Positions 1-64,000 of a stretch of DNA of 64,000 bases are shown here, in pieces. The stretch is taken from assembly GCA_946965045.2 (NCBI GenBank), contig OX337242.1, positions 2,294,001 to 2,358,000 on the forward strand. Direction: 5' to 3'. Positions within the stretch are counted from its first letter, which is position 1, and every line of letters begins with the position of its first letter. This DNA comes from Epithemia pelagica (lineage: Eukaryota; Protista; Bacillariophyta). Position numbers and translations under genes: made by a program. The notes under the pieces were generated by a model that was not told the DNA's origin, ran no database searches, and saw only the letters and a program-made list of their open reading frames with translations.

Positions 1-345
1 GCGACAATACCATTTCTGGACAAGGAGAAAACACAATCATCGACTCTGTGAGCAGGGGATGGGTCTGGCCGAGTTTCCAATGGCTCCAATCTCGACATGA
101 GCTTCTGAATTTGCGACAACCAAACAATACGCGTCTTGAAAAGGGCAAAGAATATGCAACAATGTGGAAAATATATCATGGTGATGTTGATTGTGTCGAA
201 CCTAGAGGAGCTAGGAGTGCCTACCCCCATAGATAATGTCATTCATTCGCCTTCCAGTCGCTTCTAAGTTACGTGCTCTTCGTAAAACCGAACAAAAAGA
301 ACATACAGAACGGAGACAGCAACTTGTACACAAAAATTTATAGTA

Positions 346-1429
346 CCGTAAATAGCGGAACTTAAGAACCACCAAATGTCCTCTTTTCGGGCAAAATGGT
401 TCTTATCTTCCGCAAAATAACAAAAGGGTGACCCCTGAAAATTTTCTTATATCTCCCCTTTATTGTTCTTAAAATTCGGGGGGTGACTGTTCACATCTCT
501 TTGGAATAGGGGGTAGGGGATGCATGTGCACTTAAAACACTAGGTAGTGGGAAGTGGGGGTGAAGGGACATGTCCGACAAAGTGACCAAAGTGGTTCTTA
601 TAGGCTATCTCCACCCGGGGCCGCTAAAGGTCCAAAAACCGCTATCGAACTCCACCATCTCCTCTAACCGCTAAACAGCTCCGCTATCCGCTATTTCTGC
701 CGCTATTTGGGGCCCCGAATAGCGGGGAAAATAGCGGATAGCGGAGCAAAATATAACCGTCGGCATTAATAAATTAACGTCTGCTGCCAACAGTGAAACT
801 TTGAATCTCTCGTGTCGAAAACATGGCAATGGCACGTATTGATTTGTGACGATCGCTTACCATCTCTTTTTCCATTGTTGTGTTCCCTACTTCCTACAAT
901 GGGACAATAACCATGCACAGCAAGATGATTCGAGGATCACGGATAGGAAGGAATGCAACAATCAAACAAATGCATCATTCAAACTATTGATGTGTTCGAT
1001 TATCAGACAAGCAATCGGAAATCGGACAGGGACTACAATAGGACGATTGGACTGCAACCTACAACCTACATCTACATTGGCCATGAACAACAACATGATT
1101 CACCATGACAGTCAACAATGAAGAGGGAAAACAACGAGTCCTCCATCTTTGGTTTATGCTTTGTTGTGCTCTCGTTGATTGTCTTGTTTGAATTCCGCAA
1201 GCCGCACCCCTTTTTAACCGAAACAAGAGAGGGCATATGCGCAATGCGTACGCGCAGCGCGAGATAGCGGCGTTCTTTTAACGGAGATCGTGGAGTTTAT
1301 TTCCCTTTGGCTCCGCTAATCCGCTATCCGGATAGCGAGGCCAATCAGAAAGCCCCAATACGTCAGCATAACGGCGCTCGGGTGGAGATAGCCTTATAAG
1401 CGGTGGTTCTTAAGCTCCGCTATTTACGG
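346..1429. mobile_element. Non-autonomous TIR element (MITE-like, Tc1/mariner-type TA target)
   Basis: 28-bp terminal inverted repeats: CCGTAAATAGCGGAACTTAAGAACCACC (346-373) vs reverse complement of 1402-1429, 1 mismatch. TA on both sides (344-345, 1430-1431). About a dozen internal CCGCTA/TAGCGG motifs; no transposase ORF. Confidence 0.75.
678..747. repeat. 70-bp near-perfect palindrome centred on GGGGCCCC
   Basis: Arm 678-712 matches the reverse complement of 713-747 at 31/35 positions with no loop; built from CCGCTA units. Confidence 0.9.
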
Positions 1430-1814
1430 TAGTTCCAAAGAACGGACCATTAGTACACTACATAATGTCATATTAATTGTACAGGTCTAATACATTCAGA
1501 TTCATAATGGTACACATCAATCTATTGATCATTGTTACTATTGACCAGTAAGTAGTTCCACGAGTTAGATTGTACCCTACAATTTGGATTATACTCATTC
1601 GTGACACATCCCAAATTTTAGATGCTGCATACTGCATACGGGAATCGGTGCGTCGACGTCGACCAAATCCGGATGGGGGAAGATTGTGGCGGAGGTTCCG
1701 AATTCATCTATTCTTTTCGAGCCCACATCTTGCTTTCATTGTCCCAAACAAAGACAGGCCAAACCAAACCATCCGCCATTACGACCCCCATCCACGAAAA
1801 CAACAAACAGCACA

Positions 1815-2519
1815 ATGATTGGTTCCTCTTCTTCTTACAACCAACTAACCACTTCCTCCTCCTTTGACCCAATTTGCTGCGACAGCACCAAGAACAACAG
1901 CACCAAACTCAATCCGGTGGGCGAAAGTCCTTCCTGTTGCATCCAAAGAGTCGTCCTGGGGGAGCAGCAGCAGCCATTTGTCATGTGGCAGCCTCATCAT
2001 CATCCTCCCGAAGCTGGCTGTTCCAGTCCACCACCCTTGGTTCGAACTGCTACATCGCACTCGGACATGGATGAGGTCTTTCCAGTCCTACAACAACAAG
2101 CGTCCAGTGAAGAAACGGGCTACACAACTCCGATACCAACCGCACCACCTCTCTCGACATGGTCTCCCCCGAACTACTACAACCACAACAACAAGTTACA
2201 TTATTATGATTCTACACCAAATGAACAAGCTACCCTCGTCCGACCGATTGGTATATTTCGAAGACGAGCAGACAACAGTCCAACGGAAACAAGAAGAGTA
2301 GAGATGCATGAGCACGAGCATCCGGGACGACCGGTGGTTTTGGATCTGCATCCAGACCTTGTCTTTCGTCCCATTGCCAGTGACCTAGACACTGCCCCAC
2401 CATTGCCCGATCTCAATACCATTACCGACCAAGATGCCAGCTTGGAAGAGTGGTTGTTGCCCCGGTGCCTCGTGTCGGGGGACATTGCATTCCGGCCCAG
2501 TTTGGAACTGAACAAGTAG
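1815..2519 (+). CDS. Hypothetical low-complexity protein (about 234 aa)
   Basis: Open frame of 277 codons with first ATG at 1815; Pro/Ser/Thr/His-rich composition typical of neighbouring genes; no recognisable domain. Confidence 0.35.
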   Translation: MIGSSSSYNQLTTSSSFDPICCDSTKNNSTKLNPVGESPSCCIQRVVLGEQQQPFVMWQPHHHPPEAGCSSPPPLVRTATSHSDMDEVFPVLQQQASSEETGYTTPIPTAPPLSTWSPPNYYNHNNKLHYYDSTPNEQATLVRPIGIFRRRADNSPTETRRVEMHEHEHPGRPVVLDLHPDLVFRPIASDLDTAPPLPDLNTITDQDASLEEWLLPRCLVSGDIAFRPSLELNK

Positions 2520-2773
2520 GCGGTAGTCAAGGACAAGCAAGCAAGCAAGTCGAATCAAAGACTACTCACTGGACACGAGATGACAGTCATCCATCCATCT
2601 TTTCCCACCCCAGTCATTCATTTGTATTGGAAGATGATCCCTGTCAGGACACTATTGTACATTCATTGCCCCTCCCAGCATGCATAGCTTGCCACACCCC
2701 ATGAAGCTATCGCTAGGTTCTCCCCTGTAACGTTAGAATAAGGTTTCCTCCAAGAAGCAAACCACCTCGTTTC

Positions 2774-4355
2774 TCACTGTTTCGTAGTGTTGTCATCATT
2801 CTCGTGATGATACCTTTCCACCACTTGCTTGGTTGGTCTCCCCAGTACAGGAAAAAAGTTATAGGCCGATTGCCACAACTGGCTCGAATCGGACAGTTCC
2901 CGGCTGTTGTTGGAAGGATGGTTGTTTGTCACCCTACTATTAGCATGTCCATTTGCCGTCGTTTTCAGGAATGGAACGTGAATCAAAGACTGCCACAAAC
3001 GACTTGTGGCTGTCGTACCAGCTGCTGCAGCAGGACCTTGTAACAACATTCTTGGGGGTGATGACGAAGATGCCACAGTGGTAGTGTCCTCGTGGAACTG
3101 GTACATGGAATAATGAACCGAGTGCCACAAGTTCTCCGTACTAGTGGTTCGGTTCGGAATGGGAGTTCCCTCTTGTGTATGTGGTGGATCGTTCCAATAG
3201 AAGACGAGAGAGGAATCGGAGAATCCACCACCAATGGTGGTGGTCGTGGAAGTTTGTAGTGGTGTCGGAATAATTTGAGCTCGCGCGGAATGCCATAATC
3301 TACCGTCCGGGTTCCACAACAACGCCGAGTTGTTGTTCTCGTTCTGGTCCTCTTCCTCCAAGTGCCGGGTGGTGCTTTCCGTAGTATCCTCGGTCGAATG
3401 AGTACCGTCGTGTTCCGTTTCGTGCGACTCACAACCAGTCGTCTCCGATTCCCAAACAATTTCAAATTCTTCATCGTCTGGGTGGTGGTGGTGACGAAAC
3501 CCATAGTGGTTCGTTCTCCTCATCAAGGACACTGCTGTCGTCGAATGACTCCAATGACTGAGATTGCTCGTGGCACTACTGGCCGTACTGCTATTTGTCG
3601 TCGTTGTCGTGGTGGTACCCGTAGTACTGGCACGACTGGGGACAGTCGAAACCACCACACCTTCTCCTTGGTCTTGTTGTCGTGAACGCTTGGACCAATG
3701 CATCCATCCGAACCAGAGAGTTCCCCAACCACGCTTGACGACGACAAGTCTGTCGATTTGTTCTTGGTTTTTGGGACATGTCGGGGTGGAGGTGGGCACC
3801 GAGAGTGACTGCCAGAGCATAATCATCCAGGGAACCAAAAAGACTAGCATGCCACACAGAATGATCAAGGTGCCCAGTGGCGGAGCAATTTGGTGGTCCT
3901 TTGTCGTGTTTATTGTTGTGGTGGTTGTGTGAATGGTTTCAAGTGGTATACCATCCACTTGCACCGTCAAGGTATCTACCGGAAATCCATCCGGTTTCTG
4001 GAGTTGCTTTAGCAAGCCTTGCAGCATGCCTGGGTGTCTCGTGAGTGCCTGGTGCACCAACTGGGTGGTATTTTCGAGGGGTACTCCGTTGTTTTCGTTG
4101 TCGTTGGAAGGACCGGTCCATGTGGCGTGCAACGTGGTCGTCACCGAGGTGGAGGAGGAGGAGTCACGTTGTGGTTGTGGTTGCTGTTGGGAGAGGCTGT
4201 TGGGGGAAACGCCCACCGACAAGGAAGAAATCAGTTCCAACTCCATCGTACCGGTAAAATTGGAGAAATTATCACTCGGGTACGCAACCCCCAGAATTTC
4301 GTGCACAAAAAATTCCGTCACGACTTGTGCGTAAACGTGTCGTATTCGATCCAGT

Positions 4356-4386
<31 letters not shown>

Positions 4387-4648
4387 GTTCGGTGGATGGT
4401 CCATTCGTATCATTCCTATGAACGACTTGAACGGTGAGGGCTGGAAAGGTTAGAGTTGTCGTAGGTGTCGTCGTTGTGGCTTGTTGGAGATTGGTGGCGG
4501 CAAGAGGAACTGTGGTGGGTTGTGGATCAAAGACATCGGCAGGAATGGGTTCCACCAAATGCACCAGTACGGCAAGTACGACAAGAACGAGCCAGATTCC
4601 TTGGTTTCCACCTCCTGTAGCCCTCCTTTGGGTGGTGATGACCCCCAT
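2774..4648 (-). CDS. Type I single-pass membrane protein, low complexity (624 aa)
   Basis: First ATG at 4648 (the ORF track start is TTG). Hydrophobic signal-like segment IWLVLVVLAVLVHLV, Asp10 tract, TM LGTLIILCGMLVFLVPWMIMLW, Thr/Ser-rich tail with four LW[HQ]S motifs. Confidence 0.7.
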
Positions 4649-5625
4649 TTTGTTCTTGTTGTTGCCCAAAGCGGCAGCAGAGAACCCACGACGAAGAAGT
4701 CACCGTCAAGCACTAGGAGTACGTGTTGTTGTGGCAATGTCTTCTTGAGGGAATCGATGAGATCATGGTGTGAATACGTGATGCCCGCTTCTCTTTTCTG
4801 GCCTGCAGCTTCGCTCTAAGTCTTGGGTATTTTTGGCCGCACTGCTTCGGCACTCTGGACAAGATTTGGAGGGGAGCGCCAGCGTTCACTTCCAGTGCTC
4901 TAGAGTATCCGAGATTTTTGGTGAGAAACTCTTTCACTCTAGCACGGTATATCGTGCTCGTAGGCATGTGCTCCGTTCCCACATGCATTTCAGAATTCTC
5001 GTTCGACGAAAACAGTGTGTGTTGTGTTCGTTCGGGACAACGAAAAATTGGGATGACCAGCCGGCGTCGGGACATCCGATCAACCAATATAGCCTTCATA
5101 TTGCCCCGCCTCTCAACCGTCTTGATGAAAAATCTTGAATGACATGGAGGTAGGGAGGCTTGCGTCTTGGGGGATTTCGATCAATCAACGATGATGACGG
5201 ATGACGATGACGGGGCGGATGACGAACAAATTCAGAAGTCTCTCTTTGAAAAATGTAAAATGAAGTATAAGGCTCAATGGTGGTCAGGGAATCATGGCAT
5301 CATGAGCATTATGAATGGCCAATCGAACTTACTGACGAAGATACAGTGAATTTCTTCATCTATAGACTACCTACCTAGAAATGTCGAAGCAATATGTAAC
5401 GCGATCTTATTAGCGAATAACCCTTCTTTTAAAAAGATGAGATTTGTGAAGATAATAGGATACCGTCAACCCGGCTCGTTCGGGTTCTGAGCTCATCATT
5501 CACCTTCCTCTTCACTCTATGTGTGGAAAAGAGATTTCGTGTCCGTGTCCGCTCCCAGACGACTCGAATAAGAGCTCGGGTTCCATGTTTCCAAAAAGAG
5601 CAACTGCGATACAAAGCACCATGCC

Positions 5626-7641
5626 TCACTCTCCACCACTTGAATCTCCCTCTTCCTCCTCAGAATCCGTTCCTACATCGCTGTCTTCTGATTTGACCGA
5701 TTCTTTTTCTTCCGTTTCTTCCTCGTCTTCAATGCTGTGATCACTGTCGCCCATGCCGGAACGAATGTCCTCAATGGCAGCCTCGAAATCCGCCACGGTC
5801 ACCATGCATTCGCGTAGCAGCCGTGAGGAGCTACCCAAAGTGTCGCCATTGGCAGCCTCCATAGTCATGGAATCTTCCACAGCTCGTTCCAGCGCTCGAC
5901 TCGCGGCCGCTCTGGAAAGACCTGCTAACGAAGCCCCCGAGAAGCCATCACACTTTTCCGCAAGGGTCTGTAACATCTCATCATATGATACGTCCGTCGT
6001 TGTAGAGTCTTTATCACTTTCACTAATCTTCCCGGCTGACAAACTTAAGCGATTTGCTTGGTGCATATTGTGGGTGTGCACCTTGAGAATACTCACTCGT
6101 TGTTCCGTCGTTCGCGGCGGAGGTACCTCGACTTGAACTTCAAATCGTCCGGGTCGAAGAAGAGCGGGATCGATCAAGCTGCGCTTATTGGTGAGGCCAA
6201 TCACCAAGGTCGGGACACAGAGGGGATCTACGCCATCCATTTTGGCCAAAAGCTGATTGACGACGCTATCTCTTGCTACGCCGGCGTCGCTCTGGTCTCC
6301 ACCCGTGCCTCCACGACCCCCTCGTCGACGAGCAATGGCATCAAACTCATCCATCACGACAACATGCAAGGCCGCGTTCGCAATGGAAGCACCGCCATCT
6401 TGTTCCCCGATTCGAAAAGCATCGTATATATCGGGTGGATTGTCAAAAATTTCACGCAAATTCTTTTCACTGCTTCCCACAAACTTGTCCATCACTTCCG
6501 GTCCAGAAACCACCGTCACGGGACGTAGCGGAGACAATATCTGACCCAACTTGCGCGCCAAGAGTGTTTTTCCGTTGCCAGGCTTTCCGTAAAGCAGCAA
6601 GCCACGGACTGGGCAGATGCCAAGTTCATCCAGCAATCGCGGTGGAGCTGCTAGTGGAGTCCATACGCGACGTTTCACTTCGGCGAGGACGTCATCGAGC
6701 CCGCCAATACCAAGGGATTCTCCTTTAAACGAAGAAGCAGCTCCGGCTCGAGCAACGAGCTCGGCAACCTTATCAGCAGCTTCTTCACTCGTGGCATTGT
6801 CCTCGGGTTGCTGGACTGCACTGGCATCTATGGATGAGGACAGAGCCTTCTCAAGCTCTTTTTTATCATTGCTTGATGAAGTGATCTTCTCAAGCGACTG
6901 ATTCATAACCTGACCCATGAGAAAATCTGGTTTTCCGTTTGCCATGGCTCTCCGACTCAGCGCAGATCGACCTCCTTCCTGCGTGACACTAGAGTCTTTT
7001 GAAGGAGTGACAGGTGTGGCCACTTCTTTTCTCGATTCCTCCCACTTGAGCCTTTCTTCGGCTTGAAGTTTTCGTTCCGAAGCGTCTCCATTCATCGCCG
7101 TGCTGCCCTTGGACCCCTCAACTTGACCTGCCCTGGTTGAGGGCGAAGAGGAGGGCAAGACAATCCCCGCTCGCTGGAACATTCTGCGTGCCCTGAGGAC
7201 AAGTTTTTCATTCTCGGCAAGAGATTCAATTGTCACAAGAATGTTTTGGGCCTGTGTCACGGCAGTCTTTGACCCAGTAAGACTGTACTTGTCGAGAGCG
7301 CTTGTTAAATTATCAATCAAGCCAAGAATGTATTTGTTATTTTTGTCCATATCAATAGAGTCGACTTCGTCTTCAACAGAAGATCCTTCCTGTTCGACAT
7401 CAGGCGTGGGTATGCAGAATAAAGCTGAACTCGATCTGTCTGGAGACGGTCGTCCTCCACATGGACCGCCGTGCTGCGTGTCTGGGACGGTGTTTCGAAA
7501 ATGGCCAACAAACACCGAGTCTTTTTCTTTGGCATGGTCGCTTTGTTTCGCGCGACTTGTTGTGAAAGATGGATTTTGTACCAGAAGAGCTGATCCAACA
7601 AAGAAGAATTGGATGAATGTAAAATACAACGGTGCGATCAT
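5626..7641 (-). CDS. NSF-like AAA+ ATPase with a single AAA domain and an N-terminal signal-like peptide (671 aa)
   Basis: Walker A GKPGNGKT, SGPEVMDKFVGSSEKNLREIF, Walker B VVMDEFDAI, DSVVNQLLAKMDGV, SRH TNKRSLIDPALLRPGRFEVQVEV, as in the NSF/Sec18 D1 domain. First ATG at 7641. Confidence 0.9.
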   Translation of the reverse strand: MIAPLYFTFIQFFFVGSALLVQNPSFTTSRAKQSDHAKEKDSVFVGHFRNTVPDTQHGGPCGGRPSPDRSSSALFCIPTPDVEQEGSSVEDEVDSIDMDKNNKYILGLIDNLTSALDKYSLTGSKTAVTQAQNILVTIESLAENEKLVLRARRMFQRAGIVLPSSSPSTRAGQVEGSKGSTAMNGDASERKLQAEERLKWEESRKEVATPVTPSKDSSVTQEGGRSALSRRAMANGKPDFLMGQVMNQSLEKITSSSNDKKELEKALSSSIDASAVQQPEDNATSEEAADKVAELVARAGAASSFKGESLGIGGLDDVLAEVKRRVWTPLAAPPRLLDELGICPVRGLLLYGKPGNGKTLLARKLGQILSPLRPVTVVSGPEVMDKFVGSSEKNLREIFDNPPDIYDAFRIGEQDGGASIANAALHVVVMDEFDAIARRRGGRGGTGGDQSDAGVARDSVVNQLLAKMDGVDPLCVPTLVIGLTNKRSLIDPALLRPGRFEVQVEVPPPRTTEQRVSILKVHTHNMHQANRLSLSAGKISESDKDSTTTDVSYDEMLQTLAEKCDGFSGASLAGLSRAAASRALERAVEDSMTMEAANGDTLGSSSRLLRECMVTVADFEAAIEDIRSGMGDSDHSIEDEEETEEKESVKSEDSDVGTDSEEEEGDSSGGE

Positions 7642-9998
7642 TGTCAACCAGGTGATGGAGTGCCATGGGCAACTTTTTCTATCGAATGACACTCTCTCTA
7701 TTCTCTATGGTATCCTTTGTATTCGCTTTACTCCGATTTTGTTTTGTGGAGCTGCATTACCCCGTTCGGCGTTCGGGTTTTGTGTCCGCGAAGCATCTTA
7801 TCAACGACGCATTTCCTAAGCTTTGATTATTTAAGCCTTTCATGTGCTGGACATTCTTCTTTTTATAGTAATTGTCACACAGGCAATACTAAAATCATCT
7901 GCGCCCGAATTACTACGAAAGCAACGACCCCACAAACGAAAAAAGGTTCGTGTACTCGGTGCTCGTGCACGCTTGATGGCTGGTGCAACGACGAGAAAGT
8001 TTGGAATTTGGATGGAAGCAACAAGAGGACCATGAACCATGGAGACGGCGAGATCGGATAGAGTCCTGAATTGTGGTGAATGCCAGTGTCTGGATGAGGA
8101 CAACGCAGCACTATGCTGCCCAGAATTCATCCACTCGACCAAGCGAGAAGAAGACGAGACGACAAGAGGACAAGGACGAGCCATCCACAACTCGCCCCAA
8201 AATGTGACATGGAACTTGTCGTCGAAATGCCACAAACAACTCGTCAAACCCAAACGCCGCATGAAACTTGTCCAACTCCTACAAGAAACTCCATCCAACA
8301 AGATGCGGGAGAACAAAAGCAGCAAGCAACTCCAGTGACCTCAACACTCAAGTCTCCCGCATCTCGTTGGATGAGACGACCAATACAACGAACGCAACGA
8401 AGCGACGGACAGCCCGACGAAAACAATCATTTGGTACGGGAGACTCCCTTACTGTAGCCATCTTTTCCAAACGCGACGATCCAACAATACATGTAGTTAT
8501 CCGACATCACTCTGATGATAAACCTCAAACCTATCCTCTCGACGGACGGGGACGACCGACAACGAGACTCGTGCTCCTCCCTGCCTCCTCATACTTGATC
8601 GGATTCGGAACAGTTTACTGCAGAAATCGGTGGAAGTAAGCATACTAGGTAAGCCAACGAACACATGCAACCAACACTACGATGCAGGCAACGAACCAAC
8701 TGTGCAAAGCTACTACCTATCGCGATGCCTCTTTTTGCTTCACTTGACAAAATTCAATCGACAAAATTCCCATGGTCACGAAGTCCCCACCGCTAAGGCG
8801 TGCTGTCATTTCAAGTTTTACGGTAATTGTTAATTGTGTCCCTTTCGAAACACAATGTAAGCTGCGTCGTGGTCCAAACGTCGGGATTGGACATTGGTCA
8901 TTGCCATTTCGAACATCATCGCGAGAGGACAGGCTGTCATCATGACAACCATCAGCAGCAACAGCAGCAGCAGCAGCCAAACGGTGTGTTCCACAGCTTC
9001 CACAATTCGGACCTCCAACATCCAAAACCCAAAGCCATTCTCGATCATCACGGTAGGTAATGGAGTCGGAATATCCCTGGACCAACGGATCCCCAGCGCA
9101 TTCTGACATGTATTTCTTTCTGTGTGTGTTGGAAGCTTTCAAAACGAGCCACAATGTCTCGTTTTCAAACATCTGAACGAGAAATTGCGGAGACCTTTCT
9201 CCGTAACTTGGACGTCGAGCTCGACGATACCCAGCAGCGGTTTTTGGAAATCGCAATTTTTAGTATCCAACGAAACATACAGCTTAGCAATGATGAACAT
9301 GTGGAGCACCCTGTTGTCCGTTGGAATTTTAATGAAACGGGATTGACGGAGGAACATCTTCGTGATCTTATTGATCATGTTCGTCGAAATTCGATCGGCG
9401 ACAATGGCGAGATCCCAACTGATAGCAACAGCCAGAGCTCGAGTGCTGGAGTGTCTTCCTGCTGATCAACAAGAGGAGCTAGGCCGCAACAAGCACGGTG
9501 GAGACTTGAAGGCATGAAGCGGCTGATCAACCAGAAGAGTAAGGCAGAACAAAGTCTCCTAAACTTCCATATGGGAATAGTCTCATAACCTGACATTCGA
9601 CACCGAATCTCTTGAATTGTCGTACAGGGCAAGCCCTTGGACCGAACGATTCATTCTTGTAATCTCTCTGTGTTGTGTATGGTCTTTTTCACCTTTTCAC
9701 ACTTGTACGCGCGCGCTTTGGGTTCGGGTTCATTGTCTGCCAGTTGAAATTGTAGACTCCTTTACCAGAAAGGACCATGGATCATCGAGGTCGGTGTTGA
9801 AAACATTCTCGAGGATGCGACGCATATGCCACATCCTATGGTCTTTAGGATGATGGTCCTTCTCTTGCTTTGTGTCGTTGTCAAATGATGATAATGAAAG
9901 AACGCAAAAGAGTCACAGGGGCATCGTCATTGCTGGGATACTGGCATTCTTCCAGTTCCAAACGTCACCACCACATCTTCCTCCTCCACTCCTACTAA

Positions 9999-11144
9999 CT
10001 ACCTAGCTATAGGTAGGACTCGAGAGTGCCACAACAGGGTTGGCACAGGACGACGCGTTTGCGATGATTCTTGGCGCTGCTGCTGGTCGGTGTCTTCCTC
10101 TTTTGGCGAGGATTGCCACTCCAACCGAAAGTTTGTGTCAGGATGATTGTGGTGGTGATGGGTGTCATCCAAGCTCCCATTGTGGACTTTCTCGACATCT
10201 CGGTCCAGTGCACCCACTACCACCGCATGTGTTGTTGGAGAGGACCAGAAGCTTGTTGTCGTCGTCATTTGGAGTGGTACGGTTGTTGTAGGGTTATCGT
10301 GTTGTGGCGGTTTGTCGAACCTGTCATTCTGGTACGCTCCGTCTCGGGCGACTTCGTGGAACCATGGCGGCATGACTTTTTCCTTCGTCTTCTTGTCGTC
10401 GTTGTCCATGGAGGAAAGAATGGAGGACTTCCATAAACCATGTGGTTCGGTACAACTTCTAGAAGAAGGAGTTCTTTGGAGTGCAGCAGCAATCCGTGGT
10501 GGTGGCATTCGTCGCACGTGATGTTCCTGGTCCATACTGTTCGTAGTAGTTGTTGTCTCTTGTTCCTCCTCGTCCCACACTCGTCCGACTGCATCGTCGT
10601 CCTGGGTTGTCCTCCGGGTGGCGACCGTATCGTCGTCGTCCTCCGGTTTGGTTTCGACCGTTTTGGTTGTGGTTTCTCCTTCTTCTTTGGAGAAGGACAC
10701 GTAGACAATGTTGGTCCACTGCCACGTCCAAATCAACAAGACGACGGACAAGCACAAGAGGATGACCGCCGTCACGAGGCCTACACTCAAGAGATGGGCA
10801 TTCGTAAAAGTGTTGTTGTGGTTGCTGTTGTGGTTGTTGGAGCTTGTGGCGGTTGTGGTTGGTACTGGATTGGGTGCCTGGGTTCGGCTGTTGTGGTTTG
10901 GCCCCGAACCTGTCGCTGCTGCAGCCAGGGTGGCTCCTCCTTCTTGAGTCTCCTCATCATCACCACCGACAACAACCGTCGAATGGCTGCTGGGAACATG
11001 CCACTCCTTCGGGTCATCCTGAAATACGTTGGTGGTGGTGGCAGAGGTATGGGCGACCACCCTTGTGTTCCATGGCAGACTCCAGTAGAACCACAAGTAG
11101 TAGTAGTAAACGGCGGCGGTTTGCATGCTCCAGAGATGCTTCAT
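9999..11144 (-). CDS. Type I single-pass membrane protein, low complexity (about 381 aa)
   Basis: First in-frame ATG at 11144; aromatic/hydrophobic N-terminus; TM LLSVGLVTAVILLCLSVVLLIWTW; tail with LWKS and LWHS motifs; architecture like 2774-4648. Confidence 0.55.
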   Translation of the reverse strand: MKHLWSMQTAAVYYYYLWFYWSLPWNTRVVAHTSATTTNVFQDDPKEWHVPSSHSTVVVGGDDEETQEGGATLAAAATGSGPNHNSRTQAPNPVPTTTATSSNNHNSNHNNTFTNAHLLSVGLVTAVILLCLSVVLLIWTWQWTNIVYVSFSKEEGETTTKTVETKPEDDDDTVATRRTTQDDDAVGRVWDEEEQETTTTTNSMDQEHHVRRMPPPRIAAALQRTPSSRSCTEPHGLWKSSILSSMDNDDKKTKEKVMPPWFHEVARDGAYQNDRFDKPPQHDNPTTTVPLQMTTTTSFWSSPTTHAVVVGALDRDVEKVHNGSLDDTHHHHNHPDTNFRLEWQSSPKEEDTDQQQRQESSQTRRPVPTLLWHSRVLPIAR

Positions 11145-11640
11145 GTTGTTGCTGCTGCTGCAGGTGTTTCCGCAGGAATGCCAGAGCCGCACACCTTTGT
11201 TGTTGGTCCCTGTGTGGGTCTCTCGCCCCTTGTCTGTTTTGTGAGAGACGCAAGAGGCAGCACATTCTCTAAAAGATGCCGTCGCATTCCAGGAAGAATC
11301 GTTGCGTCGTGTTCCCCTCACATCATCATTGGCAGCCAGGGTTTGTTCTGTCACGAGAGATTGAGACACCGTCAAGATTCAGCCTGCGCGTATAAGGGCT
11401 TAAGAAATCCATGCACGTGCTAATCTTAGAGGCTTCATTCTTTAGACGCGTGCACTATACTGGCCACATCGGATTGCTTTGCGCATCTTGGTATCACGAC
11501 GCAAATTTTGGATTGGGTTGGATCTTTTTTCTCTTCTCATCATGGGGAATACCCGGAATGGGAATCTTCATCTCTCTTTTGCTTGCTCCGTACATTCTGG
11601 ACTTGACATTTGACGGTTCTGGGATATAATCTTCTTTGTC

Positions 11641-12618
11641 ATGGATCGAATGATTTCAGAACTCGGTAGTGGTCGTCGTCGTTGCCTACGGCACATCATG
11701 AGGTGTCTCTTCCTGTTGCTGTTGTTGGTCGTGGTTCGTGGTTGTGACACAGCCCTCAAAACAGTCGTCGTCGTCCCTCCTTCCTCTTCCACTCCTCCAT
11801 CGGTCCCCTGGGGACTTGCTCCTGGCATGATTCTGTATGATCACGTGCGGGGTGGCCACCAACCACCACCACAACAAGAAAGCAACACTACGTTGTCCAC
11901 TACTGGTCCATCACCACCACAAACTCCAGCAGTACTAGAAGGTCACGACGACCAACCACCACAAGTGCTCCCTCGTATTCTTGGAGAAGAAATTCTCCAC
12001 AATCATTGGAGAAAATTGATCAATCGTCGCGTGCAACTTCCAACCACCACGCAACAGCAGATTGTTAATTTTGAACTCGTCTCGCAAGGAGATCACGGGG
12101 GGACTGTCTGCGATCAAGCCGTCCTGGTCTTTGTTTGGAATCAATCCACTCAAACGGCCGTCTTGATTCGAGAATACATGCCTTCGGTCCATGCCTTTCA
12201 ATTGGGTTTGGTGGCCGGCATGGTGGAACAAAAGCATGGTGTAGCTCCTAGTACCAACGACCCGTAAGCCGCCGCCGCCGTGGCTGCCCGAGACGAATTG
12301 GAAGAAGAAGCTCGTTTGGTGGGTGGCACGTGGATTGGTTTGTGTGCACCGACTGTGGTGGACAAGTACATGACCACACGTGTTACAGCCTACCTTGTGT
12401 TGAATCCGGAACCCGTGGCCAATCTAGACGAGGCCAAACCACGCGATGCGACCGAAGAGGGAGGCATGTTGCACGTGGTGCCCAATGTCACCGTGTCCCA
12501 ATTGAAGCGGGGGTTGGTCCAAGGACACTTTACCAGTTTGGCCGGATGGGCCATTCAATTGGCCTTGTCCAAACTGCAGGAACTGGGACTCGTCATGGTC
12601 GAGGACGACGAAAAATAG
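11641..12618 (+). pseudogene. Nudix hydrolase, the only 5'-complete copy, interrupted by a nonsense codon (TAA at 12265-12267)
   Basis: Signal-like MRCLFLLLLLVVVRG; LIREYMP; Nudix-box-like AGMVE...AARDELEEEARL. The other four copies read GAA at this codon. Confidence 0.85.
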
Positions 12619-12619
12619 A

Positions 12620-13600
12620 ACCAAGCAACGAGAGACATGCACTGGATACGACAATTCAGCAGCCATGCAACGCGAGGATCCCATGGTTACTGCGCACGCG
12701 CAATGTCGGAGGCAGGTCCGAGAAAACAGAAGCCATTTCACCAAACGTACTTCTGGACCCACGTTTCTGGTCTGCAGTTTGCAATCAATGGACATACAAA
12801 TAGCATAAAGACAATGGGGTTTTCATTATGGCTTGCTACTACGGACGACACAAGTCATAGCTCATAACGAAAACCAATCACACAAGTCTGAACTATATTA
12901 TCCAGGCGACGAGGCAACTGCAAGATCCAAATGATGATGGAGAGCACTTTTTTTCCGTCGGCGACAACAAATAGAGAACGAGAAACAGCATGTCGCACAT
13001 GCACCGGATATAATAAGTACAATCCAGCAGCCGAGCAACGCGAGCATCCCATGGTGACAGCGCAAGTCGGAGGCAGGTCCGGGAAACCATTTCCCCAAAC
13101 ACGAACCGGAACCACGTTTGTCTGCAGTTTCCAATCAATCTACCAGAGACATGCGCAGGGACAGTGTCCTGTGGGATAAACAGGTACAAATGGCTCCAAG
13201 AGACATTGTGGCTGTCATTATGGCTAGGGCAAATACGGACGACAAAAGTACTACCTAGCCCGAAACGAAAACCAATCACACAAGTCTGAACCATATCATC
13301 AAAGCAACGATGCCAATGCAAGATCCCCGGAAGCTGATAGAGAGCACTTCCTTCAGTCGGATTGAAAGTCATCGATTCACCATTGCGGGGAGACAAGTTT
13401 TATCTGCACATGGATATCCCTTTCGACAACACCGGGCGTTGTCGGAGGATACAGAAAATGTGGAAAGACAACTTTTTGGCATGCCGCCGGGCGCGATTGG
13501 ATAGTCGCGCTTCGTCATGGGTCGTGGTCTTGTTTCGTTTTGGTCGGTCGCGAGTGAGACCCGAACACTGCAGAGGTCACGGCACTCTCCATGCGACATG
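12620..13600 (-). pseudogene. Decayed Kelch-repeat gene remnant (copies at about 18263-19243, 35698-36678, 41341-42321, 46984-47964)
   Basis: Minus-strand fragments read FSDLPPTLRVRSNHGILALHGC*IVVSS and WFPGPASDLRCHHGMLALLGCWIVLIISG, resembling Kelch blades (compare TSRHSHGVVRVGSCLIVVGG at about 50.9 kb). Stops and frameshifts present; two diverged blocks of roughly 370 bp. Boundaries approximate. Confidence 0.5.
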
Positions 13601-13889
13601 AAAGTTTGTCACAGTAATCGACCCATTACTGACGTGTGAAGATTGGATTGGCTTATTGCAGTCGCCGTACTGTCCATTTGAAGTCGCTCCAAGATATGCG
13701 CGCGAGAAGATCTTAGAATGCAAAATCGTGACTACTCGAATCCAGCATACAGCGTTTCGTATTTTGTTTCGTTTGCTCTCAAAATTTCGAGGAGGAGGAG
13801 GGCGCCCCATTTCTGTCGTTTTATAAATCTGAGACGGTGAGCTTTTGGAAGGAGGGTAAGAGGTCTGACTTGACAGTTCAAGCTCGACC

Positions 13890-16800
13890 ATGAGTGAGGA
13901 GAGCTACTGTGAAAAAGATTGGGGCTTGGACTACAAATGCGATTATCCATTGCCCCGAAGTGCTTACAACCGGAGTGGTCCTGTATGCAATTCTCTTGCT
14001 CAGTATCTTTATGATCCAGCGAATTGTGACCCCGGATGGTGGTGTGGATGCTCCAGCACTATCGCTTCAGAGTGTGTGCCCTCCAACGACCGAAGCTTCA
14101 CCAAGTGGGGAGGACACTTCACGACAACGGACAGTGGAGGAAACGAGATCGTTTTGTATGGTCAGTTTAACGAGGGAGAAGGTGAATGTCCCTTGTCGTA
14201 CTACTGCCCAGGAAAAAGCAAGATTGATACCTGTGTGGATCTTTGTCCCCCCAAGTTTTACTGCCCGGATCCCGGCCAGGCCTTGGATTGCAGGGAAGAC
14301 TATTACTGCCCGATTGGAAGTTTTGAAGGAAAGAAATGCATCAATATGGAAACATGTGGTTCCACTGGACTTCGCCGCTTTGAAGTTGGTCCTGCCGTGT
14401 CTGTTATGATTTTCATTCTCATCGTGTCAGTTGCCTATCTCTTTCTCGGGCGATATCTGGTCGTACGCAATGCGCGCCGTCGTAAGGAGGCCATGATGAT
14501 TAAGCGCCAAATGACTGAAAGCGGAAAGCAGGTTGGTGGTGATGATGATGATGACGATGACCAAGAGGGCGAAGAACAGGCCAAAGAAGTTGAAGAGGGC
14601 GAAGAGATCGAAAGCCCTGCTCCGAAAAAGGAGAGGCGCCGCTCCACGTTATCGTCTCCCGATATGACGATTGACATCGAGTGTGAACGTCTCCGTTTGA
14701 CCATCCCCAAAGTGGGTACCATCATGCGTGGAGTCTCAGGGAAATTGGAACACGGGAAGTTGACTGCTATTATGGGACCCTCTGGTGCTGGTGAGTCCGC
14801 TTTGCATATTTCATCATGCAAATTGTTTTGTTGAAGCCCTAACTTTATCGTTCTTGCGTCAAGGTAAAACAACGTTCCTGTCTCTCATGTCGGGAAAAGT
14901 AGATCGCACGGGAGGAAAACTTCGTATTAACGGAGAGGAAGACGACCTCAGTGGTTTTAGGCGACTGATTGGCTTCGTTCCTCAAGAAGACATTGTAAGT
15001 CTCTTTTTTCGATAGAGTGGCTTCTTTTCATCGTTCCTCTGACAAAAGTGTTGTTTACGCTTCTCAATAGATGCTTCGTGAACTTACTGTTGAAGAGAAC
15101 ATTTACCACAGTGCCATGATGCGTCTTCCTGTTGAATGGAGCCATGAGAAGAAGAAGGAGCGTGTCGAAGAAATTCTTGAATCCCTGGAAATCGACCATG
15201 TGCGAGATACTGTAGTGGGTGATGAAAAGAAACGAGGAATCAGTGGAGGACAGCGAAAGCGTGTAAATATTGGCATGGAGTAAGTTTGTGAGAGTTTTGT
15301 TGGTAGGTCAGCCGTATACACCTTTTCCTTATTGCTCCCTGTTGTTGGTGATAACAGAATGGTGGTGCAGCCCAGTTTGCTTTGTTTGGACGAGTAAGTA
15401 CATATCAGGCCTGATTCAACTTTTCTGGCTATTTTTGTAAGATCAACCTTACCTCCTCATTCTTGCAGACCGACGAGTGGTCTTGACTCCACAACATCCT
15501 TCACGGTAGTGAACTCTTTGAAAGATATGGCAAGATCTGGTGCCAATGTTATCACAGTTCTCCATCAGCCCAAGTATGAGGTATGTTGCCACTGGGACAA
15601 CATTTTGCAACAGACCATTATGCTCTTACCATTCACAATGCATTCAGGTGTTTCAACTGTTCGACAATGTTCTGCTTTTGGGGCAGGGTGGTATGACCGT
15701 CTACTATGGGCCAACTTCTGGCATGGAGGATTACTTTGCGAAGCGTGGTTTCCTTTGTCCATCATTTTCGAATCCTGCTGATTTCTACATGGATGTCCTC
15801 TCCGGCATTATCCCGCATCCTGACAATGCGGACTGGCACAAAGAAGACCTTTTTGAAGAGTGGATGTGCGCCGACGAAAACCCAAACAAGGTGTCTCGTG
15901 AAGAGGCGAAGTCGACTATTGACGAGATTCGTAACGAAGACGCGGAAATAAACCTAAAGAACGAGGAAACTGACCGTCAAGAAGGCCGCTTTTTCATTGG
16001 ACGATTTTGTGCATTCTTGTGCAATGAGTTCAGTATGGTTTTTAAGCACATTTGGAGCAACGTCCGTCCTGACAAAACTGGTCGCAAGACTCCTGGAGCT
16101 TTATCACAAACCTATCTTTTGTTCATCCGTGCGAGTAGACAACGTCTTCGTTCTCCATTCGCCACGATTTTGAACATTTTTCTCATGTTGATAGCCGGTT
16201 CGGTTGTTACACTTTCGGCTGGTGAGGACATCAATTTCTACGCTGGTATTCCTAAGAACGTTCAGGAGGGCAACACCGGCCAAGAAGCTTACTTGCAGCA
16301 GAATGTTCAGCCAGTTGATATTGTTCCTGTTACCATGCTCACCGTTTATTTCTTTCTGCTGATGATTTCATGTCTTTCCGTGAATGTCTACGGCCCGGAA
16401 CGTACGGTATTCTTCCGAGATACGGCTGTGGGTCAGAGCGTGTTTTCGTACTGGGTTGCGAAAACCACTGATACCTTGATTTGGCTACCTATTTATACCT
16501 GCGCGTTTGTACTTTTGGGATATCATGGAGAGGCATGGTTGATTCAACCTTTGCGGAGCTACTGGGTTTTCCTCTTTCTCGATATTGTGGGATTCTACAG
16601 TTTTGGTATGCTTGCAAGTCTCTTGGTTGGACCCTCCAGTGCTGCTTTGCTTGCTCTCGTCTTTGGTGTTGTTGTTGTGCTCCAATTCTCATGTACTGTC
16701 TCTGCGTACGGAGACGCAGACTCAGGCCGTCAAACCTTTACGAATTTTTGGTTTGTTTTCTGGAGCACTCAAGGTCTGGCTTCGAAAGAATACGATCAGT

Positions 16801-17114
16801 ACACCTATGCCTTCAACGTGACTCGTTTGAATGACGAGACACCTGATAGGTACAACAATGAATTAGGTATCGGTATACAGACAGTTGGTGGTACGTTTGA
16901 AAATCAATTCGAGAACTCGTAAGGGATTCTTCTATGCATATGTGGATTCTAACGACACTATTTGCTGTTAATTTCTTCAGCCGGAGTTGGCAAGGGTTTT
17001 GACCTAGATTCAAGCTACCCGAGAAATGCTGCCTTATGTGCCTTGACCGCATTTGCCTGGTATATCATTGTTCTTTGGACACTGAAGACAAAGGATCACA
17101 GGAAGCATCGTTAG
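13890..17114 (+). CDS. ABCG (White-like) half-transporter with Cys-rich N-terminal domain, copy 1 (921 aa)
   Basis: Exons 13890-14790, 14864-14994, 15071-15279, 15358-15393, 15469-15580, 15648-16890, 16981-17114. All introns are GT-AG and the spliced length is 2766 nt. Splicing reconstructs Walker A GPSGAG|KTT, Q-loop GFVPQEDI, signature ISGGQRKRVNIG, Walker B LLCLDE|PTSGLDS and H-loop VLHQP; C-terminal TMD. Confidence 0.95.
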
Positions 17115-17512
17115 GAATGCGAATTCCAAGGAGATATTGAAAGTATTCAAGTAAATGTTGCATGTTGAGAGTTGCCATTGAATGATCGATTGATTGATCA
17201 TTGAAAATCAAAAAAAGAAAGTTGTGTGTCAGGTTGAAAAAGTGAGAGAGCAGTAAATATAACATGTTTTAGGAAATTGGCCTTCATGTCTACTCAGTTG
17301 TGAGTCAGTAGTAGGAAATTGGCCTTAAACTTGGTTCGTTTCCCGCTCTCTCCTAGCAGGAAGATCTCCTTAAAAAAGGAATAGCACGAAAGTATGCGGA
17401 CAACTTTTCAAGTCTTCATTGGTTCCATGATGTCTTGTTCCGTCGTGGCATCGCAAGAAGTTTTCTGTTTGTCGAACGATCGGTGAGAATTTCCATTTAG
17501 TTCGGCACAATT

Positions 17513-18261
17513 CACAACAAGAAAGCAACACTACGTTGTCCACTACTGGTCCATCACCACCACAAACTCCAGCAGTACTAGAAGGTCACGACGACCAACC
17601 ACCACAAGTGCTCCCTCGTATTCTTGGAGAAGAAATTCTCCACAATCATTGGAGAAAATTGATCAATCGTCGCGTGCAACTTCCAACCACCACGCAACAG
17701 CAGATTGTTAATTTTGAACTCGTCTCGCAAGGAGATCACGGGGGGACTATCTGCGATCAAGCCGTCCTGGTCTTTGTTTGGAATCAATCCACTCAAACGG
17801 CCGTCTTGATTCGAGAATACATGCCTTCGGTCCATGCCTTTCAATTGGGTTTGGTGGCCGGCATGGTGGAACAAAAGCATGGTGTAGCTCCTAGTACCAA
17901 CGACCCGGAAGCCGCCGCCGCCGTGGCTGCCCGAGACGAATTGGAAGAAGAAGCTCGTTTGGTGGGTGGCACGTGGATTGGTTTGTGTGCACCGACTGTG
18001 GTGGACAAGTACATGACCACACGTGTTACAGCCTACCTTGTGTTGAATCCGGAACCCGTGGCCAATCTAGACGAGGCCAAACCACGCGATGCGACCGAAG
18101 AGGGAGGCATGTTGCACGTGGTGCCCAATGTCACCGTGTCCCAATTGAAGCGGGGGTTGGTCCAAGGACACTTTACCAGTTTGGCCGGATGGGCCATTCA
18201 ATTGGCCTTGTCCAAACTGCAGGAACTGGGACTCGTCATGGTCGAGGACGACGAAAAATAG
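17513..18261 (+). pseudogene. 5'-truncated Nudix hydrolase copy 2
   Basis: Begins at the array junction and lacks the promoter and the first 76 codons; in-frame TGA at 17428 with no ATG before the junction. Nudix box intact. Confidence 0.85.
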
Positions 18262-19532
18262 AACCAAGCAACGAGAGACATGCACTGGATACGACAATTC
18301 AGCAGCCATGCAACGCGAGGATCCCATGGTTACTGCGCACGCGCAATGTCGGAGGCAGGTCCGAGAAAACAGAAGCCATTTCACCAAACGTACTTCTGGA
18401 CCCACGTTTCTGGTCTGCAGTTTGCAATCAATGGACATACAAATAGCATAAAGACAATGGGGTTTTCATTATGGCTTGCTACTACGGACGACACAAGTCA
18501 TAGCTCATAACGAAAACCAATCACACAAGCCTGAACTATATTATCCAGGCGACGAGGCAACTGCAAGATCCAAATGATGATGGAGAGCACTTTTTTTCCG
18601 TCGGCGACAACAAATAGAGAACGAGAAACAGCATGTCGCACATGCACCGGATATAATAAGTACAATCCAGCAGCCGAGCAACGCGAGCATCCCATGGTGA
18701 CAGCGCAAGTCGGAGGCAGGTCCGGGAAACCATTTCCCCAAACACGAACCGGAACCACGTTTGTCTGCAGTTTCCAATCAATCTACCAGAGACATGCGCA
18801 GGGACAGTGTCCTGTGGGATAAACAGGTACAAATGGCTCCAAGAGACATTGTGGCTGTCATTATGGCTAGGGCAAATACGGACGACAAAAGTACTACCTA
18901 GCCCGAAACGAAAACCAATCACACAAGTCTGAACCATATCATCAAAGCAACGATGCCAATGCAAGATCCCCGGAAGCTGATAGAGAGCACTTCCTTCAGT
19001 CGGATTGAAAGTCATCGATTCACCATTGCGGGGAGACAAGTTTTATCTGCACATGGATATCCCTTTCGACAACACCGGGCGTTGTCGGAGGATACAGAAA
19101 ATGTGGAAAGACAACTTTTTGGCATGCCGCCGGGCGCGATTGGATAGTCGCGCTTCGTCATGGGTCGTGGTCTTGTTTCGTTTTGGTCGGTCGCGAGTGA
19201 GACCCGAACACTGCAGAGGTCACGGCACTCTCCATGCGACATGAAAGTTTGTCACAGTAATCGACCCATTACTGACGTGTGAAGATTGGATTGGCTTATT
19301 GCAGTCGCCGTACTGTCCATTTGAAGTCGCTCCAAGATATGCGCGCGAGAAGATCTTAGAATGCAAAATCGTGACTACTCGAATCCAGCATACAGCGTTT
19401 CGTATTTTGTTTCGTTTGCTCTCAAAATTTCGAGGAGGAGGAGGGCGCCCCATTTCTGTCGTTTTATAAATCTGAGACGGTGAGCTTTTGGAAGGAGGGT
19501 AAGAGGTCTGACTTGACAGTTCAAGCTCGACC

Positions 19533-22500
19533 ATGAGTGAGGAGAGCTACTGTGAAAAAGATTGGGGCTTGGACTACAAATGCGATTATCCATTGCCCCG
19601 AAGTGCTTACAACCGGAGTGGTCCTGTATGCAATTCTCTTGCTCAGTATCTTTATGATCCAGCGAATTGTGACCCCGGATGGTGGTGTGGATGCTCCAGC
19701 ACTATCGCTTCAGAGTGTGTGCCCTCCAACGACCGAAGCTTCACCAAGTGGGGAGGACACTTCACGACAACGGACAGTGGAGGAAACGAGATCGTTTTGT
19801 ATGGTCAGTTTAACGAGGGAGAAGGTGAATGTCCCTTGTCGTACTACTGCCCAGGAAAAAGCAAGATTGATACCTGTGTGGATCTTTGTCCCCCCAAGTT
19901 TTACTGCCCGGATCCCGGCCAGGCCTTGGATTGCAGGGAAGACTATTACTGCCCGATTGGAAGTTTTGAAGGAAAGAAATGCATCAATATGGAAACATGT
20001 GGTTCCACTGGACTTCGCCGCTTTGAAGTTGGTCCTGCCGTGTCTGTTATGATTTTCATTCTCATCGTGTCAGTTGCCTATCTCTTTCTCGGGCGATTTC
20101 TGGTCGTACGCAATGCGCGCCGTCGTAAGGAAGCCATGATGATTAAGCGCCAAATGACTGAAAGCGGAAAGCAGGTTGGTGGTGATGATGATGATGACGA
20201 TGTCCAAGAGGGCGAAGAACAGGCCAAAGAAGTTGAAGAGGGCGAAGAGATCGAAAGCCCTGCTCCGAAAAAGGAGAGGCGCCGCTCCACGTTATCGTCT
20301 CCCGATATGACGATTGACATCGAGTGTGAACGTCTCCGTTTGACCATCCCCAAAGTGGGTACCATCATGCGTGGAGTCTCAGGGAAATTGGAACACGGGA
20401 AGTTGACTGCTATTATGGGACCCTCTGGTGCTGGTGAGTCCGCTTTGCATATTTCATCATGCAAATTGTTTTGTTGAAGCCCTAACTTTATCGTTCTTGC
20501 GTCAAGGTAAAACAACGTTCCTGTCTCTCATGTCGGGAAAAGTAGATCGCACGGGAGGAAAACTTCGTATTAACGGAGAGGAAGACGACCTCAGTGGTTT
20601 TAGGCGACTGATTGGCTTCGTTCCTCAAGAAGATATTGTAAGTCTCTTTTTTCGATAGAGTGGCTTCTTTTCATCGTTCCTCTGACAAAAGTGTTGTTTA
20701 CGCTTCTCAATAGATGCTTCGTGAACTTACTGTTGAAGAGAACATTTACCACAGTGCCATGATGCGTCTTCCTGTTGAATGGAGCCATGAGAAGAAGAAG
20801 GAGCGTGTCGAAGAAATTCTTGAATCCCTGGAAATCGACCATGTGCGAGATACTGTAGTGGGTGATGAAAAGAAACGAGGAATCAGTGGAGGACAGCGAA
20901 AGCGTGTAAATATTGGCATGGAGTAAGTTTGTGAGAGTTTTGTTGGTAGGTCAGCCGTATACACCTTTTCCTTATTGCTCCCTGTTGTTGGTGATAAAAG
21001 AATGGTGGTGCAGCCCAGTTTGCTTTGTTTGGACGAGTAAGTACATATCAGGCCTGATTCAACTTTTCTGGCTCTTTTTGTAAGATCAACCTTACCTCCT
21101 CATTCTTGCAGACCGACGAGTGGTCTTGACTCCACAACATCCTTCACGGTAGTGAACTCTTTGAAAGATATGGCAAGATCTGGTGCCAATGTTATCACAG
21201 TTCTCCATCAGCCCAAGTATGAGGTATGTTGCCACTGGGACAACATTTTGCAACAGACCATTATGCTCTTACCATTCACAATGCATTCAGGTGTTTCAAC
21301 TGTTCGACAATGTTCTGCTTTTGGGGCAGGGTGGTATGACCGTCTACTATGGGCCAACTTCTGGCATGGAGGATTACTTTGCGAAGCGTGGTTTCCTTTG
21401 TCCATCATTTTCGAATCCTGCTGATTTCTACATGGATGTCCTCTCCGGCATTATCCCGCATCCTGACAATGCGGACTGGCACAAAGAAGACCTTTTTGAA
21501 GAGTGGATGTGCGCCGACGAAAACCCAAACAAGGTGTCTCGTGAAGAGGCGAAGTCGACTATTGACGAGATTCGTAACGAAGACGCGGAAATAAACCTAA
21601 AGAACGAGGAAACTGACCGTCAAGAAGGCCGCTTTTTCATTGGACGATTTTGTGCATTCTTGTGCAATGAGTTCAGTATGGTTTTTAAGCACATTTGGAG
21701 CAACGTCCGTCCTGACAAAACTGGTCGCAAGACTCCTGGAGCTTTATCACAAACCTATCTTTTGTTCATCCGTGCGAGTAGACAACGTCTTCGTTCTCCA
21801 TTCGCCACGATTTTGAACATTTTTCTCATGTTGATAGCCGGTTCGGTTGTTACACTTTCGGCTGGTGAGGACATCAATTTCTACGCTGGTATTCCTAAGA
21901 ACGTTCAGGAGGGCAACACCGGCCAAGAAGCTTACTTGCAGCAGAATGTTCAGCCAGTTGATATTGTTCCTGTTACCATGCTCACCGTTTATTTCTTTCT
22001 GCTGATGATTTCATGTCTTTCCGTGAATGTCTACGGCCCGGAACGTACGGTATTCTTCCGAGATACGGCTGTGGGTCAGAGCGTGTTTTCGTACTGGGTT
22101 GCGAAAACCACTGATACCTTGATTTGGCTACCTATTTATACCTGCGCGTTTGTACTTTTGGGATATCATGGAGAGGCATGGTTGATTCAACCTTTGCGGA
22201 GCTACTGGGTTTTCCTCTTTCTCGATATTGTGGGATTCTACGGTTTTGGTATGCTTGCAAGTCTCTTGGTTGGACCCTCCAGTGCTGCTTTGCTTGCTCT
22301 CGTCTTTGGTGTTGTTGTTGTGCTCCAATTCTCATGTACTGTCTCTGCGTACGGAGACGCAGACTCAGGCCGTCAAACCTTTACGAATTTTTGGTTTGTT
22401 TTCTGGAGCACTCAAGGTCTGGCTTCGAAAGAATACGATCAGTACACCTATGCCTTCAACGTGACTCGTTTGAATGACGAGACACCTGATAGGTACAACA

Positions 22501-22757
22501 ATGAATTAGGTATCGGTATACAGACAGTTGGTGGTACGTTTGAAAATCAATTCGAGAACTCGTAAGGGATTCTTCTATGCATATGTGGATTCTAACGACA
22601 CTATTTGCTGTTAATTTTTTCAGCCGGAGTTGGCAAGGGTTTTGACCTAGATTCAAGCTACCCGAGAAATGCTGCCTTATGTGCCTTGACCGCATTTGCC
22701 TGGTATATCATTGTTCTTTGGACACTGAAGACAAAGGATCACAGGAAGCATCGTTAG
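19533..22757 (+). CDS. ABCG half-transporter, copy 2
   Basis: Copy 1 +5643; same exon structure and ORF lengths; intron 3 acceptor is AAG rather than CAG (about 20998). Confidence 0.93.
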
Positions 22758-23534
22758 GAATGCGAATTCCAAGGAGATATTGAAAGTATTCAAGTAAATG
22801 TTGCATGTTGAGAGTTGCCATTGAATGATCGATTGATTGATCATTGAAAATCAAAAAAAGAAAGTTGTGTGTCAGGTTGAAAAAGTGAGAGAGCAGTAAA
22901 TATAACATGTTTTAGGAAATTGGCCTTCATGTCTACTCAGTTGTGAGTCAGTAGTAGGAAATTGGCCTTAAACTTGGTTCGTTTCCCGCTCTCTCCTAGC
23001 AGGAAGATCTCCTTAAAAAAGGAATAGCACGAAAGTATGCGGACAACTTTTCAAGTCTTCATTGGTTCCATGATGTCTTGTTCCGTCGTGGCATCGCAAG
23101 AAGTTTTCTGTTTGTCGAACGATCAGTGAAAATTTCCATTTAGTTCGGCACAATTCACAACAAGAAAGCAACACTACGTTGTCCACTACTGGTCCATCAC
23201 CACCACAAACTCCAGCAGTACTAGAAGGTCACGACGACCAACCACCACAAGTGCTCCCTCGTATTCTTGGAGAAGAAATTCTCCACAATCATTGGAGAAA
23301 ATTGAAATTGCCTTAAAAGCTGGTTCCGTCTCGGACGAGAGGCTGCCAAGAGATCGGCCAATAACCTGTCGAGTCCGAACGAGAAGTCTGGCTAGTAGTC
23401 ATAACACAACCTATCCTAGTTAATCATTGCCTTGAAGCAGATAGTGTTGACAGTCCATAGCTAAAACCCGAATTTCGACAATGGCTAATTTCACTAGTAT
23501 CTGTTACGACTATGGACTATGGATCTGTGGACGA

Positions 23535-24533
23535 CTAGGATGGATCTGTGTAGTCAACGGAGAAGAGTTTCTCTCCATTGTTGATTGCAAGTTGTGAGAC
23601 GATGAGGATGACACGGAAAGCACGGCCATGGGACGCAATGTCATGCCGCCATGTTTGACGCAGACAACCCCAGTCCTTGAAGCGCTTGTTGATGGTTTCT
23701 TGGCGGCTTCGGACTCGTTGTTGCATTTTTAGATTGTCTGCTGGATTGCTGAATCCAGCTGGGCACTTGACAAACTCAGGATGTTCGCCACGGTAGCCAT
23801 CATCAGCCTCGACCCTCTCATTGGGGTCGAGGTGTGACAGAAGACAGTCACGGAAAATTGTGATGTCGTTGTGGCTGCCAGCAACGTAGGGCCCATTCAA
23901 CCACACGACATCCCCTGTCAAAATACACAGCCCAATTTCATATCTGAGGGCACTTTTCTTGAATTTGTGGCTGTAGAACTTGCGTCCGTTCTCAGCCACC
24001 CGAAAGTCTGTCCCATCAACACTAATGAGGCAGTCATTCCCTTTGTCTAGCTTATAGCGGTTTTCCCACACTATCTGTAAAGCATTCTTGGAATGTTAGA
24101 CAATGAAACAAAAACAAACAAAAACGACTGTAGGGAGACTTACCACTTGACTTTCAAGGCGGACAATGGCATCAATGAAGAGCCATGTCCATTTCGAGAA
24201 CGTGTTCCTGTTGACACCACCAGCCAGAGTGCACAATACTCGTTCCTTTGCATACACCCGAAGGAACATGAGTGTCCAAAGAAGATGGGACATTGTTCCT
24301 GACACAGGCACCAAGTCGGACTCCACAAGAGCGCACCACAAATTCAAGCAAACAAGAATGCCACACCCAAAATACTGCCGAAACATCCGCTCCTCACTTT
24401 GGACGGTCCCCTTTTTACGGTGGAACAAAAGGGAATCGTTGCTCCAGATCAACCGGGCATGGTACAAAAAGTCTTCAGGGTTTGGGGCAGACCAGCGTTG
24501 CCGCTTGTTCCCCTCGGCATTCGAAGGAGCCAT
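23535..24533 (-). CDS. Harbinger-type DDE transposase (DDE_Tnp_4-like), 309 aa, 2 exons
   Basis: Exons 24533-24144 and 24074-23535 with a 69-bp GT-AG phase-0 intron. Motifs ISVDGTDF, YSHKFKKSALRYEIG, WLNGPY.AG..NDITIF, EADDGYRG, RSRQETINKRFK. Confidence 0.9.
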
Positions 24534-24900
24534 GATGGACAGTTTTTGTGAGAAATCTTGAGGACGAGACACGACTTTTAGGTAGAAATCGTACGATTCA
24601 CGCGAGCATCGATTTCTCCTTTCTACTTCTACTAGGGACTACAACTGTGGATTAGGGACCGTTCCCCACCGAAAAATTTGAACGGATCCATGTTGATTTC
24701 GTTGATAGTGTTACATAGGCAGATGACTATTCATTCGTGACCAATATAAGACCACTCTCTAGACCTGTCATATTGACTTAGCACGTACATGTCCATTACA
24801 GATTAGACAAACAACCGATTAAGCGTAAGAAAGCGGGCCGGTCAGTTGGATGGCACGTGTCCATAATTAATTTTGGTCCTGATGTCAGAAATCTGGTCCC

Positions 24901-25105
24901 GATCTCGGAATTCGGGTCGATCTCGGAATTCGGGCCAGATCTCGGAATTCGGGTCGATCTCGGAATTCGGGCCAGATCTCGGAATTCGGGTTTTTACTCT
25001 GAAATAAAGTATACTTTGGTCGGAAATCGGGTCGATCTCGGAATTCGGGCCAGATCTCGGAATTCGGGTCGATCTCGGAATTCGGGCCAGATCTCGGAAT
25101 TTGGG
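24901..25105. repeat. Minisatellite of alternating 18- and 19-bp units (GATCTCGGAATTCGGGTC / GATCTCGGAATTCGGGCCA)
   Basis: Five units at 24901-24990, an AT-rich gap of about 30 bp, one degenerate unit, then four units to 25105; lies between the two divergent transposon genes. Confidence 0.95.
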
Positions 25106-25300
25106 CTTTCCGTTGAACGGACCAATTATGTTTTTTCAGTTACCGCGCCTGCTTGCAATGCCGTGTGACTGCGAGAGGGAAAGTCAACTCGTTTCTGATT
25201 GCAAGCATGCCAGTCACACAAACACAACGGAGTGCTCAGAAGAAGAACTTCACGTCGAAGTCTCGCAATCTCTTGCCATCATAAATTTTGTCTCAATGAA

Positions 25301-26534
25301 ATGAAAGTGGTGCTACCGACCGACAGAGTACCTGCTTGGAGTAAGAAAGACGACGCCAAGCTCGCTGAACTCTTTCGCAAGGGTCCAAGCCACGGTGGAA
25401 TTTCAAGCAACGACACGTCCGTTAACACTGCGAAGAAAGTCCTTCTCACTCACTTTCCCGAGCGCTGCAAGCCCGACGTCCACAAGGCATACAAGAATTT
25501 TGGCCCTCTCTTTCGCGAAAAAGCCAGAGCCTGGAATATTAACCAGACTTTGACAGGGGCACGGAAAGCCCGAGCTGGTAAACGACGTAAGTGCAAGTGT
25601 CCATTGTTGAAAGTTGCTTCATGATTCTAACTACTTTCTTTCTTTTGTTATAGAATCAGCTGTTGCTGCTGAAGAGCAAAATCGCCTAGAGGTTAACAAC
25701 CTTGTCGAGGACGAAGCCGAGGAAGTTGAAGACGGAGACTACAGTGGGGCTGAGGAGGAGGAGGACATCTCCATTGATCTTGAAGAGGCGTCAGTTGAAT
25801 CTGGTGCAGCAGAAGAAGAGGTAGAAGACAACAACAGCGAAATCAACAGCTTCAGCATGGAGGAGGCGGTTCAAGCGTTCAAAAAGATGGGCCTCACCCC
25901 GGCCAAGACACCTAAGAAGGGTGGTGGTGGTGCTGCTTTCAAGGAACTGGTAGTAGCGGCTTCATATCCCTACTGTGCATCTAAGTTTGAGAGTTCTAAT
26001 ACTCTGTTCTGTTCTGTGGACATGTGTGTCCCAGGAGGGTCCACGAAGACCTACACTCCGGGGCTGGTGGATGATGGCATGGCAGTCCAGGTCGATTCTG
26101 TTGTGCCAAGCTATTTCTTCCAGAAAGGTCGACTGTTGGCGGCGCATCCTGATCTTGGGCAAGAGGACCATAGGGTCACAGAGTTCAAGCAACTCTGTGA
26201 CCGGGCCAAACAGGAACATGCAACGTATGAGGGTGGCAAACCAAAGTTTGTAGCGAAGCAGAAAATCAAGTTACCTTTCAAGTGTGTGAAGGAAGATATG
26301 CAATACGAACTACAAGCCTTCACTTCGAAGGACAAAGACTTCACCAAGGAGCACAGGGGTGCTGCCAAGATGTTTGTTTTCTCGATACTCCTCAAGGCCG
26401 CCAAGCAACCGGAACGAAAGCGTGCAAACCAAGGCACTGCACGGACCATCGCCCCTTACAATGATTCTGATGACTCCAATGTCCAAGATGTGGATGAGGA
26501 TGAGATGAGTCATGATGGTGACTACCAGAACTGA
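25301..26534 (+). CDS. Second transposon gene, putative Myb/SANT-like DNA-binding partner (about 388 aa)
   Basis: Exons about 25301-25586 and 25654-26534 (GTAAGT...TAG, phase 1; an alternative donor at 25578 has the same phase). N-terminal WSKKDDAKLAELF resembles Myb/SANT helix 1, followed by an acidic tract. PIF/Harbinger elements are known to carry such a second gene. Confidence 0.7.
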
Positions 26535-27283
26535 ATTTTGACCTACGAGAATGTCGCCTCCCCTAAATCTTGGTGGAATGATGTTTGGACTAACGACCTA
26601 GCCTTTTGGGACATTGACGAGACCTAGGACGAGAAAGGCTAGCTTACGTAGATAATCGATTAGTAGTGCAATCCGAGACGGAACAAGCTTTTAAGGCAAT
26701 TTCATTGATCAATCGTCGCGTGCAACTTCCAACCACCACGCAACAGCAGATTGTTAATTTTGAACTCGTCTCGCAAGGAGATCACGGGGGGACTGTCTGC
26801 GATCAAGCCGTCCTGGTCTTTGTTTGGAATCAATCCACTCAAACGGCCGTCTTGATTCGAGAATACATGCCTTCGGTCCATGCCTTTCAATTGGGTTTGG
26901 TGGCCGGCATGGTGGAACAAAAGCATGGTGTAGCTCCTAGTACCAACGACCCGGAAGCCGCCGCCGCCGTGGCTGCCCGAGACGAATTGGAAGAAGAAGC
27001 TCGTTTGGTGGGTGTCACGTGGATTGGTTTGTGTGCACCGACTGTGGTGGACAAGTACATGACCACACGTGTTACAGCCTACCTTGTGTTGAATCCGGAA
27101 CCCGTGGCCAATCTAGACGAGGCCAAACCACGCGATGCGACCGAAGAGGGAGGCATGTTGCACGTGGTGCCCAATGTCACCGTGTCCCAATTGAAGCGGG
27201 GGTTGGTCCAAGGACACTTTACCAGTTTGGCCGGATGGGCCATTCAATTGGCCTTGTCCAAACTGCAGGAACTGGGACTCGTC

Positions 27284-28066
27284 TGTTACAATTCTTTCTG
27301 AATCGTAGGGACATTGATGCTCGGTAGAGCAGACAATCAGGTAGGTCACCAACCGATACAAGCTTCTCAGGGTCAGAGAAGCAAGCAAGTCGAAGTCTAT
27401 CAGAAGGATAGTCGGGACACAAAAGAGGATGTGATAAATGGTGATATTGTTAGATTGTGTGTTGATTACTACGATAGGTCTACGTGAAATGTTCGGTCCT
27501 GCCAAGGGTCATGTATCATAGGTTCTTGGCGGCAACAGGTTTGGAATAGTTGGAGTTGATTCATGTGATGTATATGACATGTATATGTGGGCGGATAACA
27601 TATACAGGGTCAACAGCTCTTGCTTTGGGTTGGCATAGTTGTTTTCATGGCGCGCAGCTTGTTGACAATTTGGAGATTGTGGGAATGGAAATATGGTCTC
27701 GCGTGATCGTGTGTCGTGCTTGGGATACTTAGACCGTTGGATCGGATAGATGCCGATAGCGCTCGGATGTCGCTTGGGCGCGCTCGATGATTTCGGGCGC
27801 GTACGCTTAGGGCGTTAGTACAGTGTCCGAGCAACGGCCAAATTTACGTCCGTTGTAATACCGCACGACCCAATTTAGTCTTGAGAGTGAGTTCGTCAAT
27901 CTATTCTCACTTTTCATGATTTGCGAAGAAATATAGGTCGATATAGCGCGAAGCTAGGAAACATAGCTCGAAGCTAGAGGGCATGATGCGATAGCACGAG
28001 GCTATGTGACATGGGGAATCGATGAGATGTAGAATCTAACCACCATAGACGGTGAGAATTCTAACA
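27284..28066 (-). repeat. 3' LTR (783 bp)
   Basis: Direct repeat of 34885-35667 (offset 7601); no differences seen on manual reading. Confidence 0.97.
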
Positions 28067-31000
28067 CTCCCCACAACTCGTCGTTTCAGCCTTGTCATCA
28101 TTGGATTTGTTGAGGTCTTGAACTTCTCCTTTCCAAAACAACAATGGCTTGAGCATGGGCCAGATAGATACGAAATCCCAATGTTTGCTAAGGATATCGG
28201 CGGGGTTGGTCTTTCCATCTTTCCAGTAGAATGCAACATACTTTGCTGCGATGGCTTCACGAACTCGGTGGTATGACAGAAGATGGTGTCTCTTGGATAG
28301 TATGGAATGAGGAACGGTTGCATTGAGCACAACAGATCTGTTATCTCCGTACATGTAACTTCGCTCTCGGATAGGTACTCCAAGGTAGCGGAGAGAATGT
28401 CGTAATTCTGTAATCTGATCTATTGCTGTCCTTGCAGCCACGAACTCGGATCCATAGGTAGCAGTTTCCACTGTGCTCTGTCTCTTGCTGTACCAGTCAA
28501 TAGGTGTTCCGTTCAACAAATGTAGAACAGCAGTGACGGATTTACCAGTGACTATGTCATGCATGAGATTGGCATCAACATAATGAGTTGTAGTAACATA
28601 GCGGCCAAGAGGTGTTGGGCAGTCTTCAGGAATACGTTCACTTGCATTCGAATAGACAGTGCGAGTCCAATCAAATTCTTGGGTAGGAAGACTTGAATAA
28701 TCAGGCTCTCCAATCCTAAATCTGATTGCGCCTTCTGGGAGATGTGCAAGGTATCCATAGATACGCTTGGCTCTATCAAGATGTCCTTTCCTCGGAGCAG
28801 CACGAAAGCGTGATAGCGTCATTGTAGCGGTGAAGACGTCGAAACGACCAATAGTGATCACCCATTGAAGTTGTCCAATCAGAGTTTGGAAATGGTTAGT
28901 ACCTTCTTCATCAAGGAGCTCAGAATCGTCCAATTCAGGATGGTCTCCACCAATAAGAGGTGTTTTGGCTTTCTTGGGTTTCTCCTTGAAGATTCGTTCG
29001 AAAGTGTCCATCATCTTACCAATGTAGCGTCTTGGATCTGCTACTAATGTTCCATCAGAATCCTTGGTGTAACAACATCCCAAGTGGAAATCAATAGGTC
29101 CATCTCCTTTGAGTTTGAAGTTGTATTTCTCCTTCAGGATCTTGCAGATATTCCCAGGATCAGTAGAAATAATGGCTAAGTCATCAACGTATACGGCAAT
29201 GTATTCGTAACAGTCTTCTCCAGGTGCCTTCCTCATCCAGATATCCGGATCTGCTTTGCTTGGTGAAAATCCCATGTCTGTCAAAACATCGAATAAGACA
29301 TCATGCCAGCGTGCGCCTGATGACTTCAATCCATAAAGTGCCTTGTATATAATCAGGATATGACCTTCTAATTCCTTGAATTCAGGTCCTGCGACAATGA
29401 AAAGTTTCTCCCCTGTCAAGGCTTCCAGATATGCGTTTCCAATATCTGCTCCCCATATTTCCAAGTCATTCAAAGTACCCAGGAATAAGGCAATGCGGAG
29501 GTTGCGAATGGAAACAACACCTGAATAGATTGTCTCAACAGGTTCTTTTGTTAGATGTCCATCTGCGACAAGTCTTGCTTTATGTCGTCCATCATGTTTT
29601 ACGTCAAAGACAAGATGTACACGTATCTTATGATATCCTTCAGGTGCATTGGATACTTTCCCTTTAATGAAGATGGCTTTCCCAAAATCCTTGAATGTCT
29701 TGTAGGACTGGATCTGTGACAATTCTAATTCTGTTGCATCTTGCCACTTTGTGTTGCCATGTTGTTTATCAAGAGTGACAGCTTCCTCATAATTACGTGG
29801 TACTTGGAATCCAAACTTATACTTGACGGAATGGTGAACTTGTTTAATCCTTGACTGTTTGGCTGCTCGAATGAGACGTTTGCTTGTTTTGACATAACGT
29901 TTCAAATGCTTCCATCCAGGTTCGTTGAGTAAATCATGTTTCTTTCCATAAATTGCTACAGTGATCGGATCATCATTGGCGATGAGTGATAAAGGTTCAT
30001 AGGTAGTCTCCCCAGTTTCCCAATCAACAAGCAAATTATATTTGCTCCCCTTGTAATCTGGATCAGTTGTGTTCAGTGGGCCTTGATGGGCAATGACGTC
30101 CCTGAACCTGAAAAGATTATCTCCAGAGGTTTGAGCTTGGTTATCTCGTTCGATATACTCCATGAGTTGATTATAGGATATCATCTCATCAACATCAGAA
30201 TTTGTCTTTCGGTAGATATACTTGACACGTTCTTCCTGTTTCGTTGCTTCTTCATTAAGATCAATGACTCGTTTGATGACACGTGCACGGTGTCGCTCCC
30301 CATTTTCTTCTGTGTCGCATAGGAATGTGCGTCCTATCATGTCGTCAAAATCGATCGTGGGCATTGGTTTGGATGGATCTTCACTATCGCTGCGAATGAA
30401 GACAGTGTCAGCTTGCTTATCATTGTCATCCTTGTCAGACGAATCCTCCCCTGAAGGTCGATCCACACGTAGGTTAGGTGTAGTGGATTCAACACGGCGA
30501 ACGGCAGAACGGTAGATGATCTGGTGATCCTGGGTGAGAATCTTCCAAGTAAAAGAATCACCAACGTTGTGAGCAAAACCAACCCAGTGGCCAAGTTTCT
30601 CATCAGAAGAAGATGGATATGAACCGGAATTGGGTTCAGCGGGGTCGACACGATAGTAAACCTCATCCCAGAAAGGAAAGAACAAGAGATGAGTAATGTC
30701 GGGTGGGCGTCCGGAGAGAGCCTCAAGAGGAGTGCGACCGGAGTGGGTGGGTGATGACGTATGGTTCAATAAGTCACAGACATACTCAAGGCAAAGAAGC
30801 CAGGTGTTGGCAGGGCAACCAGTGGCATTCATGAGAGCGTTGGTCATACGTTTAACGGTCTGGTAACGGTTTTCAGCCTTATTCTGGTGTTGATGATAAG
30901 GTTCGGATCGATACTCCCCAATAAGCAAAGTGCGAAGAATGTCTTTAACCTTTTGAGAGATGAGAGATGAACCACCATCACTGATAAGAGTCTCCATGGC

Positions 31001-33748
31001 ACCACGAAACCGGATGTTGTCCTGAAGAGTATTGACAAACTGTTTGGTTGACTTGATCCCATAGATATCAGTAACCAGAGTATCTCGACCAACAAAGATT
31101 TGTGCGACTTTACCGCCATGGTCAACAGCAGGGGTGTCGGAGAAAACCGAGTCAGTAGCAACGGGTTCATGGCGTCGAGGTATATTAAGGACCGGATTGC
31201 GAGCCTTGAAATGTTTCTTGAGGGTGTCGTGGTCAAAAGTAATGCTACCATTACGTGTAGTGTGCTTGAACGTATCGGCAATAACATCTTCAGATTGCCA
31301 ACCAAAGAATGGACGGAACTTCTTCCAGTCATACGCTTCCTGGTAACGACGGTGGACAGAGGCATGAAGTGTAGGATTATTACCTTCTGCGTCAGCATAG
31401 ATAGAAAAGAAGGGTGCGTCGTCAGGTCCATGATCGTATGGGAGATCCAAAAGGAGATTGAGGTTACAAACAACACGATCAGTGTACTCCCCATAGTTGT
31501 CATATGGATGGTTCGACATACTACCATCAGTCTTGACGTGTTTCCAATCAGGATCATTGTCAGAGGGTGTGGGAGAATACGAATGGTCCAGAACACCAGG
31601 ATCCCATGTGTCGGGTGACGTGAAGATGATCTGAGGTAAGGTATCCATGTCATCGTCGCTGGGGATACCCAAGGAGTGGATGTAGGCTAACCCATCCTTG
31701 ATGTGAAGGGGTATGGCACGACCATCAAGTGTAGTGATGCGTTGTTTACCATCAACTTTAACAGATCGTTCATCAACAGCAAGTCCGAAATGCTCGAATT
31801 GACCAGGAGCATGGATAGATAAGCCCTTTCCATAATAAGCATATTCATTGAAGATGCCGACAATAGGTCCATCATTGGTCTCAAACTTTGCGGCACATGT
31901 GACGACAGGAAGTCCAGTAAGTTCATGGTTATCAATACCCACAATAGTGATATGGCGGCCAGTCTTAGAAAGGATGCGCATGTCAGAACCAGCAAGTCCT
32001 CCATTAGCACCACGGTCAATCAATTGATTCCCTGGTAAAGTAGATTTCCTGGAAAACAGATAGCGTGGAACATGTCCTGCTTGTTTATGCATGTTGGCTT
32101 TGAAAGTAACCTTCTTGCTCGTCTTGGACTTGGCGTTAGAAAGAACACTAGTCAGGTCAGTTGCCGGGTGATTGATATCAGTCGTCATGGCTTGGTTGAT
32201 AAATTGTGTAACCGGATCTGAATCATCTGAATGCTCAGTGACTACGCCAGGTGAGTCGTCATCAGATACAACTTGGTTGGGATCAGGATCAGGTTCCGGA
32301 TCAATGTCGAGGGCATGTGTTTGCACTGTCCTCGGTGTTGTTGATGAAGGTGCTTGAATCATCTTGTTATATTCAATGATCAACTTGCGATCTTCTTCAG
32401 AAAGTTTGAACCATAGGTCACGCGGTAGACTAACCTTGGACGAAGAGGATGGAGATTCAGATGTCGCTTTGGTGTTGTGGACATGATACTCCATATCATC
32501 TTGTGAAGTTATGTCAGCATCTGTATCTTGGCCATATAGTGATTCATGTTGTTTGACATGTCGACGGCGACTATGAACAGATGACTGGGTTGCTTGATCA
32601 TGGTCATAAGCTGCGTCTAGAAGGAGACGGAAGTATGATTGATAGCAAAGGGATTTTGCACCGGATTTGGTGTTCACCACATTATCCAAGATCTTGACTC
32701 GGCGGAGATCAGGTACCTTTTCTACAGCTTGCATGAGGAAGGTCATCCTGGTATGATCAGGGATGCGATCAGACAATGTCACTAAATTGTCTAGCAAACG
32801 TAGCTGCTCTTGAAAGTGTAGAAGAAATTGACGTGTTGTTCCGCGCCATGTGTCGTCAAGACGTAGATTGGAAATGTAGTTGGTTAAGCGGAGGACTTCT
32901 CGCTTTGCTAGGTCGGATTCGGTATGCAAAGAGTGTAACTTCTGCAATACGGCACGCGCATCTTCATCATGTTCATGTTCACGTACATAGGCTCGACCTT
33001 GGTCAGTCTGAATGATACGGACAAGAACGGAGTAAAGAAATACTTGTTGCTCTTGAAAAAGTTCTTCGGCATACTCATCATCATGGGGTGGTGTGTATTT
33101 GAAATTCAGAACGTTGGATAGGCCTTGAGCCTTAGCTGTAGTCTTGAATACACGCCAGAATGAATCGTAGTATCGTTCATCCTTGAATACCTCATATGCA
33201 GTTGCGTCGCGCTTAGTTCCCTTTCTGAATGCTGTAAGGTCTTGTTGAGATTGGGATGCGGCAGTAACTGTGCTGACAGATTTCACAGATGACGGTGACT
33301 TCATTGGCGAGACTGGGACTTGGCTAGGTGGTCCCTTAGAGAAATCTGTGTTGATCCTCCAAGTGTTGAACTCTTTCCTCGTTAGGTTCATCCAGTCGCT
33401 ATTGGATAGCTCGTCTTGAATTTCATTGGTCTTGTATGTGGCCCAATAAGCCAAGAGCTTGATCTGCTGTCTTGTGGGGCCTTGTAGATCATGTGTCTGT
33501 TTGTTGACCTTGTATTGTGTCAGTTCCTTCATGGATTCCTCGGTATTAGTTTGCATATACGAGATAACATGGGTAATGTTCTCAAAACCATGGTATTTCA
33601 TCCACTTCATTAAGTAGTCAGCCCTTTCTTTGGTAAAAAATTGGCAGACAGTAAATATGATGTGGTCGAATAGGTCTGTGTCCGAGACATTGTCTTGGTT
33701 ATCTTCTCCCTTAGGAGTCGTAGGTGTCTTGGGTGATTGAGGATCCAT
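28061..33748 (-). CDS. Gag-Pol polyprotein (1,895 aa)
   Basis: Protease LIDRGANGG; integrase TDSVFSD...ISDGG...SEPYHQHQNKAENR; RT KARLVADG...YIAVYVDDLAII; RNase H YVDANLMHD...WYSKRQSTVETATYGSEF. The stop codon TAG lies in the first 6 nt of the 3' LTR. Confidence 0.97.
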   Translation of the reverse strand: MDPQSPKTPTTPKGEDNQDNVSDTDLFDHIIFTVCQFFTKERADYLMKWMKYHGFENITHVISYMQTNTEESMKELTQYKVNKQTHDLQGPTRQQIKLLAYWATYKTNEIQDELSNSDWMNLTRKEFNTWRINTDFSKGPPSQVPVSPMKSPSSVKSVSTVTAASQSQQDLTAFRKGTKRDATAYEVFKDERYYDSFWRVFKTTAKAQGLSNVLNFKYTPPHDDEYAEELFQEQQVFLYSVLVRIIQTDQGRAYVREHEHDEDARAVLQKLHSLHTESDLAKREVLRLTNYISNLRLDDTWRGTTRQFLLHFQEQLRLLDNLVTLSDRIPDHTRMTFLMQAVEKVPDLRRVKILDNVVNTKSGAKSLCYQSYFRLLLDAAYDHDQATQSSVHSRRRHVKQHESLYGQDTDADITSQDDMEYHVHNTKATSESPSSSSKVSLPRDLWFKLSEEDRKLIIEYNKMIQAPSSTTPRTVQTHALDIDPEPDPDPNQVVSDDDSPGVVTEHSDDSDPVTQFINQAMTTDINHPATDLTSVLSNAKSKTSKKVTFKANMHKQAGHVPRYLFSRKSTLPGNQLIDRGANGGLAGSDMRILSKTGRHITIVGIDNHELTGLPVVTCAAKFETNDGPIVGIFNEYAYYGKGLSIHAPGQFEHFGLAVDERSVKVDGKQRITTLDGRAIPLHIKDGLAYIHSLGIPSDDDMDTLPQIIFTSPDTWDPGVLDHSYSPTPSDNDPDWKHVKTDGSMSNHPYDNYGEYTDRVVCNLNLLLDLPYDHGPDDAPFFSIYADAEGNNPTLHASVHRRYQEAYDWKKFRPFFGWQSEDVIADTFKHTTRNGSITFDHDTLKKHFKARNPVLNIPRRHEPVATDSVFSDTPAVDHGGKVAQIFVGRDTLVTDIYGIKSTKQFVNTLQDNIRFRGAMETLISDGGSSLISQKVKDILRTLLIGEYRSEPYHQHQNKAENRYQTVKRMTNALMNATGCPANTWLLCLEYVCDLLNHTSSPTHSGRTPLEALSGRPPDITHLLFFPFWDEVYYRVDPAEPNSGSYPSSSDEKLGHWVGFAHNVGDSFTWKILTQDHQIIYRSAVRRVESTTPNLRVDRPSGEDSSDKDDNDKQADTVFIRSDSEDPSKPMPTIDFDDMIGRTFLCDTEENGERHRARVIKRVIDLNEEATKQEERVKYIYRKTNSDVDEMISYNQLMEYIERDNQAQTSGDNLFRFRDVIAHQGPLNTTDPDYKGSKYNLLVDWETGETTYEPLSLIANDDPITVAIYGKKHDLLNEPGWKHLKRYVKTSKRLIRAAKQSRIKQVHHSVKYKFGFQVPRNYEEAVTLDKQHGNTKWQDATELELSQIQSYKTFKDFGKAIFIKGKVSNAPEGYHKIRVHLVFDVKHDGRHKARLVADGHLTKEPVETIYSGVVSIRNLRIALFLGTLNDLEIWGADIGNAYLEALTGEKLFIVAGPEFKELEGHILIIYKALYGLKSSGARWHDVLFDVLTDMGFSPSKADPDIWMRKAPGEDCYEYIAVYVDDLAIISTDPGNICKILKEKYNFKLKGDGPIDFHLGCCYTKDSDGTLVADPRRYIGKMMDTFERIFKEKPKKAKTPLIGGDHPELDDSELLDEEGTNHFQTLIGQLQWVITIGRFDVFTATMTLSRFRAAPRKGHLDRAKRIYGYLAHLPEGAIRFRIGEPDYSSLPTQEFDWTRTVYSNASERIPEDCPTPLGRYVTTTHYVDANLMHDIVTGKSVTAVLHLLNGTPIDWYSKRQSTVETATYGSEFVAARTAIDQITELRHSLRYLGVPIRERSYMYGDNRSVVLNATVPHSILSKRHHLLSYHRVREAIAAKYVAFYWKDGKTNPADILSKHWDFVSIWPMLKPLLFWKGEVQDLNKSNDDKAETTSCGEC
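28067..28072 (-). promoter_or_regulatory. Polypurine tract (GGGGAG) abutting the 3' LTR
   Basis: Minus strand reads GTTGTGGGGAG|TGTTAG. Confidence 0.8.
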
Positions 33749-34068
33749 GGTGTTATTTGGTTGGTTCGATGTTTATTTAATGTGCGGTGTGATGTGGTTT
33801 ATTTAATGTGTGATGTGATGTGAACCCGGATGTACCACGTGTGCCACGTATGTACCACGTATGTAATACCCGGATGTGTGTTGTGATGTGCGACTCCTGG
33901 AAATTTCCGTTGATTTCGACAAATTTTCGCCGAGTTTCAACAAATTTTCGCCGAATTTTCGCGATTTGACGGGAATGTGTGGCGTGTTGTGCGACCAAGG
34001 GTACCCGGATGTGCGTTGAGTTTAAGTCTTGGAAAGGTTTTGAGAGGACGGGAGTTAACTATGAGTAA

Positions 34069-34848
34069 TTAAGCTTCGGTCTCTGAATCCTCACCCTCTT
34101 CCGAATGATCAGAGTCGCTTCCAGGCTCAGATGGGGCAGCACAAGCAACAGAAGAAGGGGTATCACCTTCAGCCAGGTGGTTCTCGACCTCGGTACGCAA
34201 AGGGTAGATAGTTGCACGATGGTCCTCGATGGTATGGACCTCGTGGATGTAGGCAACGTAGTTATCTAGGCGTACAACGTTAGGAGGCAGAGGGCAAGTC
34301 GTCGCGTTCACGACGTAGATGGTATTGTAGTATCCAGTTGGGCGCTCGAAGGTTAGGAAGCGGAGGTGGACAGTACGGATGGGGTTGCCCGAGAGGGCGG
34401 CAAAGATGAGGCGACGCCTCGGAGAGCGGTGAAGTTGGTCGTTCAGACGGTCAATGTCTTCTTGGTCGACGATGTGGGTCACCGATTGGAACTGGCGTTC
34501 GATCTGGGTCTCCCCACGGATGATCTCGGGATCGAAGGTCGAACAAGTTGGTTGGCGGAAGTACTTGATATGATCAGCAATCAACCGGGTGGTACGACGG
34601 GATCGAGAAGGGACGAGCCGACGAGGCGGACTCGGGGGCCGAAGCAACGGCGCAGGGATCGGAGCGTGAGGCTGGGTTGGAGTCTCGAATGGGTTGCTGT
34701 TGGAACTGTCGACGGAGATGTTGACCGATGTGTTGGCTGCCTTCGGCGTCGGCACCAGTTCCTGCTGCACCAGGGTATCGGGCTGCCCGGGATGCAGGTT
34801 GGCTCGATAGATCTGTCGTACAGGAGTGATAATCTCGTTAGTATCCAT
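34069..34848 (-). CDS. Additional retrotransposon ORF upstream of gag-pol (259 aa, unknown function)
   Basis: ATG 36 nt after the 5' LTR, same strand as gag-pol, TAA stop about 320 bp before the gag ATG. Pro/Arg-rich N-half, globular-looking middle, acidic tail. Confidence 0.6.
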   Translation of the reverse strand: MDTNEIITPVRQIYRANLHPGQPDTLVQQELVPTPKAANTSVNISVDSSNSNPFETPTQPHAPIPAPLLRPPSPPRRLVPSRSRRTTRLIADHIKYFRQPTCSTFDPEIIRGETQIERQFQSVTHIVDQEDIDRLNDQLHRSPRRRLIFAALSGNPIRTVHLRFLTFERPTGYYNTIYVVNATTCPLPPNVVRLDNYVAYIHEVHTIEDHRATIYPLRTEVENHLAEGDTPSSVACAAPSEPGSDSDHSEEGEDSETEA

Positions 34849-34873
34849 GAAACCACAAGGAAATAAGCTTTGA

Positions 34874-34884
34874 GACTGTTAATC
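34874..34884 (-). promoter_or_regulatory. Non-canonical primer-binding site GATTAACAGTC
   Basis: Starts immediately after the 5' LTR CA and has no TGG. Its complement GACTGTTAATC equals positions 30-40 (anticodon arm) of tRNA-Asn(GUU) as known from yeasts. Confidence 0.7.
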
Positions 34885-35667
34885 TGTTACAATTCTTTCT
34901 GAATCGTAGGGACATTGATGCTCGGTAGAGCAGACAATCAGGTAGGTCACCAACCGATACAAGCTTCTCAGGGTCAGAGAAGCAAGCAAGTCGAAGTCTA
35001 TCAGAAGGATAGTCGGGACACAAAAGAGGATGTGATAAATGGTGATATTGTTAGATTGTGTGTTGATTACTACGATAGGTCTACGTGAAATGTTCGGTCC
35101 TGCCAAGGGTCATGTATCATAGGTTCTTGGCGGCAACAGGTTTGGAATAGTTGGAGTTGATTCATGTGATGTATATGACATGTATATGTGGGCGGATAAC
35201 ATATACAGGGTCAACAGCTCTTGCTTTGGGTTGGCATAGTTGTTTTCATGGCGCGCAGCTTGTTGACAATTTGGAGATTGTGGGAATGGAAATATGGTCT
35301 CGCGTGATCGTGTGTCGTGCTTGGGATACTTAGACCGTTGGATCGGATAGATGCCGATAGCGCTCGGATGTCGCTTGGGCGCGCTCGATGATTTCGGGCG
35401 CGTACGCTTAGGGCGTTAGTACAGTGTCCGAGCAACGGCCAAATTTACGTCCGTTGTAATACCGCACGACCCAATTTAGTCTTGAGAGTGAGTTCGTCAA
35501 TCTATTCTCACTTTTCATGATTTGCGAAGAAATATAGGTCGATATAGCGCGAAGCTAGGAAACATAGCTCGAAGCTAGAGGGCATGATGCGATAGCACGA
35601 GGCTATGTGACATGGGGAATCGATGAGATGTAGAATCTAACCACCATAGACGGTGAGAATTCTAACA
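34885..35667 (-). repeat. 5' LTR (783 bp)
   Basis: Direct repeat of 27284-28066. Confidence 0.97.
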
Positions 35668-36967
35668 TCGTCATGGTCGAGGACGACGAAAAATAGAACC
35701 AAGCAACGAGAGACATGCACTGGATACGACAATTCAGCAGCCATGCAACGCGAGGATCCCATGGTTACTGCGCACGCGCAATGTCGGAGGCAGGTCCGAG
35801 AAAACAGAAGCCATTTCACCAAACGTACTTCTGGACCCACGTTTCTGGTCTGCAGTTTGCAATCAATGGACATACAAATAGCATAAAGACAATGGGGTTT
35901 TCATTATGGCTTGCTACTACGGACGACACAAGTCATAGCTCATAACGAAAACCAATCACACAAGCCTGAACTATATTATCCAGGCGACGAGGCAACTGCA
36001 AGATCCAAATGATGATGGAGAGCACTTTTTTTCCGTCGGCGACAACAAATAGAGAACGAGAAACAGCATGTCGCACATGCACCGGATATAATAAGTACAA
36101 TCCAGCAGCCGAGCAACGCGAGCATCCCATGGTGACAGCGCAAGTCGGAGGCAGGTCCGGGAAACCATTTCCCCAAACACGAACCGGAACCACGTTTGTC
36201 TGCAGTTTCCAATCAATCTACCAGAGACATGCGCAGGGACAGTGTCCTGTGGGATAAACAGGTACAAATGGCTCCAAGAGACATTGTGGCTGTCATTATG
36301 GCTAGGGCAAATACGGACGACAAAAGTACTACCTAGCCCGAAACGAAAACCAATCACACAAGTCTGAACCATATCATCAAAGCAACGATGCCAATGCAAG
36401 ATCCCCGGAAGCTGATAGAGAGCACTTCCTTCAGTCGGATTGAAAGTCATCGATTCACCATTGCGGGGAGACAAGTTTTATCTGCACATGGATATCCCTT
36501 TCGACAACACCGGGCGTTGTCGGAGGATACAGAAAATGTGGAAAGACAACTTTTTGGCATGCCGCCGGGCGCGATTGGATAGTCGCGCTTCGTCATGGGT
36601 CGTGGTCTTGTTTCGTTTTGGTCGGTCGCGAGTGAGACCCGAACACTGCAGAGGTCACGGCACTCTCCATGCGACATGAAAGTTTGTCACAGTAATCGAC
36701 CCATTACTGACGTGTGAAGATTGGATTGGCTTATTGCAGTCGCCGTACTGTCCATTTGAAGTCGCTCCAAGATATGCGCGCGAGAAGATCTTAGAATGCA
36801 AAATCGTGACTACTCGAATCCAGCATACAGCGTTTCGTATTTTGTTTCGTTTGCTCTCAAAATTTCGAGGAGGAGGAGGGCGCCCCATTTCTGTCGTTTT
36901 ATAAATCTGAGACGGTGAGCTTTTGGAAGGAGGGTAAGAGGTCTGACTTGACAGTTCAAGCTCGACC

Positions 36968-39900
36968 ATGAGTGAGGAGAGCTACTGTGAAAAAGATTGG
37001 GGCTTGGACTACAAATGCGATTATCCATTGCCCCGAAGTGCTTACAACCGGAGTGGTCCTGTATGCAATTCTCTTGCTCAGTATCTTTATGATCCAGCGA
37101 ATTGTGACCCCGGATGGTGGTGTGGATGCTCCAGCACTATCGCTTCAGAGTGTGTGCCCTCCAACGACCGAAGCTTCACCAAGTGGGGAGGACACTTCAC
37201 GACAACGGACAGTGGAGGAAACGAGATCGTTTTGTATGGTCAGTTTAACGAGGGAGAAGGTGAATGTCCCTTGTCGTACTACTGCCCAGGAAAAAGCAAG
37301 ATTGATACCTGTGTGGATCTTTGTCCCCCCAAGTTTTACTGCCCGGATCCCGGCCAGGCCTTGGATTGCAGGGAAGACTATTACTGCCCGATTGGAAGTT
37401 TTGAAGGAAAGAAATGCATCAATATGGAAACATGTGGTTCCACTGGACTTCGCCGCTTTGAAGTTGGTCCTGCCGTGTCTGTTATGATTTTCATTCTCAT
37501 CGTGTCAGTTGCCTATCTCTTTCTCGGGCGATTTCTGGTCGTACGCAATGCGCGCCGTCGTAAGGAAGCCATGATGATTAAGCGCCAAATGACTGTAAGC
37601 GGAAAGCAGGTTGGTGGTGATGATGATGATGACGATGTCCAAGAGGGCGAAGAACAGGCCAAAGAAGTTGAAGAGGGCGAAGAGATCGAAAGCCCTGCTC
37701 CGAAAAAGGAGAGGCGCCGCTCCACGTTATCGTCTCCCGATATGACGATTGACATCGAGTGTGAACGTCTCCGTTTGACCATCCCCAAAGTGGGTACCAT
37801 CATGCGTGGAGTCTCAGGGAAATTGGAACACGGGAAGTTGACTGCTATTATGGGACCCTCTGGTGCTGGTGAGTCCGCTTTGCATATTTCATCATGCAAA
37901 TTGTTTTGTTGAAGCCCTAACTTTATCGTTCTTGCGTCAAGGTAAAACAACGTTCCTGTCTCTCATGTCGGGAAAAGTAGATCGCACGGGAGGAAAACTT
38001 CGTATTAACGGAGAGGAAGACGACCTCAGTGGTTTTAGGCGACTGATTGGCTTCGTTCCTCAAGAAGACATTGTAAGTCTCTTTTTTCGATAGAGTGGCT
38101 TCTTTTCATCGTTCCTCTGACAAAAGTGTTGTTTACGCTTCTCAATAGATGCTTCGTGAACTTACTGTTGAAGAGAACATTTACCACAGTGCCATGATGC
38201 GTCTTCCTGTTGAATGGAGCCATGAGAAGAAGAAGGAGCGTGTCGAAGAAATTCTTGAATCCCTGGAAATCGACCATGTGCGAGATACTGTAGTGGGTGA
38301 TGAAAAGAAACGAGGAATCAGTGGAGGACAACGAAAGCGTGTAAATATTGGCATGGAGTAAGTTTGTGAGAGTTTTGTTGGTAGGTCAGCCGTATACACC
38401 TTTTCCTTATTGCTCCCTGTTGTTGGTGATAACAGAATGGTGGTGCAGCCCAGTTTGCTTTGTTTGGACGAGTAAGTACATATCAGGCCTGATTCAACTT
38501 TTCTGGCTATTTTTGTAAGATCAACCTTACCTCCTCATTCTTGCAGACCGACGAGTGGTCTTGACTCCACAACATCCTTCACGGTAGTGAACTCTTTGAA
38601 AGATATGGCAAGATCTGGTGCCAATGTTATCACAGTTCTCCATCAGCCCAAGTATGAGGTATGTTGCCACTGGGACAACATTTTGCAACAGACCATTATG
38701 CTCTTACCATTCACAATGCATTCAGGTGTTTCAACTGTTCGACAATGTTCTGCTTTTGGGGCAGGGTGGTATGACCGTCTACTATGGGCCAACTTCTGGC
38801 ATGGAGGATTACTTTGCGAAGCGTGGTTTCCTTTGTCCATCATTTTCGAATCCTGCTGATTTCTACATGGATGTCCTCTCCGGCATTATCCCGCATCCTG
38901 ACAATGCGGACTGGCACAAAGAAGACCTTTTTGAAGAGTGGATGTGCGCCGACGAAAACCCAAACAAGGTGTCTCGTGAAGAGGCGAAGTCGACTATTGA
39001 CGAGATTCGTAACGAAGACGCGGAAATAAACCTAAAGAACGAGGAAACTGACCGTCAAGAAGGCCGCTTTTTCATTGGACGATTTTGTGCATTCTTGTGC
39101 AATGAGTTCAGTATGGTTTTTAAGCACATTTGGAGCAACGTCCGTCCTGACAAAACTGGTCGCAAGACTCCTGGAGCTTTATCACAAACCTATCTTTTGT
39201 TCATCCGTGCGAGTAGACAACGTCTTCGTTCTCCATTCGCCACGATTTTGAACATTTTTCTCATGTTGATAGCCGGTTCGGTTGTTACACTTTCGGCTGG
39301 TGAGGACATCAATTTCTACGCTGGTATTCCTAAGAACGTTCAGGAGGGCAACACCGGCCAAGAAGCTTACTTGCAGCAGAATGTTCAGCCAGTTGATATT
39401 GTTCCTGTTACCATGCTCACCGTTTATTTCTTTCTGCTGATGATTTCATGTCTTTCCGTGAATGTCTACGGCCCGGAACGTACGGTATTCTTCCGAGATA
39501 CGGCTGTGGGTCAGAGCGTGTTTTCGTACTGGGTTGCGAAAACCACTGATACCTTGATTTGGCTACCTATTTATACCTGCGCGTTTGTACTTTTGGGATA
39601 TCATGGAGAGGCATGGTTGATTCAACCTTTGCGGAGCTACTGGGTTTTCCTCTTTCTCGATATTGTGGGATTCTACGGTTTTGGTATGCTTGCAAGTCTC
39701 TTGGTTGGACCCTCCAGTGCTGCTTTGCTTGCTCTCGTCTTTGGTGTTGTTGTTGTGCTCCAATTCTCATGTACTGTCTCTGCGTACGGAGACGCAGACT
39801 CAGGCCGTCAAACCTTTACGAATTTTTGGTTTGTTTTCTGGAGCACTCAAGGTCTGGCTTCGAAAGAATACGATCAGTACACCTATGCCTTCAACGTGAC

Positions 39901-40192
39901 TCGTTTGAATGACGAGACACCTGATAGGTACAACAATGAATTAGGTATCGGTATACAGACAGTTGGTGGTACGTTTGAAAATCAATTCGAGAACTCGTAA
40001 GGGATTCTTCTATGCATATGTGGATTCTAACGACACTATTTGCTGTTAATTTCTTCAGCCGGAGTTGGCAAGGGTTTTGACCTAGATTCAAGCTACCCGA
40101 GAAATGCTGCCTTATGTGCCTTGACCGCATTTGCCTGGTATATCATTGTTCTTTGGACACTGAAGACAAAGGATCACAGGAAGCATCGTTAG
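36968..40192 (+). CDS. ABCG half-transporter, copy 3
   Basis: Copy 1 +23078; same exons; private E>V change (MTVSGKQ). Confidence 0.93.
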
Positions 40193-40590
40193 GAATGCGA
40201 ATTCCAAGGAGATATTGAAAGTATTCAAGTAAATGTTGCATGTTGAGAGTTGCCATTGAATGATCGATTGATTGATCATTGAAAATCAAAAAAAGAAAGT
40301 TGTGTGTCAGGTTGAAAAAGTGAGAGAGCAGTAAATATAACATGTTTTAGGAAATTGGCCTTCATGTCTACTCAGTTGTGAGTCAGTAGTAGGAAATTGG
40401 CCTTAAACTTGGTTCGTTTCCCGCTCTCTCCTAGCAGGAAGATCTCCTTAAAAAAGGAATAGCACGAAAGTATGCGGACAACTTTTCAAGTCTTCATTGG
40501 TTCCATGATGTCTTGTTCCGTCGTGGCATCGCAAGAAGTTTTCTGTTTGTCGAACGATCAGTGAAAATTTCCATTTAGTTCGGCACAATT

Positions 40591-41339
40591 CACAACAAGA
40601 AAGCAACACTACGTTGTCCACTACTGGTCCATCACCACCACAAACTCCAGCAGTACTAGAAGGTCACGACGACCAACCACCACAAGTGCTCCCTCGTATT
40701 CTTGGAGAAGAAATTCTCCACAATCATTGGAGAAAATTGATCAATCGTCGCGTGCAACTTCCAACCACCACGCAACAGCAGATTGTTAATTTTGAACTCG
40801 TCTCGCAAGGAGATCACGGGGGGACTGTCTGCGATCAAGCCGTCCTGGTCTTTGTTTGGAATCAATCCACTCAAACGGCCGTCTTGATTCGAGAATACAT
40901 GCCTTCGGTCCATGCCTTTCAATTGGGTTTGGTGGCCGGCATGGTGGAACAAAAGCATGGTGTAGCTCCTAGTACCAACGACCCGGAAGCCGCCGCCGCC
41001 GTGGCTGCCCGAGACGAATTGGAAGAAGAAGCTCGTTTGGTGGGTGGCACGTGGATTGGTTTGTGTGCACCGACTGTGGTGGACAAGTACATGACCACAC
41101 GTGTTACAGCCTACCTTGTGTTGAATCCGGAACCCGTGGCCAATCTAGACGAGGCCAAACCACGCGATGCGACCGAAGAGGGAGGCATGTTGCACGTGGT
41201 GCCCAATGTCACCGTGTCCCAATTGAAGCGGGGGTTGGTCCAAGGACACTTTACCAGTTTGGCCGGATGGGCCATTCAATTGGCCTTGTCCAAACTGCAG
41301 GAACTGGGACTCGTCATGGTCGAGGACGACGAAAAATAG
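40591..41339 (+). pseudogene. 5'-truncated Nudix copy 4
   Basis: Same junction as copy 2; frame intact to TAG. Confidence 0.85.
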
Positions 41340-42610
41340 AACCAAGCAACGAGAGACATGCACTGGATACGACAATTCAGCAGCCATGCAACGCGAGGAT
41401 CCCATGGTTACTGCGCACGCGCAATGTCGGAGGCAGGTCCGAGAAAACAGAAGCCATTTCACCAAACGTACTTCTGGACCCACGTTTCTGGTCTGCAGTT
41501 TGCAATCAATGGACATACAAATAGCATAAAGACAATGGGGTTTTCATTATGGCTTGCTACTACGGACGACACAAGTCATAGCTCATAACGAAAACCAATC
41601 ACACAAGCCTGAACTATATTATCCAGGCGACGAGGCAACTGCAAGATCCAAATGATGATGGGGAGCACTTTTTTTCCGTCGGCGACAACAAATAGAGAAC
41701 GAGAAACAGCATGTCGCACATGCACCGGATATAATAAGTACAATCCAGCAGCCGAGCAACGCGAGCATCCCATGGTGACAGCGCAAGTCGGAGGCAGGTC
41801 CGGGAAACCATTTCCCCAAACACGAACCGGAACCACGTTTGTCTGCAGTTTCCAATCAATCTACCAGAGACATGCGCAGGGACAGTGTCCTGTGGGATAA
41901 ACAGGTACAAATGGCTCCAAGAGACATTGTGGCTGTCATTATGGCTAGGGCAAATACGGACGACAAAAGTACTACCTAGCCCGAAACGAAAACCAATCAC
42001 ACAAGTCTGAACCATATCATCAAAGCAACGATGCCAATGCAAGATCCCCGGAAGCTGATAGAGAGCACTTCCTTCAGTCGGATTGAAAGTCATCGATTCA
42101 CCATTGCGGGGAGACAAGTTTTATCTGCACATGGATATCCCTTTCGACAACACCGGGCGTTGTCGGAGGATACAGAAAATGTGGAAAGACAACTTTTTGG
42201 CATGCCGCCGGGCGCGATTGGATAGTCGCGCTTCGTCATGGGTCGTGGTCTTGTTTCGTTTTGGTCGGTCGCGAGTGAGACCCGAACACTGCAGAGGTCA
42301 CGGCACTCTCCATGCGACATGAAAGTTTGTCACAGTAATCGACCCATTACTGACGTGTGAAGATTGGATTGGCTTATTGCAGTCGCCGTACTGTCCATTT
42401 GAAGTCGCTCCAAGATATGCGCGCGAGAAGATCTTAGAATGCAAAATCGTGACTACTCGAATCCAGCATACAGCGTTTCGTATTTTGTTTCGTTTGCTCT
42501 CAAAATTTCGAGGAGGAGGAGGGCGCCCCATTTCTGTCGTTTTATAAATCTGAGACGGTGAGCTTTTGGAAGGAGGGTAAGAGGTCTGACTTGACAGTTC
42601 AAGCTCGACC

Positions 42611-45600
42611 ATGAGTGAGGAGAGCTACTGTGAAAAAGATTGGGGCTTGGACTACAAATGCGATTATCCATTGCCCCGAAGTGCTTACAACCGGAGTGGT
42701 CCTGTATGCAATTCTCTTGCTCAGTATCTTTATGATCCAGCGAATTGTGACCCCGGATGGTGGTGTGGATGCTCCAGCACTATCGCTTCAGAGTGTGTGC
42801 CCTCCAACGACCGAAGCTTCACCAAGTGGGGAGGACACTTCACGACAACGGACAGTGGAGGAAACGAGATCGTTTTGTATGGTCAGTTTAACGAGGGAGA
42901 AGGTGAATGTCCCTTGTCGTACTACTGCCCAGGAAAAAGCAAGATTGATACCTGTGTGGATCTTTGTCCCCCCAAGTTTTACTGCCCGGATCCCGGCCAG
43001 GCCTTGGATTGCAGGGAAGACTATTACTGCCCGATTGGAAGTTTTGAAGGAAAGAAATGCATCAATATGGAAACATGTGGTTCCACTGGACTTCGCCGCT
43101 TTGAAGTTGGTCCTGCCGTGTCTGTTATGATTTTCATTCTCATCGTGTCAGTTGCCTATCTCTTTCTCGGGCGATTTCTGGTCGTACGCAATGCGCGCCG
43201 TCGTAAGGAAGCCATGATGATTAAGCGCCAAATGACTGAAAGCGGAAAGCAGGTTGGTGGTGATGATGATGATGACGATGTCCAAGAGGGCGAAGAACAG
43301 GCCAAAGAAGTTGAAGAGGGCGAAGAGATCGAAAGCCCTGCTCCGAAAAAGGAGAGGCGCCGCTCCACGTTATCGTCTCCCGATATGACGATTGACATCG
43401 AGTGTGAACGTCTCCGTTTGACCATCCCCAAAGTGGGTACCATCATGCGTGGAGTCTCAGGGAAATTGGAACACGGGAAGTTGACTGCTATTATGGGACC
43501 CTCTGGTGCTGGTGAGTCCGCTTTGCATATTTCATCATGCAAATTGTTTTGTTGAAGCCCTAACTTTATCGTTCTTGCGTCAAGGTAAAACAACGTTCCT
43601 GTCTCTCATGTCGGGAAAAGTAGATCGCACGGGAGGAAAACTTCGTATTAACGGAGAGGAAGACGACCTCAGTGGTTTTAGGCGACTGATTGGCTTCGTT
43701 CCTCAAGAAGACATTGTAAGTCTCTTTTTTCGATAGAGTGGCTTCTTTTCATCGTTCCTCTGACAAAAGTGTTGTTTACGCTTCTCAATAGATGCTTCGT
43801 GAACTTACTGTTGAAGAGAACATTTACCACAGTGCCATGATGCGTCTTCCTGTTGAATGGAGCCATGAGAAGAAGAAGGAGCGTGTCGAAGAAATTCTTG
43901 AATCCCTGGAAATCGACCATGTGCGAGATACTGTAGTGGGTGATGAAAAGAAACGAGGAATCAGTGGAGGACAACGAAAGCGTGTAAATATTGGCATGGA
44001 GTAAGTTTGTGAGAGTTTTGTTGGTAGGTCAGCCGTATACACCTTTTCCTTATTGCTCCCTGTTGTTGGTGATAACAGAATGGTGGTGCAGCCCAGTTTG
44101 CTTTGTTTGGACGAGTAAGTACATATCAGGCCTGATTCAACTTTTCTGGCTATTTTTGTAAGATCAACCTTACCTCCTCATTCTTGCAGACCGACGAGTG
44201 GTCTTGACTCCACAACATCCTTCACGGTAGTGAACTCTTTGAAAGATATGGCAAGATCTGGTGCCAATGTTATCACAGTTCTCCATCAGCCCAAGTATGA
44301 GGTATGTTGCCACTGGGACAACATTTTGCAACAGACCATTATGCTCTTACCATTCACAATGCATTCAGGTGTTTCAACTGTTCGACAATGTTCTGCTTTT
44401 GGGGCAGGGTGGTATGACCGTCTACTATGGGCCAACTTCTGGCATGGAGGATTACTTTGCGAAGCGTGGTTTCCTTTGTCCATCATTTTCGAATCCTGCT
44501 GATTTCTACATGGATGTCCTCTCCGGCATTATCCCGCATCCTGACAATGCGGACTGGCACAAAGAAGACCTTTTTGAAGAGTGGATGTGCGCCGACGAAA
44601 ACCCAAACAAGGTGTCTCGTGAAGAGGCGAAGTCGACTATTGACGAGATTCGTAACGAAGACGCGGAAATAAACCTAAAGAACGAGGAAACTGACCGTCA
44701 AGAAGGCCGCTTTTTCATTGGACGATTTTGTGCATTCTTGTGCAATGAGTTCAGTATGGTTTTTAAGCACATTTGGAGCAACGTCCGTCCTGACAAAACT
44801 GGTCGCAAGACTCCTGGAGCTTTATCACAAACCTATCTTTTGTTCATCCGTGCGAGTAGACAACGTCTTCGTTCTCCATTCGCCACGATTTTGAACATTT
44901 TTCTCATGTTGATAGCCGGTTCGGTTGTTACACTTTCGGCTGGTGAGGACATCAATTTCTACGCTGGTATTCCTAAGAACGTTCAGGAGGGCAACACCGG
45001 CCAAGAAGCTTACTTGCAGCAGAATGTTCAGCCAGTTGATATTGTTCCTGTTACCATGCTCACCGTTTATTTCTTTCTGCTGATGATTTCATGTCTTTCC
45101 GTGAATGTCTACGGCCCGGAACGTACGGTATTCTTCCGAGATACGGCTGTGGGTCAGAGCGTGTTTTCGTACTGGGTTGCGAAAACCACTGATACCTTGA
45201 TTTGGCTACCTATTTATACCTGCGCGTTTGTACTTTTGGGATATCATGGAGAGGCATGGTTGATTCAACCTTTGCGGAGCTACTGGGTTTTCCTCTTTCT
45301 CGATATTGTGGGATTCTACGGTTTTGGTATGCTTGCAAGTCTCTTGGTTGGACCCTCCAGTGCTGCTTTGCTTGCTCTCGTCTTTGGTGTTGTTGTTGTG
45401 CTCCAATTCTCATGTACTGTCTCTGCGTACGGAGACGCAGACTCAGGCCGTCAAACCTTTACGAATTTTTGGTTTGTTTTCTGGAGCACTCAAGGTCTGG
45501 CTTCGAAAGAATACGATCAGTACACCTATGCCTTCAACGTGACTCGTTTGAATGACGAGACACCTGATAGGTACAACAATGAATTAGGTATCGGTATACA

Positions 45601-45835
45601 GACAGTTGGTTGTACGTTTGAAAATCAATTCGAGAACTCGTAAGGGATTCTTCTATGCATATGTGGATTCTAACGACACTATTTGCTGTTAATTTCTTCA
45701 GCCGGAGTTGGCAAGGGTTTTGACCTAGATTCAAGCTACCCGAGAAATGCTGCCTTATGTGCCTTGACCGCATTTGCCTGGTATATCATTGTTCTTTGGA
45801 CACTGAAGACAAAGGATCACAGGAAGCATCGTTAG
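42611..45835 (+). CDS. ABCG half-transporter, copy 4
   Basis: Copy 1 +28721; same exons; private G>T at the last base of exon 6 (45611), with the donor GT retained. Confidence 0.93.
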
Positions 45836-46233
45836 GAATGCGAATTCCAAGGAGATATTGAAAGTATTCAAGTAAATGTTGCATGTTGAGAGTTGCCATT
45901 GAATGATCGATTGATTGATCATTGAAAATCAAAAAAAGAAAGTTGTGTGTCAGGTTGAAAAAGTGAGAGAGCAGTAAATATAACATGTTTTAGGAAATTG
46001 GCCTTCATGTCTACTCAGTTGTGAGTCAGTAGTAGGAAATTGGCCTTAAACTTGGTTCGTTTCCCGCTCTCTCCTAGCAGGAAGATCTCCTTAAAAAAGG
46101 AATAGCACGAAAGTATGCGGACAACTTTTCAAGTCTTCATTGGTTCCATGATGTCTTGTTCCGTCGTGGCATCGCAAGAAGTTTTCTGTTTGTCGAACGA
46201 TCAGTGAAAATTTCCATTTAGTTCGGCACAATT

Positions 46234-46982
46234 CACAACAAGAAAGCAACACTACGTTGTCCACTACTGGTCCATCACCACCACAAACTCCAGCAGTACT
46301 AGAAGGTCACGACGACCAACCACCACAAGTGCTCCCTCGTATTCTTGGAGAAGAAATTCTCCACAATCATTGGAGAAAATTGATCAATCGTCGCGTGCAA
46401 CTTCCAACCACCACGCAACAGCAGATTGTTAATTTTGAACTCGTCTCGCAAGGAGATCACGGGGGGACTATCTGCGATCAAGCCGTCCTGGTCTTTGTTT
46501 GGAATCAATCCACTCAAACGGCCGTCTTGATTCGAGAATACATGCCTTCGGTCCATGCCTTTCAATTGGGTTTGGTGGCCGGCATGGTGGAACAAAAGCA
46601 TGGTGTAGCTCCTAGTACCAACGACCCGGAAGCCGCCGCCGCCGTGGCTGCCCGAGACGAATTGGAAGAAGAAGCTCGTTTGGTGGGTGTCACGTGGATT
46701 GGTTTGTGTGCACCGACTGTGGTGGACAAGTACATGACCACACGTGTTACAGCCTACCTTGTGTTGAATCCGGAACCCGTGGCCAATCTAGACGAGGCCA
46801 AACCACGCGATGCGACCGAAGAGGGAGGCATGTTGCACGTGGTGCCCAATGTCACCGTGTCCCAATTGAAGCGGGGGTTGGTCCAAGGACACTTTACCAG
46901 TTTGGCCGGATGGGCCATTCAATTGGCCTTGTCCAAACTGCAGGAACTGGGACTCGTCATGGTCGAGGACGACGAAAAATAG
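46234..46982 (+). pseudogene. 5'-truncated Nudix copy 5
   Basis: Same junction; lies in the final partial unit. Confidence 0.85.
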
Positions 46983-48662
46983 AACCAAGCAACGAGAGAC
47001 ATGCACTGGATACGACAATTCAGCAGCCATGCAACGCGAGGATCCCATGGTTACTGCGCACGCGCAATGTCGGAGGCAGGTCCGAGAAAACAGAAGCCAT
47101 TTCACCAAACGTACTTCTGGACCCACGTTTCTGGTCTGCAGTTTGCAATCAATGGACATACAAATAGCATAAAGACAATGGGGTTTTCATTATGGCTTGC
47201 TACTACGGACGACACAAGTCATAGCTCATAACGAAAACCAATCACACAAGCCTGAACTATATTATCCAGGCGACGAGGCAACTGCAAGATCCAAATGATG
47301 ATGGAGAGCACTTTTTTTCCGTCGGCGACAACAAATAGAGAACGAGAAACAGCATGTCGCACATGCACCGGATATAATAAGTACAATCCAGCAGCCGAGC
47401 AACGCGAGCATCCCATGGTGACAGCGCAAGTCGGAGGCAGGTCCGGGAAACCATTTCCCCAAACACGAACCGGAACCACGTTTGTCTGCAGTTTCCAATC
47501 AATCTACCAGAGACATGCGCAGGGACAGTGTCCTGTGGGATAAACAGGTACAAATGGCTCCAAGAGACATTGTGGCTGTCATTATGGCTAGGGCAAATAC
47601 GGACGACAAAAGTACTACCTAGCCCGAAACGAAAACCAATCACACAAGTCTGAACCATATCATCAAAGCAACGATGCCAATGCAAGATCCCCGGAAGCTG
47701 ATAGAGAGCACTTCCTTCAGTCGGATTGAAAGTCATCGATTCACCATTGCGGGGAGACAAGTTTTATCTGCACATGGATATCCCTTTCGACAACACCGGG
47801 CGTTGTCGGAGGATACAGAAAATGTGGAAAGACAACTTTTTGGCATGCCGCCGGGCGCGATTGGATAGTCGCGCTTCGTCATGGGTCGTGGTCTTGTTTC
47901 GTTTTGGTCGGTCGCGAGTGAGACCCGAACACTGCAGAGGTCACGGCACTCTCCATGCGACATGAAAGTTTGTCACAGTAATCGACCCATTACTGACGTG
48001 TGAAGATTGGATTGGCTTATTGCAGTCGCCGTACTGTCCATTTGAAGTCGCTCCAAGATATGCGCGCGAGAAGATCTTAGAATGCAAAATCGTGACTACT
48101 CGAATCCAGCATACAGAAAAAAAGGACCCCCTCTCTCTCTCTTCGTCTCTCCCCGAGACAGACTCCCACATTTTTGTCTAACAAAAAAAAGGCGACGTCT
48201 ATCATACAATGGACTTGAAGTATCATGCTTGACTCTTGGGACAACCAACAATCGTCCCATCCATCCTTCGATTAGATACGAAACGGGTTGTTGATTCAAC
48301 AGCCGTCGCAGCCAAAGTGCTTTTCTGTAACAGCACTGACTGAGAAATTGGAGTTTCTGTTTTGACGAATCAAGCACGCACATCCCGTTTGCGTTTGCTA
48401 CGTTTGAGAGTGAAGAAAAGCCAAACACACCCGAACGTTAAATCACTGCTTGCCATCACGATAGTCACATCTATTTACAAAACCAAGTATAGAGACCTCG
48501 GACTCTACCTCAGCGATTGACACACCAACTCTCCCCCAGACCTGTGAACTTTCTCCTCTCTCCATTGATTCTCATTGAACGAAACCTTATCACAGAATGA
48601 AGACTTTGGGTGTGACTCCGAAACAAGTTGGAGAGGACGACACACTTTTATTGTCGTCCGCC

Positions 48663-50069
48663 ATGGACTCGCAATTGGATTTGACTGCCTCTTCGTCATC
48701 CGAACTCTTTGTCGCTTCTCGATCGGAATTTCAACAAGTGGTGCAAAAGTACTAGGCCATTTTGGATATACCTCGCAACGAGTCGGATGGTACCTTGAAT
48801 GAAGCCGAAGCCTTGGCACGCATTGAAGACCTGTTTGATCCTGACTTTGTCCGTCATAGTGAAGGTGATACGGACGCCAATTTGTGTGATTTCAAGGCCG
48901 AATTGTTGCAATTGGGTGGCTATCCGACTTTGCACTTCAAATTGTTTCGATACAAACAAGTGGCGGCCGGCAGTATGGATTATTATTTGCGCTTTTCGAC
49001 GCAAGACAAGCAATTTGTCATCAAGGGTCTGGCCTACTTTCGCAAGGCTCGCATTTACAAGACCGAAGTCACACGGACGGCCTACGATAAAGTGTCGGGA
49101 CAAAAATCTGCCACCCAAGAAACGCCCCTCACCCGAGACCGGACCGAACGACAATTTGGGTGTCGCATTTACGAATTGCCGTCCATGGTTCATGGACAAT
49201 TGTTGGGGGTCGGTGGTAACATGTTGCCCGTCGAAGAAAAGTATGAACTCTTGCGCATCTTTTTGGTCTACGATAACAAACAACATCCAAATGACAATGA
49301 CAGTGGTGTTCGCAATAGCAGTGGTGGTGGTGGTGGTTGGAACAAAATGTTGAATTTCTGGCGAGACCAGTATTCGTTGCGACTGGTGGACAGTAAAGAT
49401 CAACCTTACGCCAAGGGTGCCAGTATTACCTTTTCGCGACGTGCCTGTGGATCTCGACGCATGATTTTGTGGAACGATCGTAAGGAACCTCTGGCCTTGG
49501 CCTATCGACACAAGAAGCATGGATTTTGGAGTATTTGTGGGACACGGCCCTTGATTCCCGGTCCTCATCACTATTCGGAACCCAAATTAGAAGATGTGGG
49601 AGAGTCCAATATCGTGGCCTTTTATCCCTGGTTCCGCATCAAGTTGGTCCACACGTCGGCCGGACGGTTGTACTTTGTCGAAGTTCTTACGTTTGATGTG
49701 GAGGGGACCGAACGAGATGAGTCGTCGTCTGCGGAAACAATGACAGCGACACCCAACGAGGAGCATGACAGTCCTACCACCAAAGTGACTCCCAACGCCA
49801 CGACCACGACGGCCCGTGTCGACTTTGAACCGATTTACAAAGTGACGGAAACCCGTGACAGTCAGGAACGGATTGTGACCATTTGTGATTATTACAAGTC
49901 CAAGGATCATTTGGGTATTGTCAAATCCAGTTACAATCCACATCGTCGACTCACACAACTTATTCACAAAGAAAAAGAAGCGAGGCGCGTTCAAGTCGAT
50001 GTCGCTCCGGGAGTGGATCCGGCCTTGATTCTGTGTATTGCCTCGTGTTTGGAAATGATGGAACTCTAG
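48663..50069 (+). pseudogene. Hypothetical protein with a Tubby-C/LURP-one-like C-terminus; in-frame TAG at codon 31
   Basis: ATG at 48663 is in frame with the 435-codon ORF but separated by TAG at 48753-48755. The C-terminus VQVDVAPGVDPALILCIASC resembles the Tubby-C/LOR terminal helix. Confidence 0.55.
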
Positions 50070-50511
50070 TAGTCTCCTCTGAGTACAGTGGACCAAAAAT
50101 CAAACGTACGCCGCCACAGGCTACAAGGTTGCTTTGTCTCCTCTCCCAGTTCTAAACCCCATTCAATCATGAAGCATGTTTGCTGCTTCGAACACAGTAG
50201 CAAATTGAGCAATTCACACGACCAACATGCTCTTTTGCATGTCTGTGATACGTTTAACGTTTCCCCCAACGAGTAAATTGAGTTGTCCATAGGGACTTAA
50301 AATGAAATGGCCTCACACATTTCGGGATCTGTTGGACACCTTGGGATCTGTTGGAGAGGAAGAAATCCTAACTGAAGCAGTATACCCTCTAGACAAGCGT
50401 GGATATCGCCCTTTGCACAGTATACACGGATAATGTTAGTAGTCGCCTCAGAGGGGATCATTCCCCTTGACCGGAAACTTTGTCACCGAGATTACTCTTC
50501 CTCCAAGGCCT

Positions 50512-51961
50512 CTATCTCTTCCTTTCGTATAGTGTAGACAATCGTAGAGAATGAGAGACACATCGTTTGGTCGGCCGGCTCCCAAACCAAAAATACCTAC
50601 GGTAGAATAAGGAGGAAAAAAACGAGATAGATGACTTTATCTTATGCCATGAGCAGTGTTCTATTCGTAGTGGGGCCTTCTCGAGAGCAATCATACGAGC
50701 AAAACATGCACTGTTCTTGTCCACAAGAGGAAGGGTTTCAATCGCATCTCCTGATCTCCAGCATGAAATTGTTGCAATGCCCTTCGAAATGGCAACCGCG
50801 CTATGGTGTCGCGGTCCAATTCCCTGCTCTGGGAGCTGCCATACCAGGTTCCGTTGTGTGTCCAAAACCTCCACAGAACGCATGTCTTCAGCACCTTCTC
50901 CTCCAACCACAATGAGACAAGATCCCACTCGGACCACACCATGGCTATGTCGACTGGTGCCAAGAACAAGATCCTTGTGAAACTTCCAGGATTTGTTGGT
51001 GAACGGAGATGTTGCGGTTGCATTTTGGGTTCCTTCGTTTTTGCTCCAGTCATCAAATTCCAGGTACTCCACAGAGTTCATGTACTCGAGCTCTTCGCCA
51101 CCCATTCCGCCTACCACAAAGACACGTTGACCAACCACACCCATTCCAAAGTTTCGTCGAGCGGCATTTAAGGATGGTCTGGATATAATGACGCATTGAC
51201 TTTCGGAGGACTGTGTGTCTAGAATATCGACCGGTGCCAGAGACGTCATGCCAGGATTTCCACCCACCACAGATGCCAGAGACGTGCCAGGATTTCCACC
51301 CGCCACAACAATGAATCGGTCTTGTACCGCGACTGCGGCACACCCACCTCTTCCGCTGGACAAACGACACTCTAAAGTCATCCATTGTTTCGTTTCATTG
51401 TCCATGCAGGATGGACAAAATAAATCGTCAATGTCAATCCTTTCAATCGTATCATAACCAGCACCAATATATTCAGAATATTGTCCACCAATGGCGTACA
51501 GAGCGCCATGACATACCACGGCTGCAAAGAACCGTCGGTCTTCGTTCATGGGTAAAGCTTTTCGCCAGGCCATTGTATCCTGGTCGACATTCAACCAAAA
51601 AAACCGCATTGGAGGAAAGAAATTCATCCTCCCACGGACACATCATGTGGGCAGAAGGATTCGGATAAGAATAGCCGCCCAATACGACCAAGATCAGTCC
51701 TTGATTCTTGTCGGGGTGATGGAGTACGACCGATGCATGTCCTTCGTCCAACTCGAATGGCATGGGAGGCCATGGAGCTGTCTGCCAGTTTGGTTCTCCT
51801 CCTTCTTCTTCTCCTTGCGTGGCGCTATGGTTCGTACAAAACGTCAGTCCGGACAACTGCGCTTGTTCGTGTACGTTGTTCCCATGGTCTTTTGCTGCTT
51901 CGTGTTCTGAGTTCTGAGGGCACCCGTCGGCAATAACAAAAAACCAAGATACTTCGAACAA
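50512..51961 (-). pseudogene. Kelch-repeat protein with a frameshift in a T7 run (A7 at 51597-51603); start unresolved
   Basis: Kelch blades LVVLGG, LYAIGG, IVVAGG, VFVVGG and LIVVGG are split over two frames that join as SSNAVF|WLNVDQD if one T is removed. No clear in-frame ATG at the 5' end. Confidence 0.7.
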
Positions 51962-52138
51962 GCAATCTCACAAAACAAAACCAATCTTTTTCTAAAACAA
52001 ACAAAAAACCATGGTGAACGTCTACCTCTATGATTATCTCAAGGGTTTTACGGAACAACGTTTCCCCCCTACGACTATACGACACAAACCTCGGCAAGCA
52101 TTGTTGGCTCTCTCTTGTCCATTGCCAGTTTGATGGTC

Positions 52139-52314
52139 ATGAGTGCCACTGGCATCTACATGGCCCAGCAGTTGAACCAACCCTCCGTTGCCTTTCACTT
52201 GACCAAGAACCATGACATGTCCACTTATGAGTGCCCCTGGCATCTACATGGCCCAGCAGTTGAACCAACCCTCCGTTGCCTTTCACTTGACCAAGAACCA
52301 TGACATGTCCACTT
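52139..52314 (+). repeat. 88-bp tandem duplication (2 copies, 1 mismatch)
   Basis: Units start at 52139 and 52227; GCCACTGG vs GCCCCTGG. Confidence 0.95.
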
Positions 52315-52526
52315 GTCATGCTCATGATCCTGTCTTTGCCTCCCTCGTCTGCTATGTCGAAAATACCGTGTGTTTCTTTCCCAATGTCTTGTACACGGAA
52401 AATACCACGGCCCGATTCTTTGATGACTGTAACAAGCATGTGTTGGAGAATCCACCGTCTTCAGAAGATGAACAAGTTGGCGGAGCTCTCTGGACCTTGC
52501 TTCCCTATTATTTTACCATTTATGGT

Positions 52527-52582
52527 GCCACGTTGGGTTGGGTCTTTGAACTTGGCCACGTTGGGTTGGGTCTTTGAACTTG
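52527..52582 (+). repeat. 28-bp perfect tandem duplication
   Basis: GCCACGTTGGGTTGGGTCTTTGAACTTG at 52527 and 52555. Confidence 0.95.
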
Positions 52583-55500
52583 GCTTGTTGTTGACAGGTC
52601 ATGCCTTTGATCAGTCGCTCAATCGCTTTACTTCCTACATCAGTCGCTTGCGAGTCCTCAACATTGGCCCCGTTGTGGCGTCGCTCTTCTTTTATGCCAC
52701 GGCACTCATGATCCCTGCAAGTGATGTGCCCTTTCTCAAGTTCTTGATGTACACTGCCATTTTCATGGTCACGGCCCTGTCAATTGGCCTATATTGGGGT
52801 GGATTCCGTGTTTTGGGTGGTATGGATATGCTTCCTCTCGTGTTGTTGGGCATTCAAGTGGGCGAATTTGTCTTTGTGGTACGTAGACAATAGTGTGTGG
52901 AAACACGGACCGGAAGCTGCTGTCAGTAACGTCTCACCTTTGTGACTGTTCTTTTCTATTTCCCAGATGACTCGTGATCCTGTGGCTGGTGGAAATGCTG
53001 TCAAGTATACCTTGGCATTGGCACCTGTCTTTCAGTTCATGGCGTTTTTGCAAGGAACGGCCACTCCCATCAAAAGCTTTTATTTTCACACGTTGAGCAC
53101 CATAGGAGCCGTTTGCCTATACCTGGCCCTCATGTTGGCTGGAAACAGTGACGACACGGTGGCAATGGCAGTGCAAGACGCCATTCTCTCCAAGGAACCC
53201 TATCAACGCCAATGGCCCTGTGTCTTGGCCACCATCGCCGTCGCGGTAGTTACAGTGTTCAAGACCTTCCCACTCTTGCACCAATTGTTTCGCTCTGAAA
53301 TCAGTTATGTTGTCTGGTCTCTAATGTACTTTGTCTTGGTTGGCAATCCGACCCCACCAGCACCACCTCAACCATTGAGTCAAGTCTATAGCAATGGAGC
53401 ACCGAAGCAAGTCACCATGCAGCCCTATTCCGAATCCCATCCGTACCAAGTGGCTGCCAACATGGCTGTTCCGGCCATTGCTGACGGTCTTCCAGAGACA
53501 GACACAGTTAATGGAGGAAGTCTTGTGCAACTCGTCACAAAACTGTTTGGTGTGATTGCCAAGCTCGACCGTTTCTTTCCTCAAGCCAATGTTGACACAC
53601 CCCTGGATTACAAAGTCCGTATGGGCGTCACGGAAGATGGTCAAGAACGGTACCCCTCCAACTTGTTCTCCCTTCCCATCCTCGACTTTCCGGCAATGGG
53701 CAAGACATTGCAATATGCTCCCCAGCCAGCCGTGGATAGTTTCAAGGACGGCCAATACCTGGCCTATCTCGCCCAGTATGGTATTGGTAATACTTTTTTG
53801 AAACGTGCCAAGGAAACGACCACTTATCCCTTCTTTGAGCTCGTTACCTCCGACAGCAATCATCATGGCAAACACGGACATGAGAATGATACTCTTGGAT
53901 TGGTGATTGACTTTCGTCACCTGGAAGAATATGAAGAAAAGGAGTATTATGAACCATATGGAGGAATTGCCTACTTTGTCGTCAACAAGAACAAAAACTT
54001 GGAACTCAAATGGGTTGTGGCTCCTCGTACCGAATACAAGACTGCGGTCCAAAAGAAGGCTGCCGTCTTTCGCCGGGCGGAAGCCATGATCGTGTCTTCT
54101 CTTTACTTTTCCGTTGTTGCTGGAAAGCACTTGGCGGAAATCCACATGACGTAAGTTGCATTTTTGTGTTCGACAAAACTTCCCAAAGGATCCTGAAACT
54201 CACTTTTGATTCTTTTTCCAGTTACAACTTGTTGGAAGTTGCCAACATCAACATGTTTGATTATGCTCTAAATTTGGGCATGGGCACCAATGCAAAGGGT
54301 GGATTGAATGATTTCAACGGTCACCCGCTTCGTGTCATGCTGTACATTCACTTGTTTGCTCATGGCTTGGCCGAAGAACTCACTACAGAACATTTGGTTC
54401 AGGAAAACGCGGTATTTTCTCAAGTGTTTGCTCTGAAATACGATGCCCTCACTGACTACTTGACAGGAGTGTACAACCGCTTCACGTACGCGTCTGATGA
54501 AGATTTTGAGGAACGCAAAAAGGTGAATGAATTGATCAAAGGAAATCCCGACTATACCTCGAAGAAAGCGGCACCACCAGTACACAATCAATTGGAATGG
54601 GAATTGGAATATTATGACATCTTCAAATCCTATTCTCAGGAAATCTTGACTGCGGTCTATCAGGGCAGTGATGAGAATGTGAAGAACGACGAGGCACTGC
54701 AGAAATACTATCAAGCGTTGGAGGGTATTTTCCACGAGTTGCCAGCTCGTTACGAAAAGTTCCAAACCCTCAAGGGCCTCGTTACGTTTGCTGCCGACTC
54801 CATCAATCATTTGGTGATTCGTCATCAGTTTTACGGGACCACGGCTATTGCCTCTGCCATGGATCCCAGGTTGGGAAGTACACAGACTTGTAAGGATGGT
54901 GGTCCTCCCGCCGTGGACGAATGGCGTTCTTTGGCCTATGTGGCTTTGGCCACAGCCTATGCCAATTTTGTTCATTTGTTGTATGAACCGACGGATTACC
55001 CCAACGCAAATCCCAACGCCCAGCCCCCTCTCCTCAATGTCTTCGATGATGCGACTCCTGTGCCACTCGTCTCTGCTGGTGGTGACAAGGCCCTGTCCCA
55101 ACCGAAATTGGTCAATACCATGAAAGAGGCGTGGGAATCCATACAGACTAAATTGTCCAATCTTCAAACCAAGTGGACTGACGGCGGATTGTTGAAAGAT
55201 ACAGTTATGGAACCCGACCAGTACAACTATCGACAAGATGTCAATTACATGTATTTCCGTCCCTTGCCTCGTGACATTCACACCGGTCCAGGATATTGAG
55301 AAGAAATGATAACATAGACGCTTTATAAGGGTCTTAGTAACGATCTTTGTCTTAAACGCCTCCCTTCTGGTAGGCTCACAAGAGGTGTAATTTCTGCTGT
55401 GAGGAGTCATGCGTCCGTCTTGACTGAGAGCATGGAGGCACATGACTCTCAAACACGACAGTCTTTGTCTCGACGTGGAAACCATTAAATTCATCAAACA

Positions 55501-55920
55501 ATCCAAGACGATTGCACATTTTTCAGTTGGTGACAGGATCGTACCATTCACAATCTCCACAAATGGGTAGCATTTGGGTGCTTCTGTCAACCCTACCTTT
55601 GGAGCATCAAGAATTCTTTTACGCAAACCCTTTCTCGACCCCATTCTGTGCCGAGATTATGGAAATAGATTGTGCCGCTGTCTCGCCTAGAGCTCTGCGC
55701 GATTTCTTGTCCAGGGTTCCTTTTCTTCAATCCTACATCCTGTCTTGCTGCTCAATACTCTTTTGCCGAGACCAAGATTCTCATGTTGACTTGTGTGACA
55801 CGTCCAAGGCTGTGCCCTGGGTTTGTTGGTCGACAATTCTACATCCAGTTCTTCTTCTCGAAAGTCTGTTGTACAGTTTGGCCCTCCGTCACTGAAACTA
55901 GTCAAAATTGGCGGAGACTA

Positions 55921-58050
55921 TTACGGATTGGGACGGAGCTCGTCCAGAACTTGCAGGAGCACATGTCGCATCAGTTCCGGATCGGCATTGCCTTGACAGT
56001 CGGCCATGACCTTTCCTGAAAAGTAGCGCAGCAATTTCACTTGCGGTTTGCCTCCTCGATGATATTGCTGCAATTTATCAGGAGGTTCGTGTTCGACCAC
56101 GCGTCGACACATGGCTCGCAAGGTGTCGGGATCGGAAATGAGCTTCCAATTCCGTTCGTGGGCTACCTCGGCAGGGATTCGACCTTGTTCGCTCTTATAC
56201 AAGAGTTGCAACATGGTTTGAGCCATAAAGTTGGACAGCGTCCCATTCAACACCAAGGCAACTGTTTGTCCCAATTGATCTGCCGAAACGGTCGAGTCTT
56301 GAATTGATGTGGTCGTTTCCATCGTCTCTTCTTCGGAAGAGGATATCGTTTTCCCCAGAGTGCTGTGTTCTTTCACCAAAGCAAACAGGTTATTGATCAT
56401 GAGATTGGCCGTCAAGGTTGCCGCACGGCCTACGGTTCCAGCTGGTTTCTTGGTAGGATCAACATCCTCTTCTTTTGTCTCGGTTTGTGTCGCAACGGCA
56501 ATCGCCTGATCCAAAAAGGCAATGGCGGGAAGATCACTCGTAATAACACTGGCTTGATACTCTGTGAGGCCATAGGTTTGCTGCAGTCGTGAGATTGCTT
56601 CCGAGGGTAGCTCTGGCATGTGCGTTTGCAAAAAGGTGGTGAGATCCATTCCATCCAATATTGGATTGGTGGGTCGAGTGTCGTTGTCGTCATTGTCATT
56701 ATGTTTCGGTGTTGCAGAGGTTTCCAAAATGACGGGAGGCAAATCCGGTTCAGGTAAGAAGCGATAATCTTCTTCCCCATCCTTGATTCGAATCAATTCC
56801 GTGGCTCGAACACTAGGATTCCACATTCGAGTTTCCGAAGCTGGAGGAGGAGGTTTGTCGGCAGTTCGTTCACGGGACACTCCTTGATTTTCACAGTGGT
56901 GTGTCGACTTGCCATCCTCTGGTTCGGTTTCGTCCCACACCTGTGCCTGTCGGAGTGCTTCGTACTCGACAGCCTCTCGCACATGACGAATCGAACTGAG
57001 ATTCTTGACTTCAACACGAGGGCTTCGTCGTCGTTGTGTAGTTGTAGAAGAGCTACTCCCAGTGTCGTCATGGTCCACTCCTACATCCACTTGTTCCAGG
57101 TTGATATTGACATCACAGCGAAAACTACTTTCTTCCATCCGTCCATCGCAGACACCTACATGTTTCAACAATTGTCGCACCGTTTCGGTGACACCGGCTG
57201 CCTCGAGGGGAGTTCTCAAATCGGGTGCCAAGACAAGTTCCATCAAGGCTTGACCCGCTCGATTAAAGTCGACACACGACCAGGAGGTGGTTGTCACCGT
57301 GGTCTCGGGTACTACATTCGTGTCGTCATTGTCGATGCCGTTGGGTGGTATCGCATGTGTTTGGTTCTGTACCATGGTTTTTCCAGTATCTTGTTCGATT
57401 TGAATCCGGTGAACCCGACACGTCACCTCGCGTCGTTTTGCAGTCGAGGACTTTTTCGTGCCCTTTTTCTTGGTGGTGGGCAACTCAATGGTTGCCTGGA
57501 TCTGTCCATTGACGGCCAAGGGCCACCGTTGTTGCGTAATTTGATAGTGACTCGGGAGGTCAGCATAGGTGTAATGTTTGCGTTCAAACCGTGACGTATT
57601 CTGAATGTCACAGTCAAACAAGGCGGCCGCCAAGACGGCCTTTTGAACGGCCTGCTTGGAAAGAACGGGCAAATATCCAGGAATGGCCACATCTAATGGA
57701 TGTAACAAAGCTGGTCCTGTTCGTGGTGGTCTCGGAATGGCCGAATTGGGACGATGCAAATTGGAGGAATAGCCGCTGGAGGTTGTGACGGCTGCGGTCG
57801 AACGGGCGGGGGAAAAGAGCTTGGTGGGAATCTCCAATTGCGCATGAATTTCCAATCCGACAATAATTTGAAATCGGGGTGGGAGGTTCGGATGACGATG
57901 CAACCGACCCGTCACGTCGTCCACGTGATAGGAACTGACTTGTCGCAACCGACTCAGGCTCATGGGAGGAGAAGAAGACGAGTGATGAACCAGTTTGTGG
58001 AGGAAGGCAACGACAGAATTTCCCCTAGAACCATAATATGTAACGGTCAT
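55921..58050 (-). CDS. gatB: Glu/Asp-tRNA amidotransferase subunit B (organellar GatB/PET112), about 709 aa
   Basis: VGLEIHAQL..TKLFS, PGYLPVL, FERKHYTYADLP..YQITQ, IQIEQDTGK, DFNRAG..LMELV, RCDVNINL, EVKNL, RIKDGEEDYRFLPEPDLPP. N-terminal extension; first ATG at 58050. Confidence 0.96.
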   Translation of the reverse strand: MTVTYYGSRGNSVVAFLHKLVHHSSSSPPMSLSRLRQVSSYHVDDVTGRLHRHPNLPPRFQIIVGLEIHAQLEIPTKLFSPARSTAAVTTSSGYSSNLHRPNSAIPRPPRTGPALLHPLDVAIPGYLPVLSKQAVQKAVLAAALFDCDIQNTSRFERKHYTYADLPSHYQITQQRWPLAVNGQIQATIELPTTKKKGTKKSSTAKRREVTCRVHRIQIEQDTGKTMVQNQTHAIPPNGIDNDDTNVVPETTVTTTSWSCVDFNRAGQALMELVLAPDLRTPLEAAGVTETVRQLLKHVGVCDGRMEESSFRCDVNINLEQVDVGVDHDDTGSSSSTTTQRRRSPRVEVKNLSSIRHVREAVEYEALRQAQVWDETEPEDGKSTHHCENQGVSRERTADKPPPPASETRMWNPSVRATELIRIKDGEEDYRFLPEPDLPPVILETSATPKHNDNDDNDTRPTNPILDGMDLTTFLQTHMPELPSEAISRLQQTYGLTEYQASVITSDLPAIAFLDQAIAVATQTETKEEDVDPTKKPAGTVGRAATLTANLMINNLFALVKEHSTLGKTISSSEEETMETTTSIQDSTVSADQLGQTVALVLNGTLSNFMAQTMLQLLYKSEQGRIPAEVAHERNWKLISDPDTLRAMCRRVVEHEPPDKLQQYHRGGKPQVKLLRYFSGKVMADCQGNADPELMRHVLLQVLDELRPNP

Positions 58051-58596
58051 TGTAGGACGATCTCTTTCGTTCAATAGGCCTTTAGTTTGGTGTTACGATT
58101 GTTGTCAAAATACGACCATTGGGAGGGATATCGGCAACACGAAGAACAGGATCTTTGTTGTCGAATCGTTGGATCTTTTCGCGAAAGATCTAGCTACCTT
58201 TGCTACCTCGAAGGGGTTGACATCTAGCTGGGACTTTTGCCCAGATCTGCGTCCCGGCTCAATAGCAGCAGTTATGGTTCATCGAAGGGGGTCCAAAAAG
58301 CCTGCCGACCCCAAAATCCAGGCTTACGCACAGAGACATGAGCTCGCGCGCTTAAGTATCCATAACACTTCCCCCCTAGTTGGTGTTAAATAGAGTCCCA
58401 CTCGGACACTCATTTTACTTCCGAATTCTTCTCCGGTTTTGCAATCTCGGTTGCACAAATAGTGATTGATCCAATGGCAACGGAGGTCCTCCACCGATTA
58501 CAATGATACAACAAACGACTCCAGATCTTCCATTGACTGTTGCCACTTCATATTACCATACTCCCATTCTGTCGAAAGAGCAACTTCTGTTTGAAC

Positions 58597-60333
58597 ATGT
58601 CTTCTCTCATCCCGGAATTCATTCCTGACGTAGATGCTCCTCCCTTCTACTCTTCCATTTTTCATGACTCTTTCCAAATGGGTTCATTCGTACACTTGAT
58701 CCAACCATCCCAAGATCCCAAGACCACGACGGTTGTTCGACTACTCAAATGGATTCCCCATGGAATCAAAGTACAAATTTTCTACCCTCTGTTCCCGAAG
58801 GAGAAACTTCGATGCCATCCCGATCCCCCGAAACACAACAAGATACCACTACCAACAGCTCAAGGACGCAACAATATCGAACTCTACATGTCGAACGAAG
58901 TGATGGAATTGATCAATCCTCGAGAAGATGGATTGCCGTTGCGCCTTCGGGAGATTTTTTATCCTGCTTTTGTCTTTTCTCTCACTGATCTTGACTCACC
59001 AGCCAACCGATGGGCCTACGGAGTAGAGAATGTATTTGTGGTCCGATACAAGCAGCATTCTGAGCGAGGTTTGGTTCCTATCCCAGAGAATTGCTTACGA
59101 TTCATGGTTTCTCACGACACAACACGTTCACATCTTATTTGTCCTCCCCGTTCTTGTCATCTTAATATTTGGACAGGACTATTTCTCATTCGCAAAGCAA
59201 TCTCGAAGATGCTGAATCGTCGTTCCGGCCAGGCAGAGGAGAAAGAAACCAACGCTCTGACTATTGGGCACATTCCTGTGGAGACTTACAACTACATCAG
59301 TCTCCTATTATCTCGTGCTCACCGTTCAAGATGTGTCCACAAGCCATTCAAGGCCTCCGAAACTTATCTTGATATCACGAATAGATTTACACGTCGCAAA
59401 TCCAGAATCCAGTTCGAGTCAGGCGTCATTCGGTTTGCGACTGAAGCGGATCTTGACAAGCTTAGGACCATCATGGGATTTGGTTCTACGTATGGATCTA
59501 CGGAAATACGCCCGACCTTGTATCACGGGGATAAAGGTTTGTCTCTCAAGCGCGGCCATTCTCTGACGATTATTGCTGGAGGACCAGTCCCCGAAGAACC
59601 CGTTCCATTCAAGAAGCGCACGAAGGAACAACGTATAGACTTGTCATTCTCTCAATTCAGTTGCCGTGTTACGGTATCCTTCCAACGATATCTTTATGAC
59701 ACCTCTAGAGCTGGTGTCATCAAAGTCCCTCCCCCGACGACTCATTTGGAGTTGACCTTGAAAGGTCAGCTCCCGTTACTCAATCATGCTCCCCAGGTCA
59801 ATGACAATCCTCCACAAGACAACGAAAACCTGCCGTCCCCCGTACCGAAGAGACGCGTTCCCGAATATATTCAAGTTGGCCTGATTACTCCGACAGGCAG
59901 TCCACGGGCTTCTCCCCAACCCAGCCTTAGGGACAGTCCTGAGCGCACTACAGAAGATGTTGTGCCCGAACACTCCTCTGCCATAGACCCCAGTGACCTC
60001 TCTATTATCCAAGGAGAACAGTTTCATCTCGAAGACACTGTTTGGGAGGTTTTGGACATCTTTTCACCCAAAGATGCTTCACGGACTGTGTTGTTAGAGG
60101 TAAATACTGGCGACCTTTACACAACACGAAAACCCGAACCACCAGGCGGTTTTGATTTCCCCGACGATGAAATCCGAATGTTGGGGACGATCCCAGCCAG
60201 TGAAACATACCACATCGCTATTGGAGCATGTGCCGGCGAAGAATATGATGACAGGAAGCCACACTGTCAACAGAAGACAAAGATTCTCGAGTTGACAGAC
60301 GAAGTACATGAAGCTATTCGTAACTATCGTTGA
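58597..60333 (+). CDS. Intronless hypothetical protein (578 aa) with BAH-like N-terminal region; probable transposon partner gene
   Basis: First ATG at 58597; stop 56 bp from the stop of the convergent transposase. The pattern GSFVHL...VVRLL...VQIFYP...ELYMSNE...AFVF...ENVFVVRY follows the BAH strand order (recognised by eye only). Confidence 0.65.
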   Translation: MSSLIPEFIPDVDAPPFYSSIFHDSFQMGSFVHLIQPSQDPKTTTVVRLLKWIPHGIKVQIFYPLFPKEKLRCHPDPPKHNKIPLPTAQGRNNIELYMSNEVMELINPREDGLPLRLREIFYPAFVFSLTDLDSPANRWAYGVENVFVVRYKQHSERGLVPIPENCLRFMVSHDTTRSHLICPPRSCHLNIWTGLFLIRKAISKMLNRRSGQAEEKETNALTIGHIPVETYNYISLLLSRAHRSRCVHKPFKASETYLDITNRFTRRKSRIQFESGVIRFATEADLDKLRTIMGFGSTYGSTEIRPTLYHGDKGLSLKRGHSLTIIAGGPVPEEPVPFKKRTKEQRIDLSFSQFSCRVTVSFQRYLYDTSRAGVIKVPPPTTHLELTLKGQLPLLNHAPQVNDNPPQDNENLPSPVPKRRVPEYIQVGLITPTGSPRASPQPSLRDSPERTTEDVVPEHSSAIDPSDLSIIQGEQFHLEDTVWEVLDIFSPKDASRTVLLEVNTGDLYTTRKPEPPGGFDFPDDEIRMLGTIPASETYHIAIGACAGEEYDDRKPHCQQKTKILELTDEVHEAIRNYR

Positions 60334-60389
60334 GTAATATATATCTTAGTACACCACTGTCACGTCTACAAATATGTGTCACCTTAGCT

Positions 60390-63300
60390 TCATATAGAAC
60401 CATCTGAAGTCCAATCTGAAAAATCCTCCGGCAGTCCCTCACTAGTCATTGGCTTGATCCTTGTATCCATTGCCACCTCCCAATCGAATTCGAATTCAGG
60501 ATTATTCTCGACATCATCCTCATCTCTCACTGCAAGTCCAACTGGCTGCCCAAACTCGATCGTCCCTCCATACTTCTGTACCCAACTAGGTCCAGTAGTT
60601 GCTTTTTCCTTATCGTTCGCAACAGACTCCTCGATTTCCTCCTCAGAGATCCCGAGTAAAAACACCATCCGACGTTGGATCCATCTTGCCATTGACTTCA
60701 TTCGACTTTGATCGCCTTCTCCTTTGTTAGTTGCTCCACCACGCTGGGTCCTGGAGAAGTAATACGTCTTGAAAGCACTATTGAAGGCCTCCCACCCCTG
60801 TTGTGAGTGGGTGGAGAGGTTTCGCCAGTGCTGTAAGTACTCGCGGAGATGTCCGCTGCCGATTACATGAGCGTAGTTTGTTACGCCCTCGGCCCCGTAA
60901 AGTTGTACCCACAGTGCAAAGAACAGGTCGGCTTCCTTTTGGAAGTCCCAAATCTCTTGGTTGGAAAGGTCATGTTTTCGATTTACGATTTCAATGGCGG
61001 ATCGGTAGTGACCAATACACTGTTTCCACTTCTCTCGACGTTCCTCATCCTCCACCATAGGATCAATTAGCTCGTTGATTTGCGAAATAATCTTTCTTAC
61101 CTTAACATTGTCCATGGTGATAGTTCCCACCACGTTTTTTCGTCGATCGTATGGCATTTGCCATTGTTGTGACTGCATAGGGGTTCCAAGGACTTGTGTA
61201 TTCACAATTTCCTCGACCTTCTCGATGAAAGCTTGGCACTTCCGGTCGACAGAAGTGCGGTCGTCTTCATTAATCCAGTCGTGTTCGTCGTTCTTGGCAT
61301 GGGTTAGACCACTCTTGAGACACATGGATAGGATCTTTATCCCCATGCGATTCTCCAAGTGTAACAGACATGGTACCGCGTCCATCATCATGACGAGAGC
61401 GCCCGCTACGTCCTTGTTTCCCTTTGGATCAAACTCTCGAACTCGGAGTGAAGCCATGCTATAAGTATATTCCGAGATATGTTGGACCTTCAAGCGACTC
61501 TGCCTTTCTGACAAGGGTCCCTGCAACGACAACCCCCGTAACTGGAGATCGCTGTTTACATTCCGAGAGAATTCGATTCGATCTTGGACTTCGGCCTTCT
61601 GGAAATCGAAATGAATGTTGTCTGATGAGCTGAGAGCAATGTCGTCTGCTGGGAGAGATGGATTGATGTCTGTCCTGATCTTTGATTTCTTCCTGATGTC
61701 GTCAATTTCTTCTGCCACTTTGGGACTTTCTGCCTTGAATTTTTCAACTTCTTCCTTCATGAGTCCAATATGGGCTCCCGTGCACATATCAACGTGACGG
61801 CATATCCAATTCTCGTCGTCGGTGTGCTTCAGATGAATGCAGATAGGACATTCTGATGCAAGACGAGTTTGTAAATGTAAGTCACTTGAAGCAATGGCGC
61901 ATTTGCTACATGGATACTTACAAACCTTTGCTGCACCTCCACGTCCTGAAAGCTTCCAGTCACAGGACATATCGCAGTTCGTGGAGACTTTGGGGGGCTC
62001 GATCGCAAACCGTTGGGGAAGAACAATGGAAGCTGCCTCGTCAATCTCTTGGATCATACGAGCAAACAGTCCGCGAACAATTGACGTGCTTTCGCGACCA
62101 ATGACACAGACTATGGGGAATACTGAGTTCCTGGATTGCTTGTAGGGATTGGAGGAGTCATTGAATTTCAATCCGCCCAAAGTATGCGACAGATGCTTTG
62201 TCAACATGGCACCATCAATGCTTTGTGAGAGATTGACTGGACGAGAAGCAGCTTCACCATCCATCAATCCACCGGAATGTAGGATTACCCGCATCACGTC
62301 AGCTGCGCGAAAGTAAAACCCTTCAGTCGAATCCCTCACATTCCTGATCATTCTAAAGGGACAAACAATCGAGCCGTAATGTTCCACCATAGCGGCACAA
62401 TTCTGCAGAGAGGATGTGCTGGGTATGATGGTGCGCACATGCTTTTGTCCGTTAGTCTCAACACGACGGAGTAGCTCGATTCCTTCAAAATTCAACACTC
62501 CTCCGTGTCGATCCATTTCAGAAAGAATACGGAATGGTGTGAAAACTGTTTGACGAAGGTGCTTGCCGACCACTTCAAGCAAGACATCCTTCATTCGTCC
62601 CTGATGAATGTTGGAATTCAACAACATACCACACAACGCTTTTAAGAAACGCGTTGCTCGGTCACTATTCTTTCCATGGCGAAGAATGGCCTTGGAAATG
62701 ATGACACGAATGTTAGCAATGATCTGGTCCCCACGTTCCTTGTCCGAGGCCCGTGTTGGAACGGACTGAGACACCGCTTTATCGGATTGTATCTCGATGA
62801 TACGAGCTTCAAGCTTGGTGATCTGTTTAGATTTCTTCTTGCTGCTCCTACGGACCTTGTTCAGATTGAGTTTGAGAGACTGAATCTCACGGTCCTTGTT
62901 TTTCAAGGATAGCTCTATGTCCTTTTGTTTCGAGGACAGAGCGTCGTTTGCTTTTTGTACTTGTGCAAGTAACTGGCTGGTTGTCATTCCGGAATAGGAT
63001 GTGGAGGAATTGGCCAGACTGCATGTGAGAACAGACATCCCTTCATTGCCATGGGGGGCAATAACTTCCTTGGCAACAGGTTCTTCTTCAGCTTCGGATT
63101 CTTCAGAATCCGCAAAAATATCATTGGAGGATGACGAACCACTGGAGACGTCAGAATCATCTTCGGAATCAGGATCTGAATCAGATTCCTCTTGTTTCGG
63201 AGGAGGTTTCTTGTCTTCTTCGGTTGTAACAACAGTAGATTGATTAACAGGGGTTACATGAATCCCTTTCGACCTTTTAGAACGGCGATTCTTGCGGAAG

Positions 63301-63737
63301 CGACGTTTTGCTTTGCGTTTCTTCGGCCGGTTCTTGATAGATTCAATCTTGACTGGGTCGGTTGGCATGACTATATTGTCATGGGAAGCTGTGCAAGTGA
63401 ATCGGCCATTCTCTGCTTTCCTGTTAATGGGGATGTTGGGGAAAGCGACTTCTTGTTCATCCGCGTCAAAGCAATTGCCGCAAAAGAAAAAACCTTCCCA
63501 TCGCTGATATCGGTCTCTACCAAATACAGAACATGGCTTCGTGTCTTCGTTGGCAAAGTCACGGCAGATGCGGGCAATCCTTTTCCTTTCTAAAGCACTT
63601 GAGTGGGGAGGACGCTTCGCCTCTCTACGACGAGCTCTCGTCTGTTGATTCGGGGAAACTGGGGCAGCCTCTGCTTCTTGCAACTCTTCTTCGGCTTGCT
63701 CCATGGCAAGCCGTTGGGCTTGACGGGTGGTTGGCAT
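60390..63737 (-). CDS. RAG1/Transib/Chapaev-like DDE transposase (1,115 aa, intronless)
   Basis: SIDGA (D508), FPIVCVIGRES, TNCDMS (D589) followed by CKYPCSKC, PCLLHLENR, GVTNYAHVIGSGHL, SQQGWEAFN (E983). Order and context match RAG1 SCDGM, KPLCLMLADES, GYDEK..CTLC, DALHC, ITNYFHKTLAH, SEGNESGN. N-terminal Cys cluster and coiled coil. Confidence 0.85.
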   Translation of the reverse strand: MPTTRQAQRLAMEQAEEELQEAEAAPVSPNQQTRARRREAKRPPHSSALERKRIARICRDFANEDTKPCSVFGRDRYQRWEGFFFCGNCFDADEQEVAFPNIPINRKAENGRFTCTASHDNIVMPTDPVKIESIKNRPKKRKAKRRFRKNRRSKRSKGIHVTPVNQSTVVTTEEDKKPPPKQEESDSDPDSEDDSDVSSGSSSSNDIFADSEESEAEEEPVAKEVIAPHGNEGMSVLTCSLANSSTSYSGMTTSQLLAQVQKANDALSSKQKDIELSLKNKDREIQSLKLNLNKVRRSSKKKSKQITKLEARIIEIQSDKAVSQSVPTRASDKERGDQIIANIRVIISKAILRHGKNSDRATRFLKALCGMLLNSNIHQGRMKDVLLEVVGKHLRQTVFTPFRILSEMDRHGGVLNFEGIELLRRVETNGQKHVRTIIPSTSSLQNCAAMVEHYGSIVCPFRMIRNVRDSTEGFYFRAADVMRVILHSGGLMDGEAASRPVNLSQSIDGAMLTKHLSHTLGGLKFNDSSNPYKQSRNSVFPIVCVIGRESTSIVRGLFARMIQEIDEAASIVLPQRFAIEPPKVSTNCDMSCDWKLSGRGGAAKVCKYPCSKCAIASSDLHLQTRLASECPICIHLKHTDDENWICRHVDMCTGAHIGLMKEEVEKFKAESPKVAEEIDDIRKKSKIRTDINPSLPADDIALSSSDNIHFDFQKAEVQDRIEFSRNVNSDLQLRGLSLQGPLSERQSRLKVQHISEYTYSMASLRVREFDPKGNKDVAGALVMMMDAVPCLLHLENRMGIKILSMCLKSGLTHAKNDEHDWINEDDRTSVDRKCQAFIEKVEEIVNTQVLGTPMQSQQWQMPYDRRKNVVGTITMDNVKVRKIISQINELIDPMVEDEERREKWKQCIGHYRSAIEIVNRKHDLSNQEIWDFQKEADLFFALWVQLYGAEGVTNYAHVIGSGHLREYLQHWRNLSTHSQQGWEAFNSAFKTYYFSRTQRGGATNKGEGDQSRMKSMARWIQRRMVFLLGISEEEIEESVANDKEKATTGPSWVQKYGGTIEFGQPVGLAVRDEDDVENNPEFEFDWEVAMDTRIKPMTSEGLPEDFSDWTSDGSI

Positions 63738-64000
63738 CGTTGGGTCTTCAATCGAAAGGAGAGGTGCCTGTTTGATTGATATGTTGATTCAGGAAGAGAG
63801 ACATGATGGAACTTTATTCAGAGTTCCTTGTCAACATCATCTTTTCATCGGCTTCGGGTTCTGCGATTGAGTTTAGAACGGATGAATGAAATGCGACTAA
63901 GGGGTAATGTAATATTCATGAACATATAAATTTTATGCAAAAAATCGTCGGGCGAGTTCTCCAAATCCATTCTCATACGTTTGGACTTAGTGAAATTTGG

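Follow-up and report, generated by a model that had tools for sequence, protein, structure and literature searches.

A tandem array carrying four ABCG genes

The window, the whole 64,000-nucleotide stretch of Epithemia pelagica DNA analysed here, contains a tandem array built from two segments, N with part of a Nudix-like gene and A with an ABCG gene (Table 1). Self-BLAST and repeat finding agreed on a head-to-tail arrangement with a period of exactly 5,643 bp, no indels between units and pairwise unit identities of 99.78-99.93%. The array comprises 4.33 units, that is, four full units and a fifth N segment, and terminates within the unit, at unit position 1883. Its repeat DNA amounts to 24,455 bp, to which transposon insertions add 11.8 kb. 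Only a handful of single-nucleotide differences between copies had been noted, and this was borne out by 18 variant columns per 5,643 bp, with unit pairs differing at 4-13 sites. Every unit has private variants, and the sharing of variants among units is mosaic. The original prediction placed four copies on an exact period; the 5,643-bp length and the lack of indels agree with this, but two transposons in unit 3 break the period. The spacing of 17,435 bp between ABCG copies 2 and 3 arises because unit 3 holds a DDE transposon and an 8.4-kb Copia element.

Table 1. Positions of the array, its genes and neighbouring features in the window
Feature	Position	Strand	Evidence or remarks
Nudix-like gene, only copy with native 5' end	11641-12618	+	copy-specific TAA at 12265-12267
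Whole array, (N-A)x4-N	11870-48116	+	self-BLAST, repeat families, register alignment
N segment, unit 1, 1,883 bp	11870-13752	+	Nudix-like codons 77-326 and 1.13 kb of spacer; native to the locus
N segments 2-5	17513-19395, 23156-36830 (interrupted), 40591-42473, 46234-48116		self-BLAST, register alignment
A segment, unit 1, 3,760 bp, imported	13753-17512	+	ABCG gene with 137 bp upstream and 398 bp downstream
ABCG copy 1, 921 aa	13890-17114	+	sequence read, model check, Pfam
ABCG copy 1 exons	13890-14790, 14864-14994, 15071-15279, 15358-15393, 15469-15580, 15648-16890, 16981-17114	+	
ABCG copy 2, intact, 921 aa	19533-22757	+	Y189F, D224V and S781G relative to copy 1
ABCG copy 3, intact, 921 aa	36968-40192	+	changes of copy 2 and E210V
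ABCG copy 4, intact, 921 aa	42611-45835	+	changes of copy 2 and A878S
DDE transposon in N3, 3,398 bp	23306-26703	-	terminal inverted repeats of ~30 bp, TSD ATTGA, PF01609-type transposase ORFs
Copia-type LTR retrotransposon in N3, 8.4 kb	27284-35667	-	TSD TCGTC
Separate imported block: 435-aa ORF and Kelch gene	48131-51921	.	92-99% copy of a contig C6 unit that recurs at intervals of about 16 kb
Kelch-repeat gene, single copy, outside the repeat unit	50512-51961	-	only Kelch gene, also delimited as 50512-51627; 2.4 kb past the array

All four ABCG copies have seven exons, six GT-AG introns and an open frame of 921 codons, confirming the intact frames and splice sites noted earlier and supporting the view that an intact ABCG gene has genuinely been amplified in tandem. 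The earlier gene model probably lacked the seventh exon. The A878S change of copy 4 is a G>T at the final base of exon 6, splice donor position -1. In the spliced model, the nucleotide-binding domain (NBD) motifs are GPSGAGKT at amino acid 296 (Walker A), SGGQ at 402 (signature) and LDEPT at 424 (Walker B). Pfam matched PF19055 (ABC2_membrane_7, E 5e-31), with ABC_tran matching exons 2 and 3, and relatives in the family carry PF01061 and PF00005. The domain order is reverse, with the NBD motifs (amino acids 296-424) preceding the membrane helices (amino acids 633-915). A PDB profile search with the protein matched exclusively ABCG/PDR chains. As a proxy for the window's protein we used an AlphaFold model of the relative P0003 (57% identical, pLDDT 63), for which the top 50 PDB matches were only ABCG2, G5/G8, G1, G25 and G16, with a probability of 1.0 and a TM of about 0.42 against PDB ABCG chains. 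Together, these data point to an ABCG-type half-transporter, its fold predicted by way of P0003. The protein resembles human ABCG2, ABCG1 and ABCG5/G8 and plant ABCG25 and ABCG16 in its NBD-then-TMD order, its Walker A, signature and Walker B motifs and its ABC2-type membrane domain. It differs from the solved half-transporters in adding an N-terminal region of about 190 amino acids, with 16 cysteines and its own transmembrane (TM) helix, for which no Pfam, PDB or atlas match was found. The TMD is too divergent for sequence alignment with solved structures. In the 60.5-Mb assembly, this subfamily has only five members, the four array copies and a 922-amino-acid paralogue.

The Nudix-like sequence had been described as co-amplified and broken, and all five copies are indeed non-functional: N1 has the TAA, N2-N5 are without the first 76 codons, and N3 is additionally split by the two transposons. 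An intact 325-amino-acid form (P0109) is present on another contig. Searches with the sequence gave no direct Pfam or PDB match; the label 'Nudix' rests on homologues of 36-48% identity that carry PF00293 or Nudix names. ABCG is the sole intact gene within the repeat unit, which fits with its being what matters there.

Both transposons in unit 3 are young and were inserted after the amplification. The DDE family comprises at least seven near-identical full copies as well as MITE-like derivatives. The LTRs of the other element, of about 785 bp (27282-28066 and 34883-35667), are identical, and its polyprotein is intact (1,895 amino acids, 28061-33748), with RVT_2 (1e-24) at amino acids 1365-1584 and a weak rve match at amino acids 899-952. 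The integrase thus lies upstream of the RVT_2 reverse transcriptase, as in Ty1/Copia LTR retrotransposons. At least 14 copies of this element, 99-100% identical, occur elsewhere in the genome.

A Kelch sequence had also been thought to be broken and co-amplified. Comparison with a 98%-identical source on contig C6 shows that a 1-bp indel near 51603 splits its frame, but the gene is present once, in a separate imported block, and comparison of the unit with its flanks by tblastx and blastn found no Kelch sequence in the repeat unit. The insertion site of the block is 14 bp away from the N-to-A breakpoint, and its joint shows about 12 bp of microhomology.

Origin of the repeat unit

We found a paralogue of the A segment alone at C18:1575960-1579690, on the minus strand; it is 96.5% identical to A, inverted and 720 kb distant on the same chromosome. 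The homology ends 25 and 10 bp inside the A boundaries of the unit, spanning 13778-17502 in unit 1. Between these points and the N segments lie junction fillers of 25 bp (13753-13777) and 10 bp (17503-17512) that are identical in every unit, and the 25-bp filler at the N-to-A joint has exactly four occurrences, one in each unit. Neither filler had a match in the window or at the paralogue locus, and no microhomology was visible at either joint. The paralogue encodes an ABCG protein of 922 amino acids, and the only indel across the 2.8 kb of coding sequence is in frame. N flanks every A on both sides, and at either end the outer edge of the array consists of native sequence. The right end is not a breakpoint, because a paralogous locus (L003) runs from the N tail directly into the stretch located past the last N, the N tail and AAAAAAAGGACCCC being contiguous there as native sequence. 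Sequence comparison thus indicates that the amplified ABCG gene is a diverged daughter of the paralogue 720 kb away and that the unit combines local N with imported A.

We propose that the array arose in five steps. The 3.76-kb ABCG segment was copied, inverted, from 720 kb away into the spacer behind the Nudix-like gene. It came to lie between two 1.88-kb copies of N, giving N-A-N with the 25-bp and 10-bp fillers at the new joints; a template switch of the MMBIR/FoSTeS type may have produced this structure, through fork collapse at the N end, copying of A and re-entry 1.9 kb upstream. Unequal homologous recombination between N or whole-unit repeats would then have expanded the locus to (N-A)x4-N and would keep the copies alike. 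Substitutions accumulated in the daughter gene, most of them changing an amino acid and the greater part arising on the array's own branch, while the frame stayed open in every copy. Two active transposons inserted subsequently in unit 3, within its defunct Nudix fragment.

Replication template switching (MMBIR/FoSTeS) generates duplications with templated insertions at the joint. The array resembles such duplications in that a local segment is duplicated around a stretch from a distant inverted site and in its short untemplated or filler joints. It differs in that microhomology at its two joints is absent or masked by the fillers, and in a 3.5% divergence from the putative template that such switching leaves without explanation. 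Whereas A differs from the paralogue by 3.5%, the units differ from each other by merely 0.1-0.2%. This leaves two options: the import and the amplification took place at different times, or A was in truth donated by a different allele. In the first case, a one-step origin of N-A-N needs later homogenisation of the N copies.

Age of the array and amino-acid change

The array appears to be evolutionarily young yet older than the culture, and its sequence relatives on other contigs suggest that it is not private to one haplotype. The diatom mutation rate is about 5e-10 per site per generation, and at this rate the 4-13 differences per 5.6 kb place the amplification far beyond decades of culture. 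These differences, and the insertion of two transposons after the amplification, argue against the original prediction that it was very recent. At least four distinct ABCG exon-1 variants and two exon-6 variants, with fixed amino-acid differences from the window's copies (I58N and positions 691, 695 and 752-757), occur on a second public contig, which is 228 kb long and probably represents the other haplotype. It also has an intact Nudix-like first copy. With its own variants and fixed substitutions, this contig argues against the suggestion that the array is strain- or culture-specific. A further contig, of 188 kb, matches the window's exact variant set, including three exon-1 variants, three exon-6 variants and a transposon-chimeric ORF.

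Comparison of the array ABCG with the paralogue revealed an excess of amino-acid change. The pairwise test gave Sd 11 and Nd 95 (pN/pS 2.38, Fisher p 0.0026), and a permutation that kept the mutation spectrum yielded 79 +/- 4.3 expected non-synonymous changes, compared with 92 observed (P about 0.001). Nonsense changes numbered zero, compared with 4.5 expected (P 0.010). By pairwise pN/pS and by permutation, the non-synonymous rate on the ABCG duplicate is significantly above the synonymous rate, as positive (diversifying) selection would have it. When exon 6 changes were polarised with three outgroups, 27 were array-derived and 7 paralogue-derived. The changes cluster (chi-square p 6e-16) in the N-terminal Cys-rich ectodomain, TM1b, extracellular loop 1 (EL1), TM2 and TM5a, compartments that were grouped after the data had been seen and drawn from the pLDDT-63 model of a relative rather than of the array protein. 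Non-coding divergence between array and paralogue is uneven (4/459 in introns, 21/500 in flanks), which hints at gene conversion between the two and makes the neutral yardstick uncertain; against the flanks (4.2%), a pN of 4.4% is about neutral. The coding variants within the array, five non-synonymous and three synonymous, are compatible with neutrality, and an MK-style test on the array ABCG was not significant (p 0.058).

Interpretation of the amplification

The account that we favour, and judge slightly better than an even bet, is that of a young array, built stepwise, that encodes a functionally shifted ABCG half-transporter in a new upstream context and is kept in multiple copies because more of it is useful. 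Selection for dosage of this diverged, putative exporter is plausible. As a gene amplification the array is of an ordinary kind, though it is older and has more structure than the original prediction held. The bare finding is unsurprising, because fast adaptation is well known to proceed through tandem amplification of efflux-type genes. Tandem duplications are reported to underlie azole resistance in Candida tropicalis (PMC10724272), and copy-number variation has been reviewed (PMC11703754). Tandem amplifications of ABC efflux or drug-target genes as dosage adaptation share with the array their head-to-tail units, an intact transporter-type gene, near-identical copies and passengers truncated at the boundaries. 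By contrast, the array comes without a known drug or stress context, is older than the culture, lies on two haplotype-like contigs and amplifies a diverged daughter in place of the original gene.

All joints of the array are legible in the sequence, making it a clean natural example of a repeat unit composed of local DNA and an imported gene, and the amino-acid excess of its ABCG can be measured in defined parts of the fold. With its different fixed changes, the second array makes it possible to test directly between concerted evolution and parallel amplification. We found no paper on the substrates exported or excluded by diatom ABCG pumps with ectodomains; should expression and variation in copy number be demonstrated, the locus would become a tractable case for what these pumps export or exclude. 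A wider reading, which we offer tentatively as a possibility, is that these genes belong to a diatom-wide, undescribed ABCG subfamily with a Cys-rich ectodomain. One of its lineages would have been re-seeded at a fragile site, changed adaptively on its outward surface and in the helices of the translocation path, and been homogenised as a multi-copy array that both homologous chromosomes now keep. Dosage alone would then not have shaped the array; conflict, or a compound newly exported or excluded, would have done so.

It is also conceivable, although we find it rather doubtful, that the array is a neutral by-product of a rearrangement hotspot, persisting by drift with copies that are intact because they are young, and with an excess that reflects relaxed constraint together with chance or gene conversion. 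The locus looks fragile: two foreign gene blocks were inserted at most 14 bp apart, a paralogous segment lies 111 kb away, and one unit took up two transposons. The 5:3 ratio of variants within the array and the near equality of flank divergence and pN fit this explanation as well. In benthic pennate diatoms, gene families grow to a large extent through tandem arrays, some of them species-specific, and tandem duplicates are very common and less constrained than dispersed ones (Seminavis robusta, PMC7335047); 'ABC transporter' and 'ABCG' have zero occurrences in that genome paper, and the ABCG unit differs from the Seminavis arrays in combining local with imported DNA at defined joints. However, relaxed constraint predicts a ratio of non-synonymous to synonymous change near 1, not the 2.4 observed, and drift does not readily account for the missing nonsense changes, the single in-frame indel, the highly non-random positions of the changes or the presence of at least eight intact ABCG copies across two contigs.

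We consider it unlikely that the transporter is exposed at the cell surface with its outer face evolving in a conflict, for instance with a virus, parasite or bacterial toxin, so that copy number and diversity were selected rather than dosage alone. The substitutions do concentrate in the predicted exoplasmic ectodomain, EL1, EL2 and adjoining helices, and differences between the arrays and variants of the second array fall at the same places (amino acids 25, 26, 44, 58, 691, 695 and 752-757). Yet copies within one array are near-identical, leaving little standing diversity, the changes in TM2 and TM5a fit a change of substrate equally well, and the ABCG topology is itself a prediction.

A very recent dosage adaptation, specific to the strain or culture as was originally thought possible and dating from its time in the laboratory, would suit the 99.8-99.9% identity of the units and the identical Copia LTRs, but is highly improbable given pairwise differences orders of magnitude above the culture expectation at the above rate, the mosaic sharing of variants among units and a second array of at least four copies with different fixed amino acids. 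Assemblers are notoriously misled by near-identical repeats such as these of 5.6 kb, but a one- or two-copy locus over-expanded by the assembler is scarcely credible either: each unit has private variants; the two unique insertions in unit 3 have clean target duplications and, as anchors, leave repeat stretches of just 11.4 and 12.4 kb that a single long read can span; the 188-kb contig, possibly built from the same reads, repeats the variant set and the chimeric ORF; and the 228-kb contig carries four distinct exon-1 variants of its own.

Structure and origin of the ABCG array

Repeat finding and self-BLAST gave a period of exactly 5,643 bp across the whole array, with no indels, in agreement with the original prediction of a four-unit repeat carrying intact ABCG genes that differ by few SNPs. 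All four genes are open and have GT-AG introns. The unit count required revision: the array comprises 4.33 units, that is, four full units followed by a further 1,883 bp repeating the start of the unit, and unit 3 is interrupted twice by transposons. Units are 99.78–99.93% identical by self-BLAST; aligned in register, they have 18 variant columns. Units 3 and 4 are the closest pair, with 4 differences, and units 1 and 2 the most distant, with 13. The array is very probably real in the genome. The window corresponds to G000:C18:2294001-2358000, in the genome of a pennate-diatom-type eukaryote; named homologues come from Amphora, Cylindrotheca and Nitzschia. No RNA gene and no other recognisable gene was found in the unit by Rfam, tRNA and Pfam scans.

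Positions of the array and related features (window coordinates unless a contig is named)
Feature	Position	Details
Tandem array	11870-48116	
ABCG copy 1, exons	13890-14790, 14864-14994, 15071-15279, 15358-15393, 15469-15580, 15648-16890, 16981-17114	sequence reading and script check
Extra N-terminal region, copy 1	13890-14460	aa 1-190
DDE transposon, unit 3	23306-26703	3,398 bp; terminal inverted repeats of ~30 bp; duplicated ATTGA
Tandem repeat within DDE element	24901-25106	19/37-bp repeat
Copia element, unit 3	27284-35667	8.4 kb; identical LTRs of ~785 bp; intact 1,895-aa polyprotein; duplicated TCGTC
ORF and Kelch block	48131-51921	
435-aa ORF	48762-50069 (+)	sole Pfam signal a sub-threshold PI31_Prot_N match
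Lipoxygenase-like gene	51922-53499	92-99% identical to its counterpart in L003
Inverted ABCG paralogue	C18:1575960-1579690	720 kb away; 96.5% identical; intact, 922 aa
L003, downstream segment	G000:C18:2467756-2471047	111 kb downstream
C6 array (L025-L027, L032)	G000:C6:3357624-3487746	source copies of the ORF and Kelch block

When one unit was searched against the whole assembly (60.5 Mb in 23 contigs), the paralogue matched unit positions 1909–5633 only. The unit is therefore a composite of a local segment, N (unit positions 1–1883), and an imported segment, A (1884–5643), which begins 137 bp upstream of the ABCG start codon. Homology to the paralogue stops short of the two joints, by 25 bp and 10 bp, and the short fillers left there are identical across all units; neither has a match with up to 4 mismatches in the window or at the paralogue locus. 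The left edge of the array falls within a continuous ORF, and in L003 the N tail runs directly into AAAAAAAGGACCCC and then on to the sequence that starts here at 51922. The outer edges are thus native, and only the N-to-A and A-to-N joints are novel. Within L003, the N tail (91% identical) is followed directly by the region upstream of a lipoxygenase-like gene copy, and identity along the segment is mosaic.

The resulting order, (N-A)x4-N, cannot be obtained by plain tandem duplication of one segment, so a founding N-A-N arrangement is needed. In the simplest origin, N would have been duplicated with a templated insertion at the joint through a replication template switch, and unequal recombination between the repeats could then have expanded the array. 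Segment A diverges from the paralogue by 3.5%, and the units diverge among themselves by 0.1–0.2%. Either the two events were far apart in time and the units were later homogenised, or another allele served as the template.

A second import lies just 3′ of the array. This block, which holds an ORF and a Kelch gene, is a 92–99% copy of a unit that recurs on contig C6 at intervals of about 16 kb. It was inserted with approximately 12 bp of microhomology, and its breakpoint is only 14 bp (window 48117–48130) from the N-to-A breakpoint of the ABCG import (13752/13753). The paired breakpoints adjoin an A7 run and a CT-rich tract, and may mark a fragile site or be the trace of one complex event. Kelch sequence had been described as broken and co-amplified. 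The Kelch gene is indeed broken, since comparison with its C6 source shows a 1-bp indel near 51603, but it was not co-amplified: comparing the unit with both flanks and both insertions (blastn, word size 11, and tblastx) gave no match. At least seven units, 92% identical (98% over the Kelch part), make up the C6 array, whose period is approximately 16 kb; in the block, the Kelch gene is accompanied by the 435-aa ORF.

The ABCG gene and its product

The ABCG gene has 7 exons encoding 921 aa, and a script check showed that all six introns are GT-AG. Splicing the exons makes the Walker A, signature and Walker B motifs whole again. We rejected a 6-exon, 887-aa model because it stopped at an in-frame stop within intron 6 and relatives show a conserved last transmembrane helix; comparison with these relatives indicates that exon 7 encodes this helix. 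The gene model behind the original prediction probably also ended at the intron-6 stop. One of the exonic variant sites among the copies is the final base of exon 6, where copy 4 carries T in place of G (window 45611, that is, 16890 + 28721), giving A878S. This T weakens the context of the donor site, so that copy 4 may be spliced less well.

Pfam and database searches were run exon by exon; frames were checked and substitutions counted on the joined translation. The family assignment comes from PF19055 (5e-31) and from ABC_tran on small exons, and the PDB matches of the family profile were ABCG/PDR chains only. The AlphaFold model (pLDDT 63) of a relative with 57% identity best matched ABCG2, G5/G8, G1, G25 and G16. 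When the transmembrane domain was compared with solved ABCG structures by sequence, only the nucleotide-binding domain (NBD) end aligned, and residue-level mapping onto ABCG2 was not achieved.

The protein carries an extra N-terminal region of approximately 190 aa, with 16 cysteines, its own hydrophobic or transmembrane helix and then a basic cluster. It has no signal peptide and no match in Pfam, the PDB or the protein atlas, in which the best score (0.81) was at chance level. The region is kept in the relatives found, nearly all of them unnamed; the one named close match is from the diatom Amphora, and a chytrid protein is only weakly similar.

Amino-acid change between the array and its paralogue

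The amplified gene is a diverged daughter of the distant paralogue. Copy 1 and the paralogue differ at 106 coding positions, approximately 95 of them non-synonymous and 11 synonymous (pN 4.4%, pS 1.85%, ratio 2.38; Fisher p 0.0026). In a permutation that held the base-change spectrum, 79 ± 4.3 non-synonymous changes were expected and 92 were observed (P about 0.001); the same simulation expected 4.5 nonsense changes, and there were none (P 0.010). Gene conversion from a third paralogue was considered as a source of the substitution clusters and rejected for this assembly, in which the subfamily has five members, namely, the four array copies and the paralogue; with the subfamily limited to these genes, a hidden third donor is unlikely. 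Some gene conversion is suggested by the introns, which are far less diverged (4/459) than the flanks (21/500) and leave the neutral rate uncertain.

We polarised the differences with three outgroup proteins (72%, 57% and 51% identical). Exon 1 was too variable for good polarisation; in exon 6, 27 differences were derived in the array and 7 in the paralogue, many at positions invariant among the outgroups. Placed on the helices of the medium-quality model of the 57%-identical relative, the differences were very uneven over compartments that were grouped after inspection of the data (chi-square heterogeneity p 6e-16). Together, these comparisons provide evidence for adaptive change on the predicted outer face of the pump and in TM2 and TM5a. 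Within the array, the eight exonic variant sites among the four copies (5 non-synonymous, 3 synonymous, all frames open) look neutral; examples of variants specific to a copy are 14455, 14560, 15253 and 16599.

Amino-acid differences between the array protein and the paralogue by predicted compartment
Compartment	Differences/residues
N-terminal ectodomain	19/168
TM1b	5/21
Extracellular loop 1 (EL1)	14/35
TM2	6/19
TM5a	6/20
Cytosolic linker, NBD and elbow	16/445
IL1 and TM3	1/47
TM6 and tail	0/32

A second array, the Nudix-like fragments and transposons

Two other public contigs, of 188 kb and 228 kb, were compared through their ORF-level protein products. The 188-kb contig matches the window exactly in its exon-1 and exon-6 variants, three of each, and also encodes the 208-aa nonsense-truncated Nudix ORF and the 211-aa ORF running from the DDE element through the Nudix-like fragment of unit 3 into the Copia LTR. 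It thus represents the same haplotype, and the same reads may underlie both assemblies. The 228-kb contig has four different exon-1 variants (A25T, Y26N, Y26N+A44V and baseline) and two exon-6 variants; its first Nudix-like copy is intact (325 aa), and three further distinct copies are truncated. These products indicate a second array, with no fewer than four units, from either the other haplotype or another strain. The window copies are fixed for I58, T695 and H756; the known variants of the second array have N58, M753 and R757 throughout and A or S at 752. These array-specific residues reflect either homogenisation within each array or separate expansions.

Neither the very recent date nor the strain-specific origin suggested for the amplification is supported. 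The second array, taken with the 4–13 differences between units and the two transposons inserted later, rules out an origin during laboratory culture. As a reading of sequence data, an adaptation of gene dosage would be reasonable. The type of event, tandem gene amplification, is already well known, and tandem arrays are one of the main ways in which gene families grow in pennate diatoms (PMC7335047); no paper on diatom ABCG arrays turned up in our literature search. What lifts this case above the routine is a composite architecture that is readable in full, the evidence for adaptive change at predicted outer-face and TM2/TM5a positions, and a second array with different fixed residues.

The Nudix-like gene begins at 11641, upstream of the array; its first 76 codons lie outside the unit, whose boundary at 11870 falls at codon 77. 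As had been proposed, it is both broken and co-amplified: copy 1 retains the 5′ end and has a private TAA at 12265, copies 2–5 are truncated, and copy 3 also holds both transposons. The ORF has no direct Pfam or PDB match, and the label Nudix is a putative one taken only from homologues bearing PF00293.

Both insertions lie within the Nudix-like fragment and neither within the ABCG gene, and their empty sites are visible in the uninterrupted units. Both families have been active recently in this genome, which contains at least 7 near-identical copies of the DDE family along with MITE-like derivatives, and no fewer than 14 Copia copies of 99–100% identity. The DDE element has PF01609-type ORFs and makes a true 5-bp target duplication, with four copies (the window, L017, L018 and L019) at ATTGA-like targets (ATTGA, ATTGA, ATTGA/ATTAA and ACTGA/ACTAG). 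Its MITE-like derivatives, of approximately 700 bp, are assembled from element positions 1–184, 1506–1854 and 3222–3398.
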